Assembly: GCA_963924565.1 (NCBI GenBank)
Contig: OZ004608.1
Location: 4,960,001 to 5,024,000, forward strand
Length of the DNA stretch: 64,000 nucleotides
Origin: Ascidiella aspersa
Taxonomy: Eukaryota
Direction of reading: 5' to 3'
The translations under genes were made by a program, and so were the position numbers. The notes under the pieces were generated by a model. That model worked only from the letters and a program-made list of their open reading frames with translations, made no database searches and was not told the origin of the DNA. Numbering within the stretch: the first letter of the stretch is position 1; each line of letters begins with the position of its first letter. Positions 1-64,000 of this stretch are shown piece by piece.

Positions 1-729
1 ACTAAAACGTCTGATATTTTTAAAGTATATAAGAAAGAAAAACGAGGTATCTTTAATTGTTTATTTCTAGTTTTGAGCACGGTAAGGGTGCCAACGGGGC
101 TAAAATACATTTTTAGGACCAGAATAACGTAACATATATTAGACATAAAACAATTACAATCGATGACTGAGGCATCAACAGAAAGATTTTGTATTATCTA
201 GTACTTCTCAGGCTATTTATTCCTAAACTTTTTGTTTGGGTTGGCCAGCCCTTTGTGGACAGTTTTATACTGAAATTTATTTGTTGTCAATTTTAACCTA
301 AAATTTGCAATTAGTCAAACGTGGATGTCTCTTCGATCGAACTGAGAATAAACTGAAACGATTTCTTTCTGTAGGTCGATTCAATTTTAGGTCTTCGAAA
401 AGCCATAAATAAGTATATGAACGTCTTTTAAATTTTTTTGCATAAAAGTTTGTGGCGACTCTATAATCAGCCAAACGGGACCCTTGCAAGTTTTTAATTT
501 ACTTTTTTTATTCATAAGGACACAACGAAACAACTGCAACAGAAAATAGGCAAGATAAGCTACGATTTAGCAGAAAGGCATTAGAAGACAGATGGGCATT
601 AGGGCTTACTTGTACTGGGCTTCAAAAGATCCCTGCCGAGAAAGTTGTTCATTTTATGATTCTTAGTTGGGACAAGACGTTCTATTTGGCTATAATAAGG
701 GACACGTTTAAATTCGTGACCTTTTGCAG

Positions 730-3700
730 GTCGAGAATGTGAGATCTGGACGCTTGAAGAGCGCCACCTACAGGAGAGATACCAGACTTGCAAGCAGCAA
801 GTAAAGGACCAGTATCACCTGCAACGACACCAGCTGGTGCTCAGGCACGACAAGGTAAGACCGACATTGCTTGATCTGTGTAGACTCAACAAAGATTTCT
901 CCGTATATATCCGATATTTTAGTTTCACCGGTACATTTTGTATTGGTAAATTTGTACCTCTATTTTACTTTAAACTATTATCAAGCGCTTTTTTTAAACA
1001 GCAAATTTCATAATTTTTGAACTTCGTTTTTTTGGCAGACTAATTTAATGATGGGTTTACTATTTTAATCAAGTTAATGTATAAATAAAAGTTAAATAAA
1101 ATTTGCATTATACGATCATAAAAATAAATTGGTTACACTTATCAGTATAACGTATCGGTTGGCAAAACTGTAAATAGGTTTTCAGTATCGGTCGAAAAAG
1201 TGATTTAAGTAAATATCTAGAATTAAAACACATTAAAATCAATCAAAAATGAATATAGGTGAAATAGTGAATCAATATTAGAACAATTGTGAATCAGGCC
1301 TTGGATATTTTTCGCACTTAAAACGTGTTTAATTTCATTTACAAAGGCAGCAAAGCGTTGACACAAAGCGGATGAAAAGTGTAATAAAACTACTTTGAGG
1401 GACGCGATAACAAGTTAATCTAGCTCAGTGTTTGTTAACTGTTTCAAGTCAAGGCGCACCTGGCGAGCGAAGCGAGCGCGATTTTTTTTGGAAGACCAGT
1501 ATTTCGTTTAAATTTTTTGTTTTTTATGGCATTGCCGAAAATAGAAAATGTTAAAAAATATATATCCAATATTTTTTAATAGTTTTTCCCATTATGCGAA
1601 ACGCACTTGCTTGGCAGCCTTCCACGGCGCAACGGTAAAGAATCGCTGATCTAGTTTAAAAGGCATCGTCTATACGTAAACAAACCGGACGTACAATGAA
1701 CATTCGCGCTAAGCGCGAAATTTTTTCGCAATTACGTAATTAAAATAGTCAAAAAGTATGTCAAATAGACTCGTGTCTAATTTGTCAAAGAGGCAGCGGG
1801 CCGGATGAAATAAATCGGCGGGCCGTAGGTTGCCGACCCCTGCACTAGAATAACAACTTCCTAGCTATACATAAATTCAATCAGTATCAAAATTAGCAGC
1901 TTATCACTATAATTGTCGTATTAAACACCAAATATTACTTTAGTTGTTTAAATCTGAGTTTTAACTGTTTTGATTCAAAATTCCACTCGATTGTCCAGGA
2001 ACAAGAGCAGATGTTACGTCACAACAGGCGGCTTGAGGACGAGCTATTGTCGCGTCACAGAGAGGAGAAGATGCGCTTGCCGAAAATCCAGCGTACTGAG
2101 GGCAAAGCAAGGATGTCGATGTTTAAGAAAAGTCTGCGCATTCAGACGCCACAAGGGGCGCAAGTGAGCGAGAAGGAAAAGATCAGACAGGTGGGTGTTT
2201 GTTATTTTGTGTTTGTTTTTTATTTGTGCTTGTTTTTTTTCTGTTTTTTTAAGGGTGTTTGAAGGGCCTATGTCACCCCCTTTTTTACACAAAACGGTGA
2301 AATAATGTTGCTAGTCATCAAACGCGAGACGAATAGCAAGGTTACCGGCGCCTATATGATGCACAAATGTTTAAACACAGGATTGGGATACTGAGTGTTT
2401 CTAATTTAATTCCTTATGTATAATTACTAACGGCAGTAGTCGGTAAACTTTTTTTCTGCGGCCCAAAATACTCTTTACATATAGCTAGAAAAGGCCCACT
2501 ACGTAAAACCACTACGACAACAGAGAAAAATCCAGGATTTTTTAGGCCTGGGGGCATGCAAATTTTTAGTATGACGTCGCAAAGTTACGGCCCACACACT
2601 AATTTTTAATTTAGTGAAATAAATGTACGGTTATCAGTTACGCGGGCCACAACTACATAATAAAACTAAACTATTAAAAAATCTCGCGGCCCACCAAAAA
2701 TGGCTCTGCGGCCCACATTTGGGCCGTGGCCTACAGTTTTCCGACCACTGGCAAAGATGTTGCAAGGCCGCAGCATAAACGACAAGGCGAAGTAAAACTA
2801 TATGTTTACCAGTTCACGGTGACGGAGACGAAACGTCAGCGCCAGGAAAAGATGAAGTTGCTTTACAAGCATGATGGTCAGATTAAAGAGCTTGAAGCAA
2901 GGTGTGAAGCGAACCTGAAGGAACTCACACAACTGCAGAACGAGAAGAGAAGGTCAGATTTGTTTTCATTCAAAATTTTTATTTTTCGATTGTTTTTGCC
3001 TGTTTTTTCTCTTCTACTGCACCAGAAGGCTAATTAAAGTACTAACCAAAATCATATCAATTATTCAGTTTATATTCACACTTATTTTTTCTTTAAAAGC
3101 TTGAAAACTGTGCTGTCCAAAATAAAGGGTAGAGCGTATGCTTGACCAGATCAAATGTGTGGTTTAATTTTATTCTAACTGAGCAGTAAGTCTAAAACAT
3201 TTCAGAAAAAAAAATTGGACAATATTTCTACGAAAAAAAAACAATCATAGCTCGGCAATGACCCTTAATGCACTGTCGTAGAATAAAAAATACAAAGAAA
3301 AACCGGAAATGAATAGTGTGTATTTAAGTCTACCGTGCTCGCCCACATGGCGTTATGTATTGTATTTGTTTTCTTTTCAAATTACGAAAAGTTAGACTTG
3401 AATCTCTCGCTGCACTCTCCCAACTAGACAGGATAATTGTCAAGAGCTGTCAAACAAAAAATTATACTACAGCGCATGTCGGAATAGGGACTTAGGCATA
3501 GTCTTATGTATAGTCTTACAATTGCATGAGTCCTGAGTCCGACACCTACTCTACAGCCCTGGTTGTGATATCACCGTTACTTGCTGTATAACAACTGACC
3601 TGTGGCGAGGTTGAACTAGCGACTAAGCCACATTGTTCAACCAACTGAGCTTATCGGATATCTCTCTAACCGCATTCTCACATCACAGGTTGGTGGTCGA

Positions 3701-6700
3701 GCGTGAATCGGAGAAAATCAAGACCTTAGATGACGATTACAACGAGGAGCACAAAGTGTGGAAGGAGCATCTCAAACCAAGGAAGAAGGTGAGTTGTTAC
3801 GTCACTATACGTTGTGCCTACTGTGACGTCATAGCACATTTTCGGTGACGCGGGTGGTTTTGTTGAAATAGACAATAACGCTTATTAGCATTTATTTTTT
3901 TTACTCCTTTAAGTAGCTTTAACTATAGCGGTTTCATTTTGTTTTTTCCTTAGAAAAGCTGTTTTATTTCTTCTGCTGTATGACAGATGTTGTATTTAGC
4001 GTTTCAGTCGGTATTAACAAACCCCCTTCGCTATGTTTGCCCCATATTTTAACGTATTATATTTTTTGTCGTGTTTTTTCATGGAAACCAACCTCCTTTT
4101 CACTTTGTAACCCACGCAGACGTATATATTCCAAATGTCAAGAACTTAAGTGAGTTTGAATCTTACTCAAACACTCTTTATGAGCGTTTGCTCAATTGCT
4201 CGACAGTCCTTATTGCCAAGGTGTCCCTTATAGTGTTATGTAGCTGCATAAGGCCCTAGGTGTATTTCGGTGACAGACAAAACAATTTAGGATTATGTTG
4301 ATCTTGCGTGCTGCAAATAGAATATGTCGTAATTAATATTATAACCCTTTGACGAAATAAACCAGTTTAGTATTTCAATTTTTCTTTACATAAAATAAGC
4401 CGTAATGCAAATAGGGAAAACAAACTATTGTGATTCCTCGTTAATTGACTAAGATTAAAAACTTAAGTACAAAACTTAAAAATTGAAAATCTTTTAACCG
4501 GTAGTAACTCATAAAATTTAACTACATTTGCCTTGCGTATTTCTCGCTTATACATTTTGTTTTATCTTCAATACGAATCAGTCTTTAATAGATATGAAAT
4601 TTTTTATCGTTTAAAATTTTGAAAACAAAACTGATTTTTAAAGTTTTTAAGTTTTGTACTTATTTTGAGTTAAATTTCTTTTTTTCTTTGTCGGGATATC
4701 ATGTTAACTTCGAGAAAGCAAAAGCCCTCATTTATTAAATAAATATATTTTAGCAAATAAATGTCCTTACATAAAAACGAAACTGTTAAGTATTCCAGTT
4801 TTGTACTTACTTTAAGTTAAAAAATTTTTTCGCGGTTTGGATATTATATAAACTCCGAGCACGCAAAGGCCCCCATTTAGCAAATAAATATCCCCATATA
4901 CGCCATCTAGCGGCTCGAGGAGGATCTGAAACGCGAATCGGACGAACTGTCTATGTCCTCGTCCGCCATCACGCGGCCGGCGAAAACTTTCGCTCCGGCC
5001 ACTGGGGGGCAGTTTATCGATCCCGACTCTCCCGATGGCTCGGACAACGACGAAACCAACGACGATGCGAGCGTGGCTAGCTCGCCGGGGCGCACGTTAT
5101 TCAAAATGACGTCATCGATGCCAGATTTGAATGCCAGCGTTCCGCGAATGAGATCGGGCGTGAAATCGGCGTCGGATTTGATCGAAGAAGGCTCGCCTAA
5201 AGAATCGTCCTTCTCCTCCAAACACAGACGTCAAGCCTCGGAGCCAGTTTCGACTAAGGTGGAGTCCCCTGGCCAGTGTGTGTCTGAAACCCATAATTTT
5301 CACCACGATTCGATCGAAATCCTTGGTTGGGCGGCGCCGGTCCGCGTGAGAATGTTTTCGGTCTAATTTGCACCGGTATTTTGAACGCAACAAATCGGTT
5401 GCCGGAGCTTTCACTTAGTTTTGAAACTTAATTTGTTGCCGCCGAGTTATTTTGAAGCTCACCCTGGGGATTCCCCTAGAATCTCGTGTTGGAATCGTGG
5501 AGGAATGAGATTTTTTGTTGGAATTCTTGGTCTCTGTCAAGAACGTTGAGTTTTGTTTTCAGTTCTATAGACCAATCGTCCCATTTTGCATGCCGCGATT
5601 TTTGCAATTGATATTTACTTTGTTAACTTTATTATTTGAGTGCTGCCTAATTATTTTTAGCAGGTAAGTTGAGAAATATAATTGCAAAAAATTGTTTGAA
5701 ATATGATTTAGTTTTGGGCTGCTGTTTTACTTTAACTAAAGCTTTATAAAGCCTTTGGTGCAAAAGGTTTTATTCAGCATTTTAGTTTTGTATATGATTA
5801 CAAATGTTTTATCAGAAAAAATGTAAATGCTTTTTACGTCTGTTTTTAGCATATTTTTTTATCAACCGTTTGCATCCTAATTATGATTTATAGTGCCAAC
5901 AATGATTTTATGTTGGAGATTTAATCTGGTTTTAAACAAACACGCTCTAGCCATGCTATTCCACGCTTACACTATCTGCCGTAGAGTATGCAACGTCCGT
6001 AGCTGCAATTACCTAATGTAGAGCGCTTTAAATTACCTTATTTGATATAAAACACAGGCGCCATTTCATAACGTTTAGAAATAGTTGGAAAGTTCTTTTT
6101 CAGTAAACTACTTCAAAACGTGCTGTCTAATTAGGATTTTAAAGCATACCACTCACACGTCAATTAAATATTTAAAGAAGTAATAAGCTGATATTTCTTT
6201 GTCGGTCAATAATCTGCCAAAAAACTATTATATTCCCTTTATCTTGATAAACAATGTTTGGAATTTTTTGGTCAGAGAAAGAAAGGTTGTGTTACCAACT
6301 AACATTATTCACATGTTAATTGAATATTTAAGTAAGTAATAATATTTTTAGTCAAACTTCTGCCCAAAAAAGTGTTGTTGTCCCTTTGGGTGATAATCAC
6401 CCAAGCTTAAAAAAACACTACCCCTCTAGAAAACCAAACTCAGCATTATCTCGATAAACAATGTTTGTAGTTTTTCAACCACAGGCGAAAAGCTGGGTTC
6501 ATAATATCCCTTATATTTCTTAATTTTATATCCCTTATATTTCTCAATGTAATAGGCCTTGGAAGACTCCTTCAGTCGTACGATCGAACAGCACAGCCAG
6601 TTCTACAGGGGCTCGCTGGAGGCGCCAGAGAGCGGCGAGCACCCGCCTTCCCATAGCGACAACGAATCGCTAACGAGCGGGAGTGAAATTTCCGCCGGGA

Positions 6701-6729
6701 ACAGCACGACGAAAATTTACAAGTTGTGA
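730..6729 (+). CDS. SLK: SLK/STK10 (LOK)-like Ste20 kinase, 3' part (C-terminal coiled-coil/PKK region), 5'-partial. Exons 730-854, 1999-2190, 2813-2952, 3689-3788, then terminal exon 4911-5366 or 6556-6729
   Basis: Spliced translation RECEIWTLEERHLQERYQTCKQQVKDQYHLQRHQLVLRHDK|EQEQMLRHNRRLEDELLSRHREEKMRLPKIQRTEGKARMSMFKKSLRI...|FTVTETKRQRQEKM...CEANLKELTQLQNEKR|RLVVERESEKIKTLDDDYNEEHKVWKEHLKPRKK matches recognisable SLK/STK10 motifs (WELEERHLQE, QRHQL..RH.KE, RLPKIQR.E.K.RM.MFKKSL, ELHQLQNEK, LRPRKK). All junctions are AG/GT and phase-compatible. The kinase domain lies upstream of the window. SLK versus STK10 orthology cannot be resolved here. Confidence 0.93.
1426..1648. mobile_element. hAT-type MITE
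   Basis: Ends CAGTGTTTGTTAAC / GGTAAAGAATCGCTG; flanks ATCTAGCT / ATCTAGTT (7 of 8 TSD match). Confidence 0.7.
2434..2750. mobile_element. hAT-type MITE (related partial copy near 51578-51790)
   Basis: TIRs CAGTAGTCGGTAAACT / AGTTTTCCGACCACTG; internal GCGGCCC repeats; no clear TSD. Confidence 0.7.
3565..3658 (-). mobile_element. tRNA-derived SINE fragment (family relatives near 35165, 36570, 37095, 46563)
   Basis: Minus strand reads AGCTCAGTTGGTT (A-box-like) ... AGTTCAACCTCGCCACAGG (B-box-like). Other copies share GTCGT.AGTTCGAACCTCACC.CAG.CTAG. Confidence 0.6.
4911..5366 (+). CDS. SLK: SLK-like alternative terminal exon A (RLEEDLKRESDELSMSSS...VRVRMFSV*)
   Basis: CTAG acceptor ending 4910, phase 0 in frame with the exon ending 3788. 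GC-rich open frame to TAA at 5366 (ORF 4953..5366). The start resembles the STK10-type ALEEDL motif, followed by a Ser/acidic low-complexity tail. Confidence 0.8.
   Translation, partial: RLEEDLKRESDELSMSSSAITRPAKTFAPATGGQFIDPDSPDGSDNDETNDDASVASSPGRTLFKMTSSMPDLNASVPRMRSGVKSASDLIEEGSPKESSFSSKHRRQASEPVSTKVESPGQCVSETHNFHHDSIEILGWAAPVRVRMFSV
6556..6729 (+). CDS. SLK: SLK-like alternative terminal exon B (ALEDSFSRTIEQHSQFYRGSLEAPESGEHPPSHSDNESLTSGSEISAGNSTTKIYKL*)
   Basis: ATAG acceptor ending 6555, phase 0, GC-rich 58-codon frame not in the ORF track. Aligns by eye with the vertebrate SLK/STK10 last exon ((T/A)LEE.F/L.......E.FF). Confidence 0.82.
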   Translation, partial: ALEDSFSRTIEQHSQFYRGSLEAPESGEHPPSHSDNESLTSGSEISAGNSTTKIYKL

Positions 6730-9700
6730 AAAAAATTGGATTTTTCTTTTATTTTTGCATTGGCTTTTTTCGAACGAAAAATTTACCGAGTTTTTTGCTA
6801 ATTTTTTAATTTACCAAGTTTTTTTGCTAATTTTTTTAATAGAAGTAAGCCACATTAAATGTTGTGTGTTATTTAAGCCAGACAAACGTTAATTTAAATG
6901 ACCGTTACTTTATTCCTCCCTAAACGCGTCAATTTCTATTTTATTTTCTCAGCTTTTGGTTCTCACTTTTTAAAATTGCGATAAAAAACTCTATTAATGG
7001 TTTCTGTATCCCCGAATTGTTTGTAATGCCGCGACTTTTTCCCGCGCTAGGTTTTCCGCTACCCCCTTTTATTCTGTACATATAGCCAAAATAGCACCTG
7101 CCTTTATCTGCGTAGTTAATGTTTGTGTCTCAGAACCTTAGTTAGTTTTGTTGAATTTTGTTAAGGGCCGAAACATAACCGCGATCTTAGAATTTTACTT
7201 AAATTCGTTCACCAATCGGAATCTAAAGACTGACAAAACACAACCCACATAAAAGTATGTTTAATTGGGATTTCCGTAATCCTTTAAATTTTGAATTTAG
7301 GACTCTTTAGACAATGTCAAACCTTTATGGCTAACGCAATGACCCAATGATCTTCAAACTGCCACCATGAGCTGACACTTGACAGTTGATTTTTTTTAAT
7401 TTTTCGGGCTAGAACATCGGTAATATCCTTCGCTGGAAGCATGAAGGCATGATTTCTGTATGCCGCTTCAAAATCGCATAACCGGATAGTTAACGCCAAT
7501 GCAAGGATAGCAATAAATTACCAATTAAAGGTGACATGTTTGTCAGTGCGTCTAGCAATTATTGTGTATCGCCCTTTCATTTAGGTTTACTGATAAACAT
7601 AATCTAGTTCCCTGTACAAAAATAATGCCATAAACGAAATAAAACTGCTAATAAGGCCTCACCAACTAAGCCGCCCCCCATCCTGTGTAGTTAACTAGAT
7701 AATTCGTTGACCGCCAACTCCTAATAAACCATTTATTTTGCTGCTAAGCCTGTGCAATAATTTGCTCAAGGTAAGCCAACAAGCGAATCGCAATTGAATT
7801 CTCACTTTTGTGAAACTTAGTTTGTCACTTTTGCTGATGTTGTAGCATTTGAAAGTCAGTAGTTCATTAGTTTGTTGGTTGTGGTAGCGAATATCACATT
7901 TACGTTTTCGTGTGTATTCTCTGTTCCACGCATATTTTTACTAATTTATTAAAGACTTGTGTGGTTTATTTTATGGCGAGGCATCAAGAAAGTTGTATTT
8001 GTAACACTCAAACACCTTGCTTTTGCTTTTTTTTTAACTCGATTGATTTTTATTTTTGTTTAAATCAATATCATTATGACGTCACACCACTGTATTCATT
8101 TGTTGACCTATATACCGACTATTATACGCCCAAATTATATCTCAAACCTTTCCTACGCGTCGCTTCTGCTTCGTGTGACGTCATTTTTTGTTGGTGACGT
8201 CATTGTCACGCGCTGGTGATCTAAGTTGTTGTTTTATTTGCTACTGTGTAGTTTTATTTCATATCGCGAAGATAGTTCTTTCATATTTTCATCTCTTAAG
8301 CTGTAATTTCATTCTTAACTCTTTCGAGAAACAATCGAGGTTATTACTATTATTATCGAACAAGTGTGCGCTTGTGACGTCGATCGCGTCATCTTTTTTT
8401 CTCGCTTAGCTTACTTTTTTTGTGTTGACGTCATGTAATTTGGCTTAATTTGACCGTGATTTCGTCCGTCCTTTTGATTTGAACCGTTGTGAATAATCTT
8501 GGCGTTTTGCAAATAGTAAAACATCTATTAATTGAACAAATATTTCCTGCTGTTTAGTTATATCCAGCAATATGGATTTTCGTTTTTATCTATTCAGCGC
8601 TACGTAAAATGTATATCAATGGTTAGGGTAAGTAAAAAAATAACTGTCATGCTTTTAAATGTGGTTTCCCTAACTTTTCATAAAATTAAAGAATTTTTAT
8701 ATTTTTAAACGTGCAACGGAAATTACTGCTGCTAGAAACATCCTTAAAACAGTGTTGATTTGGTTAAATGTTTTGGCTTTTATTTATTTACTTTTTCATT
8801 GGAGAGAAAACCGGGGTATTATTTTTTGTTCAATTCAAAAAGTGGGTGTGTTTTAAATTTTATTCAGTGTTGGTCTTGACGTTGACAAACTCGATTTACA
8901 TGACAATTTTTGTCATAGCAAAAGCTCCTGTTATTTATCCGTTTTAAAACCACACTTTAAGTATTTCACCAGATTAGAACAAGTTATTACGATACAGGGG
9001 TCAACCAACTTTTTTCACAAAGTGCCAGACAGTACTGAAGACTCGATCGCGGGTCGAATAACTCTTAAAGATAAATGATTGCAGACCGGAAATAGAATTG
9101 TGTATTGACTTGATTATTAATATACGAAGCGAGCATATCAAACTTATTTATTGAAAAATAGGAAGTTTGTTTTAAGTTGTTGTTTGGTTTAAAATTGCAT
9201 CAAAATATAGTTTAGATTTTTCGAGGACATAGCCTACGTCCCGTTATTAACGTTGGATTGACACTGTATTTCGGATTTTCTTCAAGGAAATACACCGCGT
9301 CAGGAACAATTAAGCTGGCGGGCCGATTCTGGTCCTGGACGAGCAGTTGTTACTGGCAAATTGTCTCAAAGGGGCGCTTTCGTGCAACTGTTGAAACAAT
9401 GCTTTTGCAGATTCGTACAACAGCGGGGCGATATCGTATCTCCGTGTTTTTATGCATTCAAAATAATTCGCAGTAAGCACTTAATGTTTTTTGTGTGATC
9501 CTTGACACTCTCATGGTTTCCAATGAAAACACAGTATAGCCTGAACAAAAGTATTTAGGGCGGTGAAATTGTAAAAGTTAGAGACGTGGTGTGCGCGATT
9601 GCTAGATTCCTAAATTAAAGGTTTTGCAATGCAATATGTCCCTAACTACAGTACTCTCAATTCATTCCCTTAGAATTAACTAGTTCGTTAACTACTTTGC

Positions 9701-11199
9701 TATTTTTTTATTGCCTTGTATTACACGAGGCCTAGTTTTTAAGCCCATATACTCAACCTAATTCTAAGTGCAGCCCTACATGCGAAACCAATAAGCCTAG
9801 GTATGGTAAGCGGCTTATTTGGCAGAAGTACACCCCCTTAGCTAAAAACTTAAAGCCTGCTTGCATTTAAATCCTCAGCCGGAATTAATTCGACTACCCC
9901 CAAACGTCTCACGGATGTAGCTATCTATGCGTGTGTCACTATCATTGGTCTGCAATTTCATTGGGACAACTTGGAGTAGGTCGCCTGTACGTATACCAAT
10001 TAAAGTTTTTATCAAAGCAGTTTGTAAAAAAAGTCAGATGCTTTGGCTCTAATCCAAGATTGTGTATCATGAAATCTTTTATGGAAAGTCATCCAGTGTC
10101 GTCTTGTAAGCTACACACGGATTTCAATTGTGTACGCTCGTGCATGCTACAGCTCGCCTTTGAATTTGCTGAATTTCAAACCACAACAGGCCAATTGACG
10201 GGGTCACACTGCGCACTGTGATGTCACACACGCTGGTGTGTGGTGCAGTTGTGGAGTTATAGTTATCTGTTTAGCGAACAATCTGTCGCTTGTTCGTCTC
10301 TAACCGCGCCACTTCCGTCTTCGCGCCCAGCGCTTTGTGACGCGTGTGTGCGCCATTATGACGTGTGTGTGCGTGCGCCCGACCGGCGTGACAGGAATCA
10401 TATTGCAAGACATGCGACTGCCAGCCTGGTCACGTGACTACTGACAGTCTGTTGTTTGTTTTTAAAATGTTCGCGGCTAAATTTGATTTTGAGCTCGTTT
10501 AGGAGACCGAAAGTTTTACAAACCTAAAAATGGATTAGGTTTTTGCGGTTTGGGTTTCTAACTTTATCGCAATGTATTGGCTACTACGTTATGAAAGATT
10601 AATATAACTTTAATATACTTCTGACCTGATGAATATCGCACCCACTTTATGTCCTAACATAAAACTTCAGGAAAACAAAATTGGAGGCATGGGAAATAAA
10701 TGGAAATGTAATTATCTACTTTTCGGTTAATAAAATTTCGGGAACGATTATTTTGAGTTCTATATTAAACCCTGTATTGACGCTGATGCGTATTGATCTA
10801 CTCTGAAGATGTATTGAATGTGACGTAAAAGGCCTTTGAGCCAGCTATGTTTCAAAAACAAACAACCTAAATCGAATAAATGATAGCGAATAGTTATATG
10901 GAATACATTTATATAAGATATGCACTTGTGTAATACTTTTTTACCAGCAGACAACGATCAATAAATTTGTTTTCGTGTTGAATTAGATTTACAGAAATAC
11001 CAAGAAATGCTGTCATTCCTAATGCTGATACACATTTCATTTACTATAGGCATAATAGCGAAATATCAATAAATGATACCGCAACTTTCACAACGCGAAT
11101 ATAACTTTACCATATATCCTATATGTTCTGAACGTCTATATTCCAAGAAATATATCTAAGGCGCTCATAAAGATCCACCAGTGACTCCGGTCATGTTTG

Positions 11200-11813
11200 C
11201 AAATCACATTATCGCGCCTCGAAAGCCGAAAACGCGACCGCCTTTAAACTTCGCCGCCACTCCCCCCGAAAAGGTGACGTAATCCTTCCGCAAGCACCCC
11301 CTGCGCACACGTCCACTACGCCGCGCAGGCCTCCCCTGTCTGTCGCGCACCCCCGCCTAAGCCAGGCGACATGCGACACTGAGGCGGATGTTAGGCCGGG
11401 GGTGGGGATTTCTTCTTGGAGCCAAAGTCAGACTGACTGTATAAAAGACGATTAAGTTCAAGTCGATTGGTATATTCAGTCAAGTCGGTTCAACTCGGTT
11501 ATCGAATTAAAGAGTTTGTAGCATAGTTTTAATTTAAAAGTAGGCTATAGGTATTAAGGTACAGTTTATCTGACTGTATAAAAGACGAAGCAGTTAAAGT
11601 TGACTGGTATATTCAGTCAAGTCGGTTCAACTTGGTTATCAAAGCGAAGAGTTTGTGGCATAGTTCAAATTTGAAAGTATAGGTATTGATGTACAGTTTG
11701 TCTGTTTTGTATTCTAACATGCAAGGCTGTACATACGGTAAATTGCGTGGCACAGCAATACAAGTTTGTGGCATAATTTTAATTTAAAGGAAAAGTATAG
11801 ATATTCGGTAAGT
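11200..11813 (+). promoter_or_regulatory. Candidate promoter and non-coding first exon of the zf-3CxxC gene
   Basis: GC/CpG-rich patch ~11200-11420, TGACGTAA 11275-11282, kB-like GGGGATTTCT 11404-11413, TATAAAAG at 11440 and 11577, strong donor G|GTAAGT at 11808. Confidence 0.45.
11433..11807. repeat. 137-bp tandem duplication (2 copies plus a partial third)
   Basis: CTGACTGTATAAAAGACG...TGGTATATTCAGTCAAGTCGGTTCAACT.GGTTATC...AAGAGTTTGT.GCATAGTT starts at 11433 and 11570. A third partial AGTTTGTGGCATA lies near 11763. Confidence 0.9.
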
Positions 11814-12254
11814 CTTCCTACGGACTGTATTAGGCTTTGTTATTCAAGTAATATGGTTATCAGCCGCAAATATTGTCCTGGACAGGCCACGTAAGCTTTA
11901 CAGACTGCGCTGACACATCGCGGGTTAGATATTCTTGTGCGTTTTTCGCAGGCGGACTTTTCGAATAGCTTTCCGTCCTGCCTTAACGTCTGTTAAGCGG
12001 CAGAAAAGCAGCCGGTTAGGCTTGAGGATATTGGCTCCTTCCGATGATAAACCAAACGCTGACGCTAATACCGAATCGCGGCTTTCTAGGAGCCAATTGT
12101 ACTTTGTTCGCCAATTCCATATGGAAATCCGTAGGCTGGTTTATTTGGTAAATGATTAAAGCTATTTTGATAGAGCAGTATTAAGCAATGTGCTACCTAA
12201 ATGGGGTTCAGTCAAGTAATTAATTTTGACGTTGAAAGCTGGTAAAGTTTTATC

Positions 12255-12560
12255 AGAAACGTTCACAAAATGCTAACTACTTACATATGTCTTTTGATAT
12301 TCATTCTACGTCTAACTACAACCTCCATCTATTATCCTAAGGTTTATTCGAAATGTTCACAAAATACTACCTAACCTTCTGTATGCGTTTGATATTCATT
12401 CTACTTCAAACTACAACCTACATCTATTATCTTAAGGTTAATTCCAAACGTTAAAAAAATTCTACATACTACAACCTGCGATCATTATCTTAAGATTGTT
12501 TAGAAGCGTTCACTTTACCCTACCTATTTGTGTTTGAGCTTTAAAATTGATTCTACGTCC
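12255..12560. repeat. Degenerate ~95-bp tandem repeat (about 3 copies)
   Basis: Recurring GTTCACAAAAT.CTA, TTTGATATTCATTCTAC and ACTACAACCT.CATCTATTATC.TAAGGTT. Confidence 0.8.
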
Positions 12561-12953
12561 AAGTATTGTTTTTCATCAATCATATTAGAACCATACGGCA
12601 AACGCTAATTGTATTGCATTTTTATTTGTTGTTAAGGTTATGGACTTTTTCAATTCGGGCTTTAAAGGACATCGGTTAAATTGGCAGGGTCAGTCATTCA
12701 CGGCCCCCAAAAGTCGAAGGGAATAGTTTCCTTTGGCCTCAACATGTACAATACTACCCTCAACGGCTTCATTAAACATTAATATATTGAATAAGTCAAT
12801 CTTCATGAAAATCATTATGCCAAATCTTATCCAAACCCTTCCCACTCAAATCCATTGTTTCATCACGAAGGGTGTTTGTTCTGAAACGCAAATGCGAGCA
12901 GGTCACGTGGGTTTGAGCAAGGCTACGACTTTTGATGTGTGTGAGAGTTAGGT

Positions 12954-13257
12954 CAGTGTTTCTCAGCCTTTTATGGCTAGCGGCGCCCCTCTGAAATAAT
13001 GAATAGATTGCGGCACCCCTAAAATAGATTTTCGTAGGTAATTCACTAGAATGTCACAATAAACGGAACTGGAACAACACACGTCAACTCTTACACAACG
13101 TAGGACGTTATAATTCGATTTGTTTCACTCAAAAAAATTGTAGGCCTAAGAGTTGATCAAAAATCATATTCTTAAGGATTCTCAAATATCTCTCGGCACC
13201 CTTGAGCATTAGAAATCGCACCCCAGGGTGCCGCGCCACCCCGGTTGAGAACCACTG
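12954..13257. mobile_element. hAT-type MITE with perfect 8-bp TSD
   Basis: TIRs CAGTGTTTCTCAGCC / GGTTGAGAACCACTG; TSD AGTTAGGT on both sides; inverted sibling at 34830-35106. Confidence 0.9.
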
Positions 13258-13663
13258 AGTTAGGTGTTTGATTGATTCAGTCGGCTCTTGCAGTTATGTT
13301 TGATATACTATTGGGTTATGGCTTGAATGTATACGCAGCCAGTAGCACTTGCCTTCTGTTCATGTCAGTGCTACTGGCTGCTGTGGCCTTTTTTCTCGCG
13401 TTTCCGTTATACCGGTCTGTAGTAGACTTCTAGCTTGTGAAGTCGCTTGCCCTGGCATATACTCAGATATACAGTTGGCTGTTGGGTTGCAAGAGCCCCC
13501 AGAGAAGCATTTGTATAACCGGCGCGTGTTTTTTGCTGTTTCGTCGAAAAGGAAGGAAACTAGAGACAATTTTGCTTTTTTCGTGTGTGTGCTTCGATTA
13601 ACTGCTGTAAAAAACAAAGATTGCAAGAAAAACCTGAAGAATTTTACCTGCAAAAGTCAAGCC

Positions 13664-16600
13664 ATGGCGTCCACAATGGCAATACCGCAGTTCTACAACT
13701 TTCCCGGGGCCATCCCAGGACCCCTACCCGGCCCCATGCCTGGACCCCTGCCCCACATTCCCATAACAACGGCGTACGGAGGACCCCATAGCAACGGAAT
13801 CCCTACCTTTCAAAACATCCCGATTCAGATGCAAGTTCCAATTGTACCAGTGGGCGGAGGCTGCTACAATGAGTAAGTCGATTATTTGTGACTTATTTTT
13901 TATAAATGTATGTTTTAAATATATTTAGGAACTTCCCAATAAGGTGCAGAATCGACTGTTTTAAATTGCAATGACAGGCAAAGTATAGTGTTCACTGTTA
14001 GCGGTTGAATAATAAAAAGTGTATTGAGGTGACTTTGATTGCTCGTAGTTACTGGTTTACTCAATATTTAATATTTAATATAATAACTTTAAACTTTTTT
14101 CGAAAAGGTCAAAACGTTTCATAACTTTAAATCGGTAATGGTTAAACGTTTAAAGAAGATTTTACCACATTGGTAAAACGTTTGGAACACAATGCACGTT
14201 TTTTTAGTAATTTCAATAAGAATTCTAAATCCATTATATTTCCATCCATCGAATATAATGGGCTAATGGCTTAAGCGTTTTCATTGAAATTAGCAAAACG
14301 TTGCATATCAAATCCTAATCGGGAGGTCGTGGTAAAATAAAGTGATATAACGGCACCATTTAACGTGAAAGAGTGGTTGGTGTCTATTTGGCGTGTACCG
14401 TTACTTTTCCTTGAAACGCCGAAATGTAATCCTACAGCTTGACAAGCGAAACAAACTCCACAGTTAAATAAGTCGTAAATGCAAGAGTTGCCAATACCCG
14501 GCGTTTTGGTAATTTGTTATTGATATAGAACACACAAGTAAGTACATAACGAAAAATGTTATTTTTACTGTAGTAAAACTTAAAGCTTTAGATTTTTTTT
14601 GATAAATTAACCAAACTGTCGTTGGGTCAATTCACTTTGTTTAAAGTATTGTGAAATATCGGCGTTAGTGTTCTAATGGCTTTGATAATGTTTTACCCAG
14701 TGACATTGTGCCACGTGTACATTTCCCTGTTTAATGCAAATTACACGGGGATCCACCTTTCTCCAGTTTAATGTGAACTTATAGTCCAATACAAATTAAA
14801 CAAGGTAAATGTGTCCCATGATACACAACGGACCGTTCTAATACTAAACTTTTAGTGATTTCAAAGTGCACTTTTTGACATTTTAAAGTAAACTGTTTTT
14901 TTTTTTTTTGTAACCAATATTTTAGTTTAAAACTGTTCGACTAAAGTTCAATAAAATTGTAAAATGAATTGCTTTTTTGCGTTTAAGTTAGATAAACCAT
15001 CAACAAAAAAGATGACAAAAATCTAGTCGGCCCTCATTTTGCATATTTAAATGGCGTACAATCGAAATGGAAAATCGAGATTTTTATAAGTAAACTGGTT
15101 AAGGTGTAAAATCATATCGTAAAAAATACAGCTTTTTTGGTCATAGAAACTGGTCAAAACACGGCCTACTTTAACGTCACAGCTTTTGTCATAAGTTGCA
15201 GCATTAGCGTCGTCCATTGTTTTTGCCTTGTGCAATCTTTTGCGACACAAAGGCCGACGATGCTTATTCATTTTGCGCAATATCTCGCGACTGCCTGTAT
15301 GACGATTTAGTGACGAATATCGGCAACGAAGAGGCTTCCACGCAAACGTTAAAAGACGCGCGTCGATTAGTTTTGCGTTAAGTCAAATACGACCTCCGGT
15401 CAATGCAGAACAGCTTACGTGTTGTAAGTGTTGACAATTTGGCAACTTTAAACCATAAAAGTAACTTTTGGGTATAGAAAAAAAAGGCAAACCAACTAAT
15501 CCCGCCCGTAGAATTTGAAAAAATATTTTTAAAACTATTTAATCCTGCAAACTTATCGAATGTAATTAAAGTGATAATGATTGATTAATAAAAACAGACA
15601 TTATCCCCTCATTAAAAGTTACACCTTAAGTATGTTAGTTTTGTATTGGATACATCTTTATTTGGGTCTTAAAAAAGTGTGCAAATTCCATGTTTCAGCT
15701 AAATTTTCTCTTTTTCTAAGCGATGCACACAATTAACTTTAGAAAATCCGTAAAGTACACTTGGCTAAACCTTTCAAACAATTAGAAAAAAACAGCCACA
15801 ACCAGCAAAGTCATGACTTTGAAAGAGTGCGTGCCAATACAACATCAAGCAGCTAACTGCAGACAAATTTTTATCAGTAAAAAATGCAGACGAAAAGTGC
15901 ACGTGGCAAATATTTTAAACATTTAATAAAAAAACAGCCAATACTGTCAAAGTTATGGCTATACTAGAGGACGTGGCAATACCGCATCGCCATAAGCTAG
16001 CTCCAGACAAAAAATTATCAGAAACTAATGCAGACGTAAAGTGTACGACTGCACGTGGCAAAAATCTTTAAACAATTAATCAAAAAAAACAGCCAATATT
16101 GTCAAAATCACGACTTTAAAAGAGGGCGTGCCAATACAGCATCCAAAGAAGGTATAGCAGCAGATGTTATCTGTCGCGCCGTACAAGCACGCTTCTATTG
16201 TCTTGGCCGGCGCCGCATCATCACCAACCTTTGGTAAGAAGGCAGGCAGGCGAACAGGCGAGCGAGCGGAGGGCTAAAGGCGGTCGTTCGATGATAGTAG
16301 GAGCTGCCTGCCTGTCTGCCTGCTTGCTTGGTGCTAAGTGCGGAAGTAGCAGACAGGAAGCCTGAAGGATAGTTTCCTCTTCGTTTCGACAGCAGCAGTG
16401 CTACTATAGCAGCAGTGCTAGGAGCTATAGGAGGCGCTCTCTATACGCAAGCGTTCATTTATTTTGGGCGCATAAGGACCGGCTTGACGTATGGAAGATG
16501 CGACGTTGTGTTTTGCCGCTTTTGCCGCTCGACGGCTTGATTTGGACAATGGTGGGGGAGAGGGGGGGGACCTATATTAGCCTGTGTTCTATTTATTTGA

Positions 16601-19600
16601 AGATAACGGTGCATTTGACTGAACAACAGTTACAGTCCCTACATTAATTCCGAATCAATTCTTAGGACAAACTTTTAGTTATACATACATACAAGTGCAA
16701 TAAAACTGCTGATTTACAACCTTTTTTAGACTTTTGAAATAGCCTTACCCATGGGAAGAACATAATGGATTTCAATTCCCCCACATTTTTGTACTCCACG
16801 CCTTGCAATCCTTTCATGATTAAACAGCACTAGGAAACGAACTTTAAATTCTGAATTAAACGATCATTAAATATGTACACATATGAAAGACAGGACCTTC
16901 TTTTTGTCATTAGGAGGCCAAAGAAGGTTATTTTCTTTCCAAAACCTTAATTTTTTGACATATCAATTTAGGGTTGAAATGGCACAAATAAATGCACTTT
17001 AAATGTTCAAAAAGGCCTTTAAGCGGTTGCATTAGATAGTTTACCTCGACAAACTTATATTTTGTAAAAGCCTACGTTCTTTCCGACTGAAGCCATTGCA
17101 CAACCACCTGAGTTTAAAATCACTGCCGAAAACCTTGTGAAAATATTGTCACTGTTTTTTTTTAATAGAAAATTAAACATTGCAAGGTACCTAGTTTTTA
17201 GCTTGCGCGTTTTGTAGCCGCATTTAAACGTACAGTTTACGGATGCGAAATTAACGTCACTATCCTACAAGGAGGTGGACATTATCATATTGTTCTGTTG
17301 TGCGTTTAGGCAGCAATGCTTAATTAGGCATAAGTAAATCGTGCAGATTTCCTTTAATTGTACATAAAAAAACAATTCTACCCATCAGTCATCACTAATC
17401 CTGTATAGTTTAATTTGTTATCTGTAGAAAACAACTCAGTACGCACCCATGTTGTCAATTGGTGCCCAAACAAACAATGTGCGCCTTTCAGCCGTTGAAA
17501 TATTTTTAATTAATCAGAATACTTGTCTATTTGTATAGCTGTGAACCAAACAAAATTCACAGACAAAAATAGCCGTTTTTTGCAATTATTAGCAACGTAA
17601 AATTCATTAATTTAGCCTTCATTTCATAAATACATAAATACATATTCGCAATAATCGTTGTTATCCCGTGTTATCCATTTGTGCAAAAAGTTAGCGTAAT
17701 TAATCTAAAAGATGTGAATTAAAACTGTTTCAAAACATTTTTTAAATCTTTCTATAAAATAGAATTAAAGAAATCCTAAAAAGGCTTCATCATAGGTTAC
17801 TTAAATATGGCAGTTAAAAGAACAACATTTCCCATCTGTGGTTGGCTTCAGGAAATTTCTATTTTAAGGGCCACTGCTGTTTTTGACAAACTTAAAATAG
17901 CTTACGCGCTATCACCAAAGCGAAACTGCAATATAGGGAAGCATTGACATATCTGCTTCAATAGAGGACTGCGGACGAAATTCCATTTATATGTTTGACC
18001 AGTTGATGCGTTGTCTGACTCTTTGTAGCTAAATTAAGTACTACAAGACCTAACCTCAGCGTTGTTCTATTTATGTACTGCCTATTGGCGCGTCCTCTGT
18101 ACGTTTTCCATGGAGCGTTCGACGAAAATCGTTATATAAGCAGCCAACGAAATTAAACGTTAATTGAAAAACGTATTTTGAGCGCAAAATTTTGGGACTG
18201 TGTATAGTCTTTCGACGTGTCTAATTAAATTTTCGCGCACAAGCAATAAATTTGTGCACGGGTGTTTCCATAAGCAGTAATAGCGCTTTGTTCAAAATCC
18301 GTTGGTTCTATTTTTTTGCATCTAAATGAAGTGCATAATTGGTGTTAGGCACATACAGTTAGGCAATATGAGACAGAAATTAAAATGTTGTTTACTCCGA
18401 CTGCGCTGTGTTTTTGTCAAAACTCATACTATATGCTAATAAAAGCAGGGAGTCGAACCGTTTGACTTTTCCGGTTCAGGTTTGGTTCGGGTTCAAAGAT
18501 TTTTCGGAATCCGGTTCAGCCCCGGTTTTGGTTTAAAGCAATTTAAAAGTTCCGGTTCAGCTCCGGTTCGGATACAATACAAGTTGCGTTAAATCTCAAA
18601 ATGTGGGTCGATAAATATAGAGAATAATCTTTGAATTGAAAGTCATTTAATCTAAGTTACGTGACGTATGAAAAAAATAGCAACTCATTATTGAAATATC
18701 TAAAAATTAAAAAAAATCAACGTTTTATTTATTCAATATTCATATATTTTTCATAAAATTTCGAACATGGCGTAAGAGTTGTGACGTCATGCTGGAGCGA
18801 ACCGCTTATATTTACAGGTTCGTGTTCGGTTCAGGTTCAGGTACTTTCAAAATTTTGGGTTCAGTTCCGGTTCGGCTCCTTAAAATCTTACAAAATCCGG
18901 TTCAGGTTCGGTTACGGTTCGGACAAAATTGACCCAAAACCGGTTCATAAAGTTCCGGTTCGGTTCCGGTTCGACTACCTGGATAAAAGTGATATTATGC
19001 TATTTGTAAAATTTTGTTTGTTTCCATTCTGATATTCCTGACAATTGGACTGCTTCGTAAAGCATTCAACCTAATTGAATGGTTAGGTCCATACCATTCG
19101 ATCCAATCCTTCTAATGTTTCCTCTTATTAAAAATGATTAGTAACTCCTATTTTTGGAAACTTGTATTACTTACTTGTTTCTAAGCTGCAAAGTTTCGAT
19201 TGTCTCTTATATCAGCAACTATGACGTCGTTAATCTTGATTGTTTTACTAAAGAACGTTTACATAATGTGGTACTGGCGTGTGCATTGAATTGATATCTA
19301 TAAGTGCTCTTTGACCTGCGGCACACCGAGAAAAATGTAATATATTAGCGGCACACTTCCAACAAAATAGAAATAATATAACCTAATAAACGCTCCTAAT
19401 ACATGACAAATGTATAGGTGAATACCATAATATAATAAGTTTGATATAGGATAGAGTGCATTTTAACCTTGCGTTGTCAAGTTACACTTTAGATCTCTCT
19501 GGGCACTCTGATGTACCCCTGTACACGGTTTGAGAATTACTCATAAATATAATTTTGTAGTATAGGCTGCCATTTTCGGTCTGTATTACACACCATTCTA

Positions 19601-22600
19601 ACCGTGTCTGTTTGTAACTCTGTGTGTCTGTCGCAGCGGCATGGAGGTGGTTTGGCACGGGGAGTTCAGTCGTCTCTTCAGCAGCTTTTACCCCCCGCAC
19701 GTCTGGTACCTCACCATCACCAACTCGGCGCCTCCCCTCAAATGGAAGTTTCACCGGGACAGCGCTAAAGTCCGCTTCTGCTGCCAGGTAAGCGACTGAT
19801 TTATATGGTTTTCATTTCTTATAGTTTTGAGGCGTGCAAAAATAAGTGATAACTGTCTGCTGTAGCCATACAGAGGTAGACCATATTTTGAGAGAATGTT
19901 GGAGAAATTTAGAAGCCATGATATGTGTTAATACCTGTAAGAGTCCATTCATAGATTTTTTTCTTTTTTTTATGCAATTAAATGATGTAGTTGAATAAAT
20001 TTAGGCTGTCTGATAGCGCTTGACAAACCCATTTTTTATTTCTTACGTTAACCTATTTGCGTATGTATAAACAACGCTATATATAATTTTATCTTTTTCG
20101 CAATGCATGGTGTTTTCAAAATAATGCTAAATGTCTTTGTCTGACTTTATTTAGTAGCTTTTGTGTGGATCTTCTTACATATTATAACAAATAAAACACG
20201 TTAAGGCGTACCTACCTACAGTAGGGCGTACCTACCTACGATATACATCACATAATACAGGCAACGGCGCGACTTATATTATGACTCGTTACACGACATA
20301 GACTAGCGTTGCGGACATGCTGCTTGCAGTCATCGGACATACATTGTTTTTTTTCAAGGGTTTTTTAAACTATCTATATGTATTAATTTTCGCTTTTTAC
20401 TCCAATTTTATCAGACGCCTTGTTTCAAACTTGGTCCTTTGCTGTCCCATAGCAATACATGTATTTTTGTTAATTTTAAATAACATTAAAACAGTAGTAT
20501 TTACTTCGACTATTTAAATTATTAGGAGTCGTTCAAGCATTTGTTTTCGTAGCCTTAAATGTCTCACATATTTTTTTGTTATTTTGCTTAACTAATGTTG
20601 AGTTGTTTATTGGGCCACGTATTTTATAAGCGGCCACAAAATATCGGGCTCGATTCGAGATTTTTGTAAATAATTGCGTATTTTGCTAGCCGCTATGAGA
20701 CTCTTTACAATTTGTAAGAATTCCTGTGTTACATAAAAAGGTGTAGGGTTGTTTATGTCATCATTGTTTGATTATATAATGCTTTTAATAGCAGCAAAGG
20801 ACAATATGCTTTTACCTACACACTTTACAAGAAGCCCTTGTCTCCCGCATTGAACTTATAGAGGCGTTTAACAGCACACTTTTAATGAATTGTGTGTTTT
20901 AATAACTGTTGTAGAACTGTCCAATTTTACCAATTTTCCTTTTTATTAATAAGGGCAAAAAATATGTGTTTTTGACCCCACATGTATTCAACAATTGTGT
21001 TGTTCATTGCACTACTTCAACATATGAATTCTTAAAAAAAAACGCAAACAAAAAAATACTTTCGCAGTTTTTAAGGAATTGTCTATTTGATTTACACCCA
21101 TTCAGCCAAATTAGCCTATCTGACCTGAATTGCTAGTTGCTGTTTTTGATCAGGATTAAGGTTGGCATTTATCTTGCAAGGGTCGAAGTGATTCTATTAT
21201 CACATGTTCAGTGTAACTACCAACAGTAGTACAAGAATACAATTGTAACACCCTATCCCCTCTAGGACTGTGGCAACGGGTGGACATCTATGAAGGGACG
21301 AGTGACCTTCTGGTTTCACCTTGATTACGCCACCAACAGCGGTTACGTTCAGTTCAAGCTTTACGGTCAGCAGTGCAAGAAGTGCAATTCTGGAAAGTTC
21401 GAATACGTAATGTGGTACCCGGAAGAGGTATCAAAAGTAAGTAAACAGAGAAACAGTTTTATTAACTACATTTTTTTAGAATATTCAGGGTTAATCACTT
21501 TTATTATTTGTAGTTGATTTTCATACAAAACCACATCGTTTGTAATAAGCATAGCTTGGTTAAAATTTGCTAAATTATTGGAATGGTTTTTGGTAGGAAA
21601 AGCGTTTCAAAAATGGCGCAACTGTTCGGCGAAAAAAAAAGAAAATGGTACTACGTGGAAATCAAACATTGCTGTAAAGTTTACTGCGCAAAAAAACTAC
21701 AAAAAGTTTAAAACTACTGCTGGAAAGAAACTTAAAACACTATGTGATAATTATAATGCGCTTCCTGCATAAAACTATATAGTTAACAGTGTTTTCCTAA
21801 ACAATTTATGTGTGGATGCGGGGGTGTTTAAATATCCAAACCAAGCAAAAAACGCTGGCCATCGAGCAAATAGCTTCGAGCCTCCAGCAGTCCATATGCT
21901 TCCTGCCAATAAGTTCATTCGGGACTTATATGCGCTGCTCTTTGCATGAGAATTTCTCGCCGATTCGCCTGCTCACTGCACGTTCTAGTCCCGGCATCCG
22001 CAAAAGGCCTCTATTCAAACGCTCTGCCGCTCCGACCGGGCGTGTTCGCAAAACTGAAACAACAAAATCTCGCAAAAACTGGGAACTCGTTCGCTTCCCA
22101 ACCTCTCTACTGTATATGTCGGTTCGGTCGGGTTTATTCGCTGCTAAAGCCAGAAACACCCCCATACGCTACTGTGACTTAATTTAATTTAAAAAGTGAT
22201 TTTTACAGTAAAGTTACCCGATAGTTGACAATTTATTCCTATACAGGTTCCCTGATATTTTGGATACCAATTATTGCGCTTCGATACGAAATGACGTCAT
22301 TACTATGCTCGAACCAATAAAAATAGAAAAAATTAAAGCTTTAGAATCTTATTTTTTCGAATTATAAGGACGGCCTGCTTTAGCTTTAAGTTATTCAGTT
22401 ACTCCACCTGTTAAGCATATACTTTTATTTAACTTTTCACATTATAATCGCTGCGTTGTATCGCAAATCCTGCCTGAAATTTTTGTATAGTTTTGGTATC
22501 GGATCGGCACCGATACCACCCTAGTATCGGACGAGAACCGATACTAACACTTGGAATCGGGTATCGACACCGATCCGATATTATCGGATATCCACATTTT

Positions 22601-25600
22601 ACACTCGAAGGGGATATTTGTCCTTGTCTCTTGCGTTAAACCCTATAACTGTGACTGTAAAACTCTTTTTTGTCAAATATTGTAGGACACATTTAAATAA
22701 AAAAAAAGCTAAATTTAAAATTAAGAGCACAATAAACAATCTAACATTCAAATCTCTACTTAACCAACAATACAGTATAGGCTCTCAAGAATATTTGTTA
22801 TATTTTTGAGATCCAATAAGAAGGGTGTACTCCAGGTAACGTAGTTTAACACTTAAACGTAGGATGTGGTGTCGAAAAAACGTTTAAAAAACCTATACAA
22901 AGGGAAAACCAACGAAAAACACTTAAAAAAGTACAATTATTTATATCATTTTGGACAATCAGCTCCGAATGATAACAATTGCGTTTCACCTTTTATAAGT
23001 GAGGTGTTACGTGTTCATCAACACTTAAACACCTAAATTAATTAATTGCCATAAGCCAAATCTTAGAGTTCATTAAGTGATTTTAGGATGTGATAAATAG
23101 GGTTTTAGATTTCGCGTTTCAGCTTTCGTTTGCCAAATATGTTCTTCAGTTACATAATATCATATTTGATGATGCAAAGTTTTCCGTATTGTTGTGTGTA
23201 AAATTCCTGAATTTCCTGCTTCAGTTCGCCTCGTTTCAAACTTGACATGAGGTTTGAATTGATTTCAGTCACATTAACGATTATGATACAAGTGCGAATC
23301 GAAACGAAAAAACTTGATGTCATTTTACCCGACCTATTTGGATTTGTCATTCATTTCCAAGCTCTATTACAGATCCTTGCATATAGTGTACCCCAGATCG
23401 GTTACTTTCGTTACATTCAGGCGTAATGCTCCCCAATTGGACTAGAAGTATTTTTGCGGGCTGCACAATCCGATTACATTCAACAAACCAGTGACAATAC
23501 TTAACCTTAAATGCCGCAACCCGCAATTGACCTGTTCGATATATTTTGCAAACCGTATAGTTGAACGAATTTTTTTAACAAATCAATTCGACTGGTTCAC
23601 ATTTTAATGCACGGCGCGTTACCGGTGTATAGTTCGGCAAATACGCCGCTGCTGACTGGGACCTTGTTTTAACCAGGCTGTTTCCTGTCAAAACAACAAG
23701 CGCGATTTTCCGTGGGACAAACACCGTTTGTTTCCCAGCAATGTTCCGTCACAGACAGCCACGCACCTTTTGTTTACGATTAAAAATCCGCAGCTGTACA
23801 CTGGGTCTGCCGTTAGGGTTTCAATCGGTTTCATGAATTTAAAACCAAGCCATTTTTCGCTGTTGCAAACTTATGTAGAACAAAGGACAATTTGTAATGA
23901 ATGATTTGCACAGTGTTGTGGTTTAATTGCGCGCTGAAAGATTAATTAATTATAGATAACAGTCTTTTTTGTGGTAATATCGGCGTCGTTTGCTGACTTT
24001 CTGCAGACGCGCAATTATAGGCTGATTAAGTGACTTGTAAAGGGAAAAGGAAATTGACGAAAACGATCGATCATCATTTTGAAAGTAAACAGATACACAA
24101 GTTCCCGTTTGGTGTAACAAAGACAATTGTCAAGTTCCTATTTATATGTAATGAAATTAACTCAACGTAAGCGGTGTTAGCAATAGTACGTTTTCTGTTT
24201 GCACTTTAAACCTTTTGACATGGCTGCTAATTAGACTGCCATAATATAAAACAACAAACATTGTAAAATAAAACATTAAACCAGTGTGTTGTAACATCAT
24301 AATAGATAGGTAATAACTAGTCTTTTGTAGCCCCTTGTCTGATGTCACCGTTTTGCACAACTCATAACAACCCATCATATTTATCTTTCTTTTGTGATAA
24401 GTTTGTTTTAATTGACGTCGGTTCTCATATAGTCGTAAATTTAAGCAGGAATCGTATCTTAAACTTGATTAATTCTTATCACCAAAACAAACTTCAAAAT
24501 AACGGCAAAGTCAATGTTTATGAAGCATTTGTGCAACCTATAATGCATTTGTTTTTGTGATATGTTGAAGTTATAATAAGGACAACTTATAGTTATAAAT
24601 TCCATCGGATAATGTTTAACATATGGGCCATAATAGAAATAAAAGTTTGATTTCTCAGACCCTAAACGTTAAACCCAGACCCTAAACGTTAAATGTATAA
24701 TAAAAGTAACTGGATGAAAAATGAAATGAAAACTCCATCTGCTGCTAAATCACCAAGTTGTTCAAACGCTTTTAACGCCTATTTTTCTTAAGGTGATGTG
24801 CAACGTGTACAACAAGGTGGGCCAGACCTACTACGGCTTCCTTCAACCACCGATTCGTATTGACAGGCGTCCAGGCCGACCCAGGAACCAGCATAACTCG
24901 GACCTATGCCAGGCGTGCAGAGACGGCGAATGCGATCAGGTAAGCAGCTATATATATAAATAAATGCAACTGAAACATTCATATACAATAATCCAACAAA
25001 ACCTCTAGCCATTACGCTCCAAAATTATATTTTTTGCGTTTACAATAAAAAGTAAAATTCTTATTTCTCCACAACGTCAAATATATTTTAGTGCAGTTAC
25101 TGGCGATCCTTGGTTGATCAAAATGTTCTAACGTAAAAAACTGTTTTTTGGGTTGAGTATAAAATTCCCGTGCTATAAGAGGAGACTGGAATAACAGTAA
25201 ACAAAGCTAATGGAAGTTCGTAAACCTGATGGTTCTGTGTCTCTGTTTTGCTGGAGTTTGCTGGGTGCTTCGTTCCGTCAATACTTCTTATCAATTCGTT
25301 AACTCGCCTGAAAATTATAACGTATACCAGTAGACTCATTAACACTCAACGCGGATGTGATAAGAGAGGATCCCTTTAAGCTAAAACACTTGGCGATAGA
25401 TTATTGATTATGCCATCATAAATGTAAACTATAAGTGAAGATAAAACCGATCTTCTTTTTTGTGATTCAAATTGATTCATGTTTACTTCGTTTTACTGTG
25501 GCATGAGGATTTCAGCGTTCAAAAAATGGAAAACCATGTCACTTTTATCGAATTCCCTGGCTTTAATGTTTTTATTAAAATTCCTTCGAACACCCGTTTA

Positions 25601-26436
25601 TTATGTTTCCGAGTCCTATTGTCATTAATAGAATTGCACTCTCTTTTCATAACAAAATACATTCTTACCTTATCCTTGCATCTCTTTCCAAATTAAACTG
25701 CATTCTCACATATTCAACTTTCGTATTCCAGGCTCGGCCCATCAAGTCCCTCTACAACCTTACCGGAATGATCCAGGCTCCACTGGCCATCCCTGCGCCA
25801 CCGGTTCCAGACAGCGTCGACTCCATCGCCACCAGCGGTTCCAGTCCCATCCCCGGTCCTGTGGTCAGTTTCAGCAGCAGTCCAGTTCCACAGGAGGTCG
25901 TAGTCAATTCGTCTTCATCGTCGTCTCCGCCGCCAGAGCCAGTCTCAAGCCGCAACATTATTACGTCACCAATTACCCTAACCGGGGGGGTACAGCCGAT
26001 CCTGACCTACTCGATCATGAGCGCGCCCCCCAAGACCGCCACCGTGACCTCCACCCCCCACTTTATCACCCCTAATCACCCCCCACAGCCCCCGCCCCCA
26101 AACGGCCACTTTGTCTATCATTCGAGCGGTTTTCCGCTGATTAACGGAGCGATTCCGGGTTTTCCGCCGCCATCAATGCTCAAACCGCCGTCAGTGGCAC
26201 CCGCCAACCTGCCACTGGCACCCGCCACCCTGTCACTAGCACCTGTCACGCTGCCAGCCAAGCAGCTTGAAGACGAAGCCGATGACATCAAAGTTGTGAT
26301 AAACAAGACATCCGAGCTGCGATTAAGCGACAAAAAGGTGGAACCCGAGTCCGCGCTTTCCGGGAAAAAGCCGGAATCGCTTCCGCAAAATGCGGAACAG
26401 GTGAACGGTGCTGTTCCGCATGAGCTTCCAGCTTAA
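13664..26436 (+). CDS. zf-3CxxC (receptor-transporting protein, RTP-like) zinc-binding domain protein, ~460 aa. Exons 13664-13872, 19637-19787, 21266-21436, 24793-24939, 25732-26436
   Basis: Joined exons (1383 nt, frame-consistent, GCCATGG start context) give a Pro/Gly-rich N-terminus, then GMEVVWHGEFSRLF...HVWYL...DSAKVRFCCQDCGNGWTSMKGRVTFWF...FKLYGQQCKKC...HNSDLCQACRDGEC, then a Pro/Ser-rich tail. F-C-CxxC-x3-W-T-S, YGQxCxxC and HxxxxCxxC are the zf-3CxxC signature of RTP/ZAR1-type domains. Confidence 0.88.
15745..16150. repeat. Degenerate ~140-150-bp tandem repeat (3 copies) in intron 1 of the zf-3CxxC gene
   Basis: Three AAAAAAACAGCCA...GCGTGCCAATAC-type units; two share TGCACGTGGCAAA. 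Confidence 0.82.
18446..18981. mobile_element. hAT-type MITE with (CCGGTT/CGGTT)n subterminal repeats
   Basis: TIRs CAGGGAGTCGAACCG / CGGTTCGACTACCTG; flanks AATAAAAG / GATAAAAG. Confidence 0.85.
22250..22595. mobile_element. CCGAT(A)-repeat MITE-like element (inverted relatives near 35279-35450 and 61230-61965)
   Basis: TATCGGATCGGCACCGATACCACCCTAGTATCGGACGAGAACCGATACTAACACTTGG matches the reverse complement of the segments near 35320 and 61270. Confidence 0.7.
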
Positions 26437-28309
26437 GACTCCGCTTTTCACCGGCCTGTGAATGGCAAACCAGCTTGGAATGACATTATCGCTTTCGTTT
26501 GCTTCAACTAGTTGGGTTTAATACAGCCTGAATCGAATTCTGAGTGATCCTGAACGCAGGAACATAAACTATTTTAATTGATACCAGCAAAATCTATTAT
26601 GCAATTATTTAGGTGAATCAACATTTCAGTGTTTTTCATCTGTTTTTGATCACACTGAGCTTAAGAGTTATTTTGGGAAGTTTCTATTTTAAAATATTCG
26701 AAAGCCTCTTTTTTAAATATTCTTATGAAATTGCCTGAATAACCTTTGCTGACGCTTAGTGGTCGACATTTTACCAAGTGTTCACGACTTTCAAGTGATT
26801 TTCTCCCCAAAAAACAACCCTTACCCCCCTGGTAGGACATTTTGCCGCTTTTTTGTTTATTTTTAAACATGACTTCCCTCCTCGGCTTGTCGCCTGCGCC
26901 GCAGCGCCCCCAAGCGGGCGAAACTTGCTTTTTTACCGTCGAATAATAATCGGAATTTTCTATGCTCCCCTGAAACAGGTGCTAAAGCTCACACTTTTGG
27001 GAAAATCCCTAGCCATCCTATATAGCAAGTATATCTTTGCCCTTATTGCAGCTATAGTCCGGCTTGAAAAGCGCAAACCGGCGTTAACCCTGTGAAATAC
27101 ATAGTACAAGGCCCACTGCGAATTTGTCAAAAAACTTGTTTGATTAAAACGAAACTTATCGTGCTCTTTGAATGTTTCTTGTCGATATTATACCGCCCGT
27201 ATTGTGCTGTTAAGCTTGCCCTTTTAATTTCTTATGAATCATGTTTTTGGTTAAACGCCTAATAACAATACCTTGTTTAAACCCTCTTACGCCACCTTGC
27301 AGGTTGTTGAGTTGGTTAACTTCCAACGCGAGATGACGGCAAAGAGACTGCAAAGCGACCGACAAACTTCTGTCGCGTTTTCCGTTTTTGATCGTGTTCG
27401 TAAAACTTTTGGTTTTAAATAGTGGAAAAAACTATTATATATATTTTCTTGTTTTTAGAGTTACTATTATAGATATCTAAAATAGTTTAAGCTTGTTGTT
27501 TTATTAAAAATAAAATCTAATTATGTGTTTCTTTTACAATATTGTACCGTTTTTCCTTGTCGTTGTGTGTTATGTTGTATATATGTTTTTAGTGTTGCTT
27601 TTCAACGTGTTGTTCAACATTTTCCCGCGGAAAAAACATTTTTAATTCGCAAAAGATTATAAAAATTATCCCAAATAGTATTTTAATCACAAGGATCATC
27701 AAACTTATTACCCAAATAGTGTTTTAATGAAGAATATTTTGTCTAAAACGTTCTTAAGTTTTTAGCTGTCCAAGCCTAACCAAAAGCATTTACAGCGTGC
27801 CTTTCTATTTACCCGTGTGTTTTTGTTGTGGTTATTATTGTTGTTTGTTTTTTTGTGTGTGTGCTGTGTGCGTGTGTGTGTTTTTATTTTCCTTTTTCAG
27901 CCCGACCACCAAATGTTCTTCAATTGTTGCGTCACACCGAAGCGTGGACCAAACAATTTTGTTTTTATTCTATTTCTATTGAATTGTGTCTGTGACGAAA
28001 TACCTTCCCTTGTTGTTGAAGCGTGTTACGTCATAATCGACATATTCAAAGCCAGTTCGATTTCAAGTTCCCTCCAAATCGTTGCTGCCCCCTATTTAAC
28101 TTTTTTTGCCACGGGGCGTTTAGCATCTGTAAATATCCTTGTCTGTATATATTTGATGTTTGCATTTCTATTTCCTATTGAAACAACAACAAAAAAGTTA
28201 GCTGATTTAATAACAGCCCAGCAGGGCACATACTTTTTGCGGTACCGATCATTTACCTGACAACATAAATGCACATACAATCTTGTACTGACAGCTAAAT
28301 TTTTCGAAC

Positions 28310-28315
28310 AATAAA
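28310..28315 (+). other. Probable polyadenylation signal of the zf-3CxxC gene (long U/UG-rich 3'UTR from 26437)
   Basis: AATAAA followed by T/GT-rich sequence, at the end of a ~1.9-kb T/TG-rich tract. Confidence 0.45.
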
Positions 28316-29341
28316 ACTTCTTTTGGCTTGAAATTTTCTGTTCTTCAGTGTAGGTCGTTTTGTAGCGTTGGCAGAAAGTCTAAATAATTCATTCATAGTG
28401 CAGTAAATATATTATCATTAAGCATACTTTTGCACCTCATTGTTTGTGCATTATTTTGTATGCTTAGTTTTTCTGAGCTAATTGAAATGTTAGAAAAAAC
28501 GTATTGATTTAAAAATAAAACTTGCAGTCTTGTTGACAAATGGTAAAACATTATATTTTATAACACAAGTTAATGGTCCATATTTTTATACAAGGCTACC
28601 GAACAGTTTGCAAACGTACATTGCAGTTAAAATTAATTGATGCCTACAGCTTTGAAAAGCGCTAAAAACAAATCCAAAAGCGTGGAATCAATTATTACTT
28701 AATTACTTCATTCGCATTACTAGTTGAGGCTGTAAGTAAAGCTTCTCAAATACTTAATAGTAAAATTTGAACTATAGGGAGTGATTGGTGCTTTATGGTT
28801 TTTAAAGCTTTTAAACTTTGTTAGATGGTTACATGTTAAGAATTCAGCTTAATTGGGCTAATATCAATGAAAGTATACTGCCTTAAAAGTTGGATATTAT
28901 CTTCTACTAAATCTCAGTTAAAGAGGTTATAAATAAACTGAACAGGTATTGAGGAAAAATTACCAAGAAATCTTTCTTTTTAACGATTTTTTTTATAATT
29001 TCTACAAAAAAATCTGATGTACCAAAACCTAAAACTTAAAATGACGTAGTATACTGCTGGCAATTTAGAACTGAAAAAAGTATCGCAATATAAACTGACT
29101 TTTTTGATTTTACCAACCTGCAGGGTTTTGTCATATTGCTTAATGTAATATTGTTTAAAAACTTTTTTCCAACTATGATGTCGTCATGTTGCGAAAATGC
29201 ATAGAAGACAACTAAAGAGACAAAACTTAGAGCTGAGAACGACGAAAATTGATAAAGAATAACACAGTAAGCTGCACCGTGTTTTATTATGTTTCATTTA
29301 GTCTAAATTTACTATACTAAATAGAAAACACTGCGTTAGAT

Positions 29342-29580
29342 CAGTGGTTTCCAACCGCGGTGCCATTTCTAATACTCAAGGATGCCGAGAGATATTGCCA
29401 ATTATTTTGGACTCCGAAGTTTGGCTCTATTATAGTGATTCTTTTTTTGTGTACGATTAGAGAGTTTCAGTCCAGTTTATTGCGATTTTACAATAAATGG
29501 GTAAATCCTAGTAAAGGTGCAGCAAAATATTCGTATTTTAAAGTTGGGAACATGGAAAAGCTGGGAACCGGGAACCACTG
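29342..29580. mobile_element. hAT-type MITE (related to 12954-13257/34830-35106)
   Basis: CAGTGGTTTCCAACC ... GGGAACCACTG; flanks CGTTAGAT / CGTTACGT. Confidence 0.7.
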
Positions 29581-29926
29581 CGTTACGTTAATTACCAGGG
29601 TTAAAATTGCACACTTAAATTAAGTATTAGATCATACAAACGTATTCAACTAATAGCTATTACAAATCCAATCTCGCTTTACCGAAAGCATTATATTTCG
29701 GTTAGTTTCAATCTCCGGAACCATCAAAACACACACGAATATAACGTTTAAAACAGCCACTGTATTTGAACTATATTTATAAAAAGCACATAACGTACAA
29801 GGCAACGTTTTTCTCTAGTAGCTTTTTGTCTCGAATTTCGTGTTGACCGACAAATTTGTTATGTGGTTTCGCTTTCCTTGTCAAAACCGAAGTGATCCAT
29901 CACTATAGTTAACCAACTGTTTTGCT

Positions 29927-29968
29927 GCAGCGTGTTACGCAGCGTGTTACGCAGCGTGTTACGCAGCG
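29927..29968. repeat. 12-bp tandem repeat (GCAGCGTGTTAC) x3.5
   Basis: Directly visible; gives the QRVT repeats in the ORF track. Confidence 0.9.
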
Positions 29969-31756
29969 TTTCTCAAATTGCGTGCCTCGCAGGATTAAGT
30001 TCATACGGAATAACTATTACTTGTCAAACTATACCCACAATTTGTGTCCGTCAAAATTTCACGCCAAAAACTGTTGCCAACTTCTGCAATGTGTACGCCA
30101 GAAACGCTTTTTTCATTGTAACACAGTGATTTTTACCTTAAATTGCGTCACAAGCGTGGTTTTGGGCAGAATTTCACGTCAAAGATGTTTGCGGAGGTCA
30201 CCAGAATGCTATCGGGCTGATAAGTCGCCAACTCGACCAACATGTCAATAAGGGCGCACTACCCATACGATTTCTAGTCATGACTTCGTCAATTTTTTAT
30301 AAGTTACATTTAGAATCAATTGTGTTAATTTTAACACATAACATAGGCAAAGCTTCTGAACTACTTCCAAAAACTTAATAAACACAATATGTAGCCTTAA
30401 CCAATTTATATTCATCACAAAAAGGCTATAATAATTAAGCAGCGCGATAATAATTGTTTAAGTAAGAATGGAAACATTCCTGCTTTAACTTGACTACCTA
30501 TTATCAAATATTTCTAATGATTTTTTTTAACCAACAACTTTATTGAAATGTGGCGCCATAAGCCAGTGGTTGGTCACCACCGGGTCGCAAAGGAAAAAAG
30601 TGTCAAGGTTTTCATTGCAGTTGTAATAAATTTCCACTTCTGAATATTGTTGTTTTTGAACCTGATAAAAGTTCAGGTTGAAACCGGTCCGCAGTAATAA
30701 AAAGGTTGCTAACTCCTGCCAAAAACGACCCTCATCAAAACCCCTTTTCCAGCTGTAGCGAGTGTTTAGTACATTGGTTCTTAACTGGGGTGCAGCGGCC
30801 TCCTGGTGTGATACAAATATTTGTGTACTATAGAGGCCATTATATTAAATGACATTTTCCTACATGTTTTAGGCTGGTTTTTGTTGTTCAAGTTCTATTT
30901 ATAGTGACATTTCAGTAAAATACCGCCGAAATTGTGTTTATTATTTTTGAGGGTTTCCATGATCCATAAACGCTTGAGAATCACTGGCTTTAGTATATCT
31001 TAACTATAGACAGCGAATATTCAAACGAAAGCCTATGTCACCAAAAAGGAAGTTTGCGTGTTTTTGTCTTTGGTCTTTGTTCATTCTGAAACGAATCAAG
31101 GACGAAAAACTCCGTATACGCGCGTAACTGAGCAACTGACGGCACGTACATCCGTAACAGAGAAGCCGATATAATCAACATCAATCTCTTGATGACGTAT
31201 GTTCGTGATCGGGTGAGACTTAAAACGTAGCAGTCGTATAATATTCGTATATACAATTGTATCAGTTCTTTGAAACATGTATTAGTATAGATAGATGTGT
31301 CAGACTAATGTGTCTATTTTGTTGTTGGGCAAACTTGTTAGGGTTTTATTTCTTTTAGTATGTGTTGTTTCTATGTGTAAATTATGTCTTAAATGGGCAT
31401 ATTTTTGGTTTGTAATTATCCCTGGAAAATTAGTTGTCTTTAAACGCTGGAAAATTAACTATTACTCGAATGTGACTTTTTTTGTCCATTGACATGTAAA
31501 AATACAATTATCAATTTAAATTTAAGTTTTGTACGATTCATGGCTTGTTTAGTGCTTGAGAATTGCTATTAATTACAGTCAATCATTAGGAACCAAGTTT
31601 TATACTTTATTATAAACACAAAATTTATCATTTTTTGTGCTTCTAGGACAATTTTGCTGAAAAACGACTTGCTGGAATCCTAAGGACACAGTAACATTGT
31701 CCTGACACGCAGCACCCAACTGTACTGTACCGGACAATATCTTGTAGAATTGTACA

Positions 31757-34700
31757 ATGAAGTTGACATTATGCTTAATTTGTTGCTTAATGCTGGAGTT
31801 TGTTCGGAGCGAATGGGTTTCATTTTACGGGCGTGATTACTTTCTCGAACTCAATACTAAGGGAAGCCGCTATTACGCAGAGAGGAAATGTAGAGAGATG
31901 AACTCCACTCTGGCAACTATGAAACATCTGGCCACCAGAAAACTGCTGACGGATTTCGCCTACGAGGCCTCAAGTAAGATTTATAGCTGTGTGCTCGCTA
32001 AGTAGGAGTGTATACCTTAAAAGGTAGAGTTTAAAACTCTGCCATCTATAGGAATGGAGAATGTTTATCCAATATAAACAGTTTTCGTCTGATATACATT
32101 AGCACCTATTTTTTTAATTTTAACTTGTTTATTTACTTCGGCTAGGATAAGACGTATTATCCTGATCTAAAATGTTCTTCACTGTTATTTTTTTTTTAAG
32201 TCACAAATTTTTTTATGAAATAATTGTCAATAGGCATTAACAACAGTCTAGTCATATCATGCAAAAAAAGGAAAAAAGTTTGCTTGACCAAATTTGTTTT
32301 AAAAGCAAAAAAAAATAAAAATAAAAATTTGTTGTTTCAGTTATAAAAAGTTTTACCTTAATTGGTTCCTTATCGTCAATTTTTACATTAAACTTCGTAC
32401 CAACCAAATGAAAAAAATTCGTCCAGTATTTAATGCTGAAAGCCTAGAAAATACTTTCAGAATCGGTCGAGGCAATAACCGTCGCCTTTGCCAAATCGCA
32501 ATATACGTGAGCTAATGACATCACGCGTGTATATCGCTAAAAAGTTGGTGGGGTTGATTAATATCGATCTCTGGCGTGCTGGTGCAAAGTTATTGACTAA
32601 GTTGCGACACAAACTGTCGCGTCGTGTATTTTTAAACTTTGTCCTGCGACCAGCGATCTATTTTATAAAATGGACATAGACCATTCCTTATAATTGTTTG
32701 AATATTTCAACTTCGTAAAGAAAATTAGTTGAGCGCCTCGCGCATACATCTTGTTCCTGCATCGAATGTAATATCCAGTTAGAATCGTTTTCAATTGCAA
32801 AAAATCCGAGTTTTATCCATGATTAATAGTCGTTGCGGTTGTTATAATAAGATGCGTAAAGTCTACACAGTTCAAATTTCAGAAAACCTTTCTGAGTTTG
32901 GTTTTGGCCCGCGACTAGAAAAAAGTTGCCCACACCTGGTCTAAAGTGAAATATGCACTAGACTAATTGTACAAGTCGGTTTTAGCTAAGCATTTCAACG
33001 ACTACCTTAAAAGGTCAACTGCAATGTCGGCCACAATTTGTCAGTCAAGCAAATGTGTGCGTTAGTTAATCGTTGTGCGGTATATTGTAAGGGAACCGTT
33101 TGTCAGACACGTTACATCAGCGCATAAACATAGCAACCGGCTTCAATGTTTCATGTTGTTTTCGCGTGACGATTAACAGTTTATGCTTCTCACGTTTTAG
33201 TTCGCGCACGACATGAAAATTGAAATATGTTAGAGGCACAGCATTTTTGACAAAACTACAAAACTGATGTTGAAACTAAATAAAGAATTCTTATTCGAAA
33301 CGTTCAAAATGCTACCAACTTTTGTATGGGATTTTATATTTTTACTACATCCTCCAACCACTGTAATGTTCCAAATAAAAATAAAATTTGATCAAGGTTT
33401 TTTTCTCGTAATATGCGGACATAGGTAAATACCATTAAATTATTAGTTGCCCAGAAAATAGGTTTCATTTAAACCTTGCTTGTAAGCTTACTGGCCTATG
33501 AATAAAGTAAATGGTTTGTTTTTCGAAATTATAAAAAGTTTCGCGGCACATCGACTAATCTCTTGGAACACACTAAAGCAGGAGTTCTTAAAAGGAGGCA
33601 AGAAATTATTAAAAATGACGTCATGAATTGAAGTCACAATTAAATAGCCTGTCAGAAATATGCTAATGGTTTAAGTAAAAAGGAGTCTAACGTTCAGTGG
33701 TAAAACGTTTTATTTTTAATTAAATTCTTCTTTTTAATTTGATTACTTTTCAAACGTACACTAACATTTCAATTTGGCCTTCATGGACCCCCTGAAATTA
33801 GTTCACGGACCCCAGTTTAAGAACCCCTGCACTAAAGGAACGGAGCATACAGCGAATTTAAAGAGTAAAAATCTGCCTTTTCATCGTGTTATGTGCTCCT
33901 TTGAACATCGATTTCCAGTATGCAAAACTTGCCAATGTGAACTAAATCGTTACCAATGACGCTTTCACCAAAATCATGTTGGGCTGATTTCTTGTCTGTC
34001 GGATAAATAATCGTGGTGTTTGTAAATTTTATGAATGGGAAGTTGCATGTCCATAACCACATTTTATCACATAACCACATTTTATCTTGGTACATAACCA
34101 CATTTTATCTTGGCAAAGCCTTATTGTTTCTACTTCGGCATTGGATCGGATCGCGATGCTTTAGGTCAAAAATATCGGTTATCGATATCGAAAAAAAGAC
34201 AATTAATCATCGGACAACCCTATTGTAGTTTAAACAAATATTAAAAACAAATTGTTTACCATCTTGCTTTTATCGCAGAGGAAAAGCCGTACTGTTACTA
34301 CTTCGGCCTTAGTCGCATTCCAGGCACCAAAAAGTTCCAGTGGGTTGACGGATCCGTTCTGAACATGAGCAACTCGAACTGGGCGCCACGGGAGCCGAAC
34401 AACAAGCGCTACATGGAACCAGACAACGTCGACTGTGTTGTGATGGGAAGACCATCGCGCAAACAGCTCGGCTTTCCTTGGTACGACATGGGCTGTATGC
34501 AGACCTGCGGCTTCTTTTGTCAACGGATCTTAGGTGCGTATAACTATTTGAAAGTTGATGTCGAAGTCAGTCAACAGTCAATGAACACAATGATGGTTAC
34601 AACAACCTGGTTCTTTAACTCGAATGAATCAAATAAACAAAGGTTACCAACCATATCAATCGACACAAAATAAATACAAAACTCAAATTAGCACCGCAAC

Positions 34701-36443
34701 AAAAGTAACTGGTAAAACCAACAAAGGCACGTCTCAAATGAATGACACAAAAAAGACACGTTTCTGTTCTACTCGGAGCAGTGTGTAATTATAATAAAAC
34801 ACTAAAATGTTAACAGCTATGACCTAAGCCAGTGGTTCTCAACCGGGGTACCGCGGCCCTGGGGTGCAATTTCTAATGTTCCAAGGGTGCCGAGAGAAAT
34901 ATGAGGATCTTTAAGAATCTGATTTTTTGCTCGACTCTATAACTTTTTTGTAAAGATTAAAGTGCAATAAATCCAATTATAACTTCCTAGGTTCTGTAAG
35001 AGTTTATGTGTGCTGTTGTAGTTCCGTTAATTGTGACGTTCTAGTCAATTCCCTACGGAAAATTCCAGTCGGGATGCCTCCAACCCTAAAAGGTTGAGAA
35101 ACACTGACCTAAGTAGTACATGAATTAGATATTTGCATGCAAATGGCCAGGTTGGAAGGTTTAGCGGTGAGGTTCAAACTTGAAAACGCCGCCATACGTA
35201 TAAATGATTTGATTTAAAATATAAAGGCCACAGCATTCGGTAAGATCGACATATAATTCTTTTTCAAACGAGTTAGGAGTAGTGATATCCGCTAATGTCT
35301 GATCAGAGCCGATACCCGATGCCAAGTGTTAGTATCAGTGCTCGTTCGATACTAGGGTGGCATCGGTGCTGATCCGCTATTAAATCAACATAGGAATTTT
35401 AGGCGTGATTTGTGATTTAACGTAGCCATGCTACATGTTTGCTAAACATTTATATTTTGAAATGACTGAAGCTTAGTTTGTTTTTAACTAATATCAAGTC
35501 GAATTCGAGTCCAATTTTTGCCAAAGCAAGTCACGCCTAAGAGGAGTCGGTTGACAACCAGTCATCTGAATAGTCAAGATAAAAAGTTTAAATTAAGCTA
35601 CCATAATTTATAAACAGCGTTTTTTGTGCATAAAGACAACGATATAAAATCTTTTTTTTTTTTTTATATTTCAGGTCATTTGTTATGGATTGAGTCATTT
35701 TATTGTGGCCTAGATCTTTTTATTGCCTAACTTTTTTACGGCTTCAATCTTTGTTATGGATTAGGTCTTTTTTATGGCCTAGGTTTTTTATGGCTTAGAT
35801 CATTTTTATGGTGTAATCATTTTTATGGCTTCATCATTTTTTTATGGCCATTACAACCTTTGATTTGCCAATGCTAACTGTCGGTTGTAAAGCTCATATT
35901 TTTTACCCATTGTTGCAGAGGATGTTGATACTGGCAAGCTATCGTCTCGCATCTACGATCCTTTCGTGAGAAACGTGATCATTGGGGTTGTGATGGGAAT
36001 CATTGCACTTCTGGTCATTGTTACTGTCTTCTCAGTATACTACTACAAAAAGGTGAGTGAGGTTTTTTTTATCGTCAGGTGAAACATTCGAGTTACGATT
36101 TTGGCCGAACTGCAACATTCTGCCTTTTATTAAAATTGTTTTAGATCTTTTATGTTTTTTTAACTTTGTGGTTCTTTTAGATGTTATGACATGGAATAAA
36201 AATACAACAACTGACAGTGTTGGGAACAGGTTAAATCTATATATTATCCTAAACATATTAGCAGTATTATTGTTTTAACTTTACCCAATCCGTGGTAAAA
36301 GTTTTAAAGAGTTATGAAATAATCTTTGTCGACCATTAACCAAAGTGAATATGCAAGCCTATGTTTTCGACTTCCAAGACTTGTGTATAAACACCATTAC
36401 ATGTTTTCTGCAGACTCGAAAGGAGTACAAAGTCAATCAATAG
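31757..36443 (+). CDS. C-type lectin A: signal peptide, CTLD, TM, short tail, ~211 aa. Exons 31757-31973, 34279-34533, 35919-36052, 36414-36443
   Basis: MKLTLCLICCLMLEFVRS signal; CTLD with C...LA, YYFGL, FQWVDGS, WAPREPNN, DCVVM, WYDMGC...FFC; TM VIIGVVMGIIALLVIVTVFSVYYY; tail KKTRKEYKVNQ*. Canonical, phase-compatible splice sites. Confidence 0.88.
33579..33829. mobile_element. hAT-type MITE with perfect 8-bp TSD
   Basis: TIRs CAGGAGTTCTTAAA / TTTAAGAACCCCTG; TSD CACTAAAG on both sides. Confidence 0.88.
34830..35106. mobile_element. hAT-type MITE (inverted sibling of 12954-13257)
   Basis: CAGTGGTTCTCAACC / GGTTGAGAAACACTG; flanks ACCTAAGC / ACCTAAGT; the interior aligns to the reverse complement of the 12954 copy. 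Confidence 0.88.
35685..35850. repeat. Degenerate TTTTATGG(C/A)-based minisatellite in a lectin A intron
   Basis: Repeated ~17-20-bp units of the form TTTTTATGGCxTAGxTC. Confidence 0.75.
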
Positions 36444-39189
36444 CAGCAAGAGCAACGCAAGAGAAGATGTTTAATTTTTCCTACTTTTTATGCCGTTTTT
36501 AACCGTGCTTTACGTAGGACAAAGATTTTAAACAAATTCAGCCTAAAATACCGGACCTGTAATTCCCTAGGTAGTAAGTTCGAATCTCACCATACCCCCT
36601 TTATTTTACACTTGTTGGAATGTGGATGTCGGGTGGTATTTAATTAATGCTAACGGTATCCTATTTTTTTAAAGTCCAGTGTAACCATTTGGGAACTGTG
36701 TAAACCCTTAGGAGCATAACATGCGGTTCCATTTTGAATACACTCTAAAAAACGTTCTTTTTCATGAACACTGTTCTTTAAATAACGACGGATTTAGGGA
36801 ACTCCGAAATAAATGTTTATCGGTTTCCAAAGTGGAAACATTCGAATAATTTTGGTTTACATGTTGCAATTCCTTTGTTTTTCTTTCAGTGTATCATATT
36901 AGCGTTATGCAATTTAGTATTTGCCTTTAGGTGTACATCTTCATTGTTTTATTGTGTGATTTATTGCAAATATACAACGTAGCCAAACATATTGTAGGTT
37001 TGTCTGACAATAGCAGGCCCCATAAAGCTATAAAAATGTATATGAATATACATACTGAACTGTAAGGCTATTTGTTATCGGCTTCTTGGTCAAGGTCGTA
37101 AGTTCGAACCTCACCGCAGCCTAGAATATTCGAGCCATGTCCTGCCGGTATTATAACACTAACTGGGCTGGTTGGTTTCGGTAACTTGTTTTATGCAAAC
37201 CGGGTAACGTTTACCAATTATTGTCGTTGGAAATACTGGGGCTAAAATGTCAAAATTAGGCATGTATTTCTTTAAAAGCCAGCTTTTTTGGATTTTCCGC
37301 ATTTTTTTATCAACTTTTGTTGCGATTTATAGAAAGGCAAATCATGGGTTTTCTTTTATAATATACATAAATGTAATTTTCTTCAAGTGTACTATTAAAC
37401 GATAAAGTATTTTTACAAAAAGATTTCCCTTTGCTTTAAAATTGTGCGTTTGTATAGACACAAAACAAATCTTTGCAATCCATACCTAATTACCTTCTAT
37501 ATTTATCGTTAAATCTGTTTTACCTTAGTGTTTTCTTAACGTCCTAAGACCACAGCTTTGGTAATAGTATCCAAGCTGGTGCGCATTACTACAACCCATT
37601 CATAATGCAGTGAAAGTCACCACCCTTCCACCGTAAATCATATTTATCTTATCTGGACAATATTTAAATCGGGCTAGTTCGGTTCTCACGTTCAATGTGC
37701 GTCAATGGTTTTCGAGGCAACATTGCTGGTAAATAACAAGCAAAGGTAATGTAAGCATACGAAAACAGTTATTTCGGATGTACAGATTTAAGAAAGGTTC
37801 TCGAAGGACTTGTCACAAACAAGATACAATAACAGTGTTAGAAAAGGACAATTTAAGTTCTGTGTTTTTTCGCTTGCATTCGTTTTAATGAACAAGTTAG
37901 GCAAACGATAAATAAGCTTTTTTTTAACTGGTTGTATTTATTTTGCTCTAGAATTCTACACGGCTACAAACTAGTTAAACAGGAAAAACACAGGCGTTAA
38001 ACTTAATTCACATATAATTTACGGACATCAACAAATTTCTACTCGGAATTCACTTATACTGCCCGAAGTATTTTGTTTTTATAGGTTGCCACTTTTGAAC
38101 CGACAAAATCAGTGCCTAACCTTTGGCGGTCAATACGAAAACAAAAATGTACTTACGAATAGTTCTTTTTGTAAAGTATCTTGTTTCGTTTTCGTTTTCT
38201 TTTTTTTCTTGTAAAAATGCTTAGCCGTTCCCTGAAATCTACGGACGGTTTTATAGGTTTTGCATATAGGCCTATATACTGTTGTGCCGAAACACCTTCA
38301 AATCTATTTAACTATCCTTCCACAGTAGGCTCGCTGCGTACCAGTAAAAAGTTTTCAAATGTAACGCTAATTGTGTTTAATATAATGTATTTGGTTTTGT
38401 ATTTACGAATAGTCTTTTTGTTGTAGCCTATCTTGATTCGTATTGCTTTCTTTTATATGAAAAAATAATGAACTTGAATTGAATCACAGCCAGGGGGCAG
38501 CTGACTAGATGACTTAACAGTCTTTCGCCGCCCCCTGGGAACTACGGACGCTTCTTTATTATTTCAAATTTTGCATGCATGGTACCGGTACCGTTGTTCC
38601 GAAATAAGTTTAAATCTATCTATCTATCTGATGTGCCAGTCAGGGCTGGATCGAAGCTTTTTGTTTGAGGTGGATTGCAGGGCGGAAATACAATTTCGTA
38701 TTAAACTATATTAACTTGATGATCGTTCAACGAAGTAAATGCAACATAAACTGTATACTATGCTTAAACAAAATGTCGTACAATTAAATATTTTATAAAA
38801 AATTTAGTTTGAAATTGCACCCGGCAAGATTTCAACTGAACTTGTCTTCATTAGGAATAAAGTTATAGGGATGGTAGAATTAACTCTGTGGGCTGTAGTT
38901 CGTTGTCCCCTGGTCTAATTTAACAGTAATTGCGCTTCCCAGAGTATGAGCCACCCGGCGCAATGTGTAATATTCCTTACTCCATGTGTCAATATAACTC
39001 ATATTTTACCAAATTTTATCAACCAAAACCTCTGATTTATACTTGATAATAATGAATTTAAATAGCCGAAAATGGAAGAATTTTCATTGTTAAAATGCGA
39101 TTGAAAATCCAAGGTTATGCCTACCAAACTAACATTATAAAACGCCCTTTTTACTAATGTGACGCGATTACGTATGCTGTGCATGGCAG

Positions 39190-39400
39190 ACATTGTCTAT
39201 GACGCATTAGTGTACTTCCCCCATAAGAGTTGCCAAATAGCGCAATATAGGCGGTACGATTCATGGAATTAGAAATGTGCGTGATAACTTTGCGGTATGA
39301 CGCAAAACATTATCCTGCTTTCTACTAAAGTGTTTAACTGACCTTTTGCAAGTTCGAAATATTATTTCCTTGATTCATTGAAAACGAACAACTGTTGAGC
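39190..39400 (+). promoter_or_regulatory. Conserved upstream block of lectin B (paralogous to 47075-47290 upstream of lectin C)
   Basis: Shared CTATGACGC.TTAGT..ACTTCC, GAAATGT.CGTGA, TGACGCAAAACA...CTTTCTACTAAAG and TTCCTTG.TTCATTGAAA. Donor TTTAG|GTAAAT near 39479 suggests a 5'UTR exon. Confidence 0.6.
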
Positions 39401-41315
39401 ACGTTACTAAAAACATTGTAGGAAATTTTGTCATCATTGACGAACTTCATCCTGGCGGACTAACAAATGCGATTTTAGGTAAATAAACTATTCTCGTACG
39501 TTCCAATATTTTAATATATTTCATTGCTTTTGCGATACAACAGTTTAGCAAACTATTGAAAAATTAGTTCATGAAAACGTCGCAAGAAATATGTAGCAGT
39601 CCTAAACCCTTACCAAAACTGCCTTTTGCCTTTGGCAAACCTTAGTGTTATGAATCGCTTCATGGTGGTGGTTGTCAAAGTTTTATGGCTTGTGGCACAC
39701 TGAGCAAATAAAACCAAGTAAACGCAGCATACTTTCTACAAAAACGCACACTTATGAATTGACCCTCATCCTATCTACCCGACAAGCAGGGACTGTACGA
39801 AGTGAGGGTACGGAGATCGTTTTTAGTATGTCATTTTGATAAATCTGTTTCAGCCCGAAGGTTGCATGCGTCCTCTGCACCTTTGAAAATTACAATTTTG
39901 GAAACTAAACGATGGAGGCGTTTTTTTGGTTTGCACGAATTGACACATCTTTGTGATATAAAGCTTTTGTATTAAAAGTAATATTTCTCCAACCTAGAAA
40001 TTTACAAATGAACGAACTGTGTGGTGTTCAAAGATTATTTCTTTATGACGTCACGTTCAGAATAACTTTGCGACATCACGGTTCGACGTAAGTCTGTGAC
40101 GTCATCTCTAAATAAATAATCATGCTCCCCTCAAATAAAAATTCTAGATCCGAACCTAGTATTGGTAAATATCATGAATTTATCAGCAGTACACTTTAAC
40201 ATCTCTAGCAAAAAAAGTTAAAAACGGATTGCCAAATGACAATTTTCATATCCGAGTGTTTGTATAGCCTTTGGCTTTTTTTTGGCTTGTTTTTTCCTTT
40301 TTGTTGTTGTCTGGGTGGTGTTAGCAACCCTGTCGTTAGTTTGCGGTAACATGATGGTGTTGTGTGAACGTGAGTTTCATGCAAATAACCTTATTATTAC
40401 TGGAAAATCATCAACAACTACGTCAACATCTCATAGAAAGGAAGTTGTCATAAGCCCGTTTACTAGATGCGAGAGTATCGAAGTATAATGACTTGCCAAA
40501 AAACACGATTTTTCGGCTTTGCTAATTGCACAAGGGCTGCTATCACTATTTAACACCGTTTGGGTGTATAGACTGCGCAGTATAATTGGTCGTAAACGTG
40601 CTGTGCGATAAATCACGTCTATGCGTGGGTTGCAGTAACAAGACGTCGGCATTTACAACTTGCTGCGTGTATATGCTTTTAAAAAAATCTTGGCCGTGCT
40701 TTGAGTCTTCACTCGTGTTTATGGTTTCTAGTCGGCGACGAAACAAAATTTAATAATTGGTACAGAAAAAAAAGTTTAGGTGGACGTAACGCACATTTAT
40801 TGTCAGTAAAAAAATAGTTTTCCTTCGAAAATTACCTCGATAGTCTAATTGTAAGACCATGTATACTATTTTAGATTTTTAAACCTTAGCCTTGGGTTTT
40901 AGTAAGATTACAAAATACGACATACAACAGTTTAAAGTACACTGTTCTGAAAGAACAAAAGCAGAATTAACATAGTTTTAAGTTGCTTTTTGGAAGTTTT
41001 TCGTTTGATAGGCGTGCAATTAATGAGATGACATTTGGGCATAACATAGAAAGTTTGTCAGCACTGGTATAAGTTAACCAAAAAAAGCGATTTTTTTTCA
41101 TGTCTGATGCTGGTTTTAATCGGGTTTTTAAACTTCGTTTTTTGTTTGATTCCGCAGAACAGTGATCGACAAACAGAAACATATAAGGTATAGCCTTGTA
41201 CTGGACACTTACACTATTTATTCTTGGTTATTACAGAGAGGAAACAAACAAATATTCAATCCTCTTTACAATCAATAACGTATAAAGCAAAACAAAGTTT
41301 TATAAACCATTCACC

Positions 41316-44300
41316 ATGAAATGTATTCCTGTTGTACTTTGCCTTTTGCTTCCAATCGGCAAATCCGATTGGATTTCCTTTGAAGGGGCTGATTACTTCT
41401 TCGATTTCGAGACAATAGGCGATCACAGTTTTGTCTTGGACCGATGTGCCGCCATTAACTCGTCACTTGCTTATGTGACAGACGACAAAATCCAAGAGTT
41501 TCTTGCTGGATTAGCTAACCAGCATGCAAGTAAGTGTCGCTTTAATTCTATACAGGGTTACAGAATGGCAACAGATATATTTGGTGCGAATTTTCAGAAG
41601 CATCTCAATCATCAGTAGGCCCACCCAATTCTCAGGGTGGGGTCGGCACTGGGTTTGATATTTTAGAAGTATCTGTTTCGCTCCGATACCCGATTTGTCA
41701 AACAATTTTGGACATAATAGTTTTAATTTCTCAGAAAGTAATACGAAGCATATAATGCTCAATATTATAGTTAAAGTGTTATTTCTTTAGATTTCTTTAG
41801 AGGTTTTAGATTTAGTTATTTTGGGTATGCCATAATTGTTTCCAAAATTATACGGTATCGATATCTCAAAAGAACCTAAATTACAAGGCATTTCCGTAGT
41901 GGAAATAATTTCTAATGAATACGCATGTCCCTTAAAAACAATTAACAAAAAAGTAATACTATCGCATAGCTATAGTATATAGCACAAACGTGGATATAAC
42001 TGTCATATTTCGGCAAAATATGATTGCAGACAAACCGTATTGCTTCTACATCGGTCTGACGAGAACCGGGAACACTCCGTGGTTTCATTGGTCGAACGGC
42101 GCTAACCTCTCAGCAGCCTTGTCACATTGGGACGTACATGAACCCAACAACAAGTTTTTCAAGCATACCGGGAACGAAAATTGCGTCATAATGGGAAAAC
42201 CGGCAGTCAAAGAAACCGACTTTCTTTGGCATGACGTCACATGCAAAAAACACTGCAGCTATTTTTGCGGAGGAGGTGCATTTCCTAGATATTAAGTACA
42301 AAATTGACTATAATTTCATAGTGTATATAGATGTTGGGATTCTTAAGGTTTAAGAACATAGAAACATAAGGTGTATATGGCGTTAATATTAGAATAAAGA
42401 AATATAAATGTGAGGGTTATTTTTTCAAATAACTTACCGATACCGTGTTTTAAACCTATCTTTTTTGAAGTGGCTCCACAAATTCAACCCGAACTATCGA
42501 GTGTTAATAGCACTACGGAAGAGATGCAAACTACGCAAGAAAGTAGCACGCAAACTTCTCAGGAAACGACACAAGAAAGTAAGATTTAATGCCCTTATCA
42601 CCCAAATCCAGTAGTTATTTCTCGCAATTAATTCATCCAAACTACAGGATTTTTGTGTTAAAAGTGGATTAAAATTACCCTATTTCGCGCTATTAATGTG
42701 ATACAATATTTTCATCTTTGACGAAATGCTCACATTATAGTCTCTAGACTTTCGCCAACCAAAGTCAGTGATTTCTAAGTTGTTAGGAGAAATTTATTTC
42801 GCCATAAAATGAAAACTAAACAAAACAAGGCAAACACATAAACTGGTTGATAGCAAAAAAGTAAAACACAATAGAGCTAAAAGCAACAATAGTGGCATGA
42901 GTAAATGTACAGGTTAACAATTATATGCCGACATTATAATTGTTTTTTTACACAGCATCAAGCCAATATCCTGCAACTACGAGTAGTGCCCAGGCAGATT
43001 ATGCAACCAGCACCCAGTCAACCCTACCAACAACTTATACACAAAACCAACCAATTACCAGAGAAACGAAACCAGTATCTTCCACTGTAGCACCTCCAGT
43101 CACTGGAGCAACGCAGAAACCAACCACGACAACAATGAACTCGGGTGAGGGTTAGACTTAGCATCTTACCATGTCAATTACTGTGGTCGATTTTGGTTCA
43201 ATGTGCCTAAACAAAAATCTTAAAAATTAAATTTGTCTGTGGTGAATTATCAAAAAATGATAGATAAGCAGTGTTGCAAAGACTTAGTGTATTTAACTGT
43301 TTACAAATGACTTGATTTTATGTATTTGGACGAATGATTTGACTTGAACTTAAGGCTATGTTTCTAATGACTTGAATGAGATTGTTTAGCTTTATAGTAC
43401 TGGAGATAAGTAGATCTAGCGAAATTAACCTGAAACAGGTACAGCTCTAAAAATTAGGCTATATGGTAGTTCGGACGGTAATACGATTATTTTTATACAG
43501 CATCAAGCCACAATCCTAGGACTACGAGCAGTGGTCAGGCCGATCACGGAACTAGCACCCAATCAACCCTACCAAGAACTTCGCCGCCAAACCAACCAAT
43601 TACCACAGTCACGAAGCCAGTATCTTCCACTGTAGCACTTCCAGTCACTGAAGCAACGCAGAGGCCTGCCACGACAATGATCGATTCGAGCGCAAGTGAG
43701 ACTCAACATCGTATGCTTTCCATTATTCTGGTCATTTTGGCCTAATTTGCCTGAATAATTCTCTATTATTCTTGAATAAAATTTGACTGTTGCGAATTAC
43801 TAAAATCGAATAAATTTAAAGATGTGTTGTAATGGCTTAAGTTAATGGCTCAACTTAAGTGCACTTAACTGTTTTAAAATGAATTGACTGGACTTGTTTC
43901 GGAAAATGATGTTACTTGGATTTTAGTAAGTGGTTCAATTAACTCAGGTTGAAGTCTTGACTTGGGGAAACCGATGCCGTGAAAAAATGGCTTGCCTTGG
44001 ACCCTAATTAATTTCAAAATGACTTGTTTACAACACAGATAAGTAGAGCTAAAATAGTTTTGCTTTTGATAAGAATCCGATTAAACGATTCTTTATATAT
44101 ACAGCATCAACCAGCAAACCCAAAACTACAAGCAATGCTAAGTTAAATAAAGGAACCAGCATCCAATCAACCATTTCAACAACTTCGCCGCAAAACCCCG
44201 CCTTCACAAGAGATACGAAACCAGCAGTTCCCACCAAAGCACAACCAATCTCCGGCTCGATGCACAAACCAGCCTCGACTGTAGTGGGTCGGGTGGAAGG

Positions 44301-45033
44301 TGATACTTTACATCTTAGTCTTTCCACTGTGGCCATTTTGCTTGTACTAGATACATATCTATATACAGGTCAAGAAATATTCTTGGTCGGATGTGTGTTT
44401 GAGTTTAAGATTTTGAACACTTCTGTGTCCGCTAAGTCTTTTTGAGATTGCAAATATTGCAATGTTTTGAAATATTTTGTATAGTGAGAAACGGTTTTGT
44501 TAGATTCTATGAAATAATGAATAAGGGTTATTGTTTAGTTCGGTTGTTTGTCTATACGGCAGTGGTAAAAGTCAACCTTTCTTTAAAAAACTCGCTTTGA
44601 GGTACTTTACGTCGGCAAAAATTGTTTTAGTATTGCCGGGCTGTGTCCTTTTGTCACCAGTCCAGTCCGTCATCCTCAAATGTATTTAAACTAGGTTTTT
44701 TGACTGTATATTTGTGCACTACACTGACCAATTACCTCAGGCTTCCTCAGGTTAATTGTTGTTGGTGCCCCTTTATGACAAAAGTTTGTGAAGTCATCTC
44801 TTAAAGTTTTCATGCCTTGCGGTAAATCGTCTTATCGTTCTAGTAAGAAAATTTTTCTACTTTTATCATATAGTGGCAAATTTTGGTGCCGAGTGTTCTG
44901 CTTGTGTTGGATCAAAGGTTAAATGGTATTCCTTTTCTCAGGTACAACAACGTCTCTTGCAACAAAAATCAGAGGCTCCATCGCTCTTTTTACAACTGGA
45001 ATAATAGTCGGAACAATGGCACTCCTGTTGTAA
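41316..45033 (+). CDS. C-type lectin B: signal peptide, CTLD, Ser/Thr mucin stalk, GPI-like C-terminus, ~414 aa. Exons 41316-41529, 42030-42275, 42471-42578, 42956-43150, 43501-43695, 44105-44299, 44942-45033
   Basis: CTLD motifs FYIGL, FHWSNG, WDVHEPNN, ENCVIM, WHDVTC...YFC. Phase-1 stalk exons. Last exon GTTTSLATKIRGSIALFTTGIIVGTMALLL* is hydrophobic up to the stop. An alternative in-phase donor after 43144 is also possible. Confidence 0.87.
42940..44340 (+). repeat. Triplicated exon-intron unit (three 195-nt mucin exons)
   Basis: Each begins ACAG|CATCAA, is exactly 195 nt, and shares (T/G)TS(T/I)QST...TKP plus similar downstream intron starts. Confidence 0.9.
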
Positions 45034-45751
45034 AAATGCCGGATGTTCTTCCTTAAAATAAACTACTGTATTTCAAACTCAAACGACCAAAAAACGATTT
45101 TATTACTAACGAAATAATACAAGTGCATTTTTTTAGGACCGCAATCGAATAGGTATTTTATCGTTTACTTTAATTTTAAACATTACCTTGCACACAGTGT
45201 TATCGTTTCTTGCAGATATGTACTCTTTTGTATGTAGTTCTTCTTCTTTCAAAATTGAGGCCTTTGTTATTTACTTCTTAGCTAATATATGGGTTGATTT
45301 GTTTGTCGTTCATCTCGCTTGTTGATCGTTAACTGCGTTGTCTCTCTGCTTATTATACATTGCCCATGTACTAGACATGTTCGATTTTGCATTCATACCA
45401 AAAGTTTGGCCTAATATAGACACTGAAACCAGATATTTAGGCAAAAAATATCTCCATCCGATCCGATATTAAATGACGTCATTACGATGTTTAAATAAAT
45501 AAAATAGTGCGATGCTTAACGACACAATATATTGTTTCCTGGGGTGTTATCAAAATTTTGCTTTATAGCGAGATAACCTATAGTTAGCTTCAATTTGTTA
45601 AATTAAAAAATATTCGTATAGTGGACAATGTTGAGCGTGAATTTCTCAACCAATGGGCAAATATAACAGCTGAGTATTGATACTTGACATCCCATATCGC
45701 CATTGATTAGACCTTCCCGAAAACCCCTTTAGTTCACCCCACAAGTTATAC

Positions 45752-46054
45752 CATTGATCCCCAAACTGTGTTCCGCGGCAAACTAGTGTGCCTCGAGATA
45801 TTGTGAAATGTGCCGCAAACTTTTCGTAATTTCGGAAATAAGAGTATTTGTATTTCCAATAAGCATACACGCAAGCATTTAAGACCTAAATATGCACTAT
45901 TCAGTACAAATTAATAATTTTGAGACATTTACACATAGTTTGCCGTGTGTTAAGGGCGATTGTAAAATTACATTGTTATTCTGTTAAAAGTGTGCCGCGA
46001 AATAGTTAAGATTTTTTTAGTCTGCCGCGAGCCAAAAAAGTTTGGGAAACACTG
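45752..46054. mobile_element. hAT-type MITE with perfect 8-bp TSD
   Basis: CATTGATCCCCAAACT / AGTTTGGGAAACACTG; TSD AGTTATAC on both sides. Confidence 0.85.
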
Positions 46055-47074
46055 AGTTATACACCCGTTGAAAGCTTTCCTTTACATTTTGAGATAAATA
46101 AAATAGAGGCAATAAATGTAAATGCTTCTACCAGGCATTACTCCGGTAAATACCTTTCCAAATACCAAACTTGTGAGTATGTGTGGTGCACTCACCTGCA
46201 TAACCCAGATGACCGTTTGTAAAAAAAACAATACCAACACCACGCGCGATTTTTGTGAGAAAGCGTGGGGATGACAATGCATTTACCCGTCTATATTATA
46301 TATAGCGGTATACGCGACAAACAATTGATGTGGAAAACTGGTTTGCAAAACTGCTATGTGGTAGTTTTGCAAAAACCGCACTTGCCGCTCAAAAACGCCG
46401 TGTGACAAACTGATAATCTGACTATTGCTGTATATCGGAAAATGGAGTAGAACAAAAATGAGAAAATCTAAGTAATTCACAGATAAGATTGGAAAAAGCG
46501 CCAAAGCGCTAATTAACCAACTAGAAATATCTATAGGTGTCGAAATCTATTTAACTTAACAACTAGCCTGTGGTGAGGTTCGAACTCACGACACCGGCTA
46601 AACCGGAATCACCGTTATATAAAATGACTTATACGCATGCTTAACGGGGGCTTAACAGAACTTTCGGTAATCCTTTTCCAAAGGCATCCTATGTGGCGCG
46701 ATGGCCTGATGAAAATTGGACATGATTGTCACGTGTATATTTAACATCCATATACAAACATCATTTGCCGAGAGCAGTAACAATTAACTCATGAAAAAGA
46801 ACATTATTTTCTCAGGTATACTGTGCACCTGCAAATTTCGTTGACTGACTTAGGTTCACCACTGAGTATGATTCATCTCAATCAACAGGGAAACCAAACA
46901 ACTGCTCTTCACAAAGAACTACAACAGTAAAGGGTAATAATGTTTCATCGAGATAATTTGAAATACCCAAGTTTCGTAAAAAAACTCCCAAAAGCCCGAG
47001 AATATGGCAACCAAATATGCAGGTCTAGATTACGAATTTACTCTGATCCGTTACAATTACGTACATGTCAATCT

Positions 47075-47290
47075 ATATCTGCCTATGACGCGTTAGTACA
47101 CTTCCTGCGTTACTAAAGCTAATAGTGCATTAGGCAGCACACTACTTGGAAATGTACGTGAATACTCCTGCGAGTTCGCACTCCTTGACGCAAAACAAAA
47201 TGCCCTTTCTACTAAAGAGCGTTATAAATCAACAAGGTTTTGTAAATAAGCAGGAAACTGCGAAAATCCTTTCCTTGGTTCATTGAAATG
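47075..47290 (+). promoter_or_regulatory. Conserved upstream block of lectin C (paralogous to 39190-39400)
   Basis: Same ordered motifs as upstream of lectin B, at a similar distance (~2.1 kb) from the ATG. Confidence 0.6.
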
Positions 47291-48575
47291 TAACGACGGT
47301 TTTCAAAGCACGTCAATATAAATGTCATCGGAAATTCTATGATCGGTAGTGAATTTAAAAACTTATACAGATACAACCGTGAAGCAAATATGATTGTTTT
47401 GTTTTCACTTCTTCTATTGCTTAGTTCGTCAAGTCAATATAGTTTAACTTTCAAACAAGCTAATATATAGTTTAAAATGTATGTGAAAAAATATAGCTCG
47501 GTTTATGAAATCAATGTTTTCCAAACCCATAACGATATGAGTAGTTTTGCCTTTAATAACACTGCATTTCGTCTCGGCTCAACTTAAAGTTTCAAATTGT
47601 TTTTGCCTATATTAAATTTCTGGTTAGTCTTTGTTTTAAATATGAGTAAATCTTGACAACTTTTAGTTTTATTTATCCTGCTTGTTATTTCAAAACTTCA
47701 ACTCATTTTGCGGTTTTGTTTGAATGTGAACTCTACACATATCAACTTATCGTCGGTGGAAAATCGTCAACCTCGATGTTTACATCCCGTATAGAAGGGA
47801 AATTGTCATAAACCCGTTTTAGTTGATTCGAGCGGTTTAAAGTATAAGCGAACTGCGAACAAGTTCACGTTTTCAGAGTTGCTCCTTACAAAATCGGCTA
47901 CCATAATAGACAGTTACCATGTTATACCGTATTGCTGCATAGACTGCAAAGTTATAGCTCATAAACGTAATCTACGGTTAATCGTGCTGTAGCAGCAATC
48001 GAGTCTGTATTTCAAGTTTTCTGCGTGTATGTTTACAAGAATATTTCAAATTACGCTCATGGTTGCTGTAATCATTGGTAAAGTCTTTCATTTTGTTTGC
48101 CGACAATTGAAAAAAGATGTATTGTTGAATTGTTGGCAAAAAACATATATTTTAAAAGTTAATGCTGAGGTTTTATAACTTTCATTGTTTATTTAATGAA
48201 AATGTTTTAACAGCATAATGCTGTTTTGACTCTGATTATACTGTTTTTATACTTTAGTACAAGATAGAACCGCGAAAGGAAGAATAAAGTATATATCATT
48301 AGCAGAAAGATGTTTAACTTTGATTTTTTTTAATTAATAAAAGTCACTGATTAAGGTAACATGTGTAGTGTTTTGTGAAGTGTTTTCCGTTTAAAACATC
48401 TTGCGTCTGTAACCATAGAACAGAGAAAAAAGAGATAGGACTTTGATAAAACAGTAACGGTCAATTAAAAGTTTTTACCGAGGTTACTAAAGCCAAACTT
48501 TAAAACCTAATTATATGACCAATGTTGATAATAATTGTTCGTTCACATTGATATAACTTAACCGATGGCGTGTAA

Positions 48576-49062
48576 CAGTGTTGTAAACAAGTCAGTTTTT
48601 AAAATGACTTAAGTCCCAGTCAAGTTATTTGTAAAATAACTTAACTCCAAGTCAAGTCTTTTCGAATAAATAACAAGTCAAGTCCCAGTCCAAGTCATCA
48701 GTTGCACAAGTCAAGTCCTAGTCAAGTCATAACTAGAGAAAGTCAACTTCAAGTCATCTCGTTGTCATAAAAATAAAACGTTTAACTATTAGAAATTTTA
48801 AACTCGCATGATTATGAACAATAACTGAACTAAAAAATAAGGAAGACGGAACCTATAGCAAGCAATTTGTTTTTTGTTGGACAAACAGCTCGATTTAAAA
48901 AAAAATACTTGAAGAAATGCTTTATTTCAACCCAAGTCATTTGTTCAAAAGACTTAAGTCAAGTCAAGTCATTTGTCCGAATGACTAAAGTCAAGTCAAG
49001 TCAAGTCAAGTCATTTAAAAACAGTGACTTAAGTGCACTTAAGTCAAGTCATTACAACACTG
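48576..49062. mobile_element. hAT-type MITE with (AAGTC)n subterminal repeats and perfect TSD
   Basis: TIRs CAGTGTTGTAA / TTACAACACTG; TSD GCGTGTAA on both sides; inverted decayed relatives near 43269-43380 and 43822-44038. Confidence 0.92.
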
Positions 49063-49193
49063 GCGTGTAAATGAAAACAAAACGGCTTACGGACCTCTCA
49101 TTAATCTCGTGTCCTTCACAGAGCATAAAAAAAAATACTCAATCTGACCAAACTCAAGTTACATCTTGAGAAAAGCTTTGAAAAGCATTTAGA

Positions 49194-51971
49194 ATGAAAT
49201 TTATATCAACTGTTGTACTTTGCCTTCTGGTCGGAATTGCCAAATCCGATTGGATTTCCTTTGAAGGGGTCGATTACTTCTACGATTTTGGGACGATAGG
49301 CGACCACAGTTTTGTCTTGGACCGATGCGCCGCCCTTAACTCGTCACTTGCTTATGTGACAGACGACAAAATCCAGGAATTTCTTGCTAGATTAGCTGAC
49401 AAGCACGCTTGTAAGTTTCTGGTAAATTTAGATTTTTATTCGGGATAGATCAGTGCAATGATTTCCAGTTGTTAGACACATTGAAATCAACATTTCTAGG
49501 CTGGTGGTTTATCAACGCAAATTAGTTGTTTTGTTAATTACCTATAGGTCTATGATCTGCTAAGCTGTAGTTTTGCAAGGTGTATTAAAATCTACAGGAG
49601 TAAAAAGTGATTCTTCAACCGTATTCTGAACAACTGACAAATTAACCTCTTTCCAGCTTCATTAATTTATTCGCAACCTAGCACCGAAACAAAATCGTTT
49701 CCGAATTATTTTCACTTGCCACAAACCAACTAATGCCTTTGCTGACTTCTATGGATTCGATTCGTACAAAACTCAGAGGATGAAACAATTACTTCATCTT
49801 GGTTAAATTCAGTTAATTTGTTCTCCCTGGATCCATTTGCCAGTTTCTACGACGCAAATATATTTAGGCATTTTAATGTTTTTTAACTTTAATGCTTCAA
49901 AATACCTTAAAATATCTGGTAATGGCATCAAAACTAAATAAGGTATCGAACCTTTCTTAACGGCGAATTATATGTAAACTACACTCAATGTGCATGTAAC
50001 TGTGACAAACTCCTTAAAGGGATTTTTTTTATTAATTAAATAAAATAAGAAGTCTAGTTAAACTTAACACTAAATATCTCTAACATTACATGGAATTTTC
50101 GCAGAGTTCCTAAACTTGCCTAATATCTAATTACAGACAAACCGTATTGTTTCTTCATCGGTCTGACGCGGACCGCCGAAACGCCGTGGTTTCATTGGTC
50201 GAACGGCGCTAACCTCACAGCAGCCCAGTCGCATTGGGCACTTCATGAGCCCAACAACAAGTTTTTCAAGCATACTGGAACCGAGAATTGCGTCATAATG
50301 GGAAAACCGTCCCACAAAGAATCCGACTTCCTCTGGCATGACGTCAAATGCACACAACACTGCAGCTATTTTTGCCAAAGAGGTATAACTTTACTCACTA
50401 CTTTTAGTCACCGGTTACGTTAGCTTAGTGTTTTTCCCTTTTTTTCTTACGGCGATCGAATTTCTAAGCGTAAGTTTATCAGGGAGGCTTTGGCCACCCA
50501 ATTCTCTTCACTAAACTTTTGTAAGCCAAAAATTGATATGATTCATTTGTTAAATTGTTTTCCGGCAATTTTTTTAAATACCAACGTTTCGACCGCTTAT
50601 TCGGGCAATTTTCTTCAGAAGATATATTTGTTCGCCTCTAGTAGTAATTATATTGCCCTGAAGAAGATTGCCTAAAGATTTGCCCCCCTGCCTAAATAGG
50701 TGCTCGAAACGTTGGTGCTTTTATAAAATTTTACCGGAAGAACAATTTTAAATTGCAACAATGCCTGGCAGCAGCAATATATTCACGGATATGATCCAAG
50801 TCTAACGCAATTTTTCTTTAACTTCGGATAAATTTTGCTTAAAATCAATTTCAATAAATCTATTCGGCGACGCAAACTATATCCAACGGTGAGTCAATTT
50901 TGGCAACCAACGGTGGGCTACAAAACACTGTGTTAGCCTAGGGGTGGAATCTGCAACTGCGTTTCAGCAAATTGTCTCTAATTTCAAATCAAGAAACCAG
51001 CACCCAATCGACCTTGTCCACAATTTCGTCGGAAAATCCACCTATGACCAGAGACACGAAACCAGCAGCTTCTACCGAGGCACCACCAGTATCACAAGCG
51101 ATTCCAAAGCCAGCCACAGCAGCTAATTTGGGCGCAGGTGAGACTTTGCATCTTATATATTTAAATGTTTCCACTCTACGTACTGAGCATGTATATTTAC
51201 AGTACTAGGAACTTTTATAGTAGGAATGCTTATTGTACGTTTAGGTTTCAAAAAGATATTGCATTACCGAAAAAAGTCGAGTAATTTGATAGTTTGCGGA
51301 TCCTGCTTCGAGAAACCACTTGTATAGAATTGTCCTGAAAAGTTCAATATAACATGATAACAAGCCAGTGTGTAATGAATACTTTTAAACATAAAAATAA
51401 GGTTAAATTCAGACTTGCAAAAATAGGAACTGCGGTGGTTGTCTCAACATTATTTTAAAATAACTTAATTTACGTTCGGATATCGGAGCCCATACAGAAT
51501 TAGGGATCGTTTGTTGTGTACTTATATAATAAATCTTTACTAATTTTCAACATGGATTATAAAACATTCGTTTAATGCAGTGGTTGGCAACCGTTTTTGT
51601 CGCGGCCCAAATAACTCTTTTCAGAGCTACTGAAGGCCCACTGCGTAAAACTACTACGAAATATGGCCGTGAAAAATTGTTTGTTTTGAGTCGGATGAAT
51701 TAGATACAAATTGCCGATAATGTAAGATGTGACTCTTTGCAGTTAACGAAGTATTAAATGTGGCTCTTAGTCTCTGACTGGTCGGCCACTACTGGTCTGA
51801 CAAATTTGGTGCAGAATGTACCGTGTTGCTACAAATAGTAACTTCATCACTCAACCTTTTCGTACAGACGAAACAACGTCAAACCATTCGCCCGGTAGCC
51901 TAGTCTCTGTAGCTTGGAAGATAACAACTGGAATCATCGCCGGGACAATTCTCATCTCTTTTTTCAATTGA
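49194..51971 (+). CDS. C-type lectin C (close paralog of B): signal peptide, CTLD, short stalk, GPI-like C-terminus, ~236 aa. Exons 49194-49410, 50137-50382, 50994-51137 (acceptor uncertain), 51868-51971
   Basis: SDWISFEGVDYFYDFGTIGDHSFVLDRCAALNSSLAYV..., KPYCFFIGL...WALHEPNN...ENCVIM...WHDVKC...YFC. The stalk exon is homologous to B's 195-nt exons. Ends DETTSNHSPGSLVSVAWKITTGIIAGTILISFFN*. Confidence 0.84.
50552..50748. mobile_element. Palindromic Penelope-like-element remnant carrying minimal hammerhead ribozyme motifs on both strands
   Basis: + strand CTGAAGA (50658-50664) ... CGAAACGTTGG (50705-50715); - strand copy 50581-50618; outer inverted arms AATTGTTTTCCGG / CCGGAAGAACAATT. Confidence 0.65.
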
Positions 51972-53107
51972 AGGATGTTCGTCCTGGAAATTATGAGGGC
52001 TCCAAGCTGTTTCGAAGCTAAAATGACCAACAACGATTTGTATGGCCAAGTCGACAAAATCATTGTTTTAGGAGCATAAGTTTATAAATGCTTTCCCTGT
52101 GGTTCTATTGTAGCTTGTTGTGGTTTTAAACGAATATTTGTATACAGTTTTATGGGTCTTCTTTGATTTGTGATTTTATGTATTTAAAGGTTTTTTCCCT
52201 TATTTTGCGAAATTTTGTATTTCATTCTTAGCACCAATTTCCGCTAATCTTTGTTGCAACTGGCGAGTAAATATTTCGTTTGAAAAGGTTTAATTCAAAA
52301 CAATTTTATGCTAAAATTGCTTTTTATGGTTTAAAAAGTTTGAACTGATTTCCCACTTTGAAATTTTTTTTTTTATGTGTTACTGCAATTGATTTCTATA
52401 TACATATGCTGTTGTTATCGCTTTTTTAACCCTTATCCCTTTCTAGACGTTGCCCCTTCTTGTACATTGCACCCTACACTTTGTAAGATATTTTAGCTAT
52501 AACCAAATGCTATGCTGTTAAGTCTGAACAACTTAATTCGTAATATATTTTATAATGTTGTTGCTGCGTATTTTTTTGAAATAAAATGCATCTAGATAGG
52601 GAAGTTATATAGCACGTAATACACGCGCCTGATGTTTCCTAAATGCTGAACATGTCATCGTGTTGTGTTTGTAAGCCCAACCAGTGAAGCCCGGTTATAA
52701 AACTAAATCATACCGGATTTTAGTGTTGAAAGTTTGAGGATGACTATATCTTGACGAGTCTCTATTATATAACTCGTTTAAATAATAAATTATACGCTAC
52801 AACGGTTCATTGATACTTTGAAACAGGTTTGCAATATTGCGGTATTTGAATGTTGTAAAACTACAGCATTTCCCGCACCGCATACATTTAGCAAGCGTAA
52901 ACGGCCTGGCAATTGTTTATGTTCCTGCAGGATGCGCCATATATCAAAGCACATCAAATATCTGCAATTAAACGTAGTTGGTTTAATCTTTATTTGGCGG
53001 CCTGGACCCGTATCCTTCATCACAGGGCCCCATTAATTTTAAGTGATACTTTAGAGAAGAATCTCTATTAATGGCCGTGTTTGTCTAATTTTAAATAGGG
53101 CAATATA

Positions 53108-53230
53108 GTGGCATTATATAAAGACAAATTGTATTGATTCTCCACAAGTAGAAATTTCTATTTCGACCTGTTGAATAACGGTTGTCCAAAAGATTGGAAT
53201 ACAATACAATTTGTCTTTATATAACGCCAC
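53108..53230. repeat. Inverted repeat / small fold-back element
   Basis: 29-bp arms GTGGCATTATATAAAGACAAATTGTATTG / CAATACAATTTGTCTTTATATAACGCCAC with one mismatch. Confidence 0.85.
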
Positions 53231-53639
53231 CTGATTACTATATATAGAACAACTATTCGACGAACTCTAAGAATTACCCCCCAAAAAATTACTATTTGTT
53301 TTTTCCAGTCTTGTGGTAATATAGTTTTCATATAATCAGAACATCACTGTCTCCTTTTTCTATTCAAGTTTCAGTTTTATAGAAAGTTTCCAAATTGTAT
53401 TGTAATGTCTTTGCTTAATTTTTTAAGGTTTAATACCTCTGGGTATCTTTTGCCAGCCTAAAGCAAAATATTTTTGCCTGGTTTGGGTATTTTTCTTTTG
53501 TGAATGTGTCATTACAATAGTTCTGTAAGTCACACGTAAAAAAATGTGCAACCACAAACTGTTGAAATCGCTTTGCGTGCTTTTCTTGTTCGAAATTTTG
53601 TGATTGCTCTTCGAAATTGCCAAATATTTTTATTCGGCA

Positions 53640-55090
53640 ACTGCATTGCGTCAACAATGACGTCAGACGTTAATTGCGTCACTCGTGTTGGCAATCAACA
53701 TTGAAAAAAGAACTCGTTATACGCGGCGTGTCTGACAGGCGATTTATTAAGTCTCTAACCGTTTGTTTGACGCAAACGTTACTAATCCTATTTCGGTTGA
53801 AAGCAAGCTTTAGATCGTTTTTCGGGTTACAAATAAAAAATCCCACAAAATTCACAATATTTCGGTTGTGCCATTTCGAACTTTGTGAAAACTTTTATAG
53901 AGCTATATTTTTTTAAATAAAAATAACAAAAATCTTGTGCATTTTTTCTTCCTTCATAAATGCTGGGTTTCCAGCAACTCAAGTTGTTACGCACATCTTG
54001 GTTTTATATATGATGTTGAAATACAAATAAATTGAATTAAAAGGGACAACATTTGATCAGATTGGGAGTAAATTGAACAATGAGTTTGTCCCATTTAAAC
54101 TAAACTGAAAAAAAAAAAAAAAAAATATTGTCAAATTTGACTTAACATTACAGTCGGATTTAACCTGTAACTGAGGGGTGCTTATACTGGGGACCGTGGA
54201 ATTCTTGGGGTTACGAAGAATAGTTTTAGGGTGTCCATGAAGGTCCAACCGAAATTTACGTGTAAAATTTGTAAAATGACTTATAAAGTGTTGGTTTAGT
54301 CTACCTTTTTTATATTTTACGTCAAATCTAAAAATTCCATACCGACCCTGGTCCACACGAACCAAATACATTTTTAGGGAGTCCGTGAATAAATAAATAT
54401 AAGCACTACCGCTTTAGTCATACTAAAAATAGGTTTAAGGTTTTTTCTGAACTAAATATGTATAAATACTTTGCCTATAACCACATTCAGGCTATGTTGT
54501 GCACGTTTTACTCTGCTAACAAACCAAAAGATAAGCTTGGATTGTCAGGTGGTTGGCAGGTTGCTTTGGGTAAACCTATAACTTAATGTACCGTCATTAA
54601 GACAGCTGTTTAGTTCGATCCATTTAACGCCTAGACGAATTAAAGTTTTACAAGTAAACGAAATCATGTTGTGGTAAATAGGCCATAAGAAATCACGGCA
54701 GAAAAAACAGTTGAACCAATTCAATATCCTAGTAAAAGACCCCTTTACAGACCCAGCAATTGACTTATGATGATTTTTTTACAATACAAAGCGTTAACTT
54801 GTGAAACTATTTTAAATATGTAAAATTCCTTCTCTTTTCTAACAGCTATAATTTTGCCAAAATTTATTTAGGAAACTTTGTTGCGTCAACAGTGACGTTC
54901 GTTGTTAATTTTCGTGTTTAAAAAAAGGCGTCGCTACGCGGCGGATCTGACAGGCGATTTATCATGCCGCTACGCATTAATTTGACGTAAACGTTACCAA
55001 CGCTTTAGTAGTTTTAAGTGGAAGCAAGCTTCGAAACTGTTACTGGAATGAAATCAAAATTTTCCCCAAATTTACTATATTTTCGTTGCG
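53640..55090. repeat. Dispersed direct duplication of ~220 bp (53645-53870 and 54881-55090)
   Basis: Shared TTGCGTCAACA.TGACGT, TACGCGGCG..TCTGACAGGCGATTTAT, TTTGACG.AAACGTTAC and GCAAGCTT. Confidence 0.85.
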
Positions 55091-56843
55091 TGTGTATGTA
55101 AACTTGATCACAGCCGAAACCCTTTTTCTAAAAAGTCGACCTTTCGAGTTCCCAGAAACTTTCGTTGGTTATCAGAGCTTATTTTGACGTGTGTAACCTA
55201 AAGGAAGCTGTTAAATGAGAACATTCTTTTCAATTTAAAATAAATCAGACAACATTTAAATCGACAAAATAGTTGTCCAATGTAATTTAGAAGGATAATT
55301 ATATCATTTGTTTTATTTTGATTTTATCTAAATCGAAAAGCAATGTTCGATTTTTTTAATTTGGAATATTGTTTTGTTTAGTCTATTGGACAAAACCTTT
55401 GTCAGATTTAATTTGTCCGATTAACTTAACATTATACAAGTAGGACGTATCGAGTTAACGATAGGGCTACAAACTTATATTAAGAAGTCATCTAAATCGT
55501 AAAGTATAATGTTTTCCCATTTTATTTAATTTCGAATATAGTTTTGTTAAAGTTAAACACAACGTCTCTGTCGCTTCAAATGCTCTTCGGTCTAACTTTT
55601 ATCACACAAAAAAATTAGTCGAGACGGCACCCATAATAATCGCCCAAATGAACATCCAAATACCAAATACTGCATGACAGAGCAAGTGTTGTCCAGACAG
55701 CACGTGGTATGAGCAAATCCAAACAAGGTTCACGTTAACTGAGAAATCAGCCGGTCTGGCGTCACTCGTGAATTCCCAGCATCGAAATCACGTACAAAAC
55801 ACAGGCGTGCGTACAACACTGATTGCCTCTATATTAGGGTTCGCCCTCGATACACGTAGCGACAAAACGGCGAACATCCGTTGATTTGCGCTAAATCTTG
55901 TTTTGGTTCCTCTGCAGCACGCATTTCGTGTTCTGCCTCACGCGACAACAAGTTAGAGGAAGGCCAAGAAATAACCGATGCAGGGTGCAAAACCACGGCA
56001 TAAATAGGATGCAAGTATACATGAGTGTGTGTTAATAATTCAGCGCTCGATGCGAGAGACGTGACTCAGTTAAGTGCCTACTTGTTTTCACCTAACGCGT
56101 ATACTTGTGTATTAATTTTTAAACAGCATTCATACGTGGATTTGCGTATGTGCTCTTCAACAAAAACAACAAAATGAAACTCAGAACGTGACGCCATTCG
56201 TTGAATGAGCAAGTATATAGTTTCAGTATTGGAGTATATTGGTTGGGGCTTGTAGTAATGCGTAATAAAAATATCAAAGCCCATACAGAAGTAGATATAA
56301 GTTTTAACGTTTCGAATAACTCTTTAGATCTGAACGTTCAAAACGCTAACTACTTCTGTATGGGCTGTGATATTCTTTCTAAGTTTTGGTATTGTTTCTC
56401 AGGTTACCGTGAAGTGACTCTGAAATAACGTTGGTCAGGTTTTGAATTTTATTTCCACGTACCTTAATAACTTACATGTTGCGACTTTGTTTTCGAACAG
56501 TTTCATCAATTTATTTTAAGAGTACAAAGTTTATAATCGTCAGGGTGCTTTCGTACTTTTACTTTATTTGTTTTACTTCAGTCCAGGAAATTTTATTTGA
56601 TCTGTTTTACAGGAAGCGACTTTAAAATGAGAAAAACAAAATTGCGGTGATTTAGTATTTATTCGTTGTTCTGAGGTAATTTCTGTTAGAAGAACTAAAA
56701 AGTGAGATTCATTTGTTCAGTTTCAGTGAAAGTGGGTTTGTTTAATTTGGGATAAGTGTTTTGTTTTTAAACATGATGTTTCTTCGATCTTAGGCAACTT
56801 ATTAAAAAACAATTGAGTATTTTAACGTTCTTTGTAACAAAAA

Positions 56844-59800
56844 ATGAATTCATTTTCGGGAGCTCTGTTTTGTCTTTTAATCGGCTCCGTCCACTGTGGC
56901 TGGTTTCCTTATAGCGGTGGAGATTTCTTCGTTGATTTTGACAGCAAGGTTAACCAAACCGTCGCAGCGGAAAAATGCGCAGCCCTGAACTCAACCCTGG
57001 CTATCTTGAAGAAAAACGAAACGCAAAGATTTCTCGCCAGCGTGCTCTACAAACACGCAAGTAGGTTTTGCTGAAATCTATGTGTGAATACTTCGATTTT
57101 ATTTTAAATTGGAAAAGTCCGATACTCGTTAAAGATTTCAGAATCAACATTCGGTATTTCTGATAAAAATATTTGCCCGCCACAAATTTGAAATAAATGA
57201 TTAGAACTAGGTAACATTCAGGCGAGAAAAGACCTTGTAAGCCACGATTCTTCGAAATAAACTGGTTAAGGGATTGCAAACTATAAATTCTTCACTTCAC
57301 TTGTTAAATGACTATTTATTAAAAAAAATCTAGGTAAAATTGTTTTTGGAGACCTAGCAATGGCGTTTGTAAACAAGCCTAAAATAAGTTGACATCTGAT
57401 CACTGTTAAACCAAGTATATAGTACGACAACATGTACTAATAACTCGGGGGAATATATTTTGACCAAAAAAATAGGAAATTTTGACCTGAAAAATTAAAG
57501 TTTTGACAAATTTTGACCTGAAAATAATTTATTTTGACAAAATTTTGACCTGTTAGAAATACATTGTTTTAAATTACCTAGGCGTCGTTAATCACGCGTT
57601 TTTTATACAGTATATTGCTCTAATAAAGATATAATACGGTTAAAATGACTTTGAACATATATCAAAACTAATTTTTTTGTTGATAAAATGAACGATAAAT
57701 TTCAAAATAGCTGACTTAAGTTTTTTTTAAATTTTGTAAGCGATTTATGTGCAATTTTATTCGATTTTAACTTACAACGTGACAAATTTGGACAAAAATT
57801 TTTGACTTTTTTTGCCAAGTTAAAAAATATTCGCCTTACTAATAACATGATATGGTGTATCCTTGATCCGTCATTATTGAACTTTCCTATTGTTGAATCT
57901 TTCTTTAAAACGCTTAACATTAAAGTTGAACCCTTATTTTTGAAATTGTACCGCGTCAATGAATTGACTTCCTCAGATACAAAATGCAGGGATTTTTAAT
58001 GTAGCTTGATAATGAATTGCAAAACCATAAAAGTTCGAGTAGATCGACAGCATCTTGATTAAGACGTTTCGATACGAGTTTGTATCATCTTCAGTTAATG
58101 TGAATCAACTTAACTGAGATTGACACAAGTTCTTGTCTAAACGTCTTAATCAAGATGATGCCGCTACTCGACCTTCTTGACTTTATTAGTTTTAAAAGAA
58201 AATCCTTACGAATATTTCGACTTACACTTTTAGAGAAGCCATATTGCTTCTACATCGGTATCACACGAATCGAGCGACGCGACGTTTTTAAGTGGGGCGA
58301 CGGAACCCAAGTGACCCCGGAGCAGGCCCACTGGGCCGACAAGGAACCGAACAACAAGCATCTCAAGGGTACGGGGATCGAAGACTGCGTCACGATGGGC
58401 AGGGCGCCGTCCAAGGACGACCCTACGTTCCCGTGGTACGATATCAGTTGCGCGCGCTCGTGCAGATATATATGCGGTGGAGGTAAGACGATACGATATA
58501 CGTTTTAACTGAGACATTTGTTTTGTTCTGCCTATAGTTAAGGGTAAGAGGAATTAAGTCTGCGAAGCAAACTCAGTCATTTTGGTGATAAATAAGCCTT
58601 TAGAAATTCATCCCCCCCCCAAAAAAAGGAGGATGACATCCTCAGTATAGCCTATAGTAAAAGTCTCTTTCGTTTATGTAATGGGAGAAATATATTTCTA
58701 TGGAAAATAGTGGCCTTTGTCCAGTTTCGGAACTCACAGTTTTTAACCTTGTGTAACCAGTCAGCGCAACGCCAACTGTGTTTCATTAAAAAATAACAAA
58801 ATACTTTAAAACAGTAAATAGTAGACTTTTAATATGTATCACTTGATCGTATATCTCCTGAGCGTTTTCTTGACATTCTATCGAAGTACTACATTTTAAG
58901 AATTCACAGGGTTACCCACCAACCACATAAATATGCTTTTAGCAGTTCAACCTTTGTTCTTTTTATAAATTTTTTTTATAGAATTTCTAAGACCCTTACC
59001 TCTGAATAGGCCTATGGTGTAAATTAATTTTAGTAAAGTCACGCAACCAATGAAACCAAATCTTTTTTAGAGATGCCAGACAACCGAACCGACGTCACAA
59101 CGGGGTCAGAGGTCACTTCACTACAAACCACGTCTCCTGCCAGTGTGGCTACAGTTTCGCGTGAGTAATTTTTTTTTAATTATTTGTTTAATCGTCAAAA
59201 CTTTTGATTTTTACCAACTTCTTGGATAGGTGGTTAATCGCCTAACTAAATATAATAAACAAGAAATAAATGTGATAGCAGAAAACCAGCAAAAGGCTTG
59301 AAAAAAGTCATGCTACACTACACCTCAAATGCAATATTCCGGTAATCCGACTTAACCCTAAGTTCAGCTACTTAAAGATAAATTCGCAAAACCTAGGCAT
59401 TAATCCAATGTGGATACTGGTTTTGCATACGAAGGTGTTGCATACAAATATACTGATGATTTCCCCTAAATTCAGTCCCTGAGCCACTAATTTGCAAATA
59501 TGAATGATGTCATTTTTCAACCCAGATGTTCGCGTTACTATATAGCGGCACCTTGCGGTACAAAATTAAACATTTGACATTCCAAATCAGTCATTGTTAA
59601 TCATTATTGTTTTGCATATAAGCAATAGCCTATCTTTATTCAGCTTAACAATACACATCTATATTAGGTTTAAGGTAATCCGACAATTTTAATTGTAGAA
59701 ACCGACCCGCTAGCAACAGTGAGAGCCAACTTTACACGAAAACCTCGTCGACTGAGACGACCAACAACGACCCCAGATATTACTGGCTCAACTCAGTCCG

Positions 59801-61103
59801 CAGAGCATACTTCAACACAGTCTTTCACTCAATCAAGATTAACTTCACCACAAACAACTCAGTCTGTTACGCAATCAACTCAGTTTACAACGCAAACAAC
59901 TCAGGCTACAACGCAAACAACACAAAGTACAACACAATCAACTCAGGCTACAACGCAATCAACACAACCAACTCGCGCTACAACGCAATCAACACAAAGT
60001 TCAACACAATTAACGGCTACAAAGCAATCAACACAACAAACACAGTCTACAAGACAATCAACTCAGTCTACAACACAGTCAGCTCAGGCTACGACAAAGA
60101 CCACACAACCAACACAGTCTCCGACACAATCAACACAACCAACTCAGGCTCCGACGCAATCAACACAAACGTCAACACAATCAACTCATTCTACGATGAA
60201 GTCCATACAACAAACGCAGGCTACGACGCAATCAGCACAATCTGTAACCCAAAATTCAACGCAACCAACACAAAAATCAACTGAAACTACACAAGTTTCG
60301 CAAGGCGCAACACAGGATAATTCGATGACTGATTCAGATCAAACTAGCGCAGGTAAGATTAAGGGAATACAATGCTGTACAAGCTTTTAAAAGCTGACAC
60401 ACAAATCATTGCTTAATAAATGTGATCCAACGTTTTCAACATATATTTGTTGGACGCCTCGTATATCATAAATATTGCCTCAAAAATGAAATGTATATTT
60501 TCTGTTGTTGCCAAGATAAATAGCGTAACCATTTTAATACGACGTATACGAGCGATTGTGTTGGTTGAAAATTAAGTGATTGGGCCATTTTATTTTTAAC
60601 ACGTTTTCTCTGTTCAGATGCGATCGGAGTAGAAGCCAACAGCACAGCGGCTGGGCTTGCATCTCAACATTGGGACCCAGGATTCGTCGCCCGCGGAACA
60701 ATCGTTGGGGTTGTTGTCGGTGTAACCCTCCTAGCCCTTATCATAATATTGGGCATTCGTTGCAGTAAGGTAAAGTGTAGACCTTGGCCTCCTGATACAT
60801 TAAAAAGCAATCGCACAGGCCTAGGCAGTTTATTTTAGCACAATTTTTGCTCATACTTGTGCGGTTGACCTTATACACTGTATCTGTCCAATTTTCACCC
60901 TTATATTTTCCATCAATTAGATCCGCCTTCGTAACATTCTCAAGCTATCAGTTTATTAATATAGTGGACTGATACAGTTTTTAAGGTATTGTATTGTTGC
61001 ATTAAAGTATACGGCGTTTGTAAGAACGATCTAATTGTATATCATTGTCTTATCCGAACTGGTATACATATTTTTTTTGCAGAAATCGGGCCAGTATGTT
61101 TGA
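56844..61103 (+). CDS. C-type lectin D: signal peptide, CTLD, long Thr/Gln/Ser mucin stalk, TM, short tail, ~460 aa. Exons 56844-57060, 58234-58482, 59071-59160, 59699-60352, 60618-60769, 61083-61103
   Basis: CTLD motifs FYIGI, FKWGDGT, WADKEPNN, EDCVTM, WYDISC...YIC; TQST-type repeats; TM TIVGVVVGVTLLALIIILGI; tail RCSKKSGQYV*. Frame-consistent canonical junctions. Confidence 0.88.
58035..58171. repeat. Long imperfect hairpin in a lectin D intron
   Basis: ~60-bp arms including CATCTTGATTAAGACGTTT / AAACGTCTTAATCAAGATG and CAGTTAA / TTAACTG, around a ~10-nt loop. Confidence 0.85.
59830..60300 (+). repeat. Coding minisatellite (TQST/TQATTQS-type units) in the lectin D stalk
   Basis: Repeated ACTCAGGCTACAACGCAATCA-like ~21-nt units within ORF 59719..60390. 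Confidence 0.85.
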
Positions 61104-61388
61104 CCTACAAATTACTGCGGAACAGTTGGTGAGTATATGATGTTACACAGCGTAGAAACTATTGCGACCAGGACGTTAGTTGCCCAACTGCATTGTTTTC
61201 TATAGTTTTTGCAAAATGTTGATCGTTATTAGGAATGTCCGATAATATCAGATCGGAACTGATGCTCGATACCAAGTGGTATTATCGGTGCTTGTCCGAT
61301 ACTGGGAGGCATTGGTGCCGCTCTTATACCAAATTTTTACAAGAACTTTAGCAAAGATTTGCAGCTTAACAACTTGAGGTAACTAAAC

Positions 61389-61759
61389 GAGTGGCGTAAC
61401 CAGTCGAAAATTTGGGGGGGGGGGGGCAAAAATGTTTGTTTAGCTTTTGTCATTGTATTAACCGCCGTAACGAACACAAAAACAATGCTAGCAAACCGTT
61501 TCGAGCAGCAACTGACTGAGTGTTAACGCAATACTCAAAAAACAGTCAATGAGCAAAAACTGTCTGAAAGTAGTAAAACTACATTAATGTATAGCAAACG
61601 TAATAATAACTACATCGTTTGTGACGTAACAGTTTATGACAATTGAACGTGCGGCATGCCTGTGAACAAATGTTGTGGTACTGCTCATAAATGCTACAAA
61701 ACAAATTATTGAGAGTAAAATATTTCTAAATTTTTGCCCCCCCCCTGGCTACGCCTATG
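61389..61759. mobile_element. MITE with G/C-run subtermini, nested in a CCGATA-type element (61230-61965)
   Basis: GAGTGGCGTAACCAG...GGGGGCAAAA / TTTTGCCCCC...CTGGCTACGCCTATG; TSD AACTAAAC on both sides. Confidence 0.85.
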
Positions 61760-64000
61760 AACTAAACTTCTGAATTCTAAAGCAAATTGTGCCCTACAAC
61801 CTGAAAATGTACCCTTCAACATAAAAGTACGTTTCAACATATTTTTTTTGCTTGTTTGGACATAGTAATGACGTAATTTGGTATTGATTAGGATCACGAT
61901 ACTTTAAACAATTGGGGGATCAGCATCGGGAAAAAATGCCAAGTTAGGCCTATTGGACATCTCTATGTATTATGTAGCGTTCGATAGGTAAACATTGGCG
62001 CAAGTGAATATGTAGAAATGTTGTGCTTTAAATTGTTTTTACCAATCGCTTACGCAACTTATGATTTTAAATTTTTATCTAATATCAACTTTGCACTTTT
62101 TTGGTAACGGTGGAATTTCTGTAGTTACTTGATAAATTATGTGCGCTTCGCAGACTTATTACAAATATTCTTGCCACCGATTCTTACAATACATAACAAT
62201 ATAAATCAAAATGATGCTTTTTTTGTCGAGAATTGATAGTATGCTTGTTACAATACATCACCTAAGGTGTTTTATTGTTTTTTTTTATTACAAAATATGT
62301 ATTTGATAGTTGTTAGTTTGGTCAGTTTTATTTGTTTACTATTAGTTTTCGTCTTGTTGTTTTGTTTTTGAGTTTTGGAACTTAAGCGTAATTTTTTTGA
62401 CGACTATACATTTGTGTTCGATGAGTGCAATACATAAATTGACTTTTTTATCTTTAAATGCAAAAATCTGTTTGGCGCCACATTGAAAAATTTTGTATCC
62501 TTAAATGCGTTTCTTTGCCGTTATTTTATATAAAAGTGCCTTTAAAACCCAAAACAAAGAAAAATAATGCATTTGTCATAAATAAACCATTTTGTATTTT
62601 TTTATCAGTATTGTGTTGCCTGCGCGAAATATCTATGAGTAGAATTATGCACAGAAGCGAAATTATTTCAATGCGATAATTGATATTTATTACACAGGCT
62701 GTGGCAATAATGCTATAACGAAATAATGAATTGCCATAACCAGCAAAATAATTATTATGTGTGTCAGCTGCAATATTGTAAACTAATAATAACAATATGT
62801 TTCTAACACTTTTCAAAGTGGACTCTGTGGCATCACGTTTGTACCATTTAGAATTGCAAATACTACATGTATATGGACACAGTCGATGCACTCCTACAAT
62901 ACGATAATAACCTTGAATGTCTACGTGTGGCTAATTACATGCGTTCAAACTTGCTACCGTCAGGAAATGAGTTCTTTCCCAACACCACTTACTAATGAAA
63001 CAAAACTAAACTTCATCGGTGTTTCAAATAGCATAGACATTGTGCTTAAATCGCCTCTTGATTGCAATTGTTTCAAAGTATTTGTCATTTTTTATGTAAA
63101 CTTATTGACTTATTGATTATTGTGTAAACTTCAACTTTTTCATTATTGTGTTAAAAACGATAATTCTCTTGACTTTAAAACATAAACATGTTTTATTGTG
63201 CATATGTGTAAACGCACTACATTCTCTATATATTCGTAATGTTATTAAATCCATTACGATGCAAAGAACCAAAAAACGTTCAACTTTGGATATCTTTAAA
63301 CATTACAGCCTTTTTGCATAGCTTTTTAATGAAATTATGAAATGTTTACAATCGGAGTAGTCTCTATACGTTTTCAGGCCCATTGAGATGTTTATAAACT
63401 CTTAAAGTATGTTAAAGAGAATTATCTAGTTGTCTAATCAAAGCTTGTAGGATGAGCGACAGCGTGTGTAGCGAAGCGTGTCGCTTAAACGTGAAAAAAG
63501 TTATGGCAAACTAGACTGTGACATAGTCACTTCTTTAACGTGCGAAAGTTAGTTTCTGTATAAAACGTTTAGGCTTGGAAATAGTTTGATGGGTTTTGTG
63601 CATTTGAAATCATACACGAGGAAAGGTCGCAGATGCATTGGGTCAATGTCCAACTGCACTAATACCTGACAGAGACATTGGTAACGTCATACAAGGCTAG
63701 TATGGGTTCTTGCCAGTGGCCTGACTGCTCGGTTAACAGAGCGGCGTCCGAAGCCCCCTAGTTCGAATCCTAGTCTAGTAACTTAGTTACTTTACTCCCT
63801 GTAAAACACGGATTTTATTTCAAATTTCCAAGCTGTGATCGCACATTAAGCATGATTTTCTGAAACCTAAATTGCAGGCTACTTTTAAACTATACAAAAT
63901 TTGTATAATAAGCTCTGCCCGTTAAAATGTCTGTTGACAGATACCCAAATCGTAATGTATATTTTATTGTTAAACCTATCTCTTTATATTATTGTTAAAC

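What the first reader, a model, noticed from the sequence alone, without database searches (positions are those of the whole stretch)
31757..61103. Four-gene C-type lectin array: one conserved head on interchangeable stalks and anchors
Seen: four tandem paralogs share a signal peptide and a two-exon CTLD split at the same phase-1 intron, all with EPN, KPYC and W(Y/H)D motifs. Downstream they differ by module. A has almost no stalk plus TM and tail; B has a ~230-aa mucin stalk and a hydrophobic end; C has a ~50-aa stalk and a hydrophobic end; D has a ~250-aa TQST stalk plus TM and tail. Established: EPN predicts Man/Glc/GlcNAc/Fuc-type Ca2+ binding, and O-glycosylated stalks set how far a domain projects from the membrane. 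Inference: a lineage-specific receptor set presenting similar glycan-binding heads at graded heights, with signalling/endocytic versus GPI (decoy or sheddable) forms, e.g. for mucus-net or epithelial microbe sensing or blood-cell adhesion. I do not recognise it as a described family.
Basis: partly seen in the sequence, partly recalled or inferred. Interest (0 to 1): 0.78.

Follow-up and report, generated by a model that had tools for sequence, protein, structure and literature searches.

The report
Sea-squirt lectin genes with modular stalks
Four neighbouring genes in a probable sea-squirt genome encode the same sugar-binding C-type lectin head on mucin-like stalks of very different length, ending in a membrane-spanning segment or a cut-short one; they are ordinary members of a large, uncharacterised sea-squirt receptor family.

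Summary
Four + strand genes (A-D, 31757-61103) each have a signal-peptide exon and a second exon that matches Pfam Lectin_C. All four are split by a phase-1 GT-AG intron at the same site and carry EPN, KPYC and WYD/WHD. Frame-consistent models give 211, 412, 236 and 460 codons, with stalks of about 19, 229, 48 and 248 residues.

A and D end in a 21-24-residue membrane helix plus a 10-11-residue tail. B and C end in a 15-19-residue hydrophobic run followed directly by a stop.

RNA support is thin: one run, a few reads on B, and one stalk-to-stalk junction seen in 2 reads.

The four form one clade inside an expansion of at least 102 copies. Other paralogs also have serine/threonine-rich (S/T) stalks. 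Ciona, Clavelina and Phallusia database proteins share the head-stalk-anchor-tail plan. So this is a new member of a known kind.

GPI anchoring, sugar specificity and the "graded heights" idea are untested. The tails show no ITIM, ITAM or YxxΦ motif by my reading.

The scan noted the large array before on other DNA of this genome (s1-805286, s1-794394), and the B/C ends on this stretch (s1-802396).

The parts
31757..31973 (+). Gene A exon 1: signal peptide and first half of the CTLD (helix with first canonical Cys and an N-x-S/T sequon)
   Evidence: ATG, hydrophobic N-terminus, donor A|GTAAGA, phase 1; homologous to exon 1 of B, C, D (E 1e-10 to 4e-10)
34279..34533 (+). Gene A exon 2: second half of the CTLD with KPYC, EPNNK, WYD
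   Evidence: Pfam Lectin_C E 1.2e-6, 29.7 bits; phase 1 in and out
35919..36052 (+). Gene A exon 3: about 19-residue linker plus 24-residue membrane helix followed by KK
   Evidence: Phase-1 acceptor fits the exon-2 donor; mean hydropathy 2.49 over 24 residues
36414..36443 (+). Gene A putative last exon (9 codons and stop); unverified
   Evidence: Phase-0 acceptor after a pyrimidine run, in-frame stop; no RNA or homology support
41316..41529 (+). Gene B exon 1: signal peptide and first half of the CTLD
   Evidence: about two RNA reads in this bin, first mate on the minus strand
42030..42275 (+). Gene B exon 2: CTLD second half with KPYC, EPNNK, WHD
   Evidence: Pfam Lectin_C E 6.8e-7; 85% nucleotide identity to C exon 2; no RNA reads laid here
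42471..42578 (+). Gene B exon 3: S/T/Q-rich stalk exon, phase 1-1
   Evidence: 40% S+T; its donor is joined to exon 4 in 2 RNA reads (table 5c)
42956..43144 (+). Gene B exon 4: stalk exon, first of three tandem copies, phase 1-1
   Evidence: RNA joint 42578 to 42957 with one other letter at the first base
43501..43695 (+). Gene B exon 5: stalk exon, second copy
   Evidence: 69% protein identity to exon 4, flanking splice regions also alike; sparse RNA reads, one running into the intron
44105..44299 (+). Gene B exon 6: stalk exon, third copy
   Evidence: 44% protein identity to exon 4; no RNA reads laid
44942..45033 (+). Gene B last exon: short spacer, then 19 hydrophobic residues and a stop (GPI-signal-like; truncated membrane helix)
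   Evidence: Phase-1 acceptor; mean hydropathy 1.95 over 19 residues, nothing after them; aligns with the start of the A and D helices through a shared GxxxG; homologous to C's last exon
49194..49410 (+). Gene C exon 1: signal peptide and first half of the CTLD
   Evidence: 85% nucleotide identity to B exon 1
50137..50382 (+). Gene C exon 2: CTLD second half with KPYC, EPNNK, WHD
   Evidence: Pfam Lectin_C E 2.7e-6
50994..51137 (+). Gene C exon 3: single stalk exon, a shortened copy of B exons 4-6
   Evidence: 58% protein identity to B exon 4 over the shared part; 69-71% nucleotide identity; phase 1-1
51868..51971 (+). Gene C last exon: spacer, 15 hydrophobic residues, Asn, stop (GPI-signal-like)
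56844..57060 (+). Gene D exon 1: signal peptide and first half of the CTLD
   Evidence: weak Lectin_C match, 15.9 bits
58234..58482 (+). Gene D exon 2: CTLD second half with KPYC, EPNNK, WYD
   Evidence: Pfam Lectin_C E 2.2e-8, 35.2 bits; best solved relatives are mannose receptor CRD-4 (E 1.1e-6) and mincle
59071..59160 (+). Gene D exon 3: 30-codon S/T-rich stalk exon, phase 1-1
59699..60352 (+). Gene D exon 4: 218-codon T/Q/S repeat stalk
   Evidence: 47% S+T, 21% Q; tandem repeats of period 21, 42, 72 and 102 nt at 59849-60294; phase 1-1; no Pfam family
60618..60769 (+). Gene D exon 5: 25-residue linker plus 21-residue membrane helix followed by RCSK
   Evidence: Mean hydropathy 2.74 over 21 residues; phase-1 acceptor, possible phase-0 donor
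61083..61103 (+). Gene D putative last exon (6 codons and stop); unverified. If the donor at 60769 is not used, the frame reads on for 22 codons to a stop at 60836-60838

Best explanation
The region is a four-gene tandem subfamily of type I, single-domain C-type lectin (CTLD) surface proteins of a probable ascidian.

Shared head. Each gene starts with a signal peptide and a two-exon CTLD head. The head keeps the four canonical cysteines, two extra ones, an EPN motif and a W-(Y/H)-D motif. It most likely binds glycans at the usual Ca2+ site 2 (inferred).

Modular stalks. Behind the head, each gene has picked up a different number of phase 1-1 exons that encode Ser/Thr/Pro/Gln-rich, presumably O-glycosylated stalk. 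The stalk grew in two ways:
- tandem duplication of one roughly 190-nt exon: three copies in B, one shortened copy in C;
- expansion of 21-nt repeats inside one exon in D.

Anchors. A and D keep a full membrane helix with a very short tail. In the B/C lineage the homologous exon stops 9-11 residues after a conserved GxxxG. That leaves a 15-19-residue hydrophobic C-terminus with no tail, which is the outline of a GPI-attachment signal. B and C are therefore probably lipid-anchored or released forms (inferred).

What is shown: the sequence anatomy, paralogy, purifying selection on the B/C heads, and one stalk splice junction.
What is inferred: the head-to-stalk joins, glycosylation, the type of anchor, the ligand and the biological role.
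For: - Four copies only, same strand, same phase-1 intron site.
- Lectin_C above the cut-off in all four.
- Invariant head columns include the cysteines, EPNNK and W-x-D.
- Every modelled exon has GT-AG borders and fits the phase of its neighbours. Each model ends in an in-frame stop: 211, 412, 236 and 460 codons.
- Stalk exons are 32-47% S+T and match no Pfam family above its cut-off.
- B exons 4-6 and C exon 3 align together with their splice-site flanks.
- D exon 4 carries 21-nt-based tandem repeats.
- B versus C heads: dN/dS 0.235 at dS 0.41, from per-exon counts summed.
- The terminal exons of B and C align with the helices of A, D and paralog L001 through an invariant GxxxG, and stop early. 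They are homologous to each other.
- RNA: all reads in B exon bins have the same orientation, and 2 reads join 42578 to 42957, the modelled exon 3 to exon 4 junction.
- The same plan is seen in Ciona XP_026691695.1 (609 aa: head, about 390-aa S/T stalk, helix, tail), Ciona XP_002129946.1 (245 aa, short stalk), Ciona XP_026690489.1, Phallusia CAB3231619.1 and Clavelina XP_076811588.1. A shorter Clavelina isoform lacks the helix.
- The four form one group in the tree, with support 96/89.
Against: - No read joins head exon 2 to any stalk exon. No reads at all were laid on B exons 2 and 6. Only about 6% of one RNA run was read, and 114 of the 116 laid reads fit only in part, mostly on a repeat.
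- A, C and D were not tested with reads.
- The last exons of A and D are very short and rest on splice-site reading alone.
- One read runs from B exon 5 into the modelled intron.
- C has a rival 3' end through a 64-nt intron that would give a helix plus a basic tail.
- WND is not conserved, and A also lacks one acidic Ca2+ ligand.
- No GPI, signal-peptide or glycosylation predictor was available. Hydropathy counts are my own script.
- The D repeat exon is open in more than one frame, so its frame rests on the splice phases.
Confidence: 0.62

Rival explanations
1. B and C are not GPI-anchored. The early stop simply destroyed the membrane anchor, so they are secreted mucin-like lectins or copies on the way to decay.
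For: - The hydrophobic ends are only 15-19 residues, with lower mean hydropathy (1.95-2.0) than the helices of A and D (2.49-2.74).
- Expression of B in the one RNA run is at trace level.
- A Clavelina relative has a database isoform that ends before the helix, so soluble forms exist in the family.
Against: - All 7 exons of B and all 4 of C keep open frames, GT-AG borders and matching phases.
- The heads are under purifying selection (dN/dS 0.235).
- Both copies kept a hydrophobic end within two codons of each other after dS of about 0.4.
- A hydrophobic C-terminus with no tail after a signal peptide is the standard GPI-signal outline (general knowledge, recalled).
Confidence: 0.25
2. C (and perhaps B) use another 3' end. 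In C, a 64-nt intron right after the stalk exon (51138-51201) leads to 51202-51325, which encodes a 16-residue hydrophobic stretch, a basic stop-transfer run and a tail of about 25 residues. C would then be a membrane-spanning receptor like A and D.
For: - GT-AG borders and the correct phase 1; the open frame runs to a stop at 51323-51325.
- By my reading, the hydrophobic stretch begins with a short motif like that of D's helix.
Against: - The homologous piece in B is degenerate, with an 8-residue hydrophobic run.
- All 17 other modelled introns are 195-2305 nt by the coordinates, so a 64-nt intron would be unusual here.
- T-rich non-coding DNA gives hydrophobic windows by chance: 7 windows at or above the threshold in about 17 kb of intergenic sequence.
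- The downstream terminal exon is shared by B and C.
Confidence: 0.1
3. The heads are not Ca2+-dependent Man-type sugar binders. They recognise another sugar class, a protein or a crystal surface, or the glycosylated stalk itself is the working part (a sialomucin-like ligand or barrier) and the head is secondary.
For: - The Asn of WND, a Ca2+ and sugar ligand in mannose-binding protein (recalled), is Tyr or His in all four. A also has Val where B, C and D have the Glu before the second canonical Cys.
- A review table lists lectins in which such motifs do not predict Ca2+ dependence (passages).
- The stalk makes up more than half of B and D.
Against: - EPNNK is invariant in four genes that are otherwise 42-49% identical outside the B/C pair.
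- An EPN/WYD fish lectin binds mannose and galactose, and EPN/WHD bivalve lectins are listed as Ca2+-dependent (passages).
- The closest solved relatives are sugar-binding domains: mannose receptor CRD-4 and mincle.
Confidence: 0.3
4. The gene models are wrong. The S/T-rich open frames are not joined to the lectin exons; they are chance low-complexity frames or parts of separate genes.
For: - No read joins exon 2 to a stalk exon.
- The D repeat region is open in more than one frame.
Against: - Nine consecutive stalk exons across three genes all have phase 1-1 borders that fit the phase-1 donor of exon 2 and the phase-1 acceptor of the anchor exon.
- They lack start codons with signal peptides of their own.
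- An exon 3 to exon 4 junction is seen in RNA.
- The same head-stalk-helix order occurs in Ciona, Clavelina and Phallusia database proteins and in paralogs L001 and L003.
Confidence: 0.07

Closest known systems
Ascidian type I single-CTLD proteins in public databases: Ciona intestinalis XP_026691695.1 (auto-named 'flocculation protein FLO11'), XP_002129946.1 ('C-type lectin domain family 4 member G-like'), XP_026690489.1; Phallusia mammillata CAB3231619.1; Clavelina lepadiformis XP_076811588.1 / XP_076811592.1
   Same: - Signal peptide, one CTLD with the same landmark stretch before the second half, and EPN (QPN in Phallusia).
- A Ser/Thr-rich stalk of very different length (about 12 to about 390 residues), a membrane helix and a tail.
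- One Clavelina isoform lacks the helix.
- They are among the best single-domain hits of the profile search, at roughly 51-66 bits.
- Ciona XP_026691695.1 is among the nearest rows to the four window genes in the tree.
   Different: - No 1:1 orthology is shown; that node is unresolved.
- They lack the Cys of KPYC and the extra Cys four residues before the last one. Most have WND or other variants.
- Their tails are longer and tyrosine-rich.
- None of the 16 proteins I read (12, 4) ends in a hydrophobic run without a tail.
- All carry automatic names only. I found no functional study.
The array of more than 100 CTLD receptor genes on the same chromosome (earlier scan notes s1-805286, s1-794394)
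   Same: - Same chromosome: 98 of 102 head-exon matches lie on contig C2, 83 of them at 5.87-7.54 Mb by my count.
- Same exon layout of the head.
- S/T-repeat stalk exon and membrane exon in the members I opened (L003, L001).
   Different: - The four window genes form their own clade.
- The array members I sampled have no Cys at the KPYC place and often carry QPD instead of EPN.
- According to the earlier notes, array members have longer tyrosine-motif tails. I did not test that.
Vertebrate CTLD group XIV (thrombomodulin, CD93, CLEC14A, CD248)
   Same: Type I membrane proteins with an N-terminal CTLD, a Ser/Thr-rich mucin-like stalk, one helix and a short tail (abstracts of PMC6852297 and PMC9167495 seen in the listing; the rest recalled).
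   Different: - Group XIV has EGF-like repeats between head and stalk. No such domain is found here.
- No sequence evidence of orthology: the best solved relatives are mannose receptor CRD-4 and mincle.
- The window heads keep EPN.
Macrophage mannose receptor CRD-4 and mincle (closest solved structures)
   Same: Closest CTLD sequences with a solved structure: E 1.1e-6 and 1.6e-5. EPN, the Glu before the second Cys and the Asp of WND align.
   Different: - Those are a multi-CTLD type I receptor and a type II receptor, respectively.
- They have WND.
- The window heads have a longer loop after EPN and two extra cysteines.
Paralog or isoform pairs that differ in membrane-spanning versus GPI anchoring (for example Fc gamma RIIIA/IIIB, CD58, NCAM; recalled, not looked up)
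   Same: The same ectodomain is presented either on a helix with a tail or on a short hydrophobic C-terminus that is exchanged for a lipid anchor.
   Different: - In those cases the anchor type is shown by experiment. Here it is inferred from sequence only.
- No paper with the phrase 'GPI-anchored C-type lectin' was found (exact-phrase search of one library).

Membership tests
C-type lectin-like domain (Pfam PF00059 Lectin_C) | Match to the family profile above the curated cut-off | tested here: met
   Exon-2 frames of A, B, C and D score 29.7, 30.4, 28.5 and 35.2 bits against a cut-off of 22.6. Exons were searched apart, so each match covers only profile positions from about 30 to 107.
C-type lectin-like domain (Pfam PF00059 Lectin_C) | Four canonical cysteines (helix 1; strand 3; after strand 4; strand 5) and the WIGL-type landmark | tested here: met
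   One invariant Cys in exon 1 and invariant Cys columns in exon 2. The landmark is present as a F/Y-Y/F-I/F-G-L/I variant (alignment to 1egg). Two further invariant Cys may form a third disulfide (inference, not tested).
Ca2+-dependent Man/Glc-type carbohydrate-recognition domain | EPN motif at Ca2+ site 2 | tested here: met
   EPNNK is invariant in all four and aligns with EPN of mannose receptor CRD-4.
Ca2+-dependent Man/Glc-type carbohydrate-recognition domain | WND motif and the Glu before the second canonical Cys (the remaining site-2 ligands) | tested here: not met
   WYD in A and D, WHD in B and C. The Glu is present in B, C and D but is Val in A. EPN/WYD and EPN/WHD lectins are reported as sugar-binding or Ca2+-dependent (passages), so function is not excluded.
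Ca2+-dependent Man/Glc-type carbohydrate-recognition domain | Measured Ca2+-dependent sugar binding | not testable with these tools
   Needs recombinant protein.
Ascidian type I single-CTLD stalked receptors (database proteins, no published name found) | Signal peptide, one CTLD, S/T-rich stalk, one membrane helix and a cytoplasmic tail, in that order | tested here: met
   Met by the exon models of A and D. For B and C the helix is cut short and there is no tail. Compared with Ciona, Clavelina and Phallusia proteins.
Ascidian type I single-CTLD stalked receptors (database proteins, no published name found) | Closest relatives by sequence are ascidian members | tested here: met
   8 of 10 proteins looked up are in 6 named clusters, all from Ciona, Phallusia, Clavelina or Styela; the other 2 are unnamed ENA contigs. 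The tree places the window clade among them, but the node is unresolved.
Vertebrate CTLD group XIV | EGF-like repeats (and a sushi-like domain) between the CTLD and the mucin stalk | tested here: not met
   No Pfam family above its cut-off in 10 of the 13 downstream exons, each searched apart; D exon 3 and the two putative last exons were not searched.
GPI-anchored surface proteins | N-terminal signal peptide; C-terminal hydrophobic run of about 15-20 residues at the very end; no cytoplasmic tail; small residues about 8-12 positions upstream | tested here: inconclusive
   B has a 19-residue and C a 15-residue hydrophobic run, with zero and one residue after it. Small residues (Ser, Gly, Ala) lie upstream. 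This is a rule-of-thumb check by my own script; no trained predictor was available, and the last-exon choice is unverified by RNA.
GPI-anchored surface proteins | Release by PI-PLC or lipid labelling | not testable with these tools
   Bench experiment.

The most novel reading that the evidence does not exclude
B and C are true GPI-anchored C-type lectins, created when the membrane exon of a type I lectin receptor was cut short by a stop codon. Together with A and D they form a working 'height series'. One conserved glycan-binding head would be held at roughly four distances from the membrane by stalks that are tuned through duplication or skipping of phase 1-1 exons and through repeat expansion. 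Lipid-anchored (raft-resident or sheddable) and helix-anchored forms would play different roles in ascidian self/non-self or microbe recognition.
Probability: 0.25. Interest if true: 0.55.

Novelty: new member of a known kind. Interest (0 to 1): 0.33.

Why it matters
Ascidians are the closest invertebrate relatives of vertebrates. They lack antibody-based immunity and have expanded lectin receptor families whose working logic is unknown.

This small clade is a compact natural experiment: the head is held nearly constant while stalk length (about 19 to 248 residues) and anchor type vary. It also shows in plain sequence how such variation arises:
- duplication of a frame-symmetric exon;
- repeat expansion inside an exon;
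- an early stop in the membrane exon.

If B and C prove to be GPI-anchored, they would be a rare case of a lipid-anchored C-type lectin.

As it stands, this is an annotation-level result in a family already visible in Ciona and other ascidian gene sets, with no expression pattern, ligand or function.

Tried and rejected
- **Read-through ends.** I first read the hydrophobic stretches that follow the donors of B exons 5 and 6 and of C exon 3 as possible C-termini. I rejected this as the main model. Each stalk exon has a good phase-1 donor, and the read-through tails end in polar residues.
- **64-nt intron.** A 64-nt intron after C exon 3 (and after B exon 6) leads to a helix-like piece. I kept it only as a rival for C, because it is degenerate in B.
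- **Further membrane exons.** A hydropathy scan of the four intergenic stretches found 7 windows at or above the threshold. None was like the helices of A and D.
- **Tail-exon homology.** tblastx between the four downstream regions found only weak matches, apart from the shared B/C terminal exon.
- **Word search.** The search with the A exon-2 frame gave 2 candidates and none scored. This genome's own proteins seem absent from the public protein sets; no self-like hit appeared either.
- **Extra disulfide.** I considered whether the two extra cysteines co-vary across paralogs. They do not do so cleanly: several array members have one without the other. The third disulfide stays an inference.
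- **RNA genes.** tRNA and Rfam scans of 31000-64000 found nothing.
- **Structure prediction.** Not run. A full head needs exons 1 and 2 joined, a step the operators ruled out, and the tool returns no coordinates with which to measure Cys distances. Spliced models were searched exon by exon throughout.
- **Literature.** Six searches and passages from four papers gave no description of this ascidian family. The library lacks most subscription journals. I did not ask for supplements, which are closed and might hold gene lists.

Full report
**Observation**

The window is G000:C2:4960001-5024000 of a 308.6-Mb assembly in 75 contigs. GC is 32-41% and there are no N runs.

tblastn of each head exon against the whole window finds exactly four places, all on the + strand. 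B and C are 82% identical in protein. All other pairs are 31-48% identical.

Pfam Lectin_C matches the exon-2 open frame of A, B, C and D at E 1.2e-6, 6.8e-7, 2.7e-6 and 2.2e-8 (28.5-35.2 bits, cut-off 22.6). Exon 1 alone gives only a sub-threshold match in D.

The exon1/exon2 border has a GT donor one base into a codon and an AG acceptor just before the codon for the Lys of KPYC in all four. The exon-2 donors are again phase 1. EPNNK, KPYC, W-x-D and six cysteines of the mature head are invariant.

**Gene models**

Reading splice sites and phases by eye and by script, I get models in which every exon has GT-AG borders, fits its neighbour's phase and ends in an in-frame stop.

| Gene | Exons | Codons |
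|---|---|---|
| A | 31757-31973, 34279-34533, 35919-36052, putative 36414-36443 | 211 |
| B | 41316-41529, 42030-42275, 42471-42578, 42956-43144, 43501-43695, 44105-44299, 44942-45033 | 412 |
| C | 49194-49410, 50137-50382, 50994-51137, 51868-51971 | 236 |
| D | 56844-57060, 58234-58482, 59071-59160, 59699-60352, 60618-60769, putative 61083-61103 | 460 |

All stalk exons are phase 1-1, so skipping or duplicating any of them keeps the frame.

**RNA**

Only one RNA run of the same species label exists among the served runs (X4, raw reads). X1 and X2 are DNA of the same label, and X3 carries another label with near-identical sequence.

My single read-laying run covered gene B and its downstream region, 41250-47249:
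- About 6% of X4 was read and 116 reads were laid.
- 114 of them fit only in part, mostly on a high-copy repeat at 45850-46650.
- In the bins holding B exons 1, 3, 4 and 5, and in the bins at 44850-45249, mean depth is 0.12-1.4. All of it comes from pairs whose first mate lies on the minus strand.
- Two reads join 42578 to 42957 with one other letter at the first base. This is the modelled exon 3 to exon 4 junction. It appears in table 5c only and is below the tool's 3-read listing rule.
- No reads lie on exons 2 and 6, and one read runs from exon 5 into the intron.

B is therefore transcribed at trace level in that sample and one stalk junction is right. The head-to-stalk join and the 3' end are not shown. 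A, C and D were not tested.

**Heads**

The closest solved sequences are mannose receptor CRD-4 (1egg, E 1.1e-6) and mincle (E 1.6e-5), among 24 distinct PDB sequences at E up to 0.01.

In that alignment EPN, the Glu before the second canonical Cys and the Asp of WND line up. The Asn of WND is Tyr in A and D and His in B and C. A also has Val in place of the Glu.

Passages I read report two relevant cases. A fish lectin with EPN/WYD binds mannose and galactose (PMC11084180). A review table lists bivalve EPN/WHD lectins as Ca2+-dependent, but also notes that these motifs do not always predict Ca2+ dependence (PMC12842671). Ca2+-dependent glycan binding is thus likely but not assured.

B and C heads differ at dN 0.096 and dS 0.407, giving dN/dS of 0.235. 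This argues that both are kept by selection.

**Stalks**

Stalk exons are 32-47% Ser+Thr with 5-15% Pro, and 20-21% Gln in B exon 3 and D exon 4. No Pfam family passes its cut-off in 10 of the 13 downstream exons that I searched apart; D exon 3 and the two putative last exons were not searched.

B exons 4, 5 and 6 and C exon 3 are copies of one exon. Protein identity to B exon 4 is 69%, 44% and 58%, the splice-site flanks align too, and C's copy starts 16 codons later.

D exon 4 is built of tandem repeats with periods of 21, 42, 72 and 102 nt.

Stalk length therefore changed by exon duplication in B and by repeat expansion in D.

**Anchors**

- A exon 3 has a 24-residue helix (mean hydropathy 2.49) followed by KK.
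- D exon 5 has a 21-residue helix (2.74) followed by RCSK.
- B's last exon ends in 19 hydrophobic residues (1.95) and a stop.
- C's last exon ends in 15 hydrophobic residues (2.0), an Asn and a stop.

These four exons, plus the helix exon of paralog L001, align through an invariant GxxxG. B and C stop 9-11 residues after it.

The B and C terminal exons are homologous, and their stops lie two codons apart. The truncation therefore probably predates or closely followed the B/C duplication and has been kept since.

The outline fits a GPI signal: signal peptide, small residues upstream, a hydrophobic end and no tail. No predictor or experiment backs it.

The tails modelled for A and D are 10-11 residues. 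By my reading they have no YxxΦ, ITIM or ITAM pattern.

**Context**

The D head exon finds 102 places in the genome at E up to 0.001, from 146 candidates scored. Of these, 98 lie on contig C2, and by my count 83 lie at 5.87-7.54 Mb and 9 at 2.4-2.8 Mb. This fits earlier notes s1-805286 and s1-794394 on an array of more than 100 genes.

In a tree of 34 rows, the four window genes form one group with the shape (D,(A,(B,C))). Support is 96/89, and they form one group in 93% of 200 bootstrap trees. The 34 rows are 4 window heads, 20 of the 98 other genomic copies (mostly top matches), 8 public ascidian pieces and 2 outgroup rows.

Paralogs outside the window also have S/T stalks. L003 has a 7-residue-repeat exon. 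L001 has duplicated stalk exons and then a helix exon.

**Relatives elsewhere**

A profile of the four exon-2 pieces was scored against 1.84 billion representative proteins. It gave 553 hits at E up to 0.001, 70 at up to 1e-10 and 3 at up to 1e-30. The top hits are multi-CTLD proteins whose scores add up over many domains, and no near-identical protein was found.

I looked up 10 hits. Eight are in six named clusters, all ascidian (Ciona, Phallusia, Clavelina, Styela), and two are unnamed ENA contigs.
- Ciona XP_026691695.1 (609 aa) has the plan of D.
- Ciona XP_002129946.1 (245 aa) has the plan of A.
- Clavelina has one isoform with the helix and one without.

All carry automatic names. Six literature searches found no study of this family.

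**Verdict**

The anatomy is confirmed. The most likely reading is a small clade of ascidian type I lectin surface proteins with modular, presumably O-glycosylated stalks and two anchor types.

It is a new member of a family already visible in other ascidian gene sets and in this genome's large array. The possible GPI anchoring of B and C is the only feature that would stand out. Function, ligand and expression remain unknown.

Noticed in passing
window 34098-34241 (+), core 34116-34142: A 9-residue relic of a CTLD exon-2 start (KPYC-type landmark) lies about 140 nt upstream of gene A's real exon 2, next to a 23-nt tandem repeat at 34052-34113. It looks like a partial exon duplication.
   Followed up: partly
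window 45850-46050 and 46450-46650: A very high-copy repeat sits between genes B and C. Summed DNA word depth is about 27,000-29,000 in X1, and RNA reads have loose ends on both sides. There is no tRNA or Rfam match.
   Followed up: partly
window 51138-51325 (+) and 44300-44445 (+): Right after C exon 3, a 64-nt GT-AG interval leads to an open frame that encodes a helix-like stretch, a basic run and a tail of about 25 residues. The homologous piece after B exon 6 is degenerate. It could be an alternative or ancestral membrane end.
   Followed up: partly
L001:3617-4977 (G000:C2:28.4 Mb) and L003:2781-2945 (G000:C2:6.84 Mb): Paralogs elsewhere in the genome also carry S/T-rich stalks made by exon duplication (L001, two near-identical exons) or by 7-residue repeats (L003). 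L001 then has a helix exon.
   Followed up: partly
window 35919-36052, 44942-45033, 51868-51971, 60618-60769; L001:4819-4977: All the membrane and terminal exons share a GxxxG at the start of the hydrophobic run. This motif is often linked to helix-helix association (recalled).
   Followed up: no
window 41520-41541: Five 'other letters' in one X1 contig laid on the end of B exon 1 match, at the three exonic places, the letters of gene C in the junction print; the two in the intron I did not check. I read this as a paralog laid across, not an allele.
   Followed up: yes
window 40240-40485 (+): An 82-codon open frame with a strongly hydrophobic stretch lies between genes A and B. It has no match to the lectin exons and I did not examine it further.
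   Followed up: no
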